Shown one piece after another: positions 1 to 64,000 of a stretch of DNA of 64,000 bases. The notes beneath the pieces are model-generated. The model was not told the origin of the DNA. It did no database searches and saw only the letters and a program-made list of their open reading frames with translations. The stretch comes from an uncultured Chlamydiae bacterium (GTDB taxonomy: Bacteria; Chlamydiota; Chlamydiia; Chlamydiales; JAJFMB01): the NCBI GenBank assembly GCA_963696295.1, contig CAVOJR010000001.1, positions 1,216,001 through 1,280,000 of the forward strand, given 5' to 3'. Position numbers and translations under genes: made by a program. Positions within the stretch are counted from its first letter, which is position 1. Every line of letters starts with the position of its first letter.

Positions 1-54
1 CAAAAAAGTAAACATATAAAAAAATATCGTAAAAGCATATCTCATTCCCATTTG

Positions 55-711
55 TTAATTCATAAGAATCTGTCGAAGCTTTTGATGAATAAATTCATTG
101 CATTCAGGATTGATGTGGACATTATGATCACTCAAATCAACGATTAAGCTGCCATCCTCATTGGCATAATCATCATATACATCAAGAAAAGCAATCCCCT
201 TTTGGCTGCAAACATCTGCTAATTTGGCATTCAACTGCTTAGCAATAGATATCCGCTCCTCTAACGGCCCATAACGAGGAACATTTGGGTTATAAACATA
301 ATCAGTTGGCGGGGTAACTGAATATACAATGCAAGACAAATTGTGGTATAGCTCGCGATTTAATAAAATGGTCTTGATATAATGGTGGACCAAAGTATCG
401 ATAATTTCATAGACGGTACGATTGAAGCGATCTCTCTGCTTTCCAATATGACACCGCACATCAATTTCTCCAAATGCAAAAACCACCGCCTGCCCTTCCT
501 TGACACCTAAGTTTTGCAAATTAAGAAATGATAACCCATCACGTCCAATGCGATGCATGGTACAAGAGCCTATTTGATGCACCCTGCAATTTGGAATCCG
601 AGCAAACTCTCCCGCATGACTGTCACCAACAACAAAGATGGGGGGTAGAGAGTCCTCCGCAGCGTTAACTGTGATAAATAAGGAGCAGAGAATGAATAAA
701 AAGATTTGCAT
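55..711 (-). CDS. SGNH/GDSL hydrolase-family protein with signal peptide (possible glycan O-acetyl esterase/transferase)
   Basis: Block I VVGDSH, FGEIDVR block, C-terminal DHNVH (DxxH); N-terminus MQIFLFILCSLFITVNA-A resembles a Sec signal. Confidence 0.7.
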   Translation of the reverse strand: MQIFLFILCSLFITVNAAEDSLPPIFVVGDSHAGEFARIPNCRVHQIGSCTMHRIGRDGLSFLNLQNLGVKEGQAVVFAFGEIDVRCHIGKQRDRFNRTVYEIIDTLVHHYIKTILLNRELYHNLSCIVYSVTPPTDYVYNPNVPRYGPLEERISIAKQLNAKLADVCSQKGIAFLDVYDDYANEDGSLIVDLSDHNVHINPECNEFIHQKLRQILMN

Positions 712-810
712 ATGACCAACCTGTATTTAAAGACAATTATTCAAATTCTTCTTTTAAAATCAAGTCTGTTGATGTATATTGATCAGAATATGAAAAAATA
801 AGGAATTTCT

Positions 811-1746
811 ATGAGAAAATCTCTGTTACTCTTAACTTTTTATTGCGCCTCTTTGTATGGAGAGGTCATTGATATCATATCGACATTTACCTTTGACCTG
901 CCTGTCAATTATTCCGCAATCAACGCTGCCGGTTTTGATATACAAGGACATGCTGACATCAAAAAATATGAAAATTTATTAGTGTCGCCTTACCCTCCGA
1001 CTCCGTACAAAGTCATTGTCTGGAATCATGTCTTAGGAGGTGGTTCCCCCATTTTCAAGTTGCCTAAAGAAAAACTGATATTTTTTCTATGGGAGCCCTG
1101 GGGTTTATCATCCGGTTATTATGCGTTATATTCCAAAATTTTTACATGGGACGATAGCTTAGTGGATAATAAAAAATATTTCAAATTTTATTACCCATTC
1201 TTAATGCCTATGATCTCAGATCTTCCCTTATTTGAAGACAAAGAATTTTGCACAATGGTTGCATCCAATATGACCAAAGAGCGTATTCAGATCATTAACT
1301 TTTTTGAAACCAAACCGGCGGGAGAATTTGTGTTCTATGGAGTTAAGCCCTATCACAGCAAAATGTACCGTGGCTCCATTCCAGGAGATCCTGCAAGCAT
1401 TGAAAAAATTTCCACCCTTAAAAAATATCGCTTTTGTATTTGCTTTGAAAATACTACATACTTGCAGGGTTATATCACAGAAAAGATTTTTGCCTGTTTT
1501 GCAGCAGGCTGTGTTCCAATCTATTGGGGAGCTACAAATGTCGAAAAATACATTCCAAAATCCTGCTACATCGATTATCGCGACTTTTCAACTCTGGAAG
1601 ACCTCTATCAGTATCTTAAAGGGATGGACAAAGAGACGCATGCGCAATATATTCAGAACATACTTGCTTTTCTTGAAAGCGAAAATGCAAAATTGTTCTC
1701 TCCAGCCTACTTTGAACAAGTGATTTATGAGGCAATTACCGAGTAG
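811..1746 (+). CDS. GT10 alpha-1,3/4-fucosyltransferase-like protein with signal peptide
   Basis: GT10 motif YRFCICFENT...GYITEKIF...AGCVPIYWG; hydrophobic N-terminus ending SLYG-E. Confidence 0.85.
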   Translation: MRKSLLLLTFYCASLYGEVIDIISTFTFDLPVNYSAINAAGFDIQGHADIKKYENLLVSPYPPTPYKVIVWNHVLGGGSPIFKLPKEKLIFFLWEPWGLSSGYYALYSKIFTWDDSLVDNKKYFKFYYPFLMPMISDLPLFEDKEFCTMVASNMTKERIQIINFFETKPAGEFVFYGVKPYHSKMYRGSIPGDPASIEKISTLKKYRFCICFENTTYLQGYITEKIFACFAAGCVPIYWGATNVEKYIPKSCYIDYRDFSTLEDLYQYLKGMDKETHAQYIQNILAFLESENAKLFSPAYFEQVIYEAITE

Positions 1747-2584
1747 ACCAAAATGATTTATTCAACTTAATAATTGGGATATCTGGATTAAAAAAAGAAG
1801 CACACAAACTAAGATTGGAATCTGTCCTTATTAATAAATCGGTTTTTGAAAGTAAAATACAATCAATAAGCGCTTCCTCACCGCATTGATAATGATTACG
1901 TTGAGGATTATGATGCACGGATAAATGGTTAGTGGAACGAGCGGCATCATGATAACATACCAGCCCTGGAAACTGAAATGATAACCAATCTACAAAAGAA
2001 ACTTCATCTGTAGCCAGAAATATTCTGTATTCTTTATCTTGTAACTTGCTGATTTGAAAATTGATAGCAGTTAAAATCTCTTCATATGCAACTCGAGGGG
2101 CTTCTATCATTTTATCGGTTCCTCGATAATGTACACCAATAATGAAATTGTCTTGAAAATTATCTCTAACAAACGATGCTACTTTATCATTGATATGAGA
2201 TTTCACATGTATATATTTATTTATTAGATTGTAATTGTAACTTCGAGAATTACAATATTCTATTTTCCAACTATCATGATAGTAAGTAGTAATAATATTG
2301 GCTGAATCATGGGTTCCTAAAAAAATAGGCTCAAAATAATATTCCCACCAGTTTTTTCCATGTAATGGATCAAAATAGGCTCCCTCACAATCAAAATCAA
2401 CTGCCATTCCCTGAATTAAATGGTTATCATAAGATTGAAGAACCGCAAGCACATCTTGAAAAATACTAAACATCCCATCGGGTCTGCTTTTCACAATGAT
2501 AAATTCAGCACAATCTGCCTTGTAAAGAGAAAAGCATAAACATATCAATAAAATTTTTCTTGAAATTTTTATAAAAAAAGACAT
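1736..2584 (-). CDS. NodZ/GT23-like alpha-1,6-fucosyltransferase with signal peptide
   Basis: GVHYRGTDK, FLATDE and DCILLSKTDLLIRTDSNLS motifs; NWWEYYFEP; hydrophobic N-terminus. Confidence 0.75.
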   Translation of the reverse strand: MSFFIKISRKILLICLCFSLYKADCAEFIIVKSRPDGMFSIFQDVLAVLQSYDNHLIQGMAVDFDCEGAYFDPLHGKNWWEYYFEPIFLGTHDSANIITTYYHDSWKIEYCNSRSYNYNLINKYIHVKSHINDKVASFVRDNFQDNFIIGVHYRGTDKMIEAPRVAYEEILTAINFQISKLQDKEYRIFLATDEVSFVDWLSFQFPGLVCYHDAARSTNHLSVHHNPQRNHYQCGEEALIDCILLSKTDLLIRTDSNLSLCASFFNPDIPIIKLNKSFWSTR

Positions 2585-2597
2585 TCGTTTACCTGAC

Positions 2598-3443
2598 TTA
2601 TTTTACTAAAATGACAGGCAGTGCTGGATTGAAATAGGTAGCACACAAGCCCATGTTAGAACTGGTCCGAACAAGGTAATCGCATTTGGTCAACAATAAG
2701 CAGTCGACAAGGGCATCTTCACCTTTTTTGTATGGATTCAATTTTTTATTCAAATGCACCGCTTGGCTATCCATAGAGCGGTATGCTCCTTGATAGAATG
2801 TTGTGCAGTTGGGAAATTGTGCTTCCATGTATGCTAGAAAAGGCTGTTCATCAGTTGCTATGAATAGCATATATCCGCCTTCCCATAATTCTAATTCTGC
2901 AATAACTGAGCGGACAACCGAGGCAATTTTATCATAACTCACTCGTGGTACTTCAGAATTTTTATCTGTGCCTCTATAATGGATGCCAATCATAAAATTG
3001 CTAAATTGCTCATCGGTAATAGCTTGAACCTTTTCCAAAATGTGATGCTTAACCTTCACATATTTACAAATTAGTTCATGACATCTTTCCTTAGATGTAT
3101 GATGCTCGATAAACCATGGGAGAACATTTGGGATTTGATAGATTTCTTCAATGCGGGCATTTTCAGGTGAACCAACATCAAGAGGTTCAAAATAATAATT
3201 CCACCAATTCGGTCCATAAGCTTCGTCGTAATAAACACCATGCTCTCCAAATTCAAACCTTAATCCGGCTATCGAATCTTGGTGTTCATCATATGTCCTA
3301 ATATTTCCCAGCATGGTTTTTAAAATATTAAACATCCCCTCCCCTTCAGATCCCAGAACAATATAATAGGGTTTTAATGGTTCTGCATTAAGCCTAAAGA
3401 AGAGCTGAATCACCAAAATAAAAATGAAAGATAAGGTGCGCAA
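2598..3443 (-). CDS. NodZ/GT23-like fucosyltransferase, tandem paralog, with signal peptide
   Basis: GIHYRGTDK, FIATDE, DCLLLTKCDYLVRTSSN; N-terminus ends RLNA-E; RBS AAGGAG upstream of TTG start. Confidence 0.75.
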   Translation of the reverse strand: MRTLSFIFILVIQLFFRLNAEPLKPYYIVLGSEGEGMFNILKTMLGNIRTYDEHQDSIAGLRFEFGEHGVYYDEAYGPNWWNYYFEPLDVGSPENARIEEIYQIPNVLPWFIEHHTSKERCHELICKYVKVKHHILEKVQAITDEQFSNFMIGIHYRGTDKNSEVPRVSYDKIASVVRSVIAELELWEGGYMLFIATDEQPFLAYMEAQFPNCTTFYQGAYRSMDSQAVHLNKKLNPYKKGEDALVDCLLLTKCDYLVRTSSNMGLCATYFNPALPVILVK

Positions 3444-3771
3444 AACAACTCCTTCTCAGTTTCTAATCTTCTTACTTATCAAAATGTCTTATTTTTCTGC
3501 AACAGCATTGTTAAATGGTTCATCTCTTTGCAATGAAAGTACTGGACAAAAAGTACTCTATTGCTATTAATTAGTGTTAAAAAAAAAGTAAAGGAGCCAC
3601 TTCATTTTGATTTCAATGACAAAATATTCCTTTTCCGGGTGGACAAAATCAGACAAGAAAGAGATTGCTCCACAATATTGGATGCAAACAGACTCCTATG
3701 CGTATCCCACTTCACATCCAAATGCCTTTTATTTAAATAACCATTGAAGATAACTTACTTGGAGATAAACC

Positions 3772-4488
3772 ATGATCAAAAAATGCTTTTTATATTTTGC
3801 GATGCTTTTGACACCGTTAACAATTTCCTCAGATGAACCCCCAGAAATCATTGATTTCAATTCGACATGGACGCATGGCTATCAATCCATGTATGACGAT
3901 CCCACATGGTACCTAGGACATTATGGTTTCAACTACGCCCCTGAATTTACTGCTTATTTTTCCATGCTCAAGAATAAGTATCACATCGATACTGTGATTG
4001 AAACAGGCACATTTATGGGCTCGACAGCAGTCTGCTTTTCTCTTTTATTCGACCATGTCTATACCATTGAAATCGTCGACTCGACTTACCGCAAAACAAA
4101 AGAATATCTGGATCAATTTTCAAATATCCAATTCTATCTAGGAAGCTCAGACAAAGTTTTAAAGGACATATTGCCCTTAGTGCAACACAAACCAGTCCTG
4201 TTTTATTTAGATGCACACTGGTTTGATCATTGGCCTTTATTAGCTGAACTCGAAGAGATTTGCAAAACACATCAAGATAACTGTGTCATTGTGATTGATG
4301 ACTTTAAAGTCCCTGGACGGCCAGAAATTCCTTATGATAGATATGGATCTCAAGAATGTTCCTATGAGTATATCAAACCTAGACTTGATGAAATTTTTTC
4401 GGGATATACGATCCATTATCTTATTCCCAAAAGGATCGATTCCCGGGCAAAATTTGTGGCAATCCCAACAAATTGGGAAAAAAAATAA
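3772..4488 (+). CDS. Class I SAM-dependent methyltransferase with signal peptide
   Basis: IETGTFMG motif I, FYLDAH, VIVIDD; hydrophobic N-terminus. Confidence 0.7.
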   Translation: MIKKCFLYFAMLLTPLTISSDEPPEIIDFNSTWTHGYQSMYDDPTWYLGHYGFNYAPEFTAYFSMLKNKYHIDTVIETGTFMGSTAVCFSLLFDHVYTIEIVDSTYRKTKEYLDQFSNIQFYLGSSDKVLKDILPLVQHKPVLFYLDAHWFDHWPLLAELEEICKTHQDNCVIVIDDFKVPGRPEIPYDRYGSQECSYEYIKPRLDEIFSGYTIHYLIPKRIDSRAKFVAIPTNWEKK

Positions 4489-4536
4489 AGCTAATTGGAA
4501 TTCTTTGACAGAGGATCAAAGAGGTGGCTCAGCTTT
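4487..4536. terminator. Imperfect hairpin between convergent genes (possible bidirectional terminator)
   Basis: TCTTTGA (4502-4508) / TCAAAGA (4516-4522) stem, flanked by AAAGCT/AGCTTT and A/T tracts. Confidence 0.45.
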
Positions 4537-4563
4537 TTCGCATTTAAAAATGAAGCCTATTCT

Positions 4564-5496
4564 TTAGTATTTTAAAATTATCCAGTCCGCGGGGACAACA
4601 TCTTTTGAATTTAACCCTGCACTATCGTTAAACCAAACAGGAGGTGTTATAATGATTTTATGGGGATTGGGATTCAGGTATGCCGCCCACCATGAAAAAC
4701 TCGAATGACAAATGATATTATGTTTGCACATGCTCATTAAGTACAGGTCATGATAGTGTTCCTCGCCTTCGACAAAGTACATATTGCGAGGAATATCAGC
4801 AAGTTCCTTTTTACATAAATTCATATCATTAGAAAAAACTATAAATAGAGTGTCTGCAGGAAATAATGACATTGCCTTTTCAAAATAGCATTTCCCATAA
4901 AAAGGATATATGCGCTGCGCTGGATCAAAGTCAAGGTAAGATCTCATATGGACTGATACTGTGTTGGGACAATTCAACAAGTCACCATATTTTTTTTGAA
5001 GGTACTCAGTAATTTCGGGATGTGGCTTAAAAAGTTCTATTATTTCCTTTTTGTGATGTTGAAAGTATTTTTCAGACTGAAAATAACCAGCTATGCACAT
5101 ATTTGGACTATAAGGTATCGGCGCATAGTGGTAATGAGGTTCTTTGTAACGAACGGATATATGCTTATTCTGCGGCATAAAAGGGTTTAAATGATAAAAT
5201 ACTTTCTGATAATTTAAAGGTATATTATCCACAGTTTTATTAACTAGATCTGGAAAAATAGGATCAGAGTCGTGATCAAGAGCTAAACTTACGGTTGCCG
5301 CAATGACGAACATTTGATTTCCTAGTTGTCCAGTTAACTCCCCTACCACGAAAGAATTCAGTGCAAAGGCGGTGTTAAAAACGCTAAAGCAGTAAATCAA
5401 AATTATTGTAATTTTACCAATATAGTAATTTTGAAAAATAACCCGCGAAAAATGGAATAAAAATAGGTAATTCATATCACTGTCAAATTTCATCAT
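4564..5496 (-). CDS. GT11 alpha-1,2-fucosyltransferase-like protein with N-terminal signal/anchor
   Basis: GQLGNQMF, GYFQSEKYF, VSVHMR, SSFSWWAAYL motifs; hydrophobic stretch ending TAFA-L; true start may lie downstream of the ORF start. Confidence 0.85.
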   Translation of the reverse strand: MMKFDSDMNYLFLFHFSRVIFQNYYIGKITIILIYCFSVFNTAFALNSFVVGELTGQLGNQMFVIAATVSLALDHDSDPIFPDLVNKTVDNIPLNYQKVFYHLNPFMPQNKHISVRYKEPHYHYAPIPYSPNMCIAGYFQSEKYFQHHKKEIIELFKPHPEITEYLQKKYGDLLNCPNTVSVHMRSYLDFDPAQRIYPFYGKCYFEKAMSLFPADTLFIVFSNDMNLCKKELADIPRNMYFVEGEEHYHDLYLMSMCKHNIICHSSFSWWAAYLNPNPHKIIITPPVWFNDSAGLNSKDVVPADWIILKY

Positions 5497-5777
5497 AACA
5501 TCTTAAATTTTTAAAAAATTGCCAGTACCTGTCGAGAATAGCATCGCAGACTCTTCAAATGTTTGTCAGATATTGCTCATTAAAAGTTGTTCCAATAACC
5601 AATAAAATATATTCATAAAAATAACGCAACTGATTTTGATCTTGCTCGCCCTCAAAAATAAAATCTAAAATTTAGGTTTTCTTAAATTTCTTGGTTTGAT
5701 AGAGTCTGTTTTGTTAACTCTTCCAAAAAATAAATAGGCAATATTGTTGCTTCTAAAAAATAGCCTAGGAGAAAGTT

Positions 5778-6644
5778 ATGCGAGAAAAAAAATTTCAATC
5801 CCTTTTTTTCTACCTTTTCCTATTATTTTTTTGTTCGTTACCAGGCTTTCTAAAAGGTTATGACAATCAATTAGCTGTGTGCACAATCTTTAAAGATAAT
5901 GCCGAGTATTTTAAAGAATGGATTGAATTTCACATGTTGGTTGGTGTAGAGCACTTTTATCTTTATGACAATTCCAGCACAGATAATTCACTTGAAATAC
6001 TCGACCCTTATATTCAACAAGGTATTGTCACAGTAATCGATTGGCCGAATAAAGGGGGTTACTGGGTGCACTCAACTCAAGAGGCAGCTTATAATCATTG
6101 TGGAAGGTTAGCATCAGGAAAGACAAAATGGGTGGCGGCCATTGATACCGATGAGTTTCTATTTTGCGAAGACATTGAAAATATTCCCGATTTTTTACAA
6201 CAGCATGATGATGAAGCTGCCATTTTCGTTTGGTGGAGAGTTTATGGAACATCCGGCGTACTTGATATTCCTCCGGGTTACTTGATGATTGAGCTTCTCT
6301 ATAAAAGATTTCCTGATAATCACGATCGAAATAAACAAGGAAAATTAATTTTTAAACCTGAAGAATTATTAGAATTTGATTGGGCGGGCCATCGATGCAA
6401 GTTAAAGAATAATGCGATTACTTATGTATCAAAAGTGACAGATATTCGAATTAATCATTATGTTAATCGAACGATTAACTTCTTTCTTAAGCAAAAGAAG
6501 CAACAAAAGGAAGCAATGGATAACCGCAATTATAGTGATGAACAATGGCTAAGTCATTTAAATGATGGCAACGACATAGAGGATCGAATAATGGATCGAT
6601 TCATTCCAGTTTTGCGAAAGAGAATGGGTTTTTCCAACGACTAA
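5778..6644 (+). CDS. GT92/GT2-like (GT-A fold) glycosyltransferase with signal peptide
   Basis: EWIEFHMLVGVEHFYLYDNSSTD, WVAAIDTDEFL (DxD), RINHY. Confidence 0.75.
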   Translation: MREKKFQSLFFYLFLLFFCSLPGFLKGYDNQLAVCTIFKDNAEYFKEWIEFHMLVGVEHFYLYDNSSTDNSLEILDPYIQQGIVTVIDWPNKGGYWVHSTQEAAYNHCGRLASGKTKWVAAIDTDEFLFCEDIENIPDFLQQHDDEAAIFVWWRVYGTSGVLDIPPGYLMIELLYKRFPDNHDRNKQGKLIFKPEELLEFDWAGHRCKLKNNAITYVSKVTDIRINHYVNRTINFFLKQKKQQKEAMDNRNYSDEQWLSHLNDGNDIEDRIMDRFIPVLRKRMGFSND

Positions 6645-6759
6645 ACAACAAAATTTTTATTCTTAATAAAAATAAGATTATTACACTATATCCTCATTTT
6701 ATGATAAACTTATGAGTATAAATATTTAGACCACAAAAAAAACTTCGTTTGGAGACATT

Positions 6760-7593
6760 ATGCACAATCGTTTTTGGCTTTTTATATTAGTTGGATTACT
6801 TATAATGAATAATGCAACATGCTCACATCAAAGCATAACAGGGAATCACTCAAGTTACATTGAAGCATGTCGTAAAGCTGTAAATGATCCTCTCTATTTT
6901 CAAAATTTTCGTTCTACCCATGAATATGCGTCAAATGTAGAGTGTTATGGGTTTGGAAACGAGTTTGCTCAATATCTTCTTACAAATGCTTCTCCACAAA
7001 CCTTAGAAAAGTTGGAGCAATTTAGAAGGCTTGATCAGTATGGCAATCCTTTAACAAAGGACATTGAGGGGGTAGGGAGATTTTCAGAAACAACTTTGAG
7101 GTATATTATAGTCGCAGATCAAATAAAAGAGTTGTTTAACTTGCCCAGTAATCCCAAAATAGTAGAGATAGGGGCCGGATTTGGGGGACAATGCTATATT
7201 TTATCACAAATCCAAATTTTTTCAGATTATTTTATTTACGATCTTCCAGATGTTGAGAATTTAATAGAAAAAATGTTAAAAACTCTTTCAATTGAAAGAG
7301 TGTCTCTTATACCTCAATATGTACCACTTCCTGAGAGTAATGTTGATTTGTTAATTAGCAACTATGCATTTTCTGAATGTGACAGACAAACTCAACTAGA
7401 CTACTTTGAAAGAGTTTTGAAGAAAGCTGATAGAGGTTATATGCTTTTTAATCAGCTTCACGTTTTTGACTCATTATCACTAGCCGAGTTTGTAAAATTA
7501 TTAGAAGATAATAATATGAAACCTCAACTATATGAAGAACCAGTTTTAACTTATAAGGATAATGTATTGGTCACCTGGGATAAAACTAATTGA
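6760..7593 (+). CDS. Putative sugar O-methyltransferase with signal peptide
   Basis: VEIGAGFGG motif I, YDLP, DLLISNYAFSEC; hydrophobic N-terminus. Confidence 0.7.
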   Translation: MHNRFWLFILVGLLIMNNATCSHQSITGNHSSYIEACRKAVNDPLYFQNFRSTHEYASNVECYGFGNEFAQYLLTNASPQTLEKLEQFRRLDQYGNPLTKDIEGVGRFSETTLRYIIVADQIKELFNLPSNPKIVEIGAGFGGQCYILSQIQIFSDYFIYDLPDVENLIEKMLKTLSIERVSLIPQYVPLPESNVDLLISNYAFSECDRQTQLDYFERVLKKADRGYMLFNQLHVFDSLSLAEFVKLLEDNNMKPQLYEEPVLTYKDNVLVTWDKTN

Positions 7594-7709
7594 TGAGAAG
7601 AATCTCACTGGAGTTACAATCTAGCAATCGTTATGGCAGCAAAAACTCTGTTCATACATTTGGGCCCCATTTCCAATTATGATTTTAACTGTTTATAAGG
7701 AGCAATTTT

Positions 7710-8477
7710 ATGAAACTGGTGGTTTTTAGTTTTCTATTTTTCACGACAACTCTATTTTCAATCCCTCCTCGGGATATACCTCCTGAGCATAGAGACGCTT
7801 TTACGATGAATGGTCAAATTCCTGTTGATTATTGGTATATTGATGGGACTTATTCCAGCGATCAACCTGTTGTTTTTTCAAAGGATATGGTGGATAACCT
7901 TGTTAAAAAGGCTAAAGCAAAGAAAGTATGGTACTACGGTCATACTGATACATGGCTTTATAAAGCTATCGAAACCTATGTCGGTGATTTTCAAGGAAAA
8001 ACCGTAGGTATTATAGGAAGCGTAACAGCCTGGTATGAAGCAATTATATTAGCCTATAATGGCAAGCCAGTGACAATAGAGTATAACAAGATCATCACTG
8101 ACCATCCTGGGATTCAAGTAATGACCGTTGAAGAATACAAGAAAAACCCAATTACTTTTGATTACCTCCTTTCTGTCTCATCAATTGAGCATGATGGTCT
8201 TGGACGTTATGGTGACCCAATTAATCCATTTGGTGATATTGAAACCATGCAAGAATTAACAGGTTGGTTAAAAGAAGAGGGACTGTTTTTTCTCTCTATG
8301 CCTGTAGGAAAGGATTTACTTGTTTGGAACGCACATCGCATTTATGGACTGATTCGTTTACCAATGCTTCTTCAGTCTTGGGAGGTAGTAGGGAGTGTTG
8401 GTCATTCAGAGAAACATTTTTTAGTGAGCGATGCCTCGCATCAACCTGTCTTTGTTCTGAAACTTCCTAAAAAATAG
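7710..8477 (+). CDS. DUF268-family (methyltransferase-like) protein with signal peptide
   Basis: SSIEHDGLGRYGDPINP and PVGKD...NAHRIYG motifs typical of DUF268; N-terminus MKLVVFSFLFFTTTLFS. Confidence 0.75.
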   Translation: MKLVVFSFLFFTTTLFSIPPRDIPPEHRDAFTMNGQIPVDYWYIDGTYSSDQPVVFSKDMVDNLVKKAKAKKVWYYGHTDTWLYKAIETYVGDFQGKTVGIIGSVTAWYEAIILAYNGKPVTIEYNKIITDHPGIQVMTVEEYKKNPITFDYLLSVSSIEHDGLGRYGDPINPFGDIETMQELTGWLKEEGLFFLSMPVGKDLLVWNAHRIYGLIRLPMLLQSWEVVGSVGHSEKHFLVSDASHQPVFVLKLPKK

Positions 8478-8487
8478 GTTTTATTGT

Positions 8488-8518
8488 ATGCCTTGGATAT
8501 TTAACAATTTCAAGGCAT
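8488..8518 (+). terminator. Hairpin after the DUF268 gene
   Basis: ATGCCTTG (8488-8495) / CAAGGCAT (8511-8518) inverted repeat; no strong U tract. Confidence 0.4.
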
Positions 8519-8587
8519 TGCTCTGACATTTCAGAACGTTTCAAATCATTGATTATAAAAAACTAATATTTAAAACCACCATTACCC

Positions 8588-8623
8588 TTGACAAATATTG
8601 GTGTAATGGTGTAACATTACAAC
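8588..8623 (+). promoter_or_regulatory. sigma66/70-type trp promoter overlapped by a TrpR operator
   Basis: TTGACA (8588-8593), 18 bp, TAACAT (8612-8617); palindrome TGTAATG-N6-CATTACA (8602-8621) directly upstream of trpR. Confidence 0.8.
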
Positions 8624-8635
8624 ATGAGGTAAAAC

Positions 8636-8914
8636 ATGAAAGACCGTACCTGGGTGGATTTCCTGGAAATGTGTTCCAAAATCCAAGACGCTAAGAAGCT
8701 GGATCGATTTTTTGATCTGTTTTTGACCATAGAGGAGCGGGAAACCGTGGCCTCCCGGAGCGTCATTATTAAGGCGCTGCTTGAGGGAAAACTGACGCAG
8801 CGGGAGATGGCTGAAAAATATAAGGTCAGCATCGCTCAAATTACAAGGGGATCGAATGCCCTGAAAATCATCGATCCGGAATTTAAACTGTTCCTGGAAC
8901 AACTATTTAAGTGA
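8636..8914 (+). CDS. trpR: Trp operon repressor
   Basis: LFLTIEERE...[30 protein letters not shown] is the TrpR HTH signature. Confidence 0.95.
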
Positions 8915-10059
8915 AGGCTATGGAAAAAGGAAGCGCCCTGGGGGCCACATTATTAATCACGGGGTGCTGCATCGGAGCGGGCATGATCGGCTTGCCGGTG
9001 GTGAGCGCCATGGCGGGTTTCATCCCCTCCACTTTAGCCATGCTCCTTTGCTATGGCTTTGCGACCGGAACCGGCTTGCTGATTCTGGAAGCGACCTTAT
9101 GGTTCGATCAGCGAGTCAATCTCATCTCAATGGCCGACTTTGCCCTGGGAAGAGCCGGCAAAGCGCTCACCTGGTTCCTCTTTCTCTTTCTTTTCTACTG
9201 CCTGTTCGTCGCCTACATAGACGGGGGCGGACAATTGTTTGCCAAGTTCTTCTCCGTCCCAAGGGAGATCGGGGTGCTGATGTGCGTTAGTTTCGTCGGC
9301 GCGGTGGTTTATGGTGGAACGAGAGCGGTCAGCGGCGTCTGCCGGCTGCTGCTCTTCGGCTCGGCCCTCTCCTACCTCGCCATGCTCTCTTTGGGCCTGC
9401 CGCATGTCCAGGGGCAGCGGCTGCTCTATGCCGATTGGAGCGCAACCCTGGCCACTTTGCCTATCTTGCTGGTCTGTTTCGGATACCAAAATCTGATCCC
9501 GACTCTGACCTACTACACGCAGAAAAACATCAAGGCGCTCCGCACGGCGATTTTTGTCGGGAACCTGATCCCTTTTCTCATTTATTTCCTCTGGAATTTC
9601 GTCATTCTGGGTCTGCTCCCTCAGGGAATTGCCTGCGAGAGCCATATGGTGACAGGGCTGCTCGAAAAGGCCTCCGAATCGGAGTCAGTCCTTTTCTTCG
9701 CGATAGCCTTTTCCTTCTGCGCTATTTTGACTCCCTTCATCGCCAACACGCTCACTTTTGTCGATTTTCTCAAAGACGGCCTAAAAACCTCCAAGGAGCT
9801 GGCCATTTATGGCCTAGTCCTGATCCCGCCGACGCTGCTAACCCTCTTCTACCCCAATCTCTTTTTGAAAGCTCTTGGCATCGCGGGGGGATTTGCCGAT
9901 GTGATTTTATTCGGCCTCCTGCCGGTATCGATCGTGTGGATCGGCCGCTATCATAAAAACGCGAAAGGGCCTTTCACGGCACCGGGGGGAAAACTCTTTT
10001 TGATCATCGTCCTCCTCTTTTCCCTGGGCTTTCTTTTTATAAGGAGTCCGCTATGTTAA
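8911..10059 (+). CDS. tyrP: Aromatic amino acid permease (HAAAP, TyrP/Mtr family)
   Basis: [20 protein letters not shown]-terminal motif, about 11 TM segments, [10 protein letters not shown]; lies within the trp operon. Confidence 0.8.
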
Positions 10060-11036
10060 AACTGCTGATGGAAAAGCCCTCCTTGACGCGGGATGAAGCG
10101 GAATCGGCTATGACGACAATTTTGGAAGAGGCCGACCCGCATCAGACGGCTGCTTTTCTCGCCATTTTAAAGTACCGGGGCGAAACGCCGGCAGAGATCG
10201 CGGGGATGGCAGCGGCTTTGCAAAAAAAAGCGGTGCCCGTGAATCTCCCTCAGCCCACTTTAGACATTGTCGGCACGGGGGGCGATATGGCCAATACGGT
10301 CAATATTTCCACCGGCTCCGCCCTCCTGGCTGCCGCCTGCGGCATCCCGGTGGCAAAGCATGGCAACCGCTCCGCTTCGAGCCGAAGCGGCTCCGCCGAT
10401 GTCCTGGAAGCCTTAGGGGTTAAAATTGAGATCCCGCCGGAACAATTGGGGCGCTGTCTTGAGGAAATGAGCCTCGCTTTTATGTTTGCTCCCGCTTATC
10501 ACCCTGCCTTAAAAAAAATGGCGCCGATCAGAAAAGGGCTTAAATACCCAACCGTTTTTAATATTTTGGGCCCGCTGCTTAATCCGGCGAGGTCGGAGTA
10601 TGCATTAATTGGCGTGGCGAGCGAGCCTGTCCTGGAGCGGATGAGCGAGGTCATTTTACAGATGGGGGATAAAAAAAGGGTCCTCCTTTTTCACGGGTGC
10701 GGCCTGGATGAATTGACGCCTCTTGGAAAAATGATAGCCTACGACATCAAAGGAGGGCAAAGGAGACGCTTCGAGATTGACCCGGAGTCCTTGGGTTTTT
10801 CCCTCTGCACCCTGAAGGAGCTGCAAGGGGGAGACGCAAAAGCAAACGCGGCTATTTTGAGCGAGGTTTTTGCCGGCGGCCAGGGGGCCGTGGCCGACGC
10901 TCTGATTTTTAACGCCGGAGCCGCCGTCTGGATTTTCGGCGCGGCCCCCACTTTAAATGAGGGCATTCAAAAGGCGCGCCAAGTCCAGCAGGAGGGAGGA
11001 GCGCTCAAAATTCTGGAAAAATGGAGGGCCCTATGA
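10053..11036 (+). CDS. trpD: Anthranilate phosphoribosyltransferase
   Basis: DIVGTGGD, NISTG, VAKHGNRS, GSADVLEALG, GLDEL. Confidence 0.95.
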   Translation: MLKLLMEKPSLTRDEAESAMTTILEEADPHQTAAFLAILKYRGETPAEIAGMAAALQKKAVPVNLPQPTLDIVGTGGDMANTVNISTGSALLAAACGIPVAKHGNRSASSRSGSADVLEALGVKIEIPPEQLGRCLEEMSLAFMFAPAYHPALKKMAPIRKGLKYPTVFNILGPLLNPARSEYALIGVASEPVLERMSEVILQMGDKKRVLLFHGCGLDELTPLGKMIAYDIKGGQRRRFEIDPESLGFSLCTLKELQGGDAKANAAILSEVFAGGQGAVADALIFNAGAAVWIFGAAPTLNEGIQKARQVQQEGGALKILEKWRAL

Positions 11037-11812
11037 CTTATCTGGATAAAATTTTGCACGAGAAAAAGCAGGAAGTGGCGCGGTTGATAAAAACTCAAAT
11101 TCCGGCAGAGTCCCGCGCACCGCGCTGCCGCTTTTCTGACGCGCTGAAAGGCCCAGGTTTAGCGGTCATCGGCGAGGTGAAACGGCGCTCGCCCACTTTA
11201 GGGGAGATCCGGGCCATAGAGGATCCGCTGGAGCTCGCCTTAACCTATTGCCAAGGGGGTGCCTCAGCCATTTCCGTTTTGACCGACTCGCAAGGCTTTG
11301 GAGGCTCTTTGGAGGATTTGAGCCGGGTGGCCGGCATTAGAGCGAAATACCCGAAAGCGGCGCTATTAAGGAAAGATTTTATCATTCATCCTGTGCAGCT
11401 CTCTGAAGCGGTCCTGGCCGGCGCAGATGCGGTGCTTCTAATTGCCCATGCGATAGGTAAGGACTTAAAAAATCTGCTGCAGGAGGCCAGACGCCTTGGC
11501 CTCGAAGTGTTGACTGAAGTGCACGATTTCACCGATCTGGAATTAGCCCTGGAGGCCGAAGCGCCTATCATCGGCATCAATCACCGCAATCTCGCCACTT
11601 TCGAAATCGATCTTGCCATTTCGGAAAAGCTGATCCCATTGATTCCCAAAGGGGTTATCACGGTAGCCGAATCGGGCATCCATGAGCCTCAGCAGGCCAG
11701 GCATATGCGCGCTCTTGGGTTTGACGCCATCTTAGTCGGCGAAGCGCTTGTACGCTCCTCCGATCCCGCCAAACTCATCAAACAGATGAAAGGGGAAAAC
11801 GATGATCGTTAA
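11033..11812 (+). CDS. trpC: Indole-3-glycerol phosphate synthase
   Basis: EVKRRSPT, ISVLTD, LRKDFII, GINHRNL, ESGI; ATG overlaps the trpD stop (ATGA). Confidence 0.95.
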   Translation: MTYLDKILHEKKQEVARLIKTQIPAESRAPRCRFSDALKGPGLAVIGEVKRRSPTLGEIRAIEDPLELALTYCQGGASAISVLTDSQGFGGSLEDLSRVAGIRAKYPKAALLRKDFIIHPVQLSEAVLAGADAVLLIAHAIGKDLKNLLQEARRLGLEVLTEVHDFTDLELALEAEAPIIGINHRNLATFEIDLAISEKLIPLIPKGVITVAESGIHEPQQARHMRALGFDAILVGEALVRSSDPAKLIKQMKGENDDR

Positions 11813-12377
11813 AATTTGCGGAGTGACCCATCCGGAGGATGCCAAAGCCGCCGCGCAGTTTGGAGCCGATTTTATCGGCATGATTTTCTTCGCCGGCTCA
11901 AAACGGAATGTCTCTATCCCTGAAGCCGCACAGATTGCCAAAGCCGCGAAAGAGGCCGGCGCGGAGCCGGTAGGGGTTTTTGTGGATCAATCAGCCGGGC
12001 AGATCGCCGCTGTTTGCGAACAGACGGGCATAGAAAGAATTCAGCTGCATGGAACATCCCGTCAAGCGCTGACAGATCTTCAGGAGCGCTTTGCGGTCAT
12101 TTACGCAGTTTCAGAAGAAGTTCCCCCGACAGTGACCCTCCTGTACGATCCATCGCAAGGGACGGGCCGCACTTTCGACTGGAAGGCCTTTACTCCCCCA
12201 AAAGGGAGAATCTGGATGCTGGCCGGCGGCCTGACTCCTGACAATGTGGGAGAGGCCATTCGTCTATTGAAACCAAACGGCGTGGATGTCGCCACCGGGG
12301 TGGAGTTTCCCCATACCTTAAGGAAAGACCCGAATTTAGTCCAAGCCTTCATCCGGGCGATAAAGGAGAATCTATGA
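11802..12377 (+). CDS. trpF: Phosphoribosylanthranilate isomerase
   Basis: [38 protein letters not shown]. Confidence 0.95.
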
Positions 12378-13522
12378 ACCACCCTTACCCCTTCGGCGGG
12401 CAATTTATGCCGGAAATTTTAATGACTCCGATTCAGAATTTGAGCGAAAATTGGGAGGCGCTGCGAAGTCAAAGGGACTTTCAGGAGGAGCTCGATTTCC
12501 TTTTAAAACACTATGCCGGCAGGCCAACGCCCTTGACCGAAGTGAAAAATTTCGCGCGAGCCATTGACGGCCCCCGCGTGTTTCTCAAGCGGGAAGATCT
12601 GCTGCACACCGGCGCGCATAAAATCAATAACGCGCTCGGCCAATGCCTGCTCGCGAAAAGGCTTGGCAAGGAGCGCATCATCGCCGAAACGGGCGCGGGC
12701 CAGCACGGCGTGGCCACCGCGACCGCCTGCGCCTATTTGGGCCTCAAGTGCGTCGTGTACATGGGGCAAACAGATATCGTGCGGCAAAAGCCGAATGTGG
12801 ACAAAATGCACCTCCTGGGCGCGCAAATCGTCCCCGTCACCCAAGGATCGGCGACTTTAAAAGACGCGATCAACGAAGCGCTGCGCGACTGGTCCGCCCA
12901 TTACGAATCTTCCCATTACTGCCTCGGATCGGCCCTGGGGCCTGCTCCCTATCCGGAAATGGTGCGCGCTTTTCAGTCGGTGATCAGCCTGGAAATAAAA
13001 AATCAGATGGAGAGCGCTCCCGATCTGCTCATCGCCTGTGTGGGAGGAGGATCCAACGCGATCGGTTTCTTCCACCACTTTATTGCCGATAAAGAGGTGA
13101 AGCTCGTCGGCGTTGAGGCGGGCGGCCTTGGCATCGCCTCCAAAAAGCATGCGGCCCGCTTTTCCGGCGGCAGCCCCGGCGTGCTCCACGGCTGCTACAC
13201 CTACCTCTTACAAGATGAGGAGGGGCAGATTCTGCCCACCCATTCGGTATCGGCCGGCCTCGATTATCCGGCGGTGGGTCCCGACCACGCCGCCTTATAT
13301 GAATCGGGGCGCGCCTCTTATGCCACCGTCACGGACAGCGAAGCCCTGGAGGCCTTTCACCTCCTGGCGCGCGTGGAAGGGATCATCCCGGCGCTGGAAT
13401 CGAGCCACGCTTTAGCCTATCTCATGAAGATAGCGCCGGAACTCCCCAAGAAGAGCCTGGTGATCGTTAATCTGTCGGGCAGGGGAGATAAAGATTTAGC
13501 CCAAGTTTTGGAGGAAAAATGA
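12374..13522 (+). CDS. trpB: Tryptophan synthase beta chain
   Basis: [16 protein letters not shown] (PLP lysine), [26 protein letters not shown]. Confidence 0.97.
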
Positions 13523-14259
13523 GTTTTGTCGGATTTGTCGTTGGAGGGGATGGCGGCGAGGATTATTGCGTCGAGTGCTGCCTGCAGCTCATTGAGGGGG
13601 GCATTGATATTCTGGAGATCGGCTTCCCCTTTTCCGATCCGGTGGCCGACGGCCCGGTGATCCAGCGCGCCTCGGAAAGGGCCTTAAAGGGAGGCGCGAA
13701 TGGAGCGACCCTCTTAAGAATTGCCGCCCGCATCAGGGAAAAGAGCGCTATCCCCCTGATTTTGTTCACCTACTATAACCCCTTGTTAAAAAAAGGGGAC
13801 GGCTACTTAAAAGAACTTAAAGCCGCCGGCTACGATGCCATCCTCGTCGTCGACCTGCCGCCGCCCAAGGAGAAGCACCACCCCTATTTTGACGCCTTAG
13901 AAGCCGCCGGCCTCTACCCCATCTTTTTAGTCACCCCGTCGACGGACGACCAGCGCCTCACTCAGATCGGGGAAATCGCGCAAGGCTTCCTCTATTACGC
14001 CTGCCAGAAAGGGACCACCGGCGTCAGAGACAAGCTGCCGGAGGATTTTTCCCTGCAAATCTCCCGCATCAGGCAAAAAACCAACCTGCCGATTGCCGCC
14101 GGCTTCGGCATAGCCAATCGGGCCAATGCCAAAGAGGCCTTGCAGGCGGCTGACGCCTTTGTGGTGGGTTCAGCCTTTGTGAAATTGATGGAGCAGCGGG
14201 TAAAGCCGCAAGAATTAAAACGGCTGGCTCAAGATATCGATCCCAGGGGGAAAGCATGA
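13519..14259 (+). CDS. trpA: Tryptophan synthase alpha chain (short N-terminus)
   Basis: [18 protein letters not shown] with catalytic Glu/Asp, GTTG, GFGI, VVGSA. Confidence 0.95.
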
Positions 14260-15473
14260 AAAGAGCCCTTGAAATGGACGCTGAAGACCCCTTAAAAGAG
14301 TTCAGAGACCGCTTTGCCCTGCCCGGCGGCATCTACCTCTGCAACAATTCTTTGGGCCTTCCGCCAAAATCTGCCTTCACGAAGATGCAGGCACAGATGG
14401 AGCGGTGGCAGACGCATGGCGTGGAAGGGTGGTTTCAAGGGGATTCGAACTGGTATAACTTCGATCAGTCGATCAAAAAGCCGCTGTCCCGCCTGCTAGG
14501 AGCGAAATTTGACGAAGTCGCCGCCATGCATAGCCTTACGGCCAATTTGCATTTGCTCCTGGTTTCCTTTTATCAGCCAACGAAAGAGCGATTTAAGATA
14601 TTGATCGAAGGGCCCATTTTTCCATCAGACTTGTACGCCCTCAAAAGCCGCATCGCACAGCTGGGCCTCGATCCGCAAAAATGTTTGCGCATCGTAGAAC
14701 CTCTCCAGGGGGAGCACTGTTTGAGGCAAGAGGAAATAGAGCGGGTGATCGAAGAAGAGGGCGCATCCATTGCCCTGCTTTTTTTCAGCGGCGTTAATTT
14801 TCTGACCGGCCAGGTGCTTGATATGGAGAGAATCGCCCTGCTCGCTCAAAATCAGGGGTGCACCGTCGGCTACGACCTCGCCCACGCCGCCGGAAATATC
14901 CCTTTACGCCTGCACGACTGGGGCGTCGATTTTGCCGTGGGATGCTCCTACAAGTATCTTTGCAGCGGACCGGGCGGTCCGGGCATCGCCTTCGTCCATG
15001 AAAAGCACCATCAAAAAGCCCTGCCGCGCCTCAGCGGCTGGTGGGGAAACGACCCAAAAACCCGCTTTCAAATGCAGCTGCAGCCCGAATTTATCCCCTA
15101 TGGCGGCGCCGCCGGCTGGCAATTGAGCACCCCTTCGATTTTGGCCCTGACGCCCCTTTTAGCCTCTTTAGAAATATATGAAGAGGCCGGGATCGATCGT
15201 CTGCGCGAGAAGTCGGAGCGGCAAACCGCCTATTTATTGGAATTGCTCGACCCCTCAAAAACGGTAGTGATTACTCCCAGGGATCCCCGTCAGCGCGGCA
15301 GCCAGCTCTCTTTGCTTTTCCCCGATGCGGAAAAACATTTGCGCCGGCTGGAAAAAAAGGGGATAATTTGCGATTTCCGGCCCCCCAATATCATCCGGGT
15401 GACCCCTTCGCCTCTCTACAATACCTACCATGAGATCTACAGGTTTGCAGAGGTGTTATGTTCTGAATTTTGA
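14256..15473 (+). CDS. kynU: Kynureninase
   Basis: YLCNNSLG, FPSDLYA, DLAHAAGN, DFAVGCSYKYLCSGPG (PLP lysine), GWWG, RGSQLS, SPLYN. Confidence 0.93.
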   Translation: MKRALEMDAEDPLKEFRDRFALPGGIYLCNNSLGLPPKSAFTKMQAQMERWQTHGVEGWFQGDSNWYNFDQSIKKPLSRLLGAKFDEVAAMHSLTANLHLLLVSFYQPTKERFKILIEGPIFPSDLYALKSRIAQLGLDPQKCLRIVEPLQGEHCLRQEEIERVIEEEGASIALLFFSGVNFLTGQVLDMERIALLAQNQGCTVGYDLAHAAGNIPLRLHDWGVDFAVGCSYKYLCSGPGGPGIAFVHEKHHQKALPRLSGWWGNDPKTRFQMQLQPEFIPYGGAAGWQLSTPSILALTPLLASLEIYEEAGIDRLREKSERQTAYLLELLDPSKTVVITPRDPRQRGSQLSLLFPDAEKHLRRLEKKGIICDFRPPNIIRVTPSPLYNTYHEIYRFAEVLCSEF

Positions 15474-17141
15474 ACGGATGAGGACCTCTTTGCCTTCAAA
15501 GGCAAAGCCGAGATACAAAATTTGGGTTATACCCCGGTCAAGCAGTTCTTGAGCATACTCTCTATCTTCAATTTGTTTCAGAGCGGAAAGAACGGCTGTT
15601 TCCAGATCGATCTTCTCAAATCGGCCGATTTTCTTAAATTCCATGATGATGCCCAGATCCTTTGAATTTTTAGGGATGAGCATCACATCATATCTACCAT
15701 ACCCGCTTTCCCGGTTAGACTTCACTTCATATCGATCTTTGAGCCCTACCAGCATTCCCAAAACAAACGCGTGATAAATCTTCTCCGATTCTTCCAAAGG
15801 CACATCAAAAACACTCACAGACGATATCATGAATTCCTGAAAAAGTTGAGAAAAAGTATCGATATCCCCCTTTGTCAGGCTGCTTAGAAGCAAGTGATAA
15901 TTATTTTCATGAATTCCTGTCTTAAACCAGTCTAAAATTATCTTTTGATATAATTCACTCACTTCCCTGTTGGGAATGCGCAAACGGCAAGGAATGCCGT
16001 AGACAGGAGTGTTGTCAATCGTCACATATCCGCTATAAAGAAGTAAGGACCATATGGCATCAGGACTTTTGTCAAGGTCTGGAAATACAATACCCTCCTC
16101 AATCGTTTTTTCCACAAAACCGCCTCTAAGAAGTTCTTCGATATCGGCTTTCAAGTCATTTGTTCCTTTAGAGATGAGATGTTTCATGAGAGCATTATCG
16201 CTAGTATTGACCCAATAAGGAGATAAAGTGCCGTTATTATGAATGCAAAATAAAACGGACCAGGGATTATGTATTCCCGGGCAAGATCCAAAACGGTAGC
16301 CATCGTACCACTCACTTATTTCAGAAAATTTATGGGAGAGACCCCTATGTTCAAGAAGCGCCTTTACTTCCGGTTCCACCCATCCGAATTGATCTTGAAA
16401 ATTCTCATTCAGGATTGTAAAGGTGCTGATATTATTCAAACCTGAAAAGACGCTTTCCTTGGCAATACGGAGTATTCCAGTGAGAACACCCCTTTCTAAA
16501 TAGATATTATCTTTCAAACCGGCTGAGAGCCAATTCCGGATAAAATTAATAAATGTATTGTAATATTTTCCAATATAAGCGGAATGAGCCGGTGTATCAT
16601 ACTCATCAATCAGGAGAATGACCTTCTTTTTGTGGTAGCGATGCAGCCATTCTGTAAGAAGATGAAGACTTTGTTCGACAAAAATAACCCCATCTTCTTC
16701 AAAACAAATTTTATTATAAAGCCTTTGTTCACTTTCATCCAGAATATCCAAAATATAGCGATTCCGTTTAAATTCATTGGAGATGACATTGCGCAAAGCT
16801 TCAAAAGTTTCCTCCCAAGAGACGTGTTTCACATCTTTAAGCGTGATAAAAACAACGGGAAACTGCCCCTGCATGGCTCTGTATTTTTCATTTTTCCAAA
16901 TATTCAATTCCTTGAACAAATAGCTCGTATCTTCGGCGCTTTTTTCAAAAAAATAACGCAGCATAGAAAGGTTCAAGGTCTTGCCAAAACGGCGCGGACG
17001 AGGGATGAGGGCAACATGTGTCCCTTTTTCAACAACCTCTTGAATAAAAAGAGTTTTATCGATATAGGCATAGCCTCCATCAATCAAAGTTTTGAAATCG
17101 CTGATTCCTATAGGGAGTGGTTTTTTTGCCGTATTTTCCAC
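15456..17141 (-). CDS. AAA-ATPase-like protein fused to a PD-(D/E)XK nuclease domain
   Basis: LPIGISDF, YIDKT, RPRRFGKT Walker A, LLIDEYD Walker B, SNRESGYGRYDVML...IMEFK nuclease motif; AT-rich relative to its flanks. Confidence 0.88.
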   Translation of the reverse strand: MENTAKKPLPIGISDFKTLIDGGYAYIDKTLFIQEVVEKGTHVALIPRPRRFGKTLNLSMLRYFFEKSAEDTSYLFKELNIWKNEKYRAMQGQFPVVFITLKDVKHVSWEETFEALRNVISNEFKRNRYILDILDESEQRLYNKICFEEDGVIFVEQSLHLLTEWLHRYHKKKVILLIDEYDTPAHSAYIGKYYNTFINFIRNWLSAGLKDNIYLERGVLTGILRIAKESVFSGLNNISTFTILNENFQDQFGWVEPEVKALLEHRGLSHKFSEISEWYDGYRFGSCPGIHNPWSVLFCIHNNGTLSPYWVNTSDNALMKHLISKGTNDLKADIEELLRGGFVEKTIEEGIVFPDLDKSPDAIWSLLLYSGYVTIDNTPVYGIPCRLRIPNREVSELYQKIILDWFKTGIHENNYHLLLSSLTKGDIDTFSQLFQEFMISSVSVFDVPLEESEKIYHAFVLGMLVGLKDRYEVKSNRESGYGRYDVMLIPKNSKDLGIIMEFKKIGRFEKIDLETAVLSALKQIEDREYAQELLDRGITQILYLGFAFEGKEVLIRSKFRT

Positions 17142-17184
17142 AAAACCTCCAAAGGATAAACATACCCATTTTGAAGTAAAATTT

Positions 17185-18333
17185 CTATGAAATTATGGCA
17201 CAGCCAAAGCCGCCGTCCAGGCCATCCCGCGTGGGCAAAAGGGTCTGCATGGCGCGGACAGTCAGGGAATGCCTGGCGGCCATTTCCTCGATGAAGGCCT
17301 CGTTTTCCTCCCTCAATATGCTGCAGGTCATGTACCAGATCTCGCCCGAGGAGAGCTGCAGGGCGTGCTCGAAAAGTTTTGTTTGCTGCCTGCGCAGAGC
17401 CGAAAGCTCCTGCTCGCTTAAGCGCCACCTGGCCTCGGGGCGCTTGCGCAGCACCCCGCTATTGCTGCAGGGCACGTCCAGGAGGATTAAATCGAACTTC
17501 CCATCCGTGGGGTACTCCTCGCCAAGCCCGGTGGTCAGGGAGGCTTTTATGCCATACTTGAGGAGGTTTTCCTTCAGGCGGCTGATTTTTTGCTCGGAAA
17601 CGTCATTGGCAAAAAGCCTGGTTTCGGGGTAGAGGTCGTGCGCGGCTATCAGTTTTCCGCCGGGTGAGGCGCAGAGGTCGAGAATCCGCTTGGGCTTATT
17701 GGCCGTTTTCAAAAATTCCATCAGCCGAAAGGGCGTCTCATTTTGAATGTAGTAATCGGGAGAATTGGCCACCTTCTGAATCTCATCAACCCTGATGATG
17801 GTTTGATCCGAACGCCTGCGCGCCATCCAGACAGGGGTCTGATTGCCGATATCGAGGATCTCAAGGGCCGTTTCCCTCCCCCGCTCCTCGATCAGCCGCT
17901 CCACAAAATAGGGAGGATAGGAATAAAAGACGCTCTCATCATCCTCCGGCAAAGCCACCGCTTTCATTTTCCGGAGCAGCGCGTTCAAAAACCTGGCAAA
18001 ATAGGAGCCGCAGTATTTTTTGGCAAGCTCCATGCTCTCATTGACGATGGCGTAATCAGGCACGCGGTCCATGAAGTAGTGTTGATAAAGGGCCGTGCGA
18101 AGCAGGGCGCGCTCCTTTCTTTTTAAATTGAGCTTCCCTTCGTTCAAACTATCGGCAATATAATCCAAACTCAACGCCCTTTTGGCGGATCCATAGGCGA
18201 TCTCACGGGCGAGGCCCGCATCTTTTTGGTCCGGGTTCTGCTCCGCGATCCAGCGGTTAAGGCTATCCTGCAGATAACACTCTTCTCTTAGAGAAGCTAA
18301 AAGGGCTGTGTAGGCAATTTCTCTCGGATTCAA
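17185..18333 (-). CDS. rsmB: 16S rRNA m5C methyltransferase RsmB/Sun with NusB-like N-domain
   Basis: NusB-like N-terminus (AIVNES, FLNALLR), LDLCASPGGK, LDVPCSNSG, YMTCS. Confidence 0.85.
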   Translation of the reverse strand: MNPREIAYTALLASLREECYLQDSLNRWIAEQNPDQKDAGLAREIAYGSAKRALSLDYIADSLNEGKLNLKRKERALLRTALYQHYFMDRVPDYAIVNESMELAKKYCGSYFARFLNALLRKMKAVALPEDDESVFYSYPPYFVERLIEERGRETALEILDIGNQTPVWMARRRSDQTIIRVDEIQKVANSPDYYIQNETPFRLMEFLKTANKPKRILDLCASPGGKLIAAHDLYPETRLFANDVSEQKISRLKENLLKYGIKASLTTGLGEEYPTDGKFDLILLDVPCSNSGVLRKRPEARWRLSEQELSALRRQQTKLFEHALQLSSGEIWYMTCSILREENEAFIEEMAARHSLTVRAMQTLLPTRDGLDGGFGCAIIS

Positions 18334-18365
18334 GGCTAGTCACTTTTTAGCCTAAATTTACCATA

Positions 18366-19328
18366 TTATTCGAGCAAACACAAGCCGCACATAACATGGC
18401 CAGCCACATCAATGCGCGCTTCATCGCTGAAACGGCTGTGAATAAATCCCCCATGAAAATCTTTCAGGGTCTCTGTTTGCAAGGGCTCAAGAAAGGCGAG
18501 GCAGCGTTCAATCTCGCTCTCAACCCAAGGATCGCTCTTTAAATTAAGCATTTTAAGCGCGCTTCGACCATGGGCCAGCCCTTCCATATAACAGGCCACT
18601 TCCACGGTAGCCACATGATTGCCGAAGGGAGTTTGGGCGATTCTTGCATGCCTTAAGGCCGAAAAAAGTTCCTGCAGTTGATCTCCTTGCCTGTCAATCC
18701 AATGATAGAGCAGCTGAAATTGCCAGTTAAAATAAAAGGTTGCGTAATCTGACGCTATGTGCCGCTGGCGGGTGGAGAACTGATAGTCAATGCTCCGTTT
18801 GACAGCCTCTTTCCCGCGCCCGGCGGCGATGAGGCCGATCAAGGCTTCGGGCAGATAAAAGGCTTCCCCGCCCAAATCGCTCTCGCTATCGTCAAAAAAT
18901 AGGGAAAAGGAGCCGTCTGCCCGCTGCCGCTCGAGGATCCTTTCCGCTAACGGGAGGTCCCAATGATCCGGAAGAAGGGCGGGAAAAACCGATTCGCATC
19001 TCTTTAAAGCCAGCAGGAATAAACCGATGTCTCCGATATTCAGCGATCGAAACTCCCCCTTTTGATAAAGCGCGTGGTAAGCCTTGAGCGTTTTTTGAAC
19101 GACCTTCTCGAACAGGGTGGAATCAAAGGAAATTTTTCTATTTCTAAAGAATTGGACCAACTCGAGAATATCGCAGATGGTCCCCACATCCCGAATGGAA
19201 CTATGCTGGTAGGCGTAAGGATGCCGCTGATCCGGCGGATCGACATAATAAAGGCGCATCTCTTTATTGTCCGACATATACCGAAAAAAATCGGCTATGC
19301 GGAAAAGCATGGGGAGTACGACCTCCAT
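18366..19328 (-). CDS. Hypothetical protein, possible alpha/alpha-toroid fold
   Basis: Helical, ERQRADGSF (QW-repeat-like), C-terminal GGF...RIDVAGH. Confidence 0.4.
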   Translation of the reverse strand: MEVVLPMLFRIADFFRYMSDNKEMRLYYVDPPDQRHPYAYQHSSIRDVGTICDILELVQFFRNRKISFDSTLFEKVVQKTLKAYHALYQKGEFRSLNIGDIGLFLLALKRCESVFPALLPDHWDLPLAERILERQRADGSFSLFFDDSESDLGGEAFYLPEALIGLIAAGRGKEAVKRSIDYQFSTRQRHIASDYATFYFNWQFQLLYHWIDRQGDQLQELFSALRHARIAQTPFGNHVATVEVACYMEGLAHGRSALKMLNLKSDPWVESEIERCLAFLEPLQTETLKDFHGGFIHSRFSDEARIDVAGHVMCGLCLLE

Positions 19329-19329
19329 A

Positions 19330-19698
19330 TCAATTCGCGAGGCGTCTGCGCTTGTCGGTAAGCCTATCCACCGCAGCTCTCACAGCCTGGTTTTTGTCAT
19401 TACTGCCGTTCGGCTGGTTGGCGAGCTCGAGCACCAGGGCTTTTCCCTCCGGGGTTAAACTCTCGTAGATTTTTTGCATCTGGGGATTAAGCTGCTTCAG
19501 CAAGGCCTCTTCGTTGAGATAATTCTCTTTGGCCATAGTCACCGTGCTGGCATTCACTTTGGGTTTTGAAGTCATATCGTTGTTATTGTTCGCAGCTATC
19601 GCATCATCGAACTGGCATAAAAAATAGGGTTCCTGCAATTCGGCATTTATCCCCTGTGTGCCTAAGAGAATCGCGATGAGGAATGGAATTTTTTTCAT
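19330..19698 (-). CDS. Small secreted hypothetical protein
   Basis: MKKIPFLIAILLGTQGINA-E signal peptide; RBS AGGAGG upstream. Confidence 0.7.
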   Translation of the reverse strand: MKKIPFLIAILLGTQGINAELQEPYFLCQFDDAIAANNNNDMTSKPKVNASTVTMAKENYLNEEALLKQLNPQMQKIYESLTPEGKALVLELANQPNGSNDKNQAVRAAVDRLTDKRRRLAN

Positions 19699-19798
19699 AA
19701 GCCTCCTGAAGTTAAGGTTATTTTTTAATTTGCAACAATTGAGCCCTCAACGCAAGCCTTTTTTTGCGAAAAATGATCAATCCATTATACTGAAAAAC

Positions 19799-20638
19799 AT
19801 GAAGCTGTTTCTTTTTCTCCTACTCTTAGCTCCCTTAAGCGCTGACGTTCATCGCCAATACTTTGAAGACTCCACGCAACTTGAAATGCTCTCGCAATAT
19901 GATTTGGGGGAAAAACATGGGGAGCAAATACGTTATTACCTCAATGCCCAAAGACAATCCGTTGCCACCTACGACCACGGCGTGCTGCATGGTCTGAAAG
20001 CCGCCTGGGACATCAACGGAGAATTGATTGAGGAGGCCTTTTACGAGGCGGGAAATTTGACCGGGCGCTGCTACCGCCTTCATCCCGACGGACAAAAAAT
20101 CATCTCCCACTACAAAAACAACCTTTTGGATGGCTGGCACCAAATCTTCTATCCTTCTCAAGATGTTATAGGAGAGGTAAAAGCCCTCGAAGCCTATTAC
20201 CAGCAAGGTTTGCTCGAAGGAGAGCTCTCGGAATATAGTGAGAAAGGGATCAAAATTGCCTCAACGCCCTACAAACGAGGTAAAAAAGAAGGGACGGCGA
20301 TGATTTTTGAGCCGGAAGGGCGGATTCTCTGCTCGGCGGAGTTTAAGGATGATAAACGGAACGGCATGACTTATGAATATTACCCCAACGGCGATATCGC
20401 CTCGGCCTGCTGCATGATCGACGATAAAAGAGAGGGGGAGGAAAAGAGATTTTTCGAAAACGGCAAATTAAAAGTCTTAAATTTTTATAAAAATGACCTC
20501 CTGGAAGGACTCTGCCGGGAGTGGGACGCGGAAGGCAAAGTGATTTTTGAAGGGCGCTATTCCAATGGCCTGAGAGAAGGCGCTTTTCAAAAATTCGATC
20601 TGTGTTCCCATTTTGAAAAGGATCAAAGAGTGAAATGA
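19799..20638 (+). CDS. MORN-variant repeat protein (YwqK-like) with signal peptide
   Basis: Repeated YxxGxxxG...Y/W/FxxxG units; probable start MKLFLFLLLLAPLSA at 19799. Confidence 0.8.
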   Translation: MKLFLFLLLLAPLSADVHRQYFEDSTQLEMLSQYDLGEKHGEQIRYYLNAQRQSVATYDHGVLHGLKAAWDINGELIEEAFYEAGNLTGRCYRLHPDGQKIISHYKNNLLDGWHQIFYPSQDVIGEVKALEAYYQQGLLEGELSEYSEKGIKIASTPYKRGKKEGTAMIFEPEGRILCSAEFKDDKRNGMTYEYYPNGDIASACCMIDDKREGEEKRFFENGKLKVLNFYKNDLLEGLCREWDAEGKVIFEGRYSNGLREGAFQKFDLCSHFEKDQRVK

Positions 20639-20970
20639 TGTTTTGCTGGAAATGCGGCGGGGAACTGAAAGAGCTCTACTTAAAAACCACCCTCAGCAAG
20701 GTGGCCTTCCGGGCCGCCTGCGAGCACTGCCAGGCCCCTTTGCATTGCTGCCGAAACTGCGTCCATTACAAGCCGGGACTTCCAAACGATTGCGACGTGC
20801 CTGGGACCGAATTCGTGTCAGACCGGGAAGCCATGAACTATTGCGAGGAGTTTTCGATTTTGGGCAAAAAGGTCGGCCCCGCTTCCACCCCCAAAGACGT
20901 TTCAAAGCGCTTATTCGGCGAAGAGCCTGAAGAGAAGAAGAAAAACCCGTTCGACGATTTGTTCAGTTAG
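20635..20970 (+). CDS. Cys-rich putative zinc-binding hypothetical protein
   Basis: CWKCG, CEHC, CRNCVHY, NYCEEF; overlaps the upstream stop (ATGA). Confidence 0.7.
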   Translation: MMFCWKCGGELKELYLKTTLSKVAFRAACEHCQAPLHCCRNCVHYKPGLPNDCDVPGTEFVSDREAMNYCEEFSILGKKVGPASTPKDVSKRLFGEEPEEKKKNPFDDLFS

Positions 20971-21192
20971 CTTTCATTATATTTCCGGCCGTGATCAACA
21001 CTTCACCATGGCAGGTAAAAACACCCGCTGCTTTCTCTTTTTTGCTCAAGACTCCATCAATGGGAAGGGAAAGGCAGAGATCTTCCAGCGTTTTCCTGGT
21101 CTCCTCATGGATAAACCGGTGCGATTGTTTTATCTTTTTCAAGAAGATCGGGAAATTCTATTTTTCCCGCGCTTCAACATAATATCTTATTT

Positions 21193-21762
21193 TTAAGAAT
21201 AAATAAACTGAAACAGCTCGGCGATACCGAAACGGCGCTTATCACGAAATGTCAGGTTCTGGTAGCCCTCTAGAGGCAAATTGATCTTGGCTTTATACAT
21301 CGCTTCAACGAAAACTCGTCCCTCCGGTTTGATCAAACGGCTTTCATCCAGCAAATTCAAAAGCTTTAAATAACAGTCGGGATCGTCCAGGTCGTAGGGA
21401 GGATCGATGTAGACAATGTCAAAAGGTTCCCCTCTTTTATCCAATTGGGGTAAGAGCTTATAAGCATCGCCGTAAAGGACGGAAACATTGTTCTGGAGCG
21501 CGAGCTCTTTCGCATTATCCGTAATGCAGCGGATGCTGTTTTTGCTATTGTCGATAAAAACCGCAAATTCAGCGCCCCGGCTTAAGGCTTCAAAACCCAT
21601 AGCGCCCGAGCCCGCGAAAATATCGAGAAATCTGGCTCCCGCTATCGTGTGCTGGCAAATATTGAAAACGGCTTCGCGCACCTGGCTCGTGGTAGGCCTG
21701 ACATCAAGCCCTTCGGGCACTTTTATCTTTCTATTTCTGAACTCGCCGGCAACAATTCTCAT
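21193..21762 (-). CDS. rsmD: 16S rRNA (guanine966-N2) methyltransferase
   Basis: MRIVAGEFR, RPTTSQVREAVFN, LDIFAGSGAMGFEALSRGA, IDPPY. Confidence 0.93.
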   Translation of the reverse strand: MRIVAGEFRNRKIKVPEGLDVRPTTSQVREAVFNICQHTIAGARFLDIFAGSGAMGFEALSRGAEFAVFIDNSKNSIRCITDNAKELALQNNVSVLYGDAYKLLPQLDKRGEPFDIVYIDPPYDLDDPDCYLKLLNLLDESRLIKPEGRVFVEAMYKAKINLPLEGYQNLTFRDKRRFGIAELFQFIYS

Positions 21763-21765
21763 ATA

Positions 21766-22866
21766 TTAATTCATCAAGATGTGATTGATCTTCCAGACAT
21801 TATCCTCGAGGATTAATTCAAACTCCACAGGCAAATGGCGATCATCCTCTAGAGAACTGAGCGTAGCTAAAACTACAGCCTCATTTTTAGACTGTTTGAC
21901 GGAATGAATTTTAGAAGCGCGATGATGAAAGAAAGTCTCCTGTTTTTTCACAAATGATTTAAAATCCTGCAAGGTGAGCGACTGCTGAAATTCCTTTGAG
22001 GAATAGTCAAAATAGGCTTTGGCTATTTCATGAGCGCGAATGGCTGCCAACTGCGACAGGATGATTCCTTCTGGATCGACAGGAAGATCGCCCTGGCGGC
22101 AGAATTCCATGGCAGAAATTTTCCATGTCCCCTTCTCTTTGCTCAGATGAAACACCATCTCTGAAACCGACCCATCGGCATGCAAACCCACCTTCCACTT
22201 GTCTCTGCCGGTATCGAGAAATTCCGCTTTCTCGAAACTCCTCAAAGGAGCGAAAAACTCGACCATTTCCTGAAAAGAACCCAAGGAGGTTTTACTTTGA
22301 AAATCGCGGCCGGTATAAGTGTAATAGGCGTCGACCACATCGCCGTTTTTAATCGCCGTTAACTGCCCCTGAATAGTCTGCTCAATTTCCTGCCTCACTT
22401 CATCATCATAAGGAAAATAATCGCCATCAAGCCCGATTTTGGTGATTTTCCAATTTAAATTTTCCCTTTGAAAGCGAAATAGAGCGGAGTACTCTCCCCC
22501 TTTTGCCGAAACCAGCTTCACTTCGAGCTTTCCCTTTTTTGCATCCAGGGAATCATAATCGATTTCGCACGATTCGTACTGCATCAATATGGGGTTTTTG
22601 GCGAGAAACTCCCTAAAATCGATCAGATCAGATTTTCCCTGGAATTTGCTCGCGGTATAGGCATAAAAGGCTTTGGAATATTCCCTATTATGCAAAGCCT
22701 CAAGCTCGGCTTTGGCGATAGCCGGCATGGCTTGAAAGAAGTTATAATAAAGGACGCCTCCAAGCGGAAGGGATAAGCAGAATGCAAAGAGCATCTGCAG
22801 CCAAAGGGGATACTTGCTCCTCCATGACTTAACCAGTTCCACATGTCCGCACTTATTGCAATACAT
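21766..22866 (-). CDS. Membrane-anchored protein with three DUF4864-like (NTF2-like) repeats
   Basis: One TM, then three units of the form QLxAI...AY...S/GxxFQ...WKI. Confidence 0.65.
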   Translation of the reverse strand: MYCNKCGHVELVKSWRSKYPLWLQMLFAFCLSLPLGGVLYYNFFQAMPAIAKAELEALHNREYSKAFYAYTASKFQGKSDLIDFREFLAKNPILMQYESCEIDYDSLDAKKGKLEVKLVSAKGGEYSALFRFQRENLNWKITKIGLDGDYFPYDDEVRQEIEQTIQGQLTAIKNGDVVDAYYTYTGRDFQSKTSLGSFQEMVEFFAPLRSFEKAEFLDTGRDKWKVGLHADGSVSEMVFHLSKEKGTWKISAMEFCRQGDLPVDPEGIILSQLAAIRAHEIAKAYFDYSSKEFQQSLTLQDFKSFVKKQETFFHHRASKIHSVKQSKNEAVVLATLSSLEDDRHLPVEFELILEDNVWKINHILMN

Positions 22867-23894
22867 TATTTATATATCCCATAATATTCGATCAAATTCT
22901 CAGCCTGCAAATAATGGGTCAATTTCAGTTTTTCATAGATGCGAAGACCTTTGGCATTATAACCTTGCTGAAAATACAAAATGCCCAATTTGAAGAGGGT
23001 TTCATGATCATTCGGCCTTAAAGTGAGAATGGTCTCATACTCACGCATCTCCTCTTCCGGCATCTGCAGGTCGTGATAGCTATAGGCTAATTGAAGATGG
23101 ACCCAGGCGTCGTCTGGAGCATAGTCGCTTAAAATTTTAAATTCCTCAATCGCCCTCTCAGCCGTCTCGCGGAATTTGTTGTCCATCTCCCGCCTTATCC
23201 CCTGATTGGAAAACCATCTGTCCTCTTCATCGCTTCCGCTTTTGCGGTATATGCCCGAAAGCAAAATGTAGGTATTGGCTAAAGCGGCATGCACATCGAG
23301 ACTGGTAGGTTCGCATTTCACCAGTTTGATGTGTTCCTCAATAGAGGCGTGCAGCAAAAGCTCCCGCATGGCCAGCACATCTTCCCAAAAACAATAGCAG
23401 CTCCATTTTTCCATGGTGGAAGACAAAAAATCCAACCATTTTGGAGGATTATAGTAATTGCACTCCCAGTTTTGCAAAGTAGTAGCCCATTTGTTAAAGG
23501 CATTGGAAAGCACGATATGATGTTCAGCCACCCCTTCTTGGAAATGGATCAGCTGCTTGCATATGGAACTAAAACCGGACTTTATTTTTTTAAACTGGTT
23601 CCTTTTTTGCGACTGCAAATAGAGACGCAGGATAAAATAGGAAAAAAATGTTAAAAAAACAAAGCTCAAGCTCAGGGCGAGGAAGGAAGTTTGAGCGAGG
23701 TAGGCAAAAAAAACCGTCAGGAGAACCGCCTCAACTACCCCTAATAGGGTGAAAAAGAGGTGGAATGCCAGATGCCATTTGAGGAGGCGGTCAAATTTCG
23801 GCTGGGTCTGTTGAATAATTTTATTAATTTGAGAATGGTAATAAAGGCTGTCGCTTTGCAGCAACTCTTCAGTTTCATTTTGAGTGGCAAACAT
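22866..23894 (-). CDS. Conserved chlamydial membrane protein with C-terminal TPR repeats
   Basis: Two N-terminal TMs; TPR-like VHLQLAYSY..., LFKLGILYFQQG; probable start MFATQ at 23894. Confidence 0.7.
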   Translation of the reverse strand: MFATQNETEELLQSDSLYYHSQINKIIQQTQPKFDRLLKWHLAFHLFFTLLGVVEAVLLTVFFAYLAQTSFLALSLSFVFLTFFSYFILRLYLQSQKRNQFKKIKSGFSSICKQLIHFQEGVAEHHIVLSNAFNKWATTLQNWECNYYNPPKWLDFLSSTMEKWSCYCFWEDVLAMRELLLHASIEEHIKLVKCEPTSLDVHAALANTYILLSGIYRKSGSDEEDRWFSNQGIRREMDNKFRETAERAIEEFKILSDYAPDDAWVHLQLAYSYHDLQMPEEEMREYETILTLRPNDHETLFKLGILYFQQGYNAKGLRIYEKLKLTHYLQAENLIEYYGIYK

Positions 23895-23895
23895 T

Positions 23896-24831
23896 TCACA
23901 TATCCGTCGATTGAGGAAGCTCAACAGCTTCTTCCCTATAACTCTCTTTCAATTCTTCAAAATAAAAGATAAAAAGGCCACAAAAAACAACGACGAACGA
24001 CAAATAGAATGAAATTCCGATCGACTCTCCGAGAAAGGACCAGCCGAATATCGCAGCGAAAATCGGAGTGGTCAAACCGGCAAAGGACATAAAAGTCGCG
24101 GAGAATCTCTTCAAAAGATAGCCATACAGGTTATAGCAGATCAAATTGGAAACCACTATCAGCAAAAGAGCGCACTCAAAAAAGGGGAGAAAGCCGACAA
24201 CGGGAATCGGATCCCAATTTTCGACCAGGCCCGAATGGATCAAAGCGATGACCCCGCCTACCGCCATGCTCATCCCGTTTGCCATAATGGGGGAATTTCC
24301 CTGCTCATTCACACATTGCCTGAGGAGAATCCAGCCATACACACTGCAGAGGACGGCGCAGATCATCGACAGCTCCGGCCAGGAAAACATAAAGAGATGG
24401 CCTACAGAACTTTCCGTTTCGGTCTGGCTGAGCAATATAGGGAACATGCCAATAAATCCGATAAGCAAACCGGCCCATTTTTTTAACGTGAGGATTTCGG
24501 AGAAAATAAAATAAGAAAACAGGGCTGATAAAAATGGGGACAAACTGTAGATAAAACAGGTTTTAAAAGAAGTTAAGTACTTTAAAGCCCAGAATTCGAA
24601 CATATTAGTCAAATAAATATTAAAAATAGCCAGAAGAAAGAGGCGCCACGCCATTTTCCCGTTAAAAACCACCTTCTCTTTTCGGATAAAAAACTGGAAA
24701 GCCAGCATCAAAATACCGGCGAGGAGCATGCGCGATCCGACAAAGAAGAAGGGCTCGGTATGGCCAAGGCCGATTTTGGCTATGGTGAATACGCTGGCAA
24801 AAAGGGCATAGAGTAATACGACTAAAAACAT
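23896..24831 (-). CDS. DMT/EamA-family transporter, probable chlamydial SAM/SAH transporter homolog
   Basis: Ten TMs in two EamA repeats (SRMLLAG, SLSPFLSALFS, TPIFAAIFGWSFLGE); substrate assignment is inference. Confidence 0.75.
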   Translation of the reverse strand: MFLVVLLYALFASVFTIAKIGLGHTEPFFFVGSRMLLAGILMLAFQFFIRKEKVVFNGKMAWRLFLLAIFNIYLTNMFEFWALKYLTSFKTCFIYSLSPFLSALFSYFIFSEILTLKKWAGLLIGFIGMFPILLSQTETESSVGHLFMFSWPELSMICAVLCSVYGWILLRQCVNEQGNSPIMANGMSMAVGGVIALIHSGLVENWDPIPVVGFLPFFECALLLIVVSNLICYNLYGYLLKRFSATFMSFAGLTTPIFAAIFGWSFLGESIGISFYLSFVVVFCGLFIFYFEELKESYREEAVELPQSTDM

Positions 24832-25026
24832 AAGCCTCTTAAATATATCTAAAAAATTGAAATTTTACCTCAAAACACCTTTAAATGGAATAAAATAATC
24901 AATCCAGCTTAAATGCTAAACTTCAATAGTTTGCATTAAAAATAAAAATTTATATACATCAAAATATCCCAGACGTGATATATATAGAAATAGGGCGCAT
25001 TTTTGATTATATGGGGTTAGATTACT

Positions 25027-25725
25027 ATGCAAAAACCACGGCTGCTACTGATTGAAGATGAAGAAGATATCGCAGCACTTATCAAATTACAGGCCGAAAT
25101 TTCGGGGTATAAGCTGCATGTCGAGGTCGACGGTTTAAACGGCCTGAGGGCGATTGAACGGGAAAAGCCCGACCTGATCATTTTGGACATCATGCTGCCC
25201 GGCCAAAGCGGCCTGGATGTATGCCGTAAAGTTAAGAGCAATCCGGAACTCAAAAATATCCCGGTTATCATGATCTCTGCAAAAAGCGAGGAGCTGGATG
25301 TCGTGCTGGGCCTTGAGCTCGGCGCTGACGACTATGTCACTAAACCCTTCTCGGCCAAGATCTTATTCTCACGTATCAGAGCCGTATTGAGACGCGGAAC
25401 GGAACCTGAAAAAGAGCCCAAGATTATCCAATTCGGCCCCCTTACCATGGAAGTCGACCACTACCGGGTTAAAAGGGATGGGGAAATAGTCAATTTGACT
25501 TTATCGGAATTCGGCATTCTGAAGCGTTTGCTTGTCAACCGGGGCAAGGTTCTTTCCAGGAACCAGCTGCTGGATGATGTGCAAAACGACGACGCCTTTA
25601 TTGTCGACCGCAATATCGACGTGCATATCGCCGCCCTGCGCAAAAAGCTGGGTCCCAATTTCAACTACATCGAAACGGTGAGAGGTGTAGGCTACCGCTT
25701 CAAGGAAGACGAGGAGTTAGAGTAG
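25027..25725 (+). CDS. OmpR/PhoB-family response regulator (no adjacent kinase)
   Basis: IEDEED, ILDIMLP, LGADDYVTKPF receiver; winged-helix RNIDVHIAALRKKL...TVRGVGY. Confidence 0.92.
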   Translation: MQKPRLLLIEDEEDIAALIKLQAEISGYKLHVEVDGLNGLRAIEREKPDLIILDIMLPGQSGLDVCRKVKSNPELKNIPVIMISAKSEELDVVLGLELGADDYVTKPFSAKILFSRIRAVLRRGTEPEKEPKIIQFGPLTMEVDHYRVKRDGEIVNLTLSEFGILKRLLVNRGKVLSRNQLLDDVQNDDAFIVDRNIDVHIAALRKKLGPNFNYIETVRGVGYRFKEDEELE

Positions 25726-25775
25726 CCGTCCCTTAAAAACCCTTGCGATGAAAAAATGATTTTTTTATGAAAAAT

Positions 25776-25902
25776 GCACCTTGTTCGTCGTCCAACCCTA
25801 CCGGGTCCCCAGCGAATTTGCCATTTCTTCTCTCGGAGCCCTTGTTTTTCAGGCCCGACTAGAGAGAGTAATAGCTATCGCTTAAGATGAGTAAAAGCCT
25901 GC
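25776..25902. ncRNA. Candidate structured RNA element between convergent genes
   Basis: Nested complementary segments (AGCGA/TCGCT, TCTC/GAGA, TCGG-GCC/GGCCCGA, ACCC/GGGT) form a long rod; family not recognised. Confidence 0.3.
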
Positions 25903-25931
25903 TGTATTTGTTTATTCATTCAGGCCGAATG

Positions 25932-27104
25932 CTATTTCTTAAGATTAGCCTGCCTGACTGCCTCTGAAAGTTTGCCTGCTCTATCTGTCTTTTCCCAGTT
26001 AAATTCATTCCGGCCGAAATGACCACCAAAAGCCGTCTTCCGGTAGATCGGACGGAGCAAATCCAGCATTTCAATAATCCCTTTAGGAGTCAGATCGAAA
26101 ACCTGTGGAATAGCCCTGGCTAAAATATCTTCTGAAACAGTGGAAGTTCCAAAAGTTTCCACTTTAATCGAGATGGGATAGGCGACGCCGATCGCATAGG
26201 AGAGCTGAATTTCACATCGCTTAGCCAATTTTGCCGCGACGACATTTTTTGCCACATACCGGGCGGCATAACTGGCGGAGCGATCCACTTTAGAGGGATC
26301 CTTGCCGGAAAAACATCCTCCCCCATGACGCCCCATCCCTCCGTAAGTGTCGACAATCACTTTGCGCCCTGTGAGTCCGCAATCAGCCGCAGGGCCGCCA
26401 AGGACAAAACGCCCGGTGGGATTGATATAATAAAGGGTGTCTTTATCGATCAGGCCGGCGGGAACGATTTGATGAATGAGCTCCTTCATATCCCGCTCCA
26501 AGATAACGCGGCTCACCTCTTCATTGTGCTGCACCGAGAGGACAACCGTGTGCAAACGCCTGGGAACATCCTCTTGATCGTATTCGATGGTTATTTGGGT
26601 TTTGCCATCCGGCCGCAAATAGGGAATTTTACCGGAAACCCTGACTTCGTGCAGCTTCCGCACAATCCGGTTGCAAAGCGCAATCGGCATCGGCATCAGC
26701 TCCTCCGTTTCGTCAGAAGCGTAACCAAACATAATCCCCTGATCCCCGGCGCCCTGTTCTTTGAATAACCCTTGCCCTTCCAAAACCCCTTGGGCGATAT
26801 CGGGAGATTGTTTGTTGATGGTAAGTATGATGCCGCAGGATCTGGAGTCAAACCCTAAAGCGCAATCATTATATCCGATCTCTTTGATCATCTCTCTTGC
26901 TATTTGTTGGTAGTCGGGTTGAAAATTCGACGTGATCTCCCCGGCAATGACAACCAGACCGGTGGAAACCAGGCACTCGCAGGCCACTTTCGCCAAAGGA
27001 TCCTTTTGCAGGCAGACGTCCAGGATGGCATCGGAGATTTGATCGGCTACCTTGTCGGGGTGGCCGATGGCAACGGATTCAGAGGTAAAAAGGTAGTTTT
27101 TCAT
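25932..27104 (-). CDS. metK: S-adenosylmethionine synthetase
   Basis: [40 protein letters not shown]. Confidence 0.97.
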
Positions 27105-27823
27105 CAGGTATATTTCCTATCTAGAAAAATCAAATTGAATTCCGTTTTTGCCGCCAAAATGTAGTTATTTTCAACCATCAGTCTATATATTTTAAACATA
27201 CTGTCTTTCTTATATTGCGGAGAGGGTTCGCAAGAAATAATCCAGGGGCGGTGTTTATTAAAGTTTATCCCATTTAAAATTTCATAATCAAGCCCTTCCA
27301 CATCTATCGAAAGATACATGATCGACTCATAGGGGGCCAATAAATCCCGGATATGGATATTCCTGACTTCGATTTGTTTGACAATGCCGCTCTCCTTAGG
27401 ATACATAGCGTTAAAGGTACGGATATGTTCCGCATCTAATGATGAAAGCTCCTTAGCTTGTGCGACATTAAGCCAGACGGTATCAACCTCCCTTGCAGAA
27501 ACGGCGCATTCTTTGATCTCATCCCGGGGGCGGGCTTTTTGTAAGGCGGGAATCAGTTCAGGATCGGCTTCAACCAATACCCCGTGGGCGTTGTATTTGA
27601 GATAAAAGAGATAAGTATTGCTCGTCTGGACCGGGTGGTTCGCCCCGATTTCCATGTAAAAAATATTCTCCACGGGCTTTGACCTGCTGAAAATTGACAA
27701 AAGCAGCGACTCGACAATGATATCTTCGGCATCCTGAGAATAGGTTTCGGGAAGAGGGGTATTTATCCAATTTAGAGGTAAATCCAGGCGCTGGCATTCA
27801 GCCAGGATAAAGGGATTGAACAT
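27104..27823 (-). CDS. FkbM-family methyltransferase, no signal peptide, translationally coupled to metK
   Basis: YSQDAED, EIGANHP...[17 protein letters not shown] stop/start overlap with metK. Confidence 0.85.
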
Positions 27824-27904
27824 GGAAAACCCGTTTTTGTTTTATACAATTTTGAAGTTGTTTATGTATACTTTGCCGAAAATCCGGTTTTAAGTAAAAT
27901 CAGA

Positions 27905-28198
27905 ATGATGATCTGTTTCCTCCTTAGCTTATCTCTAACCTTCCTTGAACTGGATAAAGGTCCGCCGGAAAAATATGCCGGAGAGGAAGTCTCTATCCTC
28001 GGCTTTTTAGTCTGCAATGAACAGCAAGAGTGGTTTTTGGCCAGGCAGCCGAATATCAAAAGCTGCTGTATCAGCAAGAGCGGTATTCGCCTGCCCGCAG
28101 AATTTTCCCCGAAGCTGAAGAATCAAATCGTTCGGGTCGCCGGGGTATTGAAGACCGACCCCGGGCTTGTTCTGGAAAATCCCGTTATCGATGAATAA
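27905..28198 (+). CDS. Small hypothetical protein with N-terminal hydrophobic segment and CC motif (OB-fold-like)
   Basis: GEEVSILGFL...KSCC...VRVAGVL pattern. Confidence 0.5.
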   Translation: MMICFLLSLSLTFLELDKGPPEKYAGEEVSILGFLVCNEQQEWFLARQPNIKSCCISKSGIRLPAEFSPKLKNQIVRVAGVLKTDPGLVLENPVIDE

Positions 28199-28928
28199 GT
28201 TCCGCCTGATAGCCCAATTGCGTCTGAAAAAGAGCGGGATCGCCTGTCGTAAATAATCTGTGGGGGCTTTTTACACCGGATAAACCAACGCTCGAGGCAA
28301 TTTTTGCGGCTGCGGAGGCAGAAGCTTCTATAATATCAATATCTTTCCCGAAACTCTCTTTCATCAATGGCAAAATATGGGCAAAATGGGTGCAGGCAAG
28401 CAGCACCGTATCAACTTTATGCCGCGCAAAATACTCATTATATTCTTCTAAATAGGCTTTCGATGCCGCTTCATCCCTTCTTTCAATCGATTGGATCAGC
28501 TCAGGGCAAGCCATGGGAAAAAGGGTCAAATCTGGGGATAATCTATTTTGAATGACAGCAGAGTTAATCGTACCTTTTGTCCCTAATATAGCCACATGGG
28601 AGCTGCTTTCACGCCTTTCAAGCTCCTCTATCAAACTATCGACAACGCTAATGACAGGAAGGCTCGTATAGGACAAAAGCGCCTCATAGGCTAGAGCAGA
28701 GGCCGTAAAGCAGGCGATCACAAGCGCTTTGATGTTTTGCTCCAGCAAAAAGGCCGCATTTTGCAGGCTGTATTGTATGATCTCGCTTTGGCTTTTATCC
28801 CCATAGGGAAAGTGGGCAGTATCAGCTAAATAGTAGATCGTTTCATTAGGGAGAAGGCATTCAATTTGGGAAAATAGCATTAACCCCCCAATCCCAGAAT
28901 CGAACATGCCAATCGGGAGGTTATTCAT
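28185..28928 (-). CDS. murI: Glutamate racemase
   Basis: IGMFDSGIGG, DTAHFPYGDKS, IACFTAS and LACTHF catalytic cysteines. Confidence 0.88.
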   Translation of the reverse strand: MNNLPIGMFDSGIGGLMLFSQIECLLPNETIYYLADTAHFPYGDKSQSEIIQYSLQNAAFLLEQNIKALVIACFTASALAYEALLSYTSLPVISVVDSLIEELERRESSSHVAILGTKGTINSAVIQNRLSPDLTLFPMACPELIQSIERRDEAASKAYLEEYNEYFARHKVDTVLLACTHFAHILPLMKESFGKDIDIIEASASAAAKIASSVGLSGVKSPHRLFTTGDPALFQTQLGYQAELIHR

Positions 28929-28931
28929 CGC

Positions 28932-29615
28932 TTATTCGGGCAGCTTAAGTTTTTGGCCGACAATTATCAAGTCGTTGCTTCCCGTCAAATGATTGATCTC
29001 TTTCAGCTTGGATACCGTCGTATTGTTCTTACGGGCAATTTTTTCAAGGCTGTCTCCCGCTTTTACTTGATAGACTGGCGCGGAGGAGAGAGGATGATAA
29101 TGATCATCCGTCAAAACCGAGACATCTTTGATTTGCAGAGCATCCATCAAGGCCTGCAAGGCCGCCTGCAGGTGTTCGATATTTTGATTTTGAACTTCGA
29201 CCACTTTTTCCAAATGAGTGATCTTCTGCTTTTGCTGCGATACCTCATTGAGATGACTTTTCAAATAATCGATATCTTTCAACGAGGAGCTGGAAGACCC
29301 TTCGAGATTGGCTAATTTCATCTCTACCTGTTCGAGGGCGTCGCGGATTTTCTCCCGATTCACTACGCTGGCATCATTTAGCTGCTTCCACAGGGAATCC
29401 ACGGCAATTTCCTGATTGCCCAGCTTTTCCTGCAACATCCGCATTTCAGTTTCATGATTTGCGGCTTCATACTTGATATCATCGATCAGATTATGAAGTT
29501 CCTCGAAAGCCTGAGGCGAGACATTTTTGTCTTGCCTAATATAGTATTTTTTAGGAGCAGCACCGATGTGGAAAGAAACTCCAAAAATGATGAGAAATGC
29601 AATAAAACGTTTCAT
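28932..29615 (-). CDS. Coiled-coil plus C-terminal LysM protein of the chlamydial tol-pal cluster
   Basis: Signal peptide, coiled coil, YQVKAGDSLEKIARKN...LIIVGQKLKLP LysM. Confidence 0.85.
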   Translation of the reverse strand: MKRFIAFLIIFGVSFHIGAAPKKYYIRQDKNVSPQAFEELHNLIDDIKYEAANHETEMRMLQEKLGNQEIAVDSLWKQLNDASVVNREKIRDALEQVEMKLANLEGSSSSSLKDIDYLKSHLNEVSQQKQKITHLEKVVEVQNQNIEHLQAALQALMDALQIKDVSVLTDDHYHPLSSAPVYQVKAGDSLEKIARKNNTTVSKLKEINHLTGSNDLIIVGQKLKLPE

Positions 29616-29630
29616 CTAAGACTCTCTCAT

Positions 29631-30326
29631 TTATCGTTGATATATTTTAAACTCGGCGCGGCGGTTCAATTTCCAGGCTTCCTCGTTATGGCCGAAAACT
29701 AGAGGTTTTTCCTTGCCATAGGAGATTGTGAATACTTTATTCGGATCAACGCCTTCGTTGACAAGAAGACTGCGGACGGTGTTGCTGCGGCGGGATCCCA
29801 AAGCCAAATTATAAGCTTCTGCCCCACGCTCATCGCAATGCCCTTCAACAAAAATATAGGTACCATTATGTTTCTTCATATAACTGGCGATGCCTCTGAC
29901 GATCTGCAGATTCTCCTGCCCTTTGATCAGATCGCTGTTGTAGGGAAAGTGAATTTGTTTGAAGATTTCCGCTAAATCCGCAATCGTCATCGGGTCCCTG
30001 AACGCTTCGATGCCGGGTACGGAACTGCCTGGATCGCCGGGCGATTCTTTGGCCTGCTGAATGACGGCGCTTGTCATGCTTATTTCGCGCCCAAAATTTT
30101 CATCTTCAAGAGGAATGTAATCATTGGCGTGACACATGAATTCCTCGCGGCTGACAACTTCTTTAGCATCGCCATGTTTACCGCCCAGGCATTGAGCTCC
30201 TCGAGTCACATATCTTCCGGCTGAATTCGCATCATCGCAGATTTCAGAGCGCGTGCGCACACATCCGGTTACCATTATGCAAAGAAAAACCAACTTGCAT
30301 AAGATCACAACTTTCATAATTACCAC
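29631..30326 (-). CDS. pal: Peptidoglycan-associated lipoprotein
   Basis: Lipobox VTGC; OmpA-C motif EGHCDERG..YNLALGSRR, ISYGKEKP, NRRAEF. Confidence 0.92.
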   Translation of the reverse strand: MVIMKVVILCKLVFLCIMVTGCVRTRSEICDDANSAGRYVTRGAQCLGGKHGDAKEVVSREEFMCHANDYIPLEDENFGREISMTSAVIQQAKESPGDPGSSVPGIEAFRDPMTIADLAEIFKQIHFPYNSDLIKGQENLQIVRGIASYMKKHNGTYIFVEGHCDERGAEAYNLALGSRRSNTVRSLLVNEGVDPNKVFTISYGKEKPLVFGHNEEAWKLNRRAEFKIYQR

Positions 30327-30382
30327 CTTTAGTTTATCCCTTGAGTTATATTAACATACCGCACTAAATTTCTGAAATGTTT

Positions 30383-31729
30383 TTATGAATATCTCGGCTC
30401 CCAACTCGGAAACCTTTTTTCCCCATTCCCTGAACTGATTTTCACCGCTTCAGTCTGATTCAAATTGATCATGTAAAGCTCGCCGGCGTCGGCATCGGTA
30501 GAATTATAAACGAGATGGAGGCTATTGGATGCCCAGGAGGGGTTTTCTTTATTGCCAGGCCCTTTCGTCAATTGCACCTCCTCTTTTTTACGGAAGTCGT
30601 AGATCCAAATTTGCCTGACCCCGTCAGTCAAGGCGCAATAGGCGATCTTGGTGCCGTCAGGAGACCAGGCAGGCGCTGTACTTTCGGGATTGTATTTTGT
30701 AAGGAGCTGCGGCTCAACTTTTTTCACACGGTCTGCCGTTTGCGGCATCTCCATGACATAGATGCGGGGCGTCCCATCTTTATTAGATACAAAAGCGATG
30801 CGCTGACCGTCAGGACTAAATGTCGGAGTCCCTTGCGTGGCCAGCGTGCTGGAAAAAATTTGGCAGGCCTTGCCCGTTACCCCCTCCTCAGGCCTGAAGG
30901 GTTGTAAAAACAGGTCGGGATTGCCGGTGGCATCGCTGATGAAAGCCACCCTGTCCCGCAATGGAGAGATGGCAGGCATGAGCTGATTGCCCTTCAAATA
31001 GCATAATCTTTGGGAAATGCCGTCATTCAGGGAGCTGACGTAAATTTTTGGCTGTCCTGTTTTATAAGAGACATAAAAAAAGCTCCCGGCCGCTTTCCCT
31101 TTAAGCGGGGGGACATAGGTCGGCGTCACACAGTAATCGCCCGCTTTTGTGATCTGGCGGGGATTTTCTCCGTCATAATCGGATTCCCATACCTCGGACA
31201 GCCACTCATTTTTACCGGGCCCCTTTGTTCTGACTGTATACAGAATATGCGTGTCCGCTACGCCCGGCTTACCAAACAGCTCTTTGTGTATCACATCGGC
31301 AACGCGATGGATCTGCTGCCTGTCCTGGCTCAACTGCCCTTTTAATACGATTCCATCGATCCCTTTGACCTGCTGGTTATTCGCGGAAAATAAACGGACG
31401 GCTAACGTTTTATCTTTCACTTGAGTTTTGATCAGGTAATAAGCCCCGAGTTCTTTACATAATTTTGGGTACTTTGTCGCGTCGTTCGGCAATTTTGACT
31501 TGGCTATTTGTTTTTTTAGTGTAAAAGTCATGCCGTTATGATTCATATCAAAGGAAAGCACGCTTTCGAGCTTTTTTATATAAGCGGCGTCAAAGCCAGA
31601 CCCGGCATCTTCAAACTCTTCCAGATAAACAGGCAGCAAACGGCTTTCAGTGGCAAGCTGGACGACTATTTGATCTTCGCCTGCAAAGAGCAAGCCGAAA
31701 AACTGACAAAAGATAAATAACTTTTTCAT
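30383..31729 (-). CDS. tolB: Tol-Pal beta-propeller protein
   Basis: PD40 repeats PTFSPDGQRIAF, PAWSPDGTKIAY; tol-pal context. Confidence 0.92.
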   Translation of the reverse strand: MKKLFIFCQFFGLLFAGEDQIVVQLATESRLLPVYLEEFEDAGSGFDAAYIKKLESVLSFDMNHNGMTFTLKKQIAKSKLPNDATKYPKLCKELGAYYLIKTQVKDKTLAVRLFSANNQQVKGIDGIVLKGQLSQDRQQIHRVADVIHKELFGKPGVADTHILYTVRTKGPGKNEWLSEVWESDYDGENPRQITKAGDYCVTPTYVPPLKGKAAGSFFYVSYKTGQPKIYVSSLNDGISQRLCYLKGNQLMPAISPLRDRVAFISDATGNPDLFLQPFRPEEGVTGKACQIFSSTLATQGTPTFSPDGQRIAFVSNKDGTPRIYVMEMPQTADRVKKVEPQLLTKYNPESTAPAWSPDGTKIAYCALTDGVRQIWIYDFRKKEEVQLTKGPGNKENPSWASNSLHLVYNSTDADAGELYMINLNQTEAVKISSGNGEKRFPSWEPRYS

Positions 31730-31731
31730 AG

Positions 31732-32469
31732 TTAAAGCTCATTATTTAATGAAATTAAAAAGGTATGCTCCGATTCCCCGCTAAAATTGCTCCCAAAGGC
31801 CGGAAAAGCAAGTCCGGGCACGGCGCTTTCGATATACCTTCTGTTAACTTCGCTTTCTGCTGTAACAATATCAAACTTCTGCACCAGCCCTTTGCGATCC
31901 ACAGTCAGCCTGATCTTGACCATGCCGTATTCCGGCAGGCGCAATAACAATTTCAGTCGGTTGGCAAGCTCATCGCGATAACCCGCTTCATGGCTGTTGA
32001 GCAGGGCGCTTTCGTCGTCATTCCTGGTCGATTTGTTAGGATTTGGAATTTCTTTAGGCACGGGCTCGCTTGTGATAATTTTATCGCTGGTTTTGGTAAT
32101 TTTTGCAATGTTTTCCTTAGCTTTTTCTACGAGCGCCTGATCTTTGATCACTTTTTTCTTCGGTTTTTCCACAATCTCGTTTACTTTTTTTTCCTTTTCA
32201 ACCGCTTTAGGCTTTTCCTTTTCAACGACCTTAGGAACCGGTTTTTCAACAACGGGTTTTTCAGCTTCTTTGGGAACCGGTTTTTCAGCGGTTTTTTTCT
32301 TCTCTTCTTTGAAGGCGAATTTAGGTTTCTCGTTGAAGGTGACTTCTTGCGTCACTAACCTGGTTTGATTGGGTTTGACAACCGGCGAGGATGGGATATG
32401 GGTAATCCCCCACAGGATAAAAGCCATATGGACAGCCAGGACAAAAACGGAAATCTTGAAAAGGCTCAT
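31732..32469 (-). CDS. tolA: TolA/TonB-like protein
   Basis: N-terminal TM with His, K/E/P-rich linker, C-terminal TonB-like domain; between tolR and tolB. Confidence 0.7.
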   Translation of the reverse strand: MSLFKISVFVLAVHMAFILWGITHIPSSPVVKPNQTRLVTQEVTFNEKPKFAFKEEKKKTAEKPVPKEAEKPVVEKPVPKVVEKEKPKAVEKEKKVNEIVEKPKKKVIKDQALVEKAKENIAKITKTSDKIITSEPVPKEIPNPNKSTRNDDESALLNSHEAGYRDELANRLKLLLRLPEYGMVKIRLTVDRKGLVQKFDIVTAESEVNRRYIESAVPGLAFPAFGSNFSGESEHTFLISLNNEL

Positions 32470-32879
32470 GTTTGCGCTTGGGGTTTCAGGATAATATCCA
32501 TCTGTTGAAATCCTGCGCATTCGACAGCATTTTTCACAGCTTGATAGGTGCCAAATTGCGCCCTTTTATCTTGAAATACTTGTGGCCGGCTTTTCGGAAA
32601 ACGTTGTTTCAGCAGCTTCAAAGAAGGCGTCAATTGATCAAGGGACACCATCTTATTATTCAATAAAATCTGATTGTTTTGATTGACGTGAATAGTGATA
32701 GGACTCTCGTTTTGCACCGCAATCGAATCTTTTCCGGCCATCGGAGCGTCCGCCAGCTCCACCCGGTCCAATTCCAGCAAAGGAGCAATTACGATGAACA
32801 TAATCAAAATGACAAAGACCACATCAATCAGCGGGGTCAGATTGATGACAGGCTCTTCCGTTTTGGCAAGCATCCTCAA
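32466..32879 (-). CDS. tolR: TolR/ExbD biopolymer transport protein
   Basis: INLTPLIDVVFVILIMF motif. Confidence 0.88.
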   Translation of the reverse strand: MRMLAKTEEPVINLTPLIDVVFVILIMFIVIAPLLELDRVELADAPMAGKDSIAVQNESPITIHVNQNNQILLNNKMVSLDQLTPSLKLLKQRFPKSRPQVFQDKRAQFGTYQAVKNAVECAGFQQMDIILKPQAQT

Positions 32880-33616
32880 AGCGCATCTACCTTTCTATAT
32901 TGCAATTCGACTGTCGCCAATATCTCATTGGAAAAATTATGCATATCGATTTCAAAATCCCTCACATTATTTTTCAGGTAATTATACCCGATCAGGGCGG
33001 GTATCGCATCAATGAGACCGATAACCGTGGTGGCGAGGGCCAAAGACAACCCCCCTAAAAACACCTGGTTGGTTCCCCCCATCGTCTGGCTTTGCATCTG
33101 CGAAAATGTGGTCAGGATCCCCCAGACGGTGCCCAACAAGCCCAAGAAAGGGGCCAGGCTGACAATGGTCGAGAGAACGTAGAGATAGCTGTCCAGATTT
33201 TTTGTCTGGGAGGCGACGCCGGCATTTAAATGGGACTCCACGAATTCGATATCGGCCTGAGAGAGAAACGATCCATTTTCCTCAACCTCTACGCGGTTTT
33301 TTTGGCCGAAACGGTGATTCTTATTCAGAATTTCCAGCGTGTTTTTCTTTAAAATCTGATAGAGATCCAGATAGGGATTCCAGGCATTCGTTGACCTTTC
33401 ATATTCCATCCCCAAAGGGTTAAACCGGTATTTTTGAAAGGCGCTGTAGAATTGTCTGGTCTGCTTTTTTACAGAACGCGCCAGAAGAATCTTATAAAGC
33501 AAAATGATCCAGCTGATGGCTGAAAGGGCAATCAAACCAATAAAGATGATTTTGCCAAGAACATCGGAATGCACATAGGCATCAAAAAAAGGATTAGCAG
33601 CGATTATCATTTTCAC
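32876..33616 (-). CDS. tolQ: TolQ/ExbB proton channel protein
   Basis: APFLGLLGTVWGI, ALATTVIGL..AIPALIGYN. Confidence 0.9.
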   Translation of the reverse strand: MKMIIAANPFFDAYVHSDVLGKIIFIGLIALSAISWIILLYKILLARSVKKQTRQFYSAFQKYRFNPLGMEYERSTNAWNPYLDLYQILKKNTLEILNKNHRFGQKNRVEVEENGSFLSQADIEFVESHLNAGVASQTKNLDSYLYVLSTIVSLAPFLGLLGTVWGILTTFSQMQSQTMGGTNQVFLGGLSLALATTVIGLIDAIPALIGYNYLKNNVRDFEIDMHNFSNEILATVELQYRKVDAL

Positions 33617-33651
33617 CCGGGTTTTATAGTAGAGGATTAAGGAATTCCCCC

Positions 33652-34404
33652 CTATTTGTCAAGAGGCAATCTATAAGCCTCTGTCTTTGGGGAATTCTCC
33701 CAGATCGCCCGTGCGCCATCGTAGGCGGCGTAGAGCGGCTCCTGCTCTGTGCCCAAGTTATAAGTTACGCGCATCAGCCGTTCTTTTTCAGATAAACTAT
33801 CCAAGGGATAGCCTCTGCCCGGATTTCTTTCCTGCAAGGGCAAGTGATCAATGCCGCAAAAAGCTGTGATGATATCGATAACGTCCTGATCCCACAAATG
33901 CTCATACTTGACGGCCAAAATGCAGCTTTCTTCTAAAGGACACCTTTCCAGCGAAAGCCACTGCCGCAGGTGTTCCTCAATTCCCAGAGCATCGCAGCTG
34001 AGCAGGTTATCTTCCAGAGTCTGATTTGTCGTACCGCAGATTCTCCGATGCCACATCAGATCCGAAGTCTCCACATGATTGAAATGCCAAAAGCCCCATA
34101 ATCTATTTGCCAGAGAAACATGTAAAACCGATTCAGCGATCCGGTCGGGATTAGAATAGATAAAAATAATTTTCCCCTTCCACACTTTGGGGGGCAAAAG
34201 GTGGGATTTCAAAATAAGCTGGGTTGAAACGCATTGGGTTAAAACCATCACTAATAGAGTACTGCCGGAACGGCCGGGACTGCAGATCATGATATAATCA
34301 CTTTTATCCTGAAAAGGAATTAATCTGTCGCGCATGTCGATAAACTTCCATCCGTGACATTGAGAGATAAACAAAGAGATCAAAAGCCACGTCCTGATGG
34401 TCAT
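33652..34404 (-). CDS. Sulfotransferase-like P-loop protein with signal peptide
   Basis: CSPGRSGSTLL (PAPS 5'-PSB-like), LKSH, VKYEHLW; signal MTIRTWLLISLFISQCHG-W. Confidence 0.6.
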   Translation of the reverse strand: MTIRTWLLISLFISQCHGWKFIDMRDRLIPFQDKSDYIMICSPGRSGSTLLVMVLTQCVSTQLILKSHLLPPKVWKGKIIFIYSNPDRIAESVLHVSLANRLWGFWHFNHVETSDLMWHRRICGTTNQTLEDNLLSCDALGIEEHLRQWLSLERCPLEESCILAVKYEHLWDQDVIDIITAFCGIDHLPLQERNPGRGYPLDSLSEKERLMRVTYNLGTEQEPLYAAYDGARAIWENSPKTEAYRLPLDK

Positions 34405-35144
34405 CCCCCCCCCAATCTATAAGACTGGACCTTTGGAGAACTCTCCCAGATAGCTCGCGCGCCATCGCAAACGGCATAGCGCGGCTCCTGCTCTGTGCCC
34501 AGGTTATAGGTTTTGCGGATCAACCGCTCTTTTTCCGATACCGAATGCAAGGGATATCCCCTCTCTTTCATTTCGGGCAAAGGAAAGCTTTCCAATTGGC
34601 AAAAATTTTTGATTATAGCGATCACTTCCCGGTCCCACAAATGCTCATATTTGACGGCCAGGATACAACTTTCTTCAATCGGGCATTTTTCCAGCTTGAG
34701 CCACTGCCTCAGATGCTCCTCTATGCCCAAAGCATCGTAATTCAGCAGGTTATCTTCAAGGTTTTGATTCACCGTGCTTCCCAACTTTTGCAGCCACTTA
34801 GGATCAGTAGTCTCCATGCGATTGAAATGATAATACCAATAGCCATCCTCCAAAGAGACGTGAAAAATCGATTCATCCGCCTTATCGGGATTGGAAAATA
34901 TAAATAGAATCTTTCCTTTCCAACCTTCCCTGGGGGGCAGGAGATGGGACTTTAAAATAGTTTTTTTTGGAAGAGCCTTGTCCAAAGCATCTGACAGCAT
35001 AGTGCTTCCCGATCGTCCCGTGCTGCAGACCATGATGACGTCTTCTCTATCTTGAAAGAATTTTAACTTTTCATGAGAGTCGATAAATTCCCATCCAAAG
35101 CAAAAAGAAAAAGGCAGGCTCAAAAAAAATAGGAGTGTTTTCAT
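34401..35144 (-). CDS. Sulfotransferase-like protein, tandem paralog, with signal peptide
   Basis: CSTGRSGSTML, LKSH, VKYEHLW; signal MKTLLFFLSLPFSFCFG-W; strong DNA similarity to neighbour. Confidence 0.6.
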   Translation of the reverse strand: MKTLLFFLSLPFSFCFGWEFIDSHEKLKFFQDREDVIMVCSTGRSGSTMLSDALDKALPKKTILKSHLLPPREGWKGKILFIFSNPDKADESIFHVSLEDGYWYYHFNRMETTDPKWLQKLGSTVNQNLEDNLLNYDALGIEEHLRQWLKLEKCPIEESCILAVKYEHLWDREVIAIIKNFCQLESFPLPEMKERGYPLHSVSEKERLIRKTYNLGTEQEPRYAVCDGARAIWESSPKVQSYRLGGG

Positions 35145-35173
35145 CGTCCTCTATTCTCCGAATAGTTCTTGAG

Positions 35174-35202
35174 AATATAATTAAGCAATTCCCATTTGTC
35201 AA
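35174..35202 (-). promoter_or_regulatory. sigma66/70-type promoter for the sulfotransferase-like pair
   Basis: On the minus strand TTGACA-17 bp-TATATT. Confidence 0.6.
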
Positions 35203-35299
35203 CTGGTTCCCTCAAAAAAAACTTGAAAAAAAATAGAAAGAAGAAGTTAATAGACTTAATTAATACGCACGATGCATGCCAAAAAACAGGAAGAATTCG

Positions 35300-35941
35300 A
35301 TGGTTATTTTTAGGGTAATATTATTTTTTAATATATTAATTTCTTATGGCTTTGCTCACGATAACAACTTGGAACAATACTTAAGCGGCCGCATTCCAGC
35401 TGAAGACAAACGATATAACTCCTTCCTTTATGCTCTTCAACTGATGCATGATTGTGACGCCAAAACTTTATTAGAAACGGGCACCTCAAGAGACGGCGAT
35501 ACCAATTTCACCGGGGATGGGGGAGCGACTATTATATTTGGTCAATATGCCAAGGAAACAGGTGGACTGCTTTACACTGTAGATATTTCTCCGGAAGCCA
35601 TAGCTGCAGCACAACAGGCTACGCAGCTTTATGCCGATCATATAAACTATGTTGTGAGCGATTCTCTGCTTTTTTTAGCAGATTTCAATGGATATATCGA
35701 CTTTCTGTACTTAGACAGCTATGACTACGATTGGGAAAACCCGGGACCTTCCCAAAATCACCATCTCCAAGAAATTATCTTGGCACTTCCCCACCTGCAT
35801 GATAACAGCATCGTCATGATTGATGACTGCCAATTACCTGGAGGAGGGAAGGGCTTGCTGGTTATCGAATACTTAAAAAGACGTGGATGGGTGGTGGTTT
35901 ACGATGGGTACCAGACCATCATGAGAAAATCTTCGCTCTAA
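35300..35941 (+). CDS. Class I SAM methyltransferase (Methyltransf_24-like) with signal peptide
   Basis: LETGTSR, YTVDI, IDFLYLDS, MIDD; signal ending SYGFA-H; ORF can extend to 35276. Confidence 0.75.
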   Translation: MVIFRVILFFNILISYGFAHDNNLEQYLSGRIPAEDKRYNSFLYALQLMHDCDAKTLLETGTSRDGDTNFTGDGGATIIFGQYAKETGGLLYTVDISPEAIAAAQQATQLYADHINYVVSDSLLFLADFNGYIDFLYLDSYDYDWENPGPSQNHHLQEIILALPHLHDNSIVMIDDCQLPGGGKGLLVIEYLKRRGWVVVYDGYQTIMRKSSL

Positions 35942-36104
35942 GCTCATTTTCTTCTGCCAAAATATTGCCCATTGTATTATTTTTTTGAGTAGTAAGCTAT
36001 AAGGCGACATGCTAATTTATATTTTAAACTTTATCCCCTCTTAACAATTGCATGTTATCATTGAATTAATTAAAATAGGTAGATTAACTTAAAAAAGGTT
36101 ATCG

Positions 36105-38225
36105 ATGAAGCATTTTATCCTCGTTTTTTTATTCTCTGTATCCCTGTTTTTTACCCAAGGGTTAAATGCGGAAACGGAACCCGTAAACGCCTCGCTGATC
36201 AGCGAAAGCGAGAGCATACAGCCAAACACCCCATTTTGGGTGGTTACCCGCCTAAAACTTCAAGATCATTGGCACGCCTACTGGAAAAACCCCGGTGATT
36301 CGGGCATGGCCCCCTCCATTAAATGGACCCTCCCCGCAGGATTTAGCGCTGAAGAAACGCAATTCCCTTATCCCAAACGGTTTACATCTAACGAACTCGT
36401 AGGGTTCGGCTATGAGGATGAAGTGCTCCTGCTGACCAAAATTATCCCGGCCAAGAATATTGCCGCCGAAAAGATCGACTTAAGCGCCGAGGTTAACTGG
36501 GTCGTTTGCTCGAAAGACACCTGTTTGCCGGGAGACGCCAATCTTTCCGTCTCCATGCCTGTCAAACCGGAAACGCCTGAGGCCGGGTCAAACGCCCCCA
36601 TTTTTGCCAAAGCCCGGGCAAAATTGCCCCAGGAAGCGCCAAAGATTTCCGCCGAACAGCTCAAAGATTCCATCGCTTTGACCATTCCTCATAAAGACCA
36701 GGCGATAACGGCGACATTTTTCCCCGAAGCTGACCAAAACCTCGATATCAAGGGAGAGGCATCAACCAAGCCTCATCCGGACCTCCCCAATCACCACGTA
36801 GTCGCATTGCCCACCATCAGCGGGCAAGAATCCAGCCAGCTCAAGGGAGTGCTTGTGACTCAAGGAAAGGGCGAGCCGGAAGCCTTTGCCGTTAATATTC
36901 CGGTCGTCAAGCCGGCAGCTGCCGCCCCTGTTCCTATGGAATTCGAGGGGGGATTCGCTCTTGCCATTCTCTTTGCCTTCATAGGCGGTATGATTTTAAA
37001 CTTAATGCCCTGTGTTTTACCGGTCATGTCCTTCAAAGTGCTCGGATTTGTCAAAATGGCCGGCCAAAGCCGTTCCCTGACTTTAAAGCACGGCCTGCTG
37101 TTTTCCTTAGGCGTATTGGCTTCCTTTTGGGCGCTCGCCGCTCTTCTCCTCGCTCTCCAATCATATGGACGGGCGGTAGGATGGGGATTCCAGTTGCAGG
37201 AACCGCTTTTTGTGGCCTCTTTAGCCACTGTATTGCTGGTTTTTGGCTTGAGCCTCTTCGGCGTCTTTGAACTCGGCACCTCCATCGCTTCAAGAGCCGG
37301 CCAAGCGCAAACAGCCACCAGGAGCGGATACTCGGAACTCTTCGGTTCCTTTATGAGCGGCGTTCTGGCCACAGCTGTCGCCACCCCCTGTACCGGACCG
37401 TTTCTTGGCTCTGCCTTAGGTTATGCCGTAACCCAGCCGCCCTTCTTTTCCATGCTGATCTTTACCTCTATCGGGAGCGGTATGGCTTTCCCCTATCTCC
37501 TCTTAGCCGGCAACCCGAAGCTCTTGCGCTTTATGCCAAAGCCGGGCGCCTGGATGGAAACCTTCAAAGAGATGATGGGCTTCCTCATGCTGGCATCGGT
37601 TCTCTGGCTGATCTGGGTATTCAGCGCCCAAACCAACTACATGGCGGTCACCATGCTGCTCGGCGGCTTTTTCGTCCTGGCTATAGGCTGCTGGATCTAT
37701 GGAAAATGGGCCACCCCCTTAAAAAGTAAATTTACGCGCACCGTCGGCACAGTGATTACGGCGGTATTTTTTATCATTGGAGCCGACATTATCTACACTT
37801 CGACAACCCCTTGGGTGGAAGAGATGGGGGGAATTTCCGCAAATTCCTCTCATCCCGGCGATGGCTGGGAAGACTTTTCTCAAGCGCGCATCGATGAGTT
37901 GCAAAAACAGGGCATTCCCGTTTTTGTCGACTTTACCGCCAAGTGGTGCCTGATCTGCCAAACCAATCACATGGCCTTATCGACCAATTCCGTCGCTCAG
38001 GAATTTACAAAAAAAGGCGTAGTGAAGATGAAGGCCGACTGGACTAAACGAAACGCCGAAATCACGGAGGCCTTGCGCAAATTTGGCCGAAATGGCGTAC
38101 CGCTCTACGTCTTCTACCCGGGCGACTCGAAACAGGCGCCGGAAATTCTGCCGCAAGTGCTGACACCCGATATTATCATCAGCGCTATCCAAAAAGACAA
38201 TGTCGCTGTTGCCACCCATAAATGA
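36105..38225 (+). CDS. dsbD: Thiol:disulfide interchange protein DsbD family
   Basis: WHAYWKNPGDSG, CSKDTC, LNLMPCVLP, ATPCTGP, thioredoxin WCLIC. Confidence 0.92.
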   Translation: MKHFILVFLFSVSLFFTQGLNAETEPVNASLISESESIQPNTPFWVVTRLKLQDHWHAYWKNPGDSGMAPSIKWTLPAGFSAEETQFPYPKRFTSNELVGFGYEDEVLLLTKIIPAKNIAAEKIDLSAEVNWVVCSKDTCLPGDANLSVSMPVKPETPEAGSNAPIFAKARAKLPQEAPKISAEQLKDSIALTIPHKDQAITATFFPEADQNLDIKGEASTKPHPDLPNHHVVALPTISGQESSQLKGVLVTQGKGEPEAFAVNIPVVKPAAAAPVPMEFEGGFALAILFAFIGGMILNLMPCVLPVMSFKVLGFVKMAGQSRSLTLKHGLLFSLGVLASFWALAALLLALQSYGRAVGWGFQLQEPLFVASLATVLLVFGLSLFGVFELGTSIASRAGQAQTATRSGYSELFGSFMSGVLATAVATPCTGPFLGSALGYAVTQPPFFSMLIFTSIGSGMAFPYLLLAGNPKLLRFMPKPGAWMETFKEMMGFLMLASVLWLIWVFSAQTNYMAVTMLLGGFFVLAIGCWIYGKWATPLKSKFTRTVGTVITAVFFIIGADIIYTSTTPWVEEMGGISANSSHPGDGWEDFSQARIDELQKQGIPVFVDFTAKWCLICQTNHMALSTNSVAQEFTKKGVVKMKADWTKRNAEITEALRKFGRNGVPLYVFYPGDSKQAPEILPQVLTPDIIISAIQKDNVAVATHK

Positions 38226-38983
38226 TGTATACCGACTCGCACGCCCACCTCACCTCCGACGCCCTCTTTCCGGAAGTTAGCGCGCTCCTAGAGCGCGCAG
38301 TGGCTGCGCAGGTTCAGCCCATCATAAACATCTGCACAGATGAAATCACCTTGCAGCGCGGTTTGGAACTGTCGAAAAAATACCCTTTCGTCTACAACAG
38401 CGCCGCCACGACGCCCCATGACGTGGATAAAGAGGGGGAATCGTTTTTCCCTCAAGTCGTCAAACACGTCAAAGATCTTGTGGCGATAGGAGAAACCGGG
38501 CTCGATTACCACTACAGCTATTCCGCCCCGGAAACCCAAAAGAAATTCCTCCGCCGCTACCTCGAACTCGCCCTAAAAGCAGAATTACCCGTCATCATCC
38601 ATTGCCGGGAGGCTTTTACCGATTTTTTTGAGATTATCGACGCCGACTACCGGCATGCCCCAGGAGTGCTCCACTGCTTCACCGGCACCCTGCGAGAGGC
38701 AGAAGAAGTGATTAAGCGGGGCTGGTACCTTTCGCTTAGCGGAATTGCCACTTTTAAAAAAAGCCAGGAGCTGCGGGAAGTGGCGAAAATCACCCCGCTA
38801 AACCAGCTGCTGATCGAAACGGACGCCCCGTATCTCGCTCCGCAAAGCAAGCGCGGCAGGCAAAACGAACCCTCATATCTCCCGGAAACCGCGCAAACGC
38901 TTGCCGATGCCAAGGGGATCTCTATCGCCGATCTCACCAAAGCCACTACAGAAAACGCCAAGAAATTGTTTAAACTAAAATGA
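38222..38983 (+). CDS. tatD: TatD-family nuclease
   Basis: DSHAHL, IGETGLDY, IHCRE, LHCF, ETDAPYLAP. Confidence 0.93.
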   Translation: MMYTDSHAHLTSDALFPEVSALLERAVAAQVQPIINICTDEITLQRGLELSKKYPFVYNSAATTPHDVDKEGESFFPQVVKHVKDLVAIGETGLDYHYSYSAPETQKKFLRRYLELALKAELPVIIHCREAFTDFFEIIDADYRHAPGVLHCFTGTLREAEEVIKRGWYLSLSGIATFKKSQELREVAKITPLNQLLIETDAPYLAPQSKRGRQNEPSYLPETAQTLADAKGISIADLTKATTENAKKLFKLK

Positions 38984-39852
38984 TCCAATACATCGACCGT
39001 CAAACCGGCCAAAAAAAAGAAGAGCAAGTGTACGGCCAAAAGGCTCTAAACCTGCTTTACGGCCATGACCTCTTAAGCAAAATACTCGGAGCGCCCCTGC
39101 TCTATCTTCTATCGCGCTTTCCCTTCTTTTCAAGATTTTACGGCTGGTGGCAAAAGCAGCCCTGGACAAAACAAAAAATCAAACCCTTCATCCAAAACTT
39201 TGAGATCGACCCCTCTGAATTCACCACAACCGATTTTCGCTCCTTTAACGACTTTTTCATCAGAACGCTCAAACCCTCAGCCAGGCCGTTGAGCCAAAGT
39301 CCCGCCCTCATCCCCGCCGACGGCCGCTACTGGTTCTACCAAAACATCGATCAGACCGACCATTTTATCGTCAAAGGGCAAAAGTTCCATCTTTCCACCC
39401 TTCTAAACGCCCCAACCGAAAGCTATCAAACGATGGTGATCGCCCGCCTCTGCCCGACAGACTACCATCGCTTTCACTTCCCTTGCGACTGCACCCCAGG
39501 GGAGACCCGCCTCATAAACGGCCCCCTCTATTCTGTGAACCCCATCGCCATCAGACAAAACCTCTCGATTCTCACCGAAAACAAGCGGTGCGTCACGCCC
39601 CTCCAGACCCCCCATTTCGGCACAGTGCAGTACATCGAAATCGGCGCCACCTGCGTCGGCAGCATCAACCAGACCTTTATCCCAAATAAACCCTATAAAA
39701 AAGGGGATGAAAAAGGGTACTTCGCCTTCGGCGGATCCGCACTTATCCTGCTGTTCGAAGCCGGCCGTCTCACTCTCGACCCCGACTTGATTCAAGCCAC
39801 CCGGCAAGGCTACGAAATGAGATGCCTGATGGGGCAGCCGCTTGGCAATTGA
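38980..39852 (+). CDS. psd: Phosphatidylserine decarboxylase proenzyme
   Basis: SFNDFFIR, PADG, RLCPTDYHRFH, FGGS self-cleavage motif. Confidence 0.93.
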   Translation: MIQYIDRQTGQKKEEQVYGQKALNLLYGHDLLSKILGAPLLYLLSRFPFFSRFYGWWQKQPWTKQKIKPFIQNFEIDPSEFTTTDFRSFNDFFIRTLKPSARPLSQSPALIPADGRYWFYQNIDQTDHFIVKGQKFHLSTLLNAPTESYQTMVIARLCPTDYHRFHFPCDCTPGETRLINGPLYSVNPIAIRQNLSILTENKRCVTPLQTPHFGTVQYIEIGATCVGSINQTFIPNKPYKKGDEKGYFAFGGSALILLFEAGRLTLDPDLIQATRQGYEMRCLMGQPLGN

Positions 39853-39902
39853 TTTCAAAATGGCGTTTGAGTTATTCTCAACCCCTATTTTGGAGCCCGG
39901 AT

Positions 39903-40718
39903 GTGAGACTGCTTTTTTTTATTTTTTACCTGACCTCTTTGCATGCGAACCAAAACTACTATCTTGTCACAGCAAATAATCATGGCTTTTTTCACAATTT
40001 TTGCGTCGTGCTGGGTTATTTAAATTTTTATGAAAACAACCCTTGCAATGGCTTAGAGATCTGTTTTAACAACGGATACTATTACGATCCCATTCATAAA
40101 GGCAATTGGTGGGAATATTATTTTGAGCCCATTAAATTAGGTTCCAAATTAAATTCGACCATCTATACTCCTAACCCCCCTGAAAAAAGGATTTTCGCAG
40201 AAGAGGCATTCCATTTTGACCGAAAAATGGCCCACGACCTGATTGAGAGGCATATTCGCGTCAAACCCTTTGTGACAAAAAAAGTGAATAAATTCTATAA
40301 TTCCAAAATGAAGAATCACTTTAATATCGGGATACATTATAGAGGCACCGATAAAGTCAGCGAGGTCCCGCAGGTCACCTATGCACAGATGTTGGATCGG
40401 ATCAGAGACATTTTGGGTATATATAAACAAGATGTGCGTCTCTTCGTCGCCACTGATGAGCAGGGCTTTTTGAAAGAAATGATCCGTGAATTTGGAGATA
40501 GGGTTGTGTATTTGGATAATTACAGATCAAAGAATAAGCAGCCTATCCACATTGATTCGAAACAAGCGCCTTTTCAGATGGGTTTAGAAGCTCTTTTGGA
40601 TTGTCTGCTCTTATCGAAATGCGACATTTTAATAAGGACAACCTACTCCAACGTGAGTCAAACCGCCTTATTTTTCAACTGCGATCAGGAGGATATTGTC
40701 ATTGAGATTTCAGTGTAG
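39903..40718 (+). CDS. NodZ/GT23-like fucosyltransferase (third copy) with signal peptide
   Basis: NWWEYYFEP, GIHYRGTDK, FVATDE, DCLLLSKCD; probable GTG start VRLLFFIFYLTSLHA-N. Confidence 0.75.
   Translation: MRLLFFIFYLTSLHANQNYYLVTANNHGFFHNFCVVLGYLNFYENNPCNGLEICFNNGYYYDPIHKGNWWEYYFEPIKLGSKLNSTIYTPNPPEKRIFAEEAFHFDRKMAHDLIERHIRVKPFVTKKVNKFYNSKMKNHFNIGIHYRGTDKVSEVPQVTYAQMLDRIRDILGIYKQDVRLFVATDEQGFLKEMIREFGDRVVYLDNYRSKNKQPIHIDSKQAPFQMGLEALLDCLLLSKCDILIRTTYSNVSQTALFFNCDQEDIVIEISV
40567..40702 (+). repeat. Direct repeat copy 1 (3' end of the NodZ-like gene)
   Basis: Shares CGCCTTTTCAGATG, CTTTTGGATTG, GCTCTTATC, AAATGCGACAT, AATAAGGAC, TACTCCAA, TCAGGAGGATATTGTCAT with 41694-41801. Confidence 0.85.
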
Positions 40719-40738
40719 ATCAAGATTGTCATAGTTGT

Positions 40739-41599
40739 TTGTTTTGGAGAGAAATTTATGCAGAATATTCTTATTTTATTATTTTTTTCCGTTTATTTCG
40801 GAGAATTATCATCAATAGATTATGGATTATTTGCCAAAGTGAAGTGAATAATAACTTTGCCATTTCAGGCTTTAAAATTTTTGGTGAACGGCATAGCGGC
40901 ACTAATTTTATTGAATTCTTAGTCAAAGGTAACTTATTAAATAATGGAAACGAAACTTTAGAATATGACAATTGGGCTTATGGGCACAAACACTATCCAT
41001 GCTGGTTTGAATTACCCCTTAATTTTTTTCATGGTCCAAACCGCAATTATAACTTTGAAGGAAGTGAGCATGTTCTCTTTTTAGTCATATACCGTAACCC
41101 TTATGCTTGGTTAAGAGGAATGCAAGAAGGTCCTTTTGATAGTTGTTTATTCAACATAGAGTTTTCTCAGTTCATTCGTACGCCTTGGGAATTGGATCCG
41201 CTAAATTATTTTGCAAATATAGAAATGCAGAAAAATCCATGGGTAGACCGAAATCCCCAAAGTGGTGAACTGTTTGAAAATGTGATGAAACTTAGATCGG
41301 CAAAAATTCGCACAATGCAGCAAATCAAAGATCGTGTCGAAAATATATACTATATTAATTATGAAACCCTCAGAGACTTTCCTGAACAGGTTTTGCAAGA
41401 GATAGCCAATCTTTTTCAATTAAAACGTACCCCAATATTCAATCCGGTCCTCTATAATAAAGGAGATCCCAATTTAGGCATTTTTACCCCGCGATATCTT
41501 CCAATTTCTCCTGATGATATGCAATTTATTAACGAGCAATTAGATAGAGAAATTGAAAGAAGCATTGGCTATGAACTTGTTGATGAGGAATTGCCTTGA
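40739..41599 (+). CDS. Sulfotransferase-like protein; the signal-peptide start at 40758 is out of frame
   Basis: GERHSGTNF P-loop, GHKH, YRNPYAWL, INYETL; ATG 40758 behind GGAGA encodes MQNILILLFFSVYFG in another frame. Confidence 0.6.
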   Translation: MFWREIYAEYSYFIIFFRLFRRIIINRLWIICQSEVNNNFAISGFKIFGERHSGTNFIEFLVKGNLLNNGNETLEYDNWAYGHKHYPCWFELPLNFFHGPNRNYNFEGSEHVLFLVIYRNPYAWLRGMQEGPFDSCLFNIEFSQFIRTPWELDPLNYFANIEMQKNPWVDRNPQSGELFENVMKLRSAKIRTMQQIKDRVENIYYINYETLRDFPEQVLQEIANLFQLKRTPIFNPVLYNKGDPNLGIFTPRYLPISPDDMQFINEQLDREIERSIGYELVDEELP

Positions 41600-41693
41600 G
41601 GTTAATGCCATTTAGCATCGCAATCACTTAATCAACCGAATATGCGGTTAAGATATTGACTTGTCCTTTCACCGACTCATATTTGATAATAAA

Positions 41694-41801
41694 CGCCTTT
41701 TCAGATGATTTTGAGACCCTTTTGGATTGACCGCTCTTATCAAAATGCGACATAATAAGGACGACATACTCCAATGTGAGGTCAGGAGGATATTGTCATA
41801 G
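41694..41801 (+). repeat. Direct repeat copy 2 (degenerate NodZ 3'-end fragment)
   Basis: Degenerate copy of 40567-40702 with internal deletions. Confidence 0.85.
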
Positions 41802-41809
41802 ATGCCATT

Positions 41810-43060
41810 TTATAAATATCTCGCTTCTACCCAACACCTCGATCCATCCTGATCATGTGATTGAAAAATATTGAGAATTTCTATAATACCAAGATCAACA
41901 CACCTATTAACAGCAGCACCAACTTCAAACCAATAATCATCTACCCATAAAATGGTGTCTTTTGTAGCTAACTTTTGACAATTTATAATATCTGTGTAAC
42001 AACCTTGAAAACTGTGATCCCCATCAATATAAATGAAATCATACTTGCGCGAGGGATTCATATTAGCCAAATTTGGCAATACAACTTTGGAGTCCCCTTC
42101 ATGAAACTGATATTGGGCTCCAAATTTTCTTCTGAAAAACTCTACACCTATTGGAGTATAAGAATGATGATTGATATCTACCGATGTTAATGATGCATTT
42201 GGAAAATGTGAAAGAAAGATTTCAGCACTATGACCGGCATTAAAGCCAACTTCGAGAATGGTATTGATGTTCTTATATCCATTTAAAATGTTATGGAACT
42301 GTCCTTTCTGAGCTTCAGTCATATACCCCTCATTTACAGATGAATGCAAAGGTTTAAGGTTGAAGTTATAAATCTTCAAATAATCATCAAGACTCCACAT
42401 TTCTTTTGAATCTACTACTCTGGAAGCATATTCTTGGAGTAGCTCAAAAATTCTCCACCCCCTAGTACTTGCAAAATGAATGATGAAATCGCCGTCTTTG
42501 TAATTTATGGGATAGGAGTTCATTAGTCTAGAGGGGATCACTTTAGTTTTTTTCATGCGTTGTTGATCTTTTAAAAGCCTATAATAGCTGTTGTTCCCAC
42601 CATATATATAAATAAATTGGGTTTGATTATAAACTTCTACGAGAAAGTTACGACTCCAGTCGGTATTCTTTAAATAAAAATGACCGCTATTAAGATCATT
42701 TTCGTCTCTATTCAAGATGAAGTCATATTTATCATCAATCAACTCCTCAAGTTTAACAGCAAAATTCATAAATAAAGCGTCTGCATCACTCCAAAATATC
42801 CATTCATAAATGCCGGTAGAAAGAACTTCCTCAATAATTTTTATCTTACTCCAAGCTGGATGACGAGAGGGATCAAGAGAATGCTCTAGGCAGAAAAAAT
42901 CATATCCATGTTTTTTGCAGTACTCTCTCTTGTTTTCTATGGAAGGCGATACAATTCTCTGATATTCATCACCGATAGCTACTGTAACAACAGCGATATT
43001 TGAAGCTGATAGGTTGATCCAATAAAAAAAGGTAAAAATCGATAAAAATAACGTTCTCAT
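41810..43060 (-). CDS. Fusion of GT34 (GMA12/MNN10-like) glycosyltransferase and class I methyltransferase, with signal peptide
   Basis: YCKKHGY, WSKI, WIFWSDADA, NSG, GDFIIHFA (GT34); LEVGFNAGHSA, YIDGDH, VDD (methyltransferase); signal ending NLSA-S. Confidence 0.8.
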   Translation of the reverse strand: MRTLFLSIFTFFYWINLSASNIAVVTVAIGDEYQRIVSPSIENKREYCKKHGYDFFCLEHSLDPSRHPAWSKIKIIEEVLSTGIYEWIFWSDADALFMNFAVKLEELIDDKYDFILNRDENDLNSGHFYLKNTDWSRNFLVEVYNQTQFIYIYGGNNSYYRLLKDQQRMKKTKVIPSRLMNSYPINYKDGDFIIHFASTRGWRIFELLQEYASRVVDSKEMWSLDDYLKIYNFNLKPLHSSVNEGYMTEAQKGQFHNILNGYKNINTILEVGFNAGHSAEIFLSHFPNASLTSVDINHHSYTPIGVEFFRRKFGAQYQFHEGDSKVVLPNLANMNPSRKYDFIYIDGDHSFQGCYTDIINCQKLATKDTILWVDDYWFEVGAAVNRCVDLGIIEILNIFQSHDQDGSRCWVEARYL

Positions 43061-43090
43061 AAATCCTCAGAGGTTTTCTGTATATTAATG

Positions 43091-43119
43091 ATAATAAAAC
43101 ATAATATACATCTTTGCAA
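43091..43119 (-). promoter_or_regulatory. sigma66/70-type promoter for the GT34 fusion gene
   Basis: On the minus strand TTGCAA-17 bp-TATTAT. Confidence 0.6.
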
Positions 43120-43486
43120 CATGCTTTTTTTCCTGAAAATCTGAAATATAGTTAGATACTTTTAACAATCATTCCTTTAAGGCCTCCTTATTCCTCGTTG
43201 AAATAGAGTTTCCATTCACCGATTTTGCCATGACAGAATGCCACCCCATAAATTGAAGCATATTTCATTTAGACCGTTTGCAATTTTTAATACATCCTGT
43301 GTCTGGGCATCACGGCTATTGGTTTCATTTCGTGCACTTAGTATTTTGGAGCGAGACCCAAGAAGTCTCGATTCAAGATTTCGCTCGCAGCCCTAAATAC
43401 CACTGCACGACATTAAACCAATAGACAGAAATCGTGGTTCTCAATGGCAGCAATGATACAGACAGAGAGCTAAAAAGAAAAAATAG

Positions 43487-43510
43487 AAAAAAGCCGCAAT
43501 CTAGCGGCTT
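43487..43510 (-). terminator. Rho-independent terminator of the BI-1/YccA gene
   Basis: AAGCCGC-6 nt-GCGGCTT hairpin followed by a T tract on the minus strand, overlapping the stop. Confidence 0.7.
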
Positions 43511-44251
43511 CTCATCTTGGAGAGCAGTCTCAGGAACTCGATGTAGAGCCAAATGAGGGTGACCATCATCGCAAAACCGCCGTACCACTCCATGTATTTG
43601 GGCACTTTATAGCGCGCGCCCTGCTCGATAAAATCGAAGTCGATGATGAAATTCAAGGCGGCGATTGCCCACAACAATCAGGGAAAAACCAATGCCAACG
43701 GGGCCGTTTCCATAGATAATGGAGAGGTTAACGCCAAAGAAACTCAAAACGAGCGAAACAAGATAGACCAGGGCTACAGCTCCGGTAGCTGCGAAGATGC
43801 CGAGCTTGAATTTCTCGGTGGCGCGCACCAGGCCCGACTGGTAGAGGAACAGCATCATGGCCAAGGTGCCGAAGGTCAGCCCGGCGGCCTGGATGACTAT
43901 GCCGGAAAACTGCGCTTCCAGAACTGAGGAGATGCCTCCGATAAAAAGACCTTCGAATAAAGCATAGATCGGCGCGCTCACAGGAGCCCACTCTTTCTTA
44001 AAAATGGTCGTAAGGGCGGCGATGAAACCTCCGATAGCGCCTCCGATCATCCAGGGAGTGACGACGGCCGGATTGCCTCCCGATTTGGCAAAAAGGCTCC
44101 ATGTCCATCCGGCTGACAGCAGGGCGCACAAGAGCAAAAGGGCCGTTTTTATCACGGTTCCGCCTATTGTCATTGTGTTCGATTGGTCAATTACGCGGCC
44201 GAAACCGGTAAAGGTGTTCATTGTCAACGCAGGATTTGATGAGCGCATCAC
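43501..44251 (-). CDS. Bax inhibitor-1/YccA-family membrane protein with one frameshift near 43668
   Basis: MRSSNPAL, YALFEGLFIGGIS; the alternate frame continues IAALNFIIDFDFIEQG...KYMEWYGGF...TLIWLYIEFLRLLSKMRSR* to 43501. Confidence 0.85.
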
Positions 44252-44364
44252 TTTTTCTCCTTATTTTTCGGAAATTTAGATTTTACCTCAAATGCGCAAC
44301 TTATGGAAAGCAAAAAATGACAAGATGTGTTATACTAAAATCAAACTGAACCCAAGAGAGCAAC

Positions 44365-47300
44365 ATGATTGGATTCCTCAAAAAAATATTTGGAACTGCC
44401 CAAGACCGGACTATTAAGAAATACCGCAAAATTGTGGAACAAGTGAATGAATGGGCGGAAAAACTCCATCCTCTTAGCGACGAGCAGTTAAAGAATAAGA
44501 CTCTTGAGTTCAAAGAACGGATAAAAAAAGGGGAAGACCCGGATCACCTGCTGCCCGAAGCCTATGCGGTGGTCAAAGAGGCGTGCCGCCGCCTTTGCGG
44601 CACCGAAGTCCACGTTTCGGGATACAATCAAAAATGGGACATGGTTCCCTATGATGTGCAAATCGTCGGCGCGATTGCCCTCCATAAAGGCGCCATCGCT
44701 GAGATGCAGACCGGCGAGGGTAAGACGCTTACCGCCGTTATGCCCCTTTACCTCAATGCTCTTACCGGAAAACCTGTTCATCTCGTCACGGTCAACGACT
44801 ACCTGGCGCAGCGGGACTGCGAATGGATGGGCTCCGTATTCCGCTGGCTCGGCTTAACGACCAACTCCATCACTGAATTCCACCCCTCCCGAAAGAAGAA
44901 AAGAGGTTTATGAAGCCGACATCGTCTATGGCACAGCCTCCGAATTCGGCTTTGACTACCTGCGCGATAATTCCATGGCTAATGAGCAAGGATGAACAGG
45001 TGCAGCGCGGCTATTATTTCGCCATCATCGACGAAGTGGACTCCATCTTAATCGATGAAGCGAGAACCCCCTTGATCATCTCCGGCCCGGTCCCCGACAG
45101 CCGCCAAATGTATGACGAGCTGAAAGAAGGGGTGGCCAACCTCGTGCGCCGCCAGCGCGATCTTTGCAACCGCTTCGCCACCGAAGCGCGCAAAGTGCTC
45201 GACAAGGCAGGCTTGCTGGAGGAAGGAGCTCCCTCCAAAAAACTCAATGAAGAGGAAGAAAGAGGCCCTCCGCAAGCTATGGCTCGTCAGCAAAGGGACT
45301 CCGCGCAATAAGATCTTGACGCACGCCAAGGAAGATCCCGATCTGCGCGCGGCATCGACAAGTGGGACCTCTACTACTATTCCGAGCAGAATAAAGAGGA
45401 AAAGGCCAAAGCCCTCGCCGAGCTTTTCATGACGATCGATGAGAAAGGAAACGAGTTTGAACTCACCGATAAGGGGATCGCCTCCTGGCAGGACTCCGCA
45501 AACGGCATCGGTTCGCCAGACGATTTCATCATGCTCGACATCAGCCATGAATATCTCAAGATCGACGAAAATCGCGATTTCGACCAGGAAGAGAAAGAGA
45601 AAGCGCGGCTGGCCGTCCAGGAAGAGGACGCCAAGCGGAAAGAGCGCGCCCACAACTTGCGACAGCTGCTGCGCGCCCATCTTCTCATGGAAAAAGATGT
45701 CGACTATATCATTCAAGACGACAAGATCATCATCATTGATGAAAACACCGGCCGCCCCCAGCCCGGCCGCCGTTTCTCAGACGGACTGCATCAGGCGATC
45801 GAAGCCAAAGAAGGTGTCTCGATCCAAAAAGAGACTCAAACCTACGCCACCATCACCTTGCAAAACTATTTCCGCATGTACACTAAGCTCGCAGGGATGA
45901 CCGGTACCGCCATGACGGAAGCGAACGAATTCAAGCAAATTTATAAACTCGAAGTCCTTGAGATCCCCACCCATCACCCTTGTGTCCGCAAATGATTTCA
46001 ACGATGAAATCTATATGACTGAAAGGGAAAAATATAACGCCATCCTGAAAGAGGTCAGAGAAATCCACTGCTCAAGGCACGACCCATCCTGATCGGCACG
46101 GAATCGGTGGAAATTTCGGAAAAACTATCCCGCATTTTTAAACAAAACAAACTGCGAACACACCGTCCTTAACGCCAAGCACAATGAGAAAGAAGCTGAA
46201 ATCGTCGCCCAAGCCGGACAAAGAGGCGCCATCACCATCGCCACCAACATGGCCGGCCGCGGCACCGACATCAAATTGGGCGAAGGGGTCGCAGAACTCG
46301 GCGGCCTATACGTCATGGGCACCACGCGCCACCAGTCGCGCCGCATCGACCGGCAGCTGCGCGGCCGCTGCGCCCGTCAAGGGGATCCCGGCTCCTCCAA
46401 GTTCTACGTCTCTTTTGAAGACACCCTGCTGCGCCTTTTCGCCTCTCCCCGGCTGACGTCTGTTTTGCAGCGCTTCCGCCCGCCGGAAGGGGAGCCTATC
46501 TCCGCCGGCATCCTGAACCAATCCATTGAAACGGCCCAAAAGAGGATCGAACAGCGCAACTACATGATCCGCAAACACACGCTGGAATACGACGATGTGA
46601 TGAACAAACAGCGCCAGGAAGTATACAGCTTCAGAAATGAAGTACTCCACTCGGACAACATCAGCGAGATTGCGATGGAGCTTCTCGATGACGTTTGCCA
46701 CCACGCCGCCGGAAAATATTGCCAGCAGCGAGGCGAAGAAGGGGGATGGGACACAGAGGGCTTGCGCCAATGGCTGATCACCCACTTTCCGGTCTCCTTT
46801 GCCGAAGGGGTCTTCGATGAAGATTACATGACAGCGGATGATATTGCCAAAATCGCTTCTGAAAAGGTGCTGCATTCCTTTAAAGAGAAGCTGGAAAGGG
46901 AAAACAGCAAAGTGGGCGGAAACCAGGACCGAAAGCCTGCCAACGAAGCTGTCAGAAACCTTTTCATCCGCTTCATCGATCAGCGCTGGCAGGAACATTT
47001 GCTCGCCATGGACCACTTGCGCTCGGATGTCAATTTGCGCGCTGTCGGCCAGCGCGATCCGTTAACCGAGTTCAAATATGAAGCCTTCGCCCTATTCGAT
47101 GAGCTCGGCACCTCTTTAAGAACGGAGATCGCGCAAAATCTCTTCAAATTCGAGATCATCACCTCGCAGCACCCAACGCTGCAGCAATTGCTGGCCAACC
47201 TGCTTATGGAGACCAACCGCTCGCTGGTCGATGATCTGGGAAATGAAGAGAAGAGCGGCAGTGAAGAAACTATACCTGTTAAGGTACAGCCCATTACAAC

Positions 47301-47400
47301 TGCTCCTAAAGTCGGGCGCAATGACGATTGCCCCTGCGGCAGCGGAAAAAAATACAAAAAATGTTGTGGCGCCCAAAGGGAAGAAAATGCTAATGTCTAA
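44365..47400 (+). CDS. secA: Preprotein translocase ATPase SecA, broken by about 7 frameshifts (probably sequencing error)
   Basis: [97 protein letters not shown] spread across frames. Confidence 0.93.
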
Positions 47401-47430
47401 CGACATTAATTTTTAACCCTTTATGTCATC

Positions 47431-48906
47431 ATGTCTAAAATATTTTCCCCTACTTTTATAACGAATGCCAAGGCCTTGTGCCTTGGCATCGAACAGCAGA
47501 AAATTGAAAGTCCAAAGAGCGAACCCACCCCCTCCGGCATTACTACCAAGGCGATCCATCTTTGGGACAAAAGCTATCATGAGAAGCGGATAGAAACTCT
47601 TGCCAAATATTATATAGAGAAACTGAAACTTTATTTAGAGGCTAACCCCCGCCGTTCCGTACCCGATGCTCTCAAAGACAAACTGGTCTATACCGATGTG
47701 CGCAATTTCCTGCGCAACGACGGGGTTAATCATGGAAAAAACCCGCTGATTGTCGAGCTCAAAAAGCTGCATCTCGCGGCAAAACTCGGCATTACGCCTG
47801 AAGTGATGGACGCGAATGAAGGGTTTGAGTCCTATGCCAGAAATTCCCTGGAAAGGTATTTGCTGAAATTTTCCGAGGAGATAAAAGTGGATCCCTTTTC
47901 AAAAGAAATCTCCCTGAAATTTGAAGGGGAATATACCCCATGGAGCGAGATCTACAAAGCAAAAGTCAAGCGCGATGAAAATCCGAATGGAGATTTGCGC
48001 TATCATTGGCATTACAACAGAAACGGGGTGCAGTGGAATAAAGATTTCTTTATTTTTGACACACTCGAGCCTATGTTTATCAGAAAAGATCTCACCGAAG
48101 AGGAAAAGATCGATACCTTTGAAGTTTGCGCTATTGAAAGTGTGAAAACCTGGCTGGCTCCGATCACCGGCGTGCATGTATGGTTTAGAATCAAAACTTC
48201 CGATGGGCGCGTCTATTGCTTAGGCGTCTATCGCCCGGCAAAAACAGGCTTCCTTGACCATTTTGATCGTTCCTTTCGCATCAAACAGGCTTACTTCGGC
48301 CATGAGATCAGCGAGTTTTGGCCAATGGATGAGGATGATTTCCGATCTATTGAAGTTCAGATCACCCCTGAGCAAAGGGATAAAATACTGGAAAAATTTA
48401 TGCGTGATGCGAAAGACCCGGAGAAAACCTTTCAAATTTCGCAAGGAAACTGCGTGGTTTACGCCTCTGATATCTTACGCGACATCGTCGGGGTGACTTT
48501 ACCGACGGAACAGTCGTTATTTGGCCTGTTGAACCCTAAAAGATTCCATTGGATCACCAACCAAATTCCCCGCAAAATTCGAGAGATCTGCGTCGCTGTC
48601 GGCGCCATCTTCGTCAACCTGCTTCAAGTTGCCTTGGGGGCCACTTTGGTAGACAAAAAGGTCAAAGCCAAGAATGTGAAACCGCTTATCAGCTCCTTCT
48701 GGGATATCTTCAATCCCAAAAAAGCCTTAGGGTACCACCCCTACAGCATCTTTACCAAAACTCATGATTGGGTGCAGAACTGGCGAAAAAAAGAGGCGAT
48801 GCGCCTGGAGAAAGAGCATGCAAATAATAAGCCGGAATTGGAAAAACAGCTTAGGTCTTTGAAAACTCAGCTGCCGCCAAAATCGGAGCTGCCCCTCTAT
48901 TACTGA
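47431..48906 (+). CDS. Hypothetical protein with His...Asn-Cys (permuted papain-like) motif; effector candidate
   Basis: GVHVWFRI...GRVYCLG and FQISQGNCVVY; hydrophobic segment near the C-terminus. Confidence 0.55.
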   Translation: MSKIFSPTFITNAKALCLGIEQQKIESPKSEPTPSGITTKAIHLWDKSYHEKRIETLAKYYIEKLKLYLEANPRRSVPDALKDKLVYTDVRNFLRNDGVNHGKNPLIVELKKLHLAAKLGITPEVMDANEGFESYARNSLERYLLKFSEEIKVDPFSKEISLKFEGEYTPWSEIYKAKVKRDENPNGDLRYHWHYNRNGVQWNKDFFIFDTLEPMFIRKDLTEEEKIDTFEVCAIESVKTWLAPITGVHVWFRIKTSDGRVYCLGVYRPAKTGFLDHFDRSFRIKQAYFGHEISEFWPMDEDDFRSIEVQITPEQRDKILEKFMRDAKDPEKTFQISQGNCVVYASDILRDIVGVTLPTEQSLFGLLNPKRFHWITNQIPRKIREICVAVGAIFVNLLQVALGATLVDKKVKAKNVKPLISSFWDIFNPKKALGYHPYSIFTKTHDWVQNWRKKEAMRLEKEHANNKPELEKQLRSLKTQLPPKSELPLYY

Positions 48907-48907
48907 T

Positions 48908-49384
48908 CTATTCCCGCTCTTCTACGCCGCTTAAGGCTTTCCATCCGAATAGAAGAGCCAGGAAGCCAAATGCCAGATAATAGTACCAGTACGCGCCATT
49001 CCACTGTAAAATAAAGACTCCCTTTTTAGAAAACAGGAAGAGCGCCAAACCGAACAGGAAAAAGACTGTGCCGGACAAGAGCATGGAAAGGGGTATGATG
49101 ATCCGCTTCAGTTCATCGGAGCCATGTTTCATCTCCTCGGCCACGTGCATGCTTGTGACCTCCTCGATCCCTTTTTTCGCTCCAAAGGGAGACGGGGGGA
49201 TTTCGCTCTGCCTCTGCTGAGGCTCCATGCGGTAAGGCGGGGAAAAAAGATCCTCAATTTCCTCCTCGGAACTATTTTCCTCCGAAGGGCTGAGATAAAC
49301 GCCGCAATAAGGGCAGTTTTCCTCTTGCAATGAGACATTTCCCTCGCAATTCCAGCATAGCTTTTTCTTGGTGGGTCCGGTCAT
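48908..49384 (-). CDS. Conserved chlamydial zinc-ribbon plus two-TM protein (CT556-like position)
   Basis: CWNC...CPYCG, two C-terminal TMs, divergent from lpdA. Confidence 0.7.
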   Translation of the reverse strand: MTGPTKKKLCWNCEGNVSLQEENCPYCGVYLSPSEENSSEEEIEDLFSPPYRMEPQQRQSEIPPSPFGAKKGIEEVTSMHVAEEMKHGSDELKRIIIPLSMLLSGTVFFLFGLALFLFSKKGVFILQWNGAYWYYYLAFGFLALLFGWKALSGVEERE

Positions 49385-49624
49385 GGAGAGGTCCCTTTGC
49401 AAATAGACGGATTCAATACTATCTCTATGCCTTAAAACATGATTTCTTGCAAGGTTAAAACTGCAATATCCTTAAATATATAACCCGCTCTCTTACTTGG
49501 ATTTCCATGTATCATAAAGCTCTTGTTTCTACTTCAGAACACATTCCAAATCACGAAATTTTGAGATTTACAAAATAAACTTAATTTTATATCTTCAAAA
49601 TTCGACCAAAAAAAAGGAAACCTT

Positions 49625-50263
49625 ATGTTCCGATCTTTATTAATTGCAACAATATTAATTTCGACAACTTCTATCTTTGCCAACTCGGCTAAATCTAATG
49701 TTGATATTTACTTAGAAGGACGAATTCCAAAAAATAACCACAGATATGATTCATTCAAATTAGCTTTACTATTAATGAATAATGGTGATATTAACACTAT
49801 AGTTGAAACTGGTACCGCAAGAAAAGGGGTATTGTGGTGCGAAACTGATGGATGTTCCACGATTATTTTTTCTCATTGGGCAAATCGTAATAATGCTATT
49901 CTCTATTCAGTGGATATTGACGCAAATAGCTTACAAGTAGCCAAAGAAACCGTAGGAGCCTACGCAAACAATGTTCACTTTGTCCAAAGTGATTCAGTAT
50001 TTTTTTTATCAAATTTTAACCAACCCATTGATTTCCTTTATTTAGACAGCTTTGATTACGAATTTAATAACCCATTACCAAGTCAATTACATCATCTCCA
50101 TGAAATTGAAGCAGCATACCCCTGGCTTCATGATAATAGTATTGTCATGATAGACGATTGCGATCTTCCAGGTGGAGGTAAAGGGAAGTTGGTAATTGAA
50201 TTTCTTTTAAATAAAGGATGGAGAATTATTTTTTCAAAATACCAAGTGATTTTCACTAAATAA
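49625..50263 (+). CDS. Class I SAM methyltransferase with signal peptide, paralog of 35300..35941
   Basis: VETGTAR, IDFLYLDSFDY, HDNSIVMIDDCDLPGGGKG; signal ending SIFA-N; AT-rich. Confidence 0.75.
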   Translation: MFRSLLIATILISTTSIFANSAKSNVDIYLEGRIPKNNHRYDSFKLALLLMNNGDINTIVETGTARKGVLWCETDGCSTIIFSHWANRNNAILYSVDIDANSLQVAKETVGAYANNVHFVQSDSVFFLSNFNQPIDFLYLDSFDYEFNNPLPSQLHHLHEIEAAYPWLHDNSIVMIDDCDLPGGGKGKLVIEFLLNKGWRIIFSKYQVIFTK

Positions 50264-50364
50264 CGCCAATTTAGACAATTTCTGTTTTTGCAAATCCGTT
50301 TGCTTATCCGCTCTTTACCTTTTCTGGCCACTTGAGTATTCTGTATTTTAAAAGAGGTATAACG

Positions 50365-51789
50365 ATGCAAAACAAATTTGATGTGATTGTCTTAGGGGGC
50401 GGCCCGGGCGGATACCCGGCGGCTATCAGAGCTGCGCAAAACGGCAAAAGCGTGGCGCTGGTCGAAGCGCGGGAACTGGGAGGCACTTGCTTAAACCGCG
50501 GCTGCATTCCCTCGAAAACGCTCATTGCGAGCGCAGACGTTTATAAACGGATCAAAGAAGCCGATGAATTCGGCATTAAAGTCGGTGAAGTCACTCTTGA
50601 TTACCCCAAAATCGTGGAGCGCAAAGACCGCGTCGTGGCCGATGTGCGCAAAGGATTGGAAGGGTTGATCGCCTCCAACCAGATCCAGCTTTTTAGAGGG
50701 TTTGGCAAATTCGTTTCGCAGAATGAAATCAAAGTGACCGGAAAGGATAACGCCCTCCTCACCGCCAAGAACATCATCATCGCCACCGGCTCGGAACCGC
50801 GGGAATTCCCCAATTTTCCTTTCGACTACGAAAGAATCCACGACTCGACCTCGATGCTCGATATCAAAAAGCTGCCCCGCAAAATCATCATCGTCGGGGG
50901 CGGGGTGATCGGCTGTGAATTCGCTTCCCTCTATGTTGCCTTTGGTGTCGAAGTAGTCATCCTGGAGATGATGCCGAGGATATTGCCGATGGAATGCGAA
51001 AGCGTTTCGAACGCTCTTACGAAATCGTTTCAAAAGCGGGGCATCACCATCGAAACGAACGCGCTGGTAGAGAGCATTAAGCGCACGGAAAATGGGGTCG
51101 TCGCCCTATTGCCGGGAGGCAAAACCTATGAAGGGGATATGGCGCTGATCTCGATCGGACGAAAAATGAATACCCGCGATATCGGATTGGATAAAGCCGG
51201 CCTTGCGCCGAGGCCCGACGGCTCTATGGCCGTTAACGACAAAATGGAAACGAGCGTTCCCGGCATCTTTGCCATCGGGGACATCGCCTCCAAGTGGTGG
51301 CTGGCCCACGTCGCCTCCCACCAGGGGCTGGTGGCCGCCAATAACGCCTGCGGCATTCCGTCCGTCATGCACTATAACGCCGTGCCTGTCGTGATCTTCA
51401 CCGATCCTGAAATCGGCACCTGCGGCCTCTCTTTGAAGCAGGCGATCGATCAGGGATTTAACGCCACGGTCGGCTCCTTTCCCTTTCAGGCCCTCGGAAA
51501 ATCGCAAGCTGCCTATCAAACGGAAGGCTTTGCCCAGATCGTCACCGACCGGGATACCGGCCAAATTTTAGGCGCCCAGGTCGTCGGCCATGAGGCGGGC
51601 ACACTGGTAGCTGAGATGGCGATTGCCATCGGCAATGAGCTGACCATTGAATGCATCACCGATACGATTCATGCCCACCCAACGGTCACTGAAGCCTGGA
51701 TGGAGGCGGCTTTTGTCGCAAGAGAAACCCCTTTACACCTTCCCCCCAAAAAAAAGAAAGGGAACCATGCTAAATCAAAGCAGCTTTGA
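50365..51789 (+). CDS. lpdA: Dihydrolipoamide dehydrogenase
   Basis: GGGPGGY, GGTCLNRGCIPSK, GGGVIGCE, HAHPT. Confidence 0.96.
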   Translation: MQNKFDVIVLGGGPGGYPAAIRAAQNGKSVALVEARELGGTCLNRGCIPSKTLIASADVYKRIKEADEFGIKVGEVTLDYPKIVERKDRVVADVRKGLEGLIASNQIQLFRGFGKFVSQNEIKVTGKDNALLTAKNIIIATGSEPREFPNFPFDYERIHDSTSMLDIKKLPRKIIIVGGGVIGCEFASLYVAFGVEVVILEMMPRILPMECESVSNALTKSFQKRGITIETNALVESIKRTENGVVALLPGGKTYEGDMALISIGRKMNTRDIGLDKAGLAPRPDGSMAVNDKMETSVPGIFAIGDIASKWWLAHVASHQGLVAANNACGIPSVMHYNAVPVVIFTDPEIGTCGLSLKQAIDQGFNATVGSFPFQALGKSQAAYQTEGFAQIVTDRDTGQILGAQVVGHEAGTLVAEMAIAIGNELTIECITDTIHAHPTVTEAWMEAAFVARETPLHLPPKKKKGNHAKSKQL

Positions 51790-52720
51790 CCCGAAACCGG
51801 TTGTCAAAAAAAAGAACGCCCTTCCTGAAAACCCCGAATGCGCTTCCCCTGAAAAAGCGGTCAAATTAGGGCGTTTTCCCTCTTGGCTGCACCGCAAATT
51901 GCCCAAAGGCAACGCCCTCAAGCAGACGGGAGAGATCTTAAACGCTAACCGCCTCCACACGGTTTGCGAAGAAGCCAAATGCCCAAACTTGCTCGAGTGC
52001 TGGTCCAAAAAAACCGCCACCTTTTTGGTTATGGGCAAAGCCTGCACGAGGGCTTGCGGCTTTTGCGAGATCGACTTTGCAAAAACGCCCCCGCCGCTCG
52101 ACCCCGAAGAGCCCGCAAGGGTCGCCGATTCGGTCCTGCAGCTTGGTTTGAATCACGTGGTGATCACCATGGTGGCAAGAGACGACCTGGAAGATGGCGG
52201 CGCGGCGCATTTAGCTGCCGTTGTCGCAGCCGTGCGGCAAGCCAAGCCGGCCGCCACGATAGAAATTCTCACATCCGACTTCGCCGGCAATCAGAAAGCC
52301 TGGGATATCGCTCTTTCCATTGAACCTGAAATATTTAATTACAATATTGAAACGGTGCGCGAATTAACCCCGCGGGTCAGGCATAAAGCCACCTACGAGC
52401 GCACTTTGCAATTTCTAGGACACCTGAAAAACCATAGAAAATCCGTGCGTCTTATGATCAAATCGGGTATGATGGTTGGGCTTGGCGAAACGGAAGATCA
52501 GGTAAAGCAAACCCTTGAAGACCTGGCCCTGGCCGGTTGCGATATCGTTACCATAGGGCAATATTTGCAAGCCTCTTCCCAAAAGTTGCGGGTGAAAGAA
52601 TTTATCACCCCCGAGCAATTCAAAGTATATGAGAATTATGGATTGAGCTTAGGGTTAAAGCACGTGTACAGCGGGCCTTTTGTCAGATCCAGTTATAATG
52701 CCCATTTGGTATTGCAATGA
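51767..52720 (+). CDS. lipA: Lipoyl synthase
   Basis: CEEAKCPNLLECW, CTRACGFC radical-SAM motif, VRSSY. Confidence 0.96.
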   Translation: MLNQSSFDPKPVVKKKNALPENPECASPEKAVKLGRFPSWLHRKLPKGNALKQTGEILNANRLHTVCEEAKCPNLLECWSKKTATFLVMGKACTRACGFCEIDFAKTPPPLDPEEPARVADSVLQLGLNHVVITMVARDDLEDGGAAHLAAVVAAVRQAKPAATIEILTSDFAGNQKAWDIALSIEPEIFNYNIETVRELTPRVRHKATYERTLQFLGHLKNHRKSVRLMIKSGMMVGLGETEDQVKQTLEDLALAGCDIVTIGQYLQASSQKLRVKEFITPEQFKVYENYGLSLGLKHVYSGPFVRSSYNAHLVLQ

Positions 52721-53607
52721 GTGAGCTCCCCTTATTCGATGAAATCGACTGTCTGATTCTGATGCATCGCGACGCCCATTTCGGCGGCGAATTTTCCACC
52801 ATGATCCACTATTATGAAAACAAAGGGAAAGGAGCGGTCCAGGAATTTGAAATAAAAAGGCTCTACGACCTCGCCGAATTGGAGCTGCAGCTGCAGCAAA
52901 ATTTAGCGGCTACGATCTTATCGGGCCCCGAAGCGGAGCAGGTCGGGCTGGCCAAACAGGCTTACAAAGATCTCCGCGACCTTTATGAAGTCAAAACGAG
53001 GAGAAATCTCTATCCCATCCTCATTGCCAATTTGATTCTGTCCGAAGAGGAGGAGCCCCTGGAAGAGATCAACGCCATTTTGGCCGAAGGAAGCAAGATC
53101 ACCCCCGAGTTGCTGCAGCTGATCCGTTCCGAGGAGTTCGTCAGCCCCCTTTTCCCTGGCTACGGGCAAGCGCCTGTCCTCGCCGCAAAGTGCCTTGGTC
53201 TGATCGGCGATAAACGGGCCATCATCGCCTTATTCGAGTCGATTGGACATTCCCATGATTTCTTTGATGAAGACATTTCTATCAATGCGCTTAAACTCAT
53301 CGGCCAGCCGGCTAAAGAATTCCTTTTGAACGTCGTGAAGGGAAAGCCCTATAACGAAGATAATGAGCGGGCCGCCATCGCTCTCGGCGGTTTTAAAGAG
53401 GATCCCGAGGTTGCCATAGCCTGTTTTGACATTTTAAAAGGGCTCAACGTCAAAGAACACCCCATTTTCGCGACCTATCTGGTCTTAGCCTGCTCCGGCC
53501 TGGAACAGACTCCCTATCGAGAGGAGTTTTTGCAGCTCGCCAACCGTCCGGGCTGGCCCAAGAACCTAACCCAGGATATCCTGGCAGTGACAAAAGACTG
53601 GGCATAA
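52717..53607 (+). CDS. HEAT-repeat-like hypothetical protein
   Basis: AAKCLGLIGDKRAIIALF, ALKLIG, AAIALG helical repeats; coupled to lipA (ATGA). Confidence 0.65.
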   Translation: MSELPLFDEIDCLILMHRDAHFGGEFSTMIHYYENKGKGAVQEFEIKRLYDLAELELQLQQNLAATILSGPEAEQVGLAKQAYKDLRDLYEVKTRRNLYPILIANLILSEEEEPLEEINAILAEGSKITPELLQLIRSEEFVSPLFPGYGQAPVLAAKCLGLIGDKRAIIALFESIGHSHDFFDEDISINALKLIGQPAKEFLLNVVKGKPYNEDNERAAIALGGFKEDPEVAIACFDILKGLNVKEHPIFATYLVLACSGLEQTPYREEFLQLANRPGWPKNLTQDILAVTKDWA

Positions 53608-53701
53608 TATTAACTGCCCGTTAAGAACCTATTAACACCCCTTTATCAAATAAATTATACTATGTGCTACAATATAGGAAATTATTTAACAAGGTGTTAT
53701 A

Positions 53702-56700
53702 ATGGTTCGACAAATTAATCCAACAATTCAGGCTTATCAACAACAATTCCAACCGGTAATCAATAAAGCTGGAGTAAAAGACCTTCCAAAACCTGCCTCG
53801 CTAACTCCAATCAAAAAGAAGTTCGAAGCCTCGATTCCAAAACCGCCTGCATCTCTAAAACCCCAAAAAATTGAAACAGTCCCGCCAAAGACAGCGGCAA
53901 AACAAACACTTCCTCCGCCACCTCCAATGGTTCAAACAAAACTTCCTCCGCCACCTCCAATGGTTCAAACAGAACTCCCTCCACCTCCTCCAATGGTCGA
54001 GATATCTCAAGAACCTCTTGTACTCCCTCCACCGCCTCCAATGGCCGAGGTATCTCAAGAACCTCTTATACTCCCTCCGCCTCCTGAAACCATGGAGACA
54101 GAGAAGCAAAAGACAAAACCCCCTCCGCCACCGCCAAAAATGAATCCTCATGAGTGGAATGAAAAGGTAAAAAACTTGAAATGGTGGGAAAGAATCTCTT
54201 CCAAGATTCAAGTAGTGGACAGAAAACATGCATTGATTCCCGTTGTGGAAAATGCCTTGATTCCCCGGTTCTTTACTATCAGGTCATTGGTCAATGGCTC
54301 TAAGGACCCGGTCGTGGAAAATGTCAGCTATACTGCCGCCGCCTTGGAGGCGTGCATGGATAGGCAGATGGCTAAAAAACTCGATTACAACGACCTGGAC
54401 TCGCTTGAAGACATGCTGGATTTTAGTCAGCAAATTGAAAATGACGATCTCATGAAGTCCCAAATCGGAGAGGAAAAAATTGTAACTTATAGAAAAACCA
54501 TGTCAGTCAAATTGCTGACGGTCTTGCAAGAGGGCATAGAAGCCTATCGCGCCAATAAGCTCCCGGAAAAAAATATGAGCCGGATCATTTCGCTTTGGAA
54601 TAAATCGCTCCTGAACTATCGGTTGATCTGGAAGTGCCACGATGATCCTCAAAAAAGGCTTTCCTATGTGTCGGAGACCCTAGAACAGATCGATCGTGAA
54701 ATTGAAAAAAAACACAATCCCCCAATGGATCTCAATGAGTGGAATGAAAAGGTAAAAAACTTGAAATGGGATAAAAGAATCTCTTCCAGGATTGTGGGCG
54801 GGAAATTGATTCCCGTTGCGGAAAATGCCTTGATTCCCAGGTTCTATGTTATCAGGTCATTGATCCAATGGAAAAAGGGCTATGGCTATAAGGATCCTGT
54901 CATGGAAAATGTCCGCCTTACAGCTGTCGCCCTCGAGGCGTGCATGGAGAGGCAGATGGCCAAAAAACTCGATTACCACGACCTGGACTCCCTTGAAGAC
55001 ACCCTGGATTTTAGCCAGCAAATTGAAAATGACGATTTCATGAAGTCCAAAATCGGGACAGATAAAATTATTTCATATAGAAAAACCATGTCAGTCAAAT
55101 TGCTGACGGTCTTGAAAGAGGGGATGGAAGCCTATCGCGCCCACAATCTCCCAGAAGAAAATATGAGCCGGATCATTTCGCTCTGGAAAAAATCGCTCCT
55201 GAACTACCAGTTAATCTGGAAATGCCACGAGGATCCTCAGAAAAGGCTTTTCTATGTGTCGGATACCCTGGAAAGAATCGATCACGAAATTGAAAAAATT
55301 CACAACCCTCCTCCGCCGAAACCGGAGAATCCGCTGCACGACCCGTTTCTTGTGGTGAATGTCAAAGAATGGAACAAAGCCGTCAGAGACTTGAACGATT
55401 GGGAGGTTATTTCTTCCGAGGCGCAATATGTCAATGCCGAAAAAACTTTGGTTCCCGTACCTGAAAAAAATTCAACCCCGAGATTTTACTTCATCAGGCG
55501 CTTGATTCGCCTCTATTACCAGTATCAGGAAAAAGATTATCAGGATTCCACTTTAGACAAAATCCATAGGACCGCTTTTGGCCTCTCGAAAACTATAGAA
55601 TCTCATATCGCCAACAAATCCACCGACCTGGATTCTATCGAAGAATCGATCGATGTTTTTCAAAAGATCGAAAAAGACTCTGCGATGCACTCGGAAATCG
55701 GCAATCAACAAATGGAGCAATTTAGAATATCCCTTTCCGACCGGCTGATAACGGCGATGAATATAGAGACCGATCCAAAAAACGTGGCTTCCGTATCCAA
55801 AGAGAGATTAATCAAAATCCGTTCGGTCTGGCAAAAATCGCTTCTCAACTACTGCGTCATCTGGCAGAGCCGCGATCATGAACTTCAACTTATCAATAAA
55901 GCAACCAAAAGCGTTGACCGTCAGATCGATAAGCTGGAGCGGATGGAGAAAAAAACCGCTGCCATCCAAGCGCTGAAAAATGAGTGCCAAACTTTGGTGG
56001 GGAAAGGTCAGGATAACTTAAAAGCCCTGGAAGCCTTAGAAGGACCCTACAAAAAATTAACCACCACCGAGCAGAAAGATAAAGAGCTTTTTGACCATTT
56101 CAGACAAGAGTATAGAGAGATCAATAAAAAATTGGCCGATTTCAACCAGAAACTCTCCCCGCTGATTGGAAATCTGGATCACTTAAGCGAAGAGGAGCTG
56201 GATAATATAGCCGGAAAGGTAGCTGTGCTTTATGAAAATGAATTTACACCCATCATTGTCAATTTCCAAAATATCATGTACTATCACAGACCTTTTAGTC
56301 ATTTATTGGACAATGGGGAAAAACGGGTAAGGCATAATCCTCATCTCGCTAAAGAGTGGTGGAACGGACTCGATGAAGCTTTCCGCAAAAAGCAGACGGA
56401 AACCCTGGCTTGGACAAATCCCACACTAATAAGAGCAAAAAGGTATACAGTGCCGCCCGCCTTCGGGACACTCGCCACCCTGTATGTCACTCCGTACTCA
56501 AAATTGAAAGATTCGCACCAGGATGTCAGCGCTGCTATTAAAGCCTTCCAGGAATTAGCTGCTCAAAACAAGGAAAACCTGCCGATTCTAAAACAACACG
56601 CCACCGATAAAAAACTGGAAATGTTTTATGAGCAATATGTTAAGACGGATCAGCTTCTGCAGGAATTTCAACTGACATTATCCAAGATAAATGCAGAGGA

Positions 56701-57046
56701 TAAATTGACGGAAAAAGAGTGGGCCAAAGTGAAATTCCGCCTTCAGCAACTCATGGACAATTATGAAGTGGTGCGCGCTTATCATCGGCAGATGCCCAAA
56801 CCCTATTTCCCTTTCAGCGCCGCGCCGCTGCCTATCAAACCGGAAGAGCCTGTGCTGGACTTTGTCAAGGTTTTTACGCCCACATTGCCCTTCCTCGATT
56901 TTTACCAATCCTACGCCGCTCCCCTTTGCGAGCTAAAAGAACTTGTGATCAACAGCTACCCGAACTTAAAGAAACTGAAATCCTGCATAAATAAATTATT
57001 TAGCGACGCTCCCTGCAAACCCAGAGTTCTTTGGCATAACTGGTAG
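53702..57046 (+). CDS. 1114-aa polyproline and tandem-domain protein; T3SS effector candidate
   Basis: Multiple LPPPPP(M) tracts, three ~195-aa repeats, coiled-coil C-terminus, no signal peptide; immediately upstream of sctJ. Confidence 0.75.
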   Translation: MVRQINPTIQAYQQQFQPVINKAGVKDLPKPASLTPIKKKFEASIPKPPASLKPQKIETVPPKTAAKQTLPPPPPMVQTKLPPPPPMVQTELPPPPPMVEISQEPLVLPPPPPMAEVSQEPLILPPPPETMETEKQKTKPPPPPPKMNPHEWNEKVKNLKWWERISSKIQVVDRKHALIPVVENALIPRFFTIRSLVNGSKDPVVENVSYTAAALEACMDRQMAKKLDYNDLDSLEDMLDFSQQIENDDLMKSQIGEEKIVTYRKTMSVKLLTVLQEGIEAYRANKLPEKNMSRIISLWNKSLLNYRLIWKCHDDPQKRLSYVSETLEQIDREIEKKHNPPMDLNEWNEKVKNLKWDKRISSRIVGGKLIPVAENALIPRFYVIRSLIQWKKGYGYKDPVMENVRLTAVALEACMERQMAKKLDYHDLDSLEDTLDFSQQIENDDFMKSKIGTDKIISYRKTMSVKLLTVLKEGMEAYRAHNLPEENMSRIISLWKKSLLNYQLIWKCHEDPQKRLFYVSDTLERIDHEIEKIHNPPPPKPENPLHDPFLVVNVKEWNKAVRDLNDWEVISSEAQYVNAEKTLVPVPEKNSTPRFYFIRRLIRLYYQYQEKDYQDSTLDKIHRTAFGLSKTIESHIANKSTDLDSIEESIDVFQKIEKDSAMHSEIGNQQMEQFRISLSDRLITAMNIETDPKNVASVSKERLIKIRSVWQKSLLNYCVIWQSRDHELQLINKATKSVDRQIDKLERMEKKTAAIQALKNECQTLVGKGQDNLKALEALEGPYKKLTTTEQKDKELFDHFRQEYREINKKLADFNQKLSPLIGNLDHLSEEELDNIAGKVAVLYENEFTPIIVNFQNIMYYHRPFSHLLDNGEKRVRHNPHLAKEWWNGLDEAFRKKQTETLAWTNPTLIRAKRYTVPPAFGTLATLYVTPYSKLKDSHQDVSAAIKAFQELAAQNKENLPILKQHATDKKLEMFYEQYVKTDQLLQEFQLTLSKINAEDKLTEKEWAKVKFRLQQLMDNYEVVRAYHRQMPKPYFPFSAAPLPIKPEEPVLDFVKVFTPTLPFLDFYQSYAAPLCELKELVINSYPNLKKLKSCINKLFSDAPCKPRVLWHNW
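53900..54085 (+). repeat. Coding tandem repeats (about 33-bp x3 and 48-bp x2) encoding LPPPPPM units
   Basis: CTTCCTCCGCCACCTCCAATGGTTCAAACA repeated; GATATCTCAAGAACCTCTT/GGTATCTCAAGAACCTCTT repeated. Confidence 0.9.
54140..55310 (+). repeat. Intragenic ~585-bp tandem duplication (third diverged copy about 55355-55950)
   Basis: GAGTGGAATGAAAAGGTAAAAAACTTGAAATGG and many later blocks recur at an offset of about 585-600 bp. Confidence 0.9.
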
Positions 57047-57121
57047 CATTTTTAAGCTATTGAAAAATGCTTCATTCTGTTAGCATGCGATATAATTGAG
57101 TCCATATAAAGACGCTTTGCC

Positions 57122-58099
57122 ATGCTTAAAAAAGAAACTCCGCAACTTTTCAAAACACTCTTCCTCATTTTTCTGTTGATTCCCCTATTCACCGGCTGCC
57201 AATCCAGAAAAATTATCGTTAACGGGCTGGACGAAAGGGAAGCCAATGAAATATGGGTATTCCTTTCCAGCAGAGGGATCGACGTCGCCAAAGTGCAGAG
57301 CGCTGAGGGCGGCGGCGGAGGAGGAAAAAAAGAAGTCACATGGGACATCGAGGTGCGAAGCGATCAAGCCTATGAAGCCCTTTCCCTGCTCAACCAGGCG
57401 GGTCTGCCAAGAACGAGAGGGCAAAGCCTTTTAAGCATTTTCAAAGAGGGCAGCAGCCTGGTTCCCTCTGAGATGCAGGAAAAGGTCAAATATCAGGCGG
57501 GCTTAGCCGCCCAGCTCGCCAATACCCTTCGTAAAATGGACGGAGTGCTGGACGCCGAAGTGCAAATTTCCTTTCCGGAAGAAGATCCCTTAAACTTAAA
57601 CAAGCATAAAGAGCCCATAACAGCTTCGGTTTTTATCAAACACAACGGCGTTTTAGACGACCCGAATCTCCATCTCGAAACGAAAATCAAACGGCTGGTC
57701 TCCGCCAGCGTTCCCGGCCTTGATTATGACAATGTCACCGTGGTAGGATCAAGAGCCCAGATGAGCGAATTTACCACTCCGGGACAAGTAAGAGAAGAAG
57801 AAAAGCCTTATGTCAATATCTGGTCTATCATCATTGCTAAAGAATCCGTAAGCACCTTCCGAGTTGTTTTCTTTACCTTCATCCTGTTCATCCTTTTACT
57901 CAGTTTACTCTTGATCTGGCTCGCATGGAAACTCTATCCTCTACTGCAAAGGCATGGAGGCCTCCGCGCTCTTTTCCACTTACGTCCGATTGAATTAGAG
58001 GAGGTCAAAACCGAAGAGGAGAAGACAGAAGAAGGGGGCGAGGGACCCGAACCTTCTAAAGACAAAGAAGACAAAGGTCCTCCCAGTGAAGTGACTTAA
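57122..58099 (+). CDS. sctJ: T3SS inner-membrane ring lipoprotein SctJ (CdsJ)
   Basis: Lipobox FTGC, GLDEREANEI, AGLP, SLVPS, MDGVLDAEV, C-terminal TM. Confidence 0.93.
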   Translation: MLKKETPQLFKTLFLIFLLIPLFTGCQSRKIIVNGLDEREANEIWVFLSSRGIDVAKVQSAEGGGGGGKKEVTWDIEVRSDQAYEALSLLNQAGLPRTRGQSLLSIFKEGSSLVPSEMQEKVKYQAGLAAQLANTLRKMDGVLDAEVQISFPEEDPLNLNKHKEPITASVFIKHNGVLDDPNLHLETKIKRLVSASVPGLDYDNVTVVGSRAQMSEFTTPGQVREEEKPYVNIWSIIIAKESVSTFRVVFFTFILFILLLSLLLIWLAWKLYPLLQRHGGLRALFHLRPIELEEVKTEEEKTEEGGEGPEPSKDKEDKGPPSEVT

Positions 58100-58110
58100 A
58101 GAGGCTATCC

Positions 58111-58971
58111 ATGACACCCAAAGCAACCACCCTGCTGAAGGTTTTGCTAAACCGGTATCATAAAGGATCCTTACAAGAGGTCATCGGCTACCTGCCGGAA
58201 GATGAAGCTGATGCCATAAGGCAAAATCCCATCGAATCCCAAGATCTGCAACCTGCCTTATCCCAGCCTGAAGACCTGATCAAAATGATCCATTACTCCT
58301 GGCTGAAACCTTTTTTATCCGGCCAATCGAAAAAATTGCTGCCTATCTTTATCGCGTCGCTGCCCGAAGAACACGCCTCAAAACTATCTAAATCCTTTCA
58401 AATTACTGCCATAGAAAAAATTCCAGCTCCTATGAAGCAATTTTTACTGAAGCAAATCAATGCGGCCGTTTTCGATCCGAACGTGCTCCTCCCCCCCTAC
58501 CTTCCGGAGAGCCCTCTGAACGCGCTGGTTCGCTACAGCAAACCGGAACTTTTAACCTTGATCGACTATTTTGGGCTTTATGATCTCGCAGAATCGATCA
58601 GGCAGATTGTCGATAAAAGATATATTAAACAACTCTACAGCTGTTTCACCCCCAAAAAACAGGAATTCTTACGCCAGGCGATGCACCAAAGAGAACGCCT
58701 TGTCGCCACAAACATTAATTTAGAGCAATGGAAAGGCGATTGCCTCGAACTCAAACAAACTGTTCACCTTAGAGGTTTGCTGCGGCTTGGCATCGCCTTG
58801 TCCGGCCAACATCCCGATTTCATTTGGCTGGTTTGCCATATTCTCGACACCGGCAGGGCGGCCATCTTGAGCGAATGTTTGAAAAAGGAAGAATCGCCGG
58901 AAATAGTCCAAGCCCTCAACCATCAATTGATTAATTTAATGAATTTTCTTAAACCAAAGCCGCAATCATGA
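58111..58971 (+). CDS. Chlamydial T3SS gene between sctJ and sctL (CT560/SctK-like)
   Basis: Position in operon; IHYSW and LDTGR motifs. Confidence 0.7.
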   Translation: MTPKATTLLKVLLNRYHKGSLQEVIGYLPEDEADAIRQNPIESQDLQPALSQPEDLIKMIHYSWLKPFLSGQSKKLLPIFIASLPEEHASKLSKSFQITAIEKIPAPMKQFLLKQINAAVFDPNVLLPPYLPESPLNALVRYSKPELLTLIDYFGLYDLAESIRQIVDKRYIKQLYSCFTPKKQEFLRQAMHQRERLVATNINLEQWKGDCLELKQTVHLRGLLRLGIALSGQHPDFIWLVCHILDTGRAAILSECLKKEESPEIVQALNHQLINLMNFLKPKPQS

Positions 58972-59654
58972 GCAATCAATTATTTACCCTCTTTTTTGGA
59001 GATCGCGTCAAGATCGCTCCCAAAACCAAAATAATTTCCTCCGAAAATTTTTCAAAAACTCTTTCCGCCAATGAGATGATCGATCTCGTTCACAAAGAGG
59101 CCAAAAAATATCGCATGGATATCATCGCCGAGTGCGAACAATTAAAAGAGCAGGCTCAAAAAGAGGGGTTTGAGGCGGGTTTTAAAGAGTGGTCATCGCA
59201 ACTGGCCTCCCTTGAAGCTGAAATCCTGAAAGTGCGCAAAGAGCTTTCCCATATCCTGGCTCCAGTAGCCCTTAAAGCGGCAAAAAAAGTGGTGGGAAGA
59301 GAATTAAAGATCTCGGAAGACGCCATCGTTGATATCGTTTCAAATGTCTTAAAATCGGTCGCTCAACATAAGAAAATCTCCATTTACGCCAATCCGAAAG
59401 ATTTAGTGATTTTGGAAGCTCACCGGCCCAGACTGAAAGAGATTTTTGAAAGTTTAGAGTCTTTATCATTGAGGCCCAGGGATGATATTGAAGTGGGCGG
59501 CTGCATCATCGAAACAGAAGGAGGCATTATTAACGCCAAACTGGAAAATCAGTGGAAAGTCTTGGAGCAGGCCTTTGAAGCCATGTTTACAAAAGATACG
59601 CTGGCCACCATGCGCGAAAATGTCAAAAATGAAAAAATATCTGAGGAGGAGTGA
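58968..59654 (+). CDS. sctL: T3SS stator SctL (FliH/YscL family)
   Basis: AQKEGFEAG, ANPKDL, GGCIIETEGGIINA. Confidence 0.9.
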   Translation: MSNQLFTLFFGDRVKIAPKTKIISSENFSKTLSANEMIDLVHKEAKKYRMDIIAECEQLKEQAQKEGFEAGFKEWSSQLASLEAEILKVRKELSHILAPVALKAAKKVVGRELKISEDAIVDIVSNVLKSVAQHKKISIYANPKDLVILEAHRPRLKEIFESLESLSLRPRDDIEVGGCIIETEGGIINAKLENQWKVLEQAFEAMFTKDTLATMRENVKNEKISEEE

Positions 59655-59717
59655 AATACTCTTTCTTCTTTATATAAAATCGCTATAATTCAATTAACAT
59701 TATTCAGGACAGCTTTT

Positions 59718-60548
59718 ATGGCAAAACGCCTGTTTTACTTGATCCTTATCCTCTTCACCCTTTTCGTCTCTCCCGAGCCGGTTTTGGCTCAAGGGCGCGT
59801 GACCACCTCGATCAAACCTGAGGAGCCGCCTCCACAGCCGAAGATGCCTACCCTTCCCGCTTCGTTTGAGGAGTATAAAAGGCCTTCTCTGATTACCCAG
59901 GCAATGGTCCTATCCCTTTTCTCCATGCTGCCCTTTATCATCATGATTTTGACCTCTTTCCTCAAAATCGTGGTTGTGTTATCGCTGCTGCGCAACGCCC
60001 TTGGCGTGCAGACGGCTCCCCCTAACCAGGTGATCAACGGCGTCGCATTTATGTTGAGCGTATTCGTGATGTACCCCACGATTTTGCAAATGTATTCCGC
60101 TGCCCAGAAAACGATAAGCACTGTTCAAGCGCCCGGATCGCTCATATCAGAGGAGTCATCATCTTACATTATCGCTATTGCCAAAGACGCCCAAGAACCT
60201 TTAAGAGATTTTCTGAAGAAAAATTCCTCTCCGAAACACCAGGCTCAATTCTACCGGCTGGCCTATCGCGTCTTACCCGAGGAATACCGTCCCGGACTGA
60301 AACCCGATGAATTTCTTATCCTTGTCCCCTCCTTTATCACCAGTCAATTAAAAGATGCTTTTGAAATCGGGGTTCTGATCTACATTCCCTTTTTCGTTAT
60401 CGACCTGGTGACTTCGAATATTCTGCTCGCCATGGGGATGATGATGCTTTCGCCCGTTACCATTTCCATGCCCTTGAAGCTCTTTTTGCTGGTGATGCTT
60501 GACGGCTGGACGCTCCTGGTTGAAGGATTAGTAACCACTTTTAGATGA
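59718..60548 (+). CDS. sctR: T3SS export apparatus SctR
   Basis: TSFLKIVVVLSLLRNALG, AFEIG..IYIPFFVIDL, LAMGMMMLSP..ISMPLKL. Confidence 0.95.
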   Translation: MAKRLFYLILILFTLFVSPEPVLAQGRVTTSIKPEEPPPQPKMPTLPASFEEYKRPSLITQAMVLSLFSMLPFIIMILTSFLKIVVVLSLLRNALGVQTAPPNQVINGVAFMLSVFVMYPTILQMYSAAQKTISTVQAPGSLISEESSSYIIAIAKDAQEPLRDFLKKNSSPKHQAQFYRLAYRVLPEEYRPGLKPDEFLILVPSFITSQLKDAFEIGVLIYIPFFVIDLVTSNILLAMGMMMLSPVTISMPLKLFLLVMLDGWTLLVEGLVTTFR

Positions 60549-60557
60549 GGCCATTAT

Positions 60558-60833
60558 ATGTTTCGTACACAGGTTGTACAACTTGCCTACCAGGGACTTT
60601 TATTGATTCTGATTTTGTCTGCTCCTCCCATTCTCATTAGTATGTTTTTTGGTATTTTGGTGGCGATATTCCAGGCAGCGACCCAAATTCAGGAACAAAC
60701 GCTGTCGTTTACCATCAAACTCGTCGCAGTAACTTTAACTCTGATGCTATTTGGCCCTTGGCTCGGCGCTCAAATTATGGACTTTGCGACGAATATCTTT
60801 CAGAATTTTCCTCAATGGAGCATGAGCGATTAA
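60558..60833 (+). CDS. sctS: T3SS export apparatus SctS
   Basis: FQAATQIQEQTLSFTIKL. Confidence 0.95.
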   Translation: MFRTQVVQLAYQGLLLILILSAPPILISMFFGILVAIFQAATQIQEQTLSFTIKLVAVTLTLMLFGPWLGAQIMDFATNIFQNFPQWSMSD

Positions 60834-60836
60834 AAA

Positions 60837-61679
60837 ATGGGAGAAAGCTACGCCGATCTCTTCATGAAGAGTGTTTTTGCCGAAGCCAATCCTATGGCTT
60901 TCCTTTCGCTCTGCTTTCTATTCTTTGCCAGAATTCTGCCCATTATCGCCCAGGCGCCTTTTTTTGGAGCAAAGGTATTGCCCCACACGACAAAAATGGC
61001 TCTGGCCATCGCTCTGTTTGCCATTTTTATGCCCAAATTATTAGTCACGGTGAAAGTAGCCCCGCAATTTGACAGCAGTTTGATTTTTCTGGTCATGAAA
61101 GAACTGGCCATAGGATTTATCCTGGGCTTTCTCATCACCATCCCGTTCAATATCGTGCAGGCCGCCGGGATTATCATCGACCACCAAAGAGGTGGCGCGA
61201 GCTTGATGATCAATGACCCCGCCGTGCAAAACCAATCCTCTCCTTTAGGCACTTTTTACAATTTGGTTTTCATTTTCCTCTTTTTTATGATTGACGGCCC
61301 GTTTTTATTTATCGATGCGATTATTACTTCGTACGAGATCATCCCGGCCGACCAATACTTTAACCCTATCCTCACCGAAAAAAGCACCATGTACTGGAAA
61401 GTGACCATGGGTCTGTTGAATAAAGTGATGCTCATGGCCACCCAGCTGGCTTCTCCTGCCCTGATCGCTATCTTAATGACGGACTTGTTCCTTGGCATTG
61501 CCAACCGCTTAGCCCCTCAGGTACAGGTGACCTTTTTGGGCATGCCGTTAAAATCACTGCTCGGATTGTTCGCAGTGACACTCGGATGGAGTTTGTTCAC
61601 GGATCAAATCGCCCGCGAAGCCATTGCCTGGCTGCAGAACATGACAGAATTAATCTATTCCTTTGGACAAAAGGTATGA
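60837..61679 (+). CDS. sctT: T3SS export apparatus SctT
   Basis: AGIIIDHQRG, LGIANRLAPQVQV..LGMPLK. Confidence 0.93.
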   Translation: MGESYADLFMKSVFAEANPMAFLSLCFLFFARILPIIAQAPFFGAKVLPHTTKMALAIALFAIFMPKLLVTVKVAPQFDSSLIFLVMKELAIGFILGFLITIPFNIVQAAGIIIDHQRGGASLMINDPAVQNQSSPLGTFYNLVFIFLFFMIDGPFLFIDAIITSYEIIPADQYFNPILTEKSTMYWKVTMGLLNKVMLMATQLASPALIAILMTDLFLGIANRLAPQVQVTFLGMPLKSLLGLFAVTLGWSLFTDQIAREAIAWLQNMTELIYSFGQKV

Positions 61680-62608
61680 TTTTCTTGAGTTATATCCTGG
61701 GCGGCATTCTGCTTTTATATGCCGGTGCGGAAATGCTGATTCGCGGCGCATCGCGCGTGGCATTTCGTTTAGGCGTTCCCTCTTTAATCATCGGATTGAC
61801 TATAGTGTCGATGGGAACATCCCTGCCTGAGGTTGTCACGGCCTTCATAGCGCAATGGGAAGGGGGCAAGGGAGATCTCGCCCTGGGCAATGTGATCGGT
61901 TCCAACATCGCAAATGTGGGTTTGATTGTTGGCGTTACTGCTTTAGCCCGGCCCCTGGTATGTGCCCCCCATGTTGTAAAAATTGATATGCCGCTTTTAA
62001 TTTTGTCGCAAATCCTTTTACTGCTTTTGATGATTCCATTAACCATTTATCGCATTAGTGGATTGCTGATGGTATCATTGATGGTCGCCTATGTGATTTA
62101 CTGCGTGAAAACAGGCGAGCAAACAGTTGAAGAACAGGAACTGGCCAAACTGAAGCCAAATAATTCTTGGCTCATCGTAGATATTCTCCTTATCATCGCA
62201 GGGCTTTTGGCTCTGGTTTTCGGAGGAGATTATTTTGTAAAGGGCGCGGTGCAAATAGCGACTCATTATCATATTTCGGAACGGGTCATCGGTCTTACCA
62301 TTGTCGCCATAGGCACTTCCCTTCCGGAATTAGCCATCACTTTTGTCGCTGCCTATAGAAAGCACACCGACATTGCCTTAGGAAACATCGTTGGAAGCAG
62401 CATCTTTAACAGCCTCTTTATCGCCGGGGGCGTCTCGCTTCTCATTCCCATCCATTTTTCCCAAAAGCTGCTGCTGGTGGACGGCCCCATCATGCTCCTC
62501 TTTTGCCTGCTGCTTTGGCTGATCATGTACCGGAAGCGCCAAATATCGCGGCTAAGCGGTGCCATCCTGCTGATATGTTATGCGCTTTATCTGATCAGCT
62601 TGACGTAA
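61676..62608 (+). CDS. Calcium/sodium antiporter (CaCA, YrbG-like)
   Basis: Two alpha repeats GTSLPE...GNVIGSN and GTSLPE...GNIVGSS; ATG overlaps the sctT stop. Confidence 0.9.
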   Translation: MIFLSYILGGILLLYAGAEMLIRGASRVAFRLGVPSLIIGLTIVSMGTSLPEVVTAFIAQWEGGKGDLALGNVIGSNIANVGLIVGVTALARPLVCAPHVVKIDMPLLILSQILLLLLMIPLTIYRISGLLMVSLMVAYVIYCVKTGEQTVEEQELAKLKPNNSWLIVDILLIIAGLLALVFGGDYFVKGAVQIATHYHISERVIGLTIVAIGTSLPELAITFVAAYRKHTDIALGNIVGSSIFNSLFIAGGVSLLIPIHFSQKLLLVDGPIMLLFCLLLWLIMYRKRQISRLSGAILLICYALYLISLT

Positions 62609-62611
62609 GTT

Positions 62612-63310
62612 TCATTGCAGCTTTTCAAGAAACTCCTTGCGAACAAAAAGGAGATCCCAACGATTCCTTTCCACAAAATGATACCCTTTAGATTCTAAAA
62701 AAGGAACAAAACGTTCATCTCCATAATTATCTTCAAGTGTAATCACGTCAATTGTGTACTTAGAATAATCAATCGAAGAGATAATCTCAAACTCTCCACC
62801 TTCGGTATCCAAACTTAAGAAATCAATATGAGAGAAACCAAATTTATCCAACAAATCGTTAAGAAAATAGCAGTTAACTTTCATTATTTCAATGGAACCG
62901 CTGTTTTGTGCAATTTCGGTTTTTACTCTTGCAAAATGTCTTGGGTCAAGTTTGCTAAGTAATCCTGAGAGCATCTCAACTTCAGGGCATTTCACTCTTA
63001 AGAAATCACCAGGTCCTGTAAAGTCAGTGACACAACCCTGGATGCAATAACAGGAGCGATTTTTCTGCAATTGTTCAAATACCTCGGGAATAGGCTCAAC
63101 ACATAAACCTTTCCAGCCCAATTCTTTTTCAAAAAAATAACTATTGCTTAAAGTTATCCCATTATGTGCGCCAACTTCGACAAAAACGCCATCTTTCTTA
63201 TTTTTGAAATACCTGGTGTTTGCAATTTCATCCTGATTTATCTGACTATAGTATGAGCAAAAACAAAAGAGAGGCATTGAAAGAAAAAACAAGATCGCTC
63301 TTATCTTCAT
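62612..63310 (-). CDS. FkbM-family methyltransferase with signal peptide
   Basis: YSQINQD, EVGAHNGITLSNS, GLCVEP, SLDTEGGE; N-terminus MKIRAILFFLSMPLFCFC; AT-rich. Confidence 0.85.
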   Translation of the reverse strand: MKIRAILFFLSMPLFCFCSYYSQINQDEIANTRYFKNKKDGVFVEVGAHNGITLSNSYFFEKELGWKGLCVEPIPEVFEQLQKNRSCYCIQGCVTDFTGPGDFLRVKCPEVEMLSGLLSKLDPRHFARVKTEIAQNSGSIEIMKVNCYFLNDLLDKFGFSHIDFLSLDTEGGEFEIISSIDYSKYTIDVITLEDNYGDERFVPFLESKGYHFVERNRWDLLFVRKEFLEKLQ

Positions 63311-63456
63311 AGAAACATCCTTAAAAGTTTACTTTAGCAGATTACCTGGATTAATAATTTAGGACTAGCAAAATTTAAAATTCACCTTGCCAACTGCGAT
63401 TGGAAAATATTGTCCTAAAACACGGCCATCTAATTAAAGTTATATCTGACCTACTA

Positions 63457-63939
63457 TCACTTGGCTGCAGCCTGAAACTCGAGGGCTAAAGCATTCATGC
63501 AGTAGCGCTGGCCTGTTGGAGGCGGGCCGTCGTCGAAGACATGGCCAAGATGCGATGCGCAGCGGCTGCAGAGCACTTCTGTGCGCTTAATGAATAACTG
63601 GTAATCATCCTTATAGGCGACATTCTCCGCGCATATTGGCTCCCAAAAGCTCGGCCAACCGGTTTTCGAATCGTATTTGGCTGCAGAGCTGAAAAGAGGA
63701 AGATGGCAGGCGGCGCACAAATAGATCCCTTTCTCTTTATTTTCATAGAGGGGGTTTTTATAGGGGGTCTCAGTCGCGCCTTCCCTTAACACCTCATAAC
63801 GGTCTAAGGGCAGCCGCTGTTTCCACTCGGCATTGGTTAAGAGCACTTTTTTGCCGTCAAACCTGTTTTGAGGCGTGCAGTCCGCAGCGAGAAAAGAAAG
63901 AAAAAAGCAGGATAACAGAATCTCTTTGATCATATTCAC
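63457..63939 (-). CDS. msrB: Peptide-methionine (R)-S-oxide reductase with N-terminal signal
   Basis: ATE.PY, GWPSF, HLGHVFDDGP, RYCMN; two CxxC. Confidence 0.93.
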   Translation of the reverse strand: MNMIKEILLSCFFLSFLAADCTPQNRFDGKKVLLTNAEWKQRLPLDRYEVLREGATETPYKNPLYENKEKGIYLCAACHLPLFSSAAKYDSKTGWPSFWEPICAENVAYKDDYQLFIKRTEVLCSRCASHLGHVFDDGPPPTGQRYCMNALALEFQAAAK

Positions 63940-64000
63940 AGATGTAAAGCTTTATTCATTTTTTTGCAAATCTATACTTGAAATCAATCATTAACTTCCT

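Follow-up and report, generated by a model that had tools for sequence, protein, structure and literature searches.

In Chlamydia trachomatis, glycogen enzymes reach the lumen of the inclusion by secretion and host UDP-glucose is imported, as reported in PMC4829429, and this lumenal glycogen synthesis is the closest precedent for the genes described here. Glycosylating effectors are known from Legionella (PMC8961657). The original prediction held that no chlamydial system of export-tagged tailoring enzymes had been described, and our literature search found no paper on one. The window, the whole stretch of 64,000 nucleotides that was analysed, belongs to a chlamydial genome of 3.4 Mb, assembled in two contigs and 97.4% complete. 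The reading that we favour, and hold to be moderately probable from the sequence evidence, is a genome-wide, horizontally spread enzyme repertoire that would have acquired Sec signals and would work outside the cytoplasm on host-derived donors.

Glycan-tailoring genes of the window

All 17 tailoring ORFs named in the original prediction were recovered at their coordinates. They include GT10, GT11, three NodZ/GT23-like, GT92 and GT34-methyltransferase fusion genes, five other methyltransferases, three sulfotransferase-like genes and one SGNH-like gene, and their description as AT-rich was borne out (GC 0.32-0.47 vs a genome ORF median of 0.48). The Pfam search assigned 13 of the 17 to a family at E<=0.01, ten of them above the curated cut-off (GT10, GT11, GT92, DUF268, two of the three NodZ-like, two Methyltransf_24, GT34+methyltransferase and FkbM); the matches of the GDSL-like protein, the third NodZ-like protein and 33652-34404 (Sulfotransfer_1) lay below it, and 3772-4488, 6760-7593, 34401-35144 and 40739-41599 were without a Pfam match.

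Positions 1-38 (minus strand) hold the 5' end of a further signal-bearing ORF that continues beyond the window (G000:C1:1215115-1216038, 307 aa, GC 0.37), whose N-terminus reads MLLRYFFICLLFWGNLNA-NP, the hyphen marking the predicted cleavage site here and below, and for which 242 residues examined gave no Pfam match. Next lies a signal-bearing SGNH/GDSL-like hydrolase or acyl-esterase (55-711, minus; ITVNA-AE; PF13472 at 30.8 bits, short of its 32.9-bit cut-off), followed by a GT10 fucosyltransferase-family gene with signal (811-1746, plus; ASLYG-EV; PF00852, 66.3 bits; H. pylori FucT, PDB 2nzw, E 4.7e-12) that has two paralogues at other places in the genome. Two NodZ/GT23-like fucosyltransferase-family paralogues with signals come after it, namely 1736-2584 (minus; PF05830, 43.7 bits; NodZ, PDB 2hhc, E 1.1e-5) and 2598-3443 (minus; FRLNA-EP; PF05830 at 19 bits, below the cut-off; E 1e-64 to its neighbour). 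An unnamed methyltransferase-like protein with signal (3772-4488, plus; LTISS-DE) shares 28% identity (E 7e-20) with the N-terminal domain of a GT10 fusion, P0047, and other genomes carry its homologue as a GT10 fusion. The GT11 fucosyltransferase-family gene (4564-5496, minus; PF01531, 89.4 bits) has an atypical long N-region before NTAFA-LN, and the signal of its paralogue at C1:1037497 is canonical. The first group ends with a GT92/GT2-like glycosyltransferase whose N-terminus is hydrophobic over 17 aa and may be a signal or an anchor (5778-6644, plus; PF01697, 102.7 bits), a putative sugar O-methyltransferase with signal (6760-7593, plus; NCBIfam TIGR04371, 56.6 bits, cut-off 44) and a signal-bearing DUF268 methyltransferase-like protein (7710-8477, plus; PF03269, 106.1 bits), whose nearest atlas cluster is chlamydial DUF268.

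Further along, two adjacent paralogues with E 1e-99 between them encode signal-bearing proteins, 33652-34404 (minus; SQCHG-WK; PF00685 at 18.2 bits, below the cut-off) and 34401-35144 (minus; SFCFG-WE). The AF2 model of the latter (pLDDT 92.7) had only PAPS sulfotransferases as top PDB matches in Foldseek (E 1.4e-4, TM ~0.4), and the pair is predicted to be sulfotransferase-like by fold only, at this low TM. Beside it is a Methyltransf_24 class-I methyltransferase with signal (35276-35941, plus; SYGFA-HD; PF13578, 39.1 bits). A NodZ/GT23-like enzyme, NodZ3 (39903-40718, plus; PF05830, 35.5 bits), starts with GTG, has GGAG 7 nt upstream and carries the signal MRLLFFIFYLTSLHA-NQ; it is the first gene of an island between TatD/Psd and BaxI (synteny with genome G206). 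This island, at 39.9-43.1 kb, interrupts a conserved DsbD-TatD-BaxI-SecA backbone. It includes a P-loop (GERHSGTN) sulfotransferase-like gene without a convincing signal in this copy (40739-41599, plus), whose paralogue at C1:1712504 bears a signal and matches Sulfotransfer_3 weakly (E 2.3e-4), and a GT34-type glycosyltransferase fused to an O-methyltransferase (Methyltransf_24/_3) with signal (41810-43060, minus; INLSA-SN; PF05637 83.9, PF13578 49.2, PF01596 41.8 bits). The remaining two genes encode a Methyltransf_24 methyltransferase with signal (49625-50263, plus; TSIFA-NS; PF13578, 37.3 bits) and an FkbM-family methyltransferase with signal (62612-63310, minus; LFCFC-SYYSQ; PF05050, 65.8 bits) that is 52% identical to the N-terminal half of an FkbM+GT10 fusion, P0116, from another genome. 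The internal control is a second FkbM methyltransferase (27104-27823, minus; PF05050, 64.1 bits), directly upstream of metK (25932-27104, MetK domains) with a one-base overlap; its N-terminus, when read, lacked a signal, as had been claimed.

Leaders, their conservation and membrane topology

Near-universal Sec-type leaders had been proposed, and all ten quoted cleavage motifs are present in the translations. Our signal caller, a crude home-made rule based on hydrophobicity, charge and the -3/-1 residues, scored 14/17 genes as Sec-signal-like; NodZ3 and GT11 were added by inspection, and 40739-41599 had none. Among window controls it called none of 15 clearly cytoplasmic enzymes and was positive for TolB, Pal/OmpA, LysM, DsbD, SctJ, SctR and MsrB, against a genome background of 625/2786 ORFs (22%); false positives occur, RmlB having scored through its Rossmann strand. 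Most loci outside the window were picked among ORFs already listed as low-GC and signal-like, which makes the 50/57 figure and its Fisher test circular; the unbiased subsets are limited to the window, the phmmer paralogues and the family census. A clear signal was absent in one to four members (40739-41599, a DUF6492 protein, one GT25 and a BMT/GH130-like protein).

The dispersed, leader-bearing set is real, but it is not specific to the window: it extends genome-wide to dozens of enzymes and is found in relatives too. Signal-like N-termini were present in 8/8 phmmer paralogues elsewhere in the genome, and in the census in 6/6 Sulfotransfer_1, 8/11 Glycos_transf_1 (GlgA and two others lacked one) and 4/23 Epimerase proteins. 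Of 300 sampled Chlamydiota genomes, 106 contained the GT10 clade. Fusions of FkbM+GT10, of 3772-4488-like proteins with GT10 and of GT10+GT25 in relatives, together with the GT34+methyltransferase fusion of the window, point to functional coupling of tailoring enzymes.

Homologues were signal-like in 100/120 cases for GT10, 112/120 for NRS/ER, 92/120 for FkbM and 19/21 for the sulfotransferase-like 34401-35144, and across hundreds of relatives the leaders differ in sequence while keeping their hydrophobicity. By lineage, the NRS/ER leader was found in Chlamydiota (18/19), Dependentiae (17/18) and 'Pseudomonadota' MAGs (6/7), and in 0/16 CPR and 0/5 archaeal homologues. In Bacillus, CPR, archaea, plants and mimivirus the homologues begin at the mature domain, and leader-less FkbM homologues, one named Bacillus sp. 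by its source, start at M-x-YYSQ, the predicted mature end. This comparison indicates that the leaders are lineage-specific additions, conserved as a physico-chemical feature.

By their features, these N-termini resemble cleavable Sec signals rather than anchors. Were they uncleaved tethers, the enzymes would serve ordinary LPS O-chain or capsule synthesis at the inner membrane beside the Wzm/Wzt ABC-transporter cluster, with catalytic domains facing the cytoplasm or only the periplasmic face and with imported donors. The first island is indeed preceded, 10-20 kb upstream, by a dTDP-rhamnose operon, a GT2, a DegT aminotransferase and the Wzm/Wzt pair, and in a few members the hydrophobic stretch is longer (17 aa in GT92, 22 aa in one GT4-like protein and 19 aa from residue 22 in the BMT-like protein). 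We nevertheless regard this arrangement as unlikely: the h-region has a median of 13 aa (<=17 aa in 48/50; first helices of multi-pass proteins, 19 aa), too short for a membrane span, and a -3/-1 cleavage site with small residues follows it in 49/50. The N-side is more positive in 48/50 (net charge +2.4 before and -0.5 after the h-region), a bias that predicts a translocated C-terminal domain, and soluble housekeeping-type GalE, 4,6-dehydratase and NRS/ER bear the same leaders while their cytoplasmic counterparts encoded in this genome do not.

Nucleotide-sugar enzymes, donors and export

The original prediction covered glycosyltransferase, methyltransferase and sulfotransferase classes and did not include the leader-bearing nucleotide-sugar enzymes. 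Just beyond the window end is a leader-bearing UDP-rhamnose synthase pair, composed of an NDP-glucose 4,6-dehydratase (PDB 6bi4, E 4e-73, aligned from residue 19) and a plant-type NRS/ER (plant 4qqr, E 7e-112; mimivirus 7jid, E 7e-67; aligned from residue 19, after the leader). For a leader-bearing GalE (PDB 4twr, E 1e-103) the alignment begins at residue 34, and the same genome encodes signal-less RmlABCD and a signal-less GalE-like gene in parallel. One point against an extracytoplasmic reading is that NRS/ER requires NADPH, which is not known outside the cytoplasm.

In this genome gmd was not found (best match 72.7 bits vs a cut-off of 415), and APS kinase and fucokinase/GDP-fucose pyrophosphorylase had no matches, so GDP-fucose and PAPS are probably host-supplied, which fits the proposed use of host co-substrates. 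Four NTT transporters and the T2SS component GspF are encoded and favour the main reading as to lifestyle and export route. Counting against it, no eukaryote-type nucleotide-sugar transporter scored above threshold, and the sole CysQ/inositol-phosphatase homologue is without a signal. The assembly contains a single secA copy, disrupted by at least 4 frame changes. An assembly fault is the more likely cause, since TolB, Pal and DsbD also need Sec; a real break would put Sec export itself in doubt.

Host-made donors, the T2SS component, families of eukaryotic secretory-pathway type (GT10, 11, 23, 25, 32, 34, 47, 71, 90, 92 and sulfotransferases) and the Legionella parallel (PMC8961657) would also suit host-directed effectors, released after Sec export by type II secretion or vesicles to ER/Golgi-derived membranes or the cytosol to rewrite host rather than bacterial glycans. 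We think this rather improbable: known chlamydial and Legionella effectors carry T3SS or T4SS signals, not Sec leaders, passage past the outer membrane has no support in this analysis, and exported nucleotide-sugar interconversion better suits a closed compartment, since the host cytosol already holds those donors. That the leaders are neutral relics of eukaryote or virus transfer or gene-calling artefacts, on decaying cargo of AT-rich islands, would fit the low GC (0.28-0.47), the island inserted in a conserved backbone and fragmented paralogues (a split GT47-like gene, a truncated GT25), but is very improbable given intact ORFs at 45-75% identity in hundreds of relatives and in those 106 Chlamydiota genomes, the retained leader hydrophobicity, and leaders on a bacterial-type GalE and on the plant-type NRS/ER, whose plant and mimivirus structures align only after them.

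Proposed route to exported glycan decoration

The claim that the enzymes leave the cytoplasm is well supported at the sequence level, for the leader-bearing proteins, by predicted leaders that are Sec-like, conserved and lineage-specific; its second part, action in the inclusion lumen or host, is a step that we infer, as are the glycans that serve as acceptors and, more broadly, the place of action (periplasm, vacuole lumen or host). In the favoured repertoire of exported enzymes, Leloir-type glycosyltransferases, SAM methyltransferases, PAPS-type sulfotransferases and nucleotide-sugar interconverting enzymes would have gained cleavable Sec signals in intracellular bacteria associated with protists. 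Once across the inner membrane, they would act either in the periplasm or, if released further by type II secretion or in vesicles, inside the vacuole that derives from the host, in its lumen. GDP-fucose, UDP-sugars, SAM and PAPS of host origin would be available in these spaces because donors must cross them to reach the bacterium, and leader-bearing enzymes may convert UDP-glucose to UDP-rhamnose and UDP-galactose. The products would be glycans bearing fucose, methyl and sulfate groups, placed on the surface of the bacterium or on vacuolar/host glycoconjugates. Leaders on all enzyme types suggest that this bacterium may build or remodel glycans outside its own cytoplasm from host building blocks.

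Family identity and genomic setting of the tailoring genes

The genome carrying the window (G000) comprises a chromosome of 3.30 Mb with a GC content of 47.1% and a second contig of 135 kb, with a completeness of 97.4%. It belongs to a small family, f1, whose only other member in a 300-genome sample of the phylum is G206 (2.1 Mb). The backbone of the window is chlamydial and includes the type III secretion genes sctJ/L/R/T, the Tol-Pal cluster, the trp operon together with kynureninase, and genes encoding DsbD, MetK, and SecA; four NTT nucleotide transporters and the type II secretion protein GspF are also encoded in the genome. Across the window, tRNA genes were sought as integration marks, and none were found. 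All 17 glycosyl-, methyl-, and sulfotransferase-like or SGNH-like ORFs named in the original prediction were present, and they were AT-richer than the rest, as it had stated for most of them, with a GC content of 0.32-0.47 compared to a median of 0.48 over all greedy ORF calls. A GC-rich block at 8911-15473 (0.55-0.58 versus 0.47 for the genome), encoding a Trp/Tyr permease, trpD-C-F-B-A, and kynureninase, is followed on the opposite strand by an AT-richer AAA-ATPase-like/PD-(D/E)XK gene (15456-17141), a composition that suggests separate acquisition. Two large ORFs matching no Pfam family, 47431-48906 (+, 491 aa) and 53702-57046 (+, 1114 aa), the latter directly upstream of sctJ-sctL, are candidate secretion-system-associated proteins or effectors.

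Pfam matches above the curated cut-off were obtained for 10 of the 17 tailoring ORFs, three scored below it, and four had no match. Among those above it were a GT11 enzyme at 4564-5496 (PF01531, 89.4 bits versus a cut-off of 23.9) and a GT10 enzyme at 811-1746 (PF00852, 66.3 bits versus 23.9). The latter contains …CFENTTYLQGYITEK…, which we take to be the GT10 nucleotide-binding motif, and is matched by FucT entries of the PDB as well. Also above the cut-off were GT92 (5778-6644), DUF268 (7710-8477), two NodZ-like proteins (1736-2584, PF05830, 43.7 bits; and NodZ3, 39822/39903-40718, 35 bits), two Methyltransf_24 proteins (35276-35941 and 49625-50263), a fusion of GT34 with an O-methyltransferase (41810-43060), and FkbM (62612-63310). 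A further NodZ-like ORF (2598-3443, PF05830, 19 bits) and a GDSL-like ORF (55-711) remained below the cut-off, as PF19745 always did; the NodZ-like proteins aligned over their C-terminal half only. The ORF at 6760-7593 was annotated by NCBIfam as a putative sugar O-methyltransferase.

The sulfotransferase-like ORF at 33652-34404 reached 18.2 bits for Sulfotransfer_1 (PF00685; cut-off 22, passed by six other genes of the genome), and no Pfam sulfotransferase family matched 34401-35144 or 40739-41599. The AlphaFold model of the sulfotransferase-like protein (pLDDT 92.7) was compared with the PDB using Foldseek, and the top 19 matches at E<=1e-3 were all PAPS sulfotransferases, with E-values from 1.4e-4, probabilities of 0.98-1.0, and a TM score of only about 0.4. 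The pair 33652-35144 belongs to a small family for which 46 cluster representatives were obtained; 21 of these were aligned with the two window proteins, fragments and long multi-domain matches being left out. In the S-x-G-R-S-G-S-T loop, a putative PAPS-binding motif resembling a P-loop, the residues S, G, S, and S were invariant and one G nearly invariant across the 23 sequences. With a positive fold search and sub-threshold sequence scores, the term "sulfotransferase" for 33652-35144 therefore rests on fold and not on sequence thresholds.

Several of these domains occur in fusions in relatives, where GT10 is joined to FkbM (52% identical to that of the window), to the 3772-type domain, or to GT25; the window's own fusion is the GT34-methyltransferase. 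In other genomes, a homologue of the ORF 3772-4488 (E 7e-20) forms the N-terminal domain of a GT10 fusion. The gene order in G206 is DsbD-TatD-BaxI-SecA, while in the window Psd and an AT-rich island of three genes (39903-43060) are situated between TatD and BaxI (region 38980-43060). The synteny was obtained with BaxI as query, and the window Psd protein used as query was not found in G206. This comparison indicates that the backbone is conserved and that the island was inserted into it. The leader-bearing FkbM gene and the 3' part of a Na+/Ca2+ exchanger gene (61586-63310) recur at G000:C1:1831417-1832471 (L013:5418-6472 in a fetched region), where an FkbM paralogue with 70% identity accompanies a 121-aa exchanger fragment, so that the repeat looks like a segmental duplication dragging along a gene fragment. 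In another island, at G000:C1:1829148-1830873 (L013:3149-4874), a histone-deacetylase-family gene and a GT47/RXYLT1-like gene are each divided between two ORFs, and the leader of the GT47/RXYLT1-like gene is on its first ORF; these split genes are likely pseudogenes or further indel errors.

Sec-type leaders in the window, the genome, and relatives

Leaders, i.e., short hydrophobic Sec-type N-termini, were called with a home-made heuristic rule that takes the best hydrophobic segment free of charges beginning in the first 20 residues, requires that the charge of the n-region is not negative, and looks for small residues at -3/-1. The rule called 675 of 2843 greedy ORFs in the genome, or 625 of 2786 (22%) after removal of the candidates. 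In the window, 26 of 65 ORFs were called, of which 14 were tailoring enzymes; the other 12 include TolB, Pal/OmpA, a LysM protein, DsbD, SctJ, SctR, MsrB, and two multi-pass transporters. None of the 15 plainly cytoplasmic enzymes of the window was called (Trp enzymes, kynureninase, RsmB, RsmD, MetK, MurI, TatD, Psd, Lpd, LipA, and a response regulator); outside the window, RmlB was a false positive, called via its Rossmann strand. The original prediction of Sec-type signals on nearly all tailoring ORFs was borne out for 14 of the 17 by the rule and for 16 with inspection, which added NodZ3, whose GTG start codon at 39903 is preceded by GGAG at a distance of 7 nt (N-terminus MRLLFFIFYLTSLHA, predicted cleavage before NQ), and the GT11 ORF 4564-5496, in which a long atypical N-region is followed by ITIILIYCFSVFNTAFA and predicted cleavage before L. 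It failed for 40739-41599, which has no convincing leader; its paralogue has one. The FkbM gene linked to metK (27104-27823) was leaderless, as had been claimed.

The hydrophobic region of 50 called enzymes had a median length of 13 residues (<=17 in 48 of them), compared to a median of 19 residues for the first helices of 116 multi-pass proteins. The mean charge was +2.4 before this region and -0.5 over the 15 residues after it, the N-side was the more positive in 48 of the 50, and a -3/-1 site was present in 49. In these features the N-termini resemble Sec signals that can be cleaved off and are followed by a domain carried across the membrane, and Sec export of the tailoring enzymes is well supported at the level of sequence. 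Tat signals and lipoboxes were rejected for these enzymes after inspection of the translations by eye; lipobox-like …GC motifs were present in Pal and SctJ.

Searches with the window proteins (phmmer) gave genome totals of three GT10, five NodZ-like, two GT11, and three Methyltransf_24 proteins, two members of the P-loop sulfotransferase-like family, and two FkbM proteins of the signal type, and all the paralogues found beyond the window had a leader. Twenty regions of the genome were fetched, and Pfam was run on 127 of 154 ORF calls, 27 flanking or small ORFs having been dropped by hand. The leader-bearing products in these regions include GT25, GT47/RXYLT1-like, GT90, GT71, GT32-like, GT4-like, and NKWYS proteins, Sulfotransfer_1/_3/_4, more methyltransferases, and a pyruvyl transferase. 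Since most of the regions were chosen from a list of low-GC, leader-bearing ORFs, the tally of leaders in 50 of 57 and its Fisher test are circular, and the test was discarded as evidence. Family searches over the whole genome found leaders on all six Sulfotransfer_1 proteins (one from an internal Met), on eight of 11 Glycos_transf_1 proteins (the leaderless three being a glycogen-synthase-like ORF and two others), and on four of 23 Epimerase-family SDRs.

Leaders were also counted among relatives. A leader was present in 100 of the best 120 of 1228 GT10 relatives, and most of the leaderless ones look 5'-truncated; those with names among these 120 were Chlamydiota MAGs and one labelled Verrucomicrobiota. 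GT10 proteins occurred in 106 of 300 sampled Chlamydiota genomes (66 of 165 genera) and in none of 29 genomes of family f4 (1.0-1.2 Mb). For the plant-type 3,5-epimerase/4-reductase (NRS/ER), the leader preceded the Rossmann motif in 112 of the best 120 of 5409 relatives, and four of the eight leaderless ones were long proteins with the NRS/ER part starting at residue 169-232. A profile built from 36 of those 120 and run against GTDB species genomes returned 79 loci, with leaders in 18 of 19 from Chlamydiota, 17 of 18 from Dependentiae, 6 of 7 from "Pseudomonadota" MAGs, 1 of 1 from Verrucomicrobiae, 10 of 13 from unnamed MAGs, 0 of 16 from CPR, and 0 of 5 from Archaea; nine loci were missed by the motif expression, two of which (L076 and L084) are visibly leader-bearing. 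The FkbM protein (62612-63310) had a leader in 92 of the best 120 of 299 relatives. Leaderless FkbM relatives, one of them from a source named Bacillus sp., start with M-x-YYSQxGQD, which coincides with the predicted cleavage point (between …CFC and SYYSQ). In the sulfotransferase-like family, 19 of 21 relatives had a leader. Free-living homologues were checked for the same N-termini and did not share them. These counts indicate that the leaders are conserved and lineage-restricted; they appear to evolve fast in sequence and to be confined to host-associated lineages.

The sole copy of secA in the assembly (44365-47400, +) is split into four ORFs. In a tblastn search, the 463-residue N-terminal part of an intact SecA sequence from a relative matched this locus only, in frames 2, 3, 1, 2, and 1. 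The locus has at least four frame changes and in-frame stops at 45309 and 46090, and the neighbouring genes are intact. Either the assembly is locally at fault, or the breakage is genuinely puzzling, since SecA is essential and the finding relies on Sec export; it counts as a weak point of the reading. A search for RNA or protein data found none. A public soil-metagenome DNA run (X1) contains contigs of 151-250 nt identical to 40928-43740 (island and flank) at a depth of 2-3, which points to the same or a near-identical organism at that site in low abundance. One of these contigs carries a 1-nt deletion at 43665. Over secA, the run holds only pieces that are mostly <90% alike.

Donor supply and leader-bearing nucleotide-sugar enzymes

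The search for donor genes in the genome covered GDP-mannose 4,6-dehydratase (gmd), fucokinase/GDP-fucose pyrophosphorylase, and APS kinase. The best gmd match reached 72.7 bits (cut-off 415), and the six matches all proved to be other SDRs; fucokinase/GDP-fucose pyrophosphorylase was not found, and neither was APS kinase, whose control was positive in 11 of 14 genomes. Considering that the same genome bears three GT10, two GT11, five NodZ-like, and more than 10 sulfotransferase-like genes, the absence of these donor genes suggests that the organism probably depends on host GDP-fucose and PAPS.

Eukaryote-type nucleotide-sugar transporters were represented in the genome by sub-threshold DMT matches only. 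One of these is the EamA/DMT gene at 23896-24831 (-), which gives the genome's single match to the eukaryotic nucleotide-sugar transporter family, also below the threshold (21.1 bits versus 27). Between this gene and the metK-FkbM pair lies one gene, for a response regulator; the transporter's cargo could be SAM or a nucleotide-activated donor. Exported by-product-handling enzymes of the two kinds looked for in the genome were not seen: GDA1/CD39 NTPDase gave no match, although its control was silent everywhere too, and the single inositol-phosphatase/CysQ-like gene is leaderless. Regarding the acceptor, a classical, leaderless cytoplasmic envelope-polysaccharide cluster is located 4-17 kb upstream of the window (L007, G000:C1:1198892-1212616) and consists of genes encoding GT2, a Wzt/Wzm ABC transporter, rmlA-C-D-B, a DegT aminotransferase, a GFO/IDH oxidoreductase, and an SDR epimerase. 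In the middle of this cluster, C1:1206981-1207751 encodes a sulfotransferase that does have a leader. To our knowledge, an O-chain-type pathway is not expected in chlamydiae; it may supply the acceptor.

The leader-bearing set takes in enzymes that make the donors themselves. Between 16 and 2010 bases past the window end (G000:C1:1280016-1282010; L008:16-2010), genes encoding an NDP-glucose 4,6-dehydratase (PDB 6bi4, E 4e-73) and an NRS/ER (plant NRS/ER, PDB 4qqr, E 7e-112; mimivirus L780, PDB 7jid, E 7e-67) lie 12 bp apart and form a putative UDP-rhamnose synthase pair. Both proteins align with solved enzymes only from residue 19, and their first 18 residues, MLRYIIFFVFFFGSAFSE… and MLKFLCLLIFLFPLEAKN…, are hydrophobic. 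Similarly, the GalE encoded at G000:C1:1604287-1605366 (L019:2288-3367, -; PDB 4twr, E 1e-103) begins with an extension resembling a leader, MKKYLFFLLIFCFSVDCA…. Leaderless counterparts are RmlA, RmlC, RmlD, RmlB, and a GalE-like gene at C1:1840073-1841059, from which it follows that predicted exported and cytoplasmic versions coexist in this genome. NRS/ER requires NADPH, and this need is a weak point of extracytoplasmic action.

A possible Golgi-like compartment and its precedents

The tailoring enzymes would be exported by the Sec system, their leaders would then be cleaved, and they would use donors from the host in the periplasm, the vacuole lumen, or both; such donors should be present outside the inner membrane because they must cross that space to reach NTT-type importers. 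Donor interconversion outside the cytoplasm could convert UDP-glucose to UDP-rhamnose or UDP-galactose, and a surface or vacuolar glycan might then be stepwise fucosylated, methylated, and sulfated. In its topology, the lumen of the vacuole corresponds to that of the Golgi, an equivalence that would explain, as a matter of reasoning, the presence of families of the eukaryotic secretory pathway. We therefore offer, tentatively and with more doubt than confidence, the proposal that in protist-infecting Chlamydiota, and in Dependentiae convergently or by transfer, the space outside the inner membrane (periplasm, vacuole lumen, or both) is a bacterium-run Golgi-like compartment. Host nucleotide sugars, PAPS, SAM, and NADPH would enter it, Sec-exported enzymes would interconvert UDP-glucose to UDP-rhamnose/UDP-galactose, and modular, horizontally traded Leloir glycosyl-, methyl-, and sulfotransferases would build, on the surface of the bacterium or of its vacuole, glycans of a eukaryote-like kind that are fucosylated, methylated, and sulfated. 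The original prediction had likewise combined export with action on host co-substrates; its export part is well supported by sequence and extends to a set beyond the window, so that the prediction as a whole is partly supported, with a tentative destination and substrate.

When compared to the eukaryotic Golgi/ER, the set shares CAZy-type families and PAPS sulfotransferases, with catalytic domains that are here predicted to be non-cytosolic. Some nucleotide-sugar interconversion in the lumen would be a further common feature. The Golgi/ER enzymes are anchored in the membrane as type II proteins, with a tail in the cytoplasm and a stem after the anchor, whereas here the catalytic domain immediately follows a short, cleavable-looking leader, and the genome has no nucleotide-sugar transporter of a eukaryotic family above the threshold. 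Helicobacter pylori FucT (GT10, PDB 2nzw/5zoi) and FutC (GT11) belong to families found in both organisms, the similarity of 2nzw to the window GT10 (E 4.7e-12) covering only about 80 residues of the nucleotide-binding region; FucT and FutC modify LPS inside the cytoplasm and are not known to carry a signal peptide. Rhizobial Nod-factor decoration, comprising NodZ, the FkbM-type 2-O-methyltransferase NoeI, the sulfotransferases NoeE/NodH, and the acetyltransferase NolL, resembles in its chemical logic and its families the mix of NodZ-like fucosyltransferase, FkbM methyltransferase, sulfotransferase, and acyl-esterase-like enzymes described here, with weak similarity between NodZ (PDB 2hhc) and the window NodZ-like protein (E 1.1e-5). 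The rhizobial enzymes are cytoplasmic, and their substrates are chito-oligosaccharides. The pairing of NRS/ER with a 4,6-dehydratase is shared with the mimivirus L780/R141 pathway (PDB 7jid, 6vlo). Residues 13 and 7 of the plant (4qqr) and mimivirus (7jid) enzymes align to residue 19 of the chlamydial NRS/ER, so its first 18 residues constitute an added hydrophobic leader, which is common to the Dependentiae homologues and absent from the solved plant and mimivirus enzymes.

The precedent that comes nearest is the synthesis of glycogen in the inclusion lumen of C. trachomatis, where, as reported by Gehre et al. (2016, eLife; PMC4829429), bacterial sugar enzymes act on a host nucleotide sugar. 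Common to both systems is a nucleotide-sugar-using glycosyltransferase placed outside the bacterium, which here is predicted from sequence. The glycogen system involves few enzymes with type III secretion signals, and the host transporter SLC35D2 was shown experimentally (PMC4829429), in contrast to the dozens of enzymes here with Sec-type leaders by sequence and from other families, i.e., fucosyl-, mannosyl-, and other glycosyltransferases, methyl- and sulfotransferases, and SDR sugar-nucleotide enzymes. The Legionella effectors Lgt1-3, SetA, and LtpM are likewise glycosyltransferases of an intracellular amoeba bacterium that operate outside its own cytoplasm, as predicted here, and use host UDP-glucose; they are reported to be Dot/Icm type IV substrates with host cytosolic targets (PMC8961657, PMC6393602). 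They belong to other families and are not known to have Sec leaders.

No description was found in the literature of signal-bearing sets of glycosyl-, sulfo-, or methyltransferases, or of exported nucleotide-sugar enzymes, in Chlamydiae or Dependentiae. In the textbook view of bacterial glycan synthesis, nucleotide-sugar enzymes are cytoplasmic and lipid-linked donors are used outside. If the proposal is true, this cytoplasm-only rule would be overturned in two phyla of intracellular bacteria, and the idea of the metabolically active pathogen vacuole would be widened from glycogen to complex glycans. The analysis provides concrete and testable candidates, with leaders, predicted cleavage sites, and donor predictions. 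Such a system could account for environmental chlamydiae coating themselves or their vacuole with host-like glycans.
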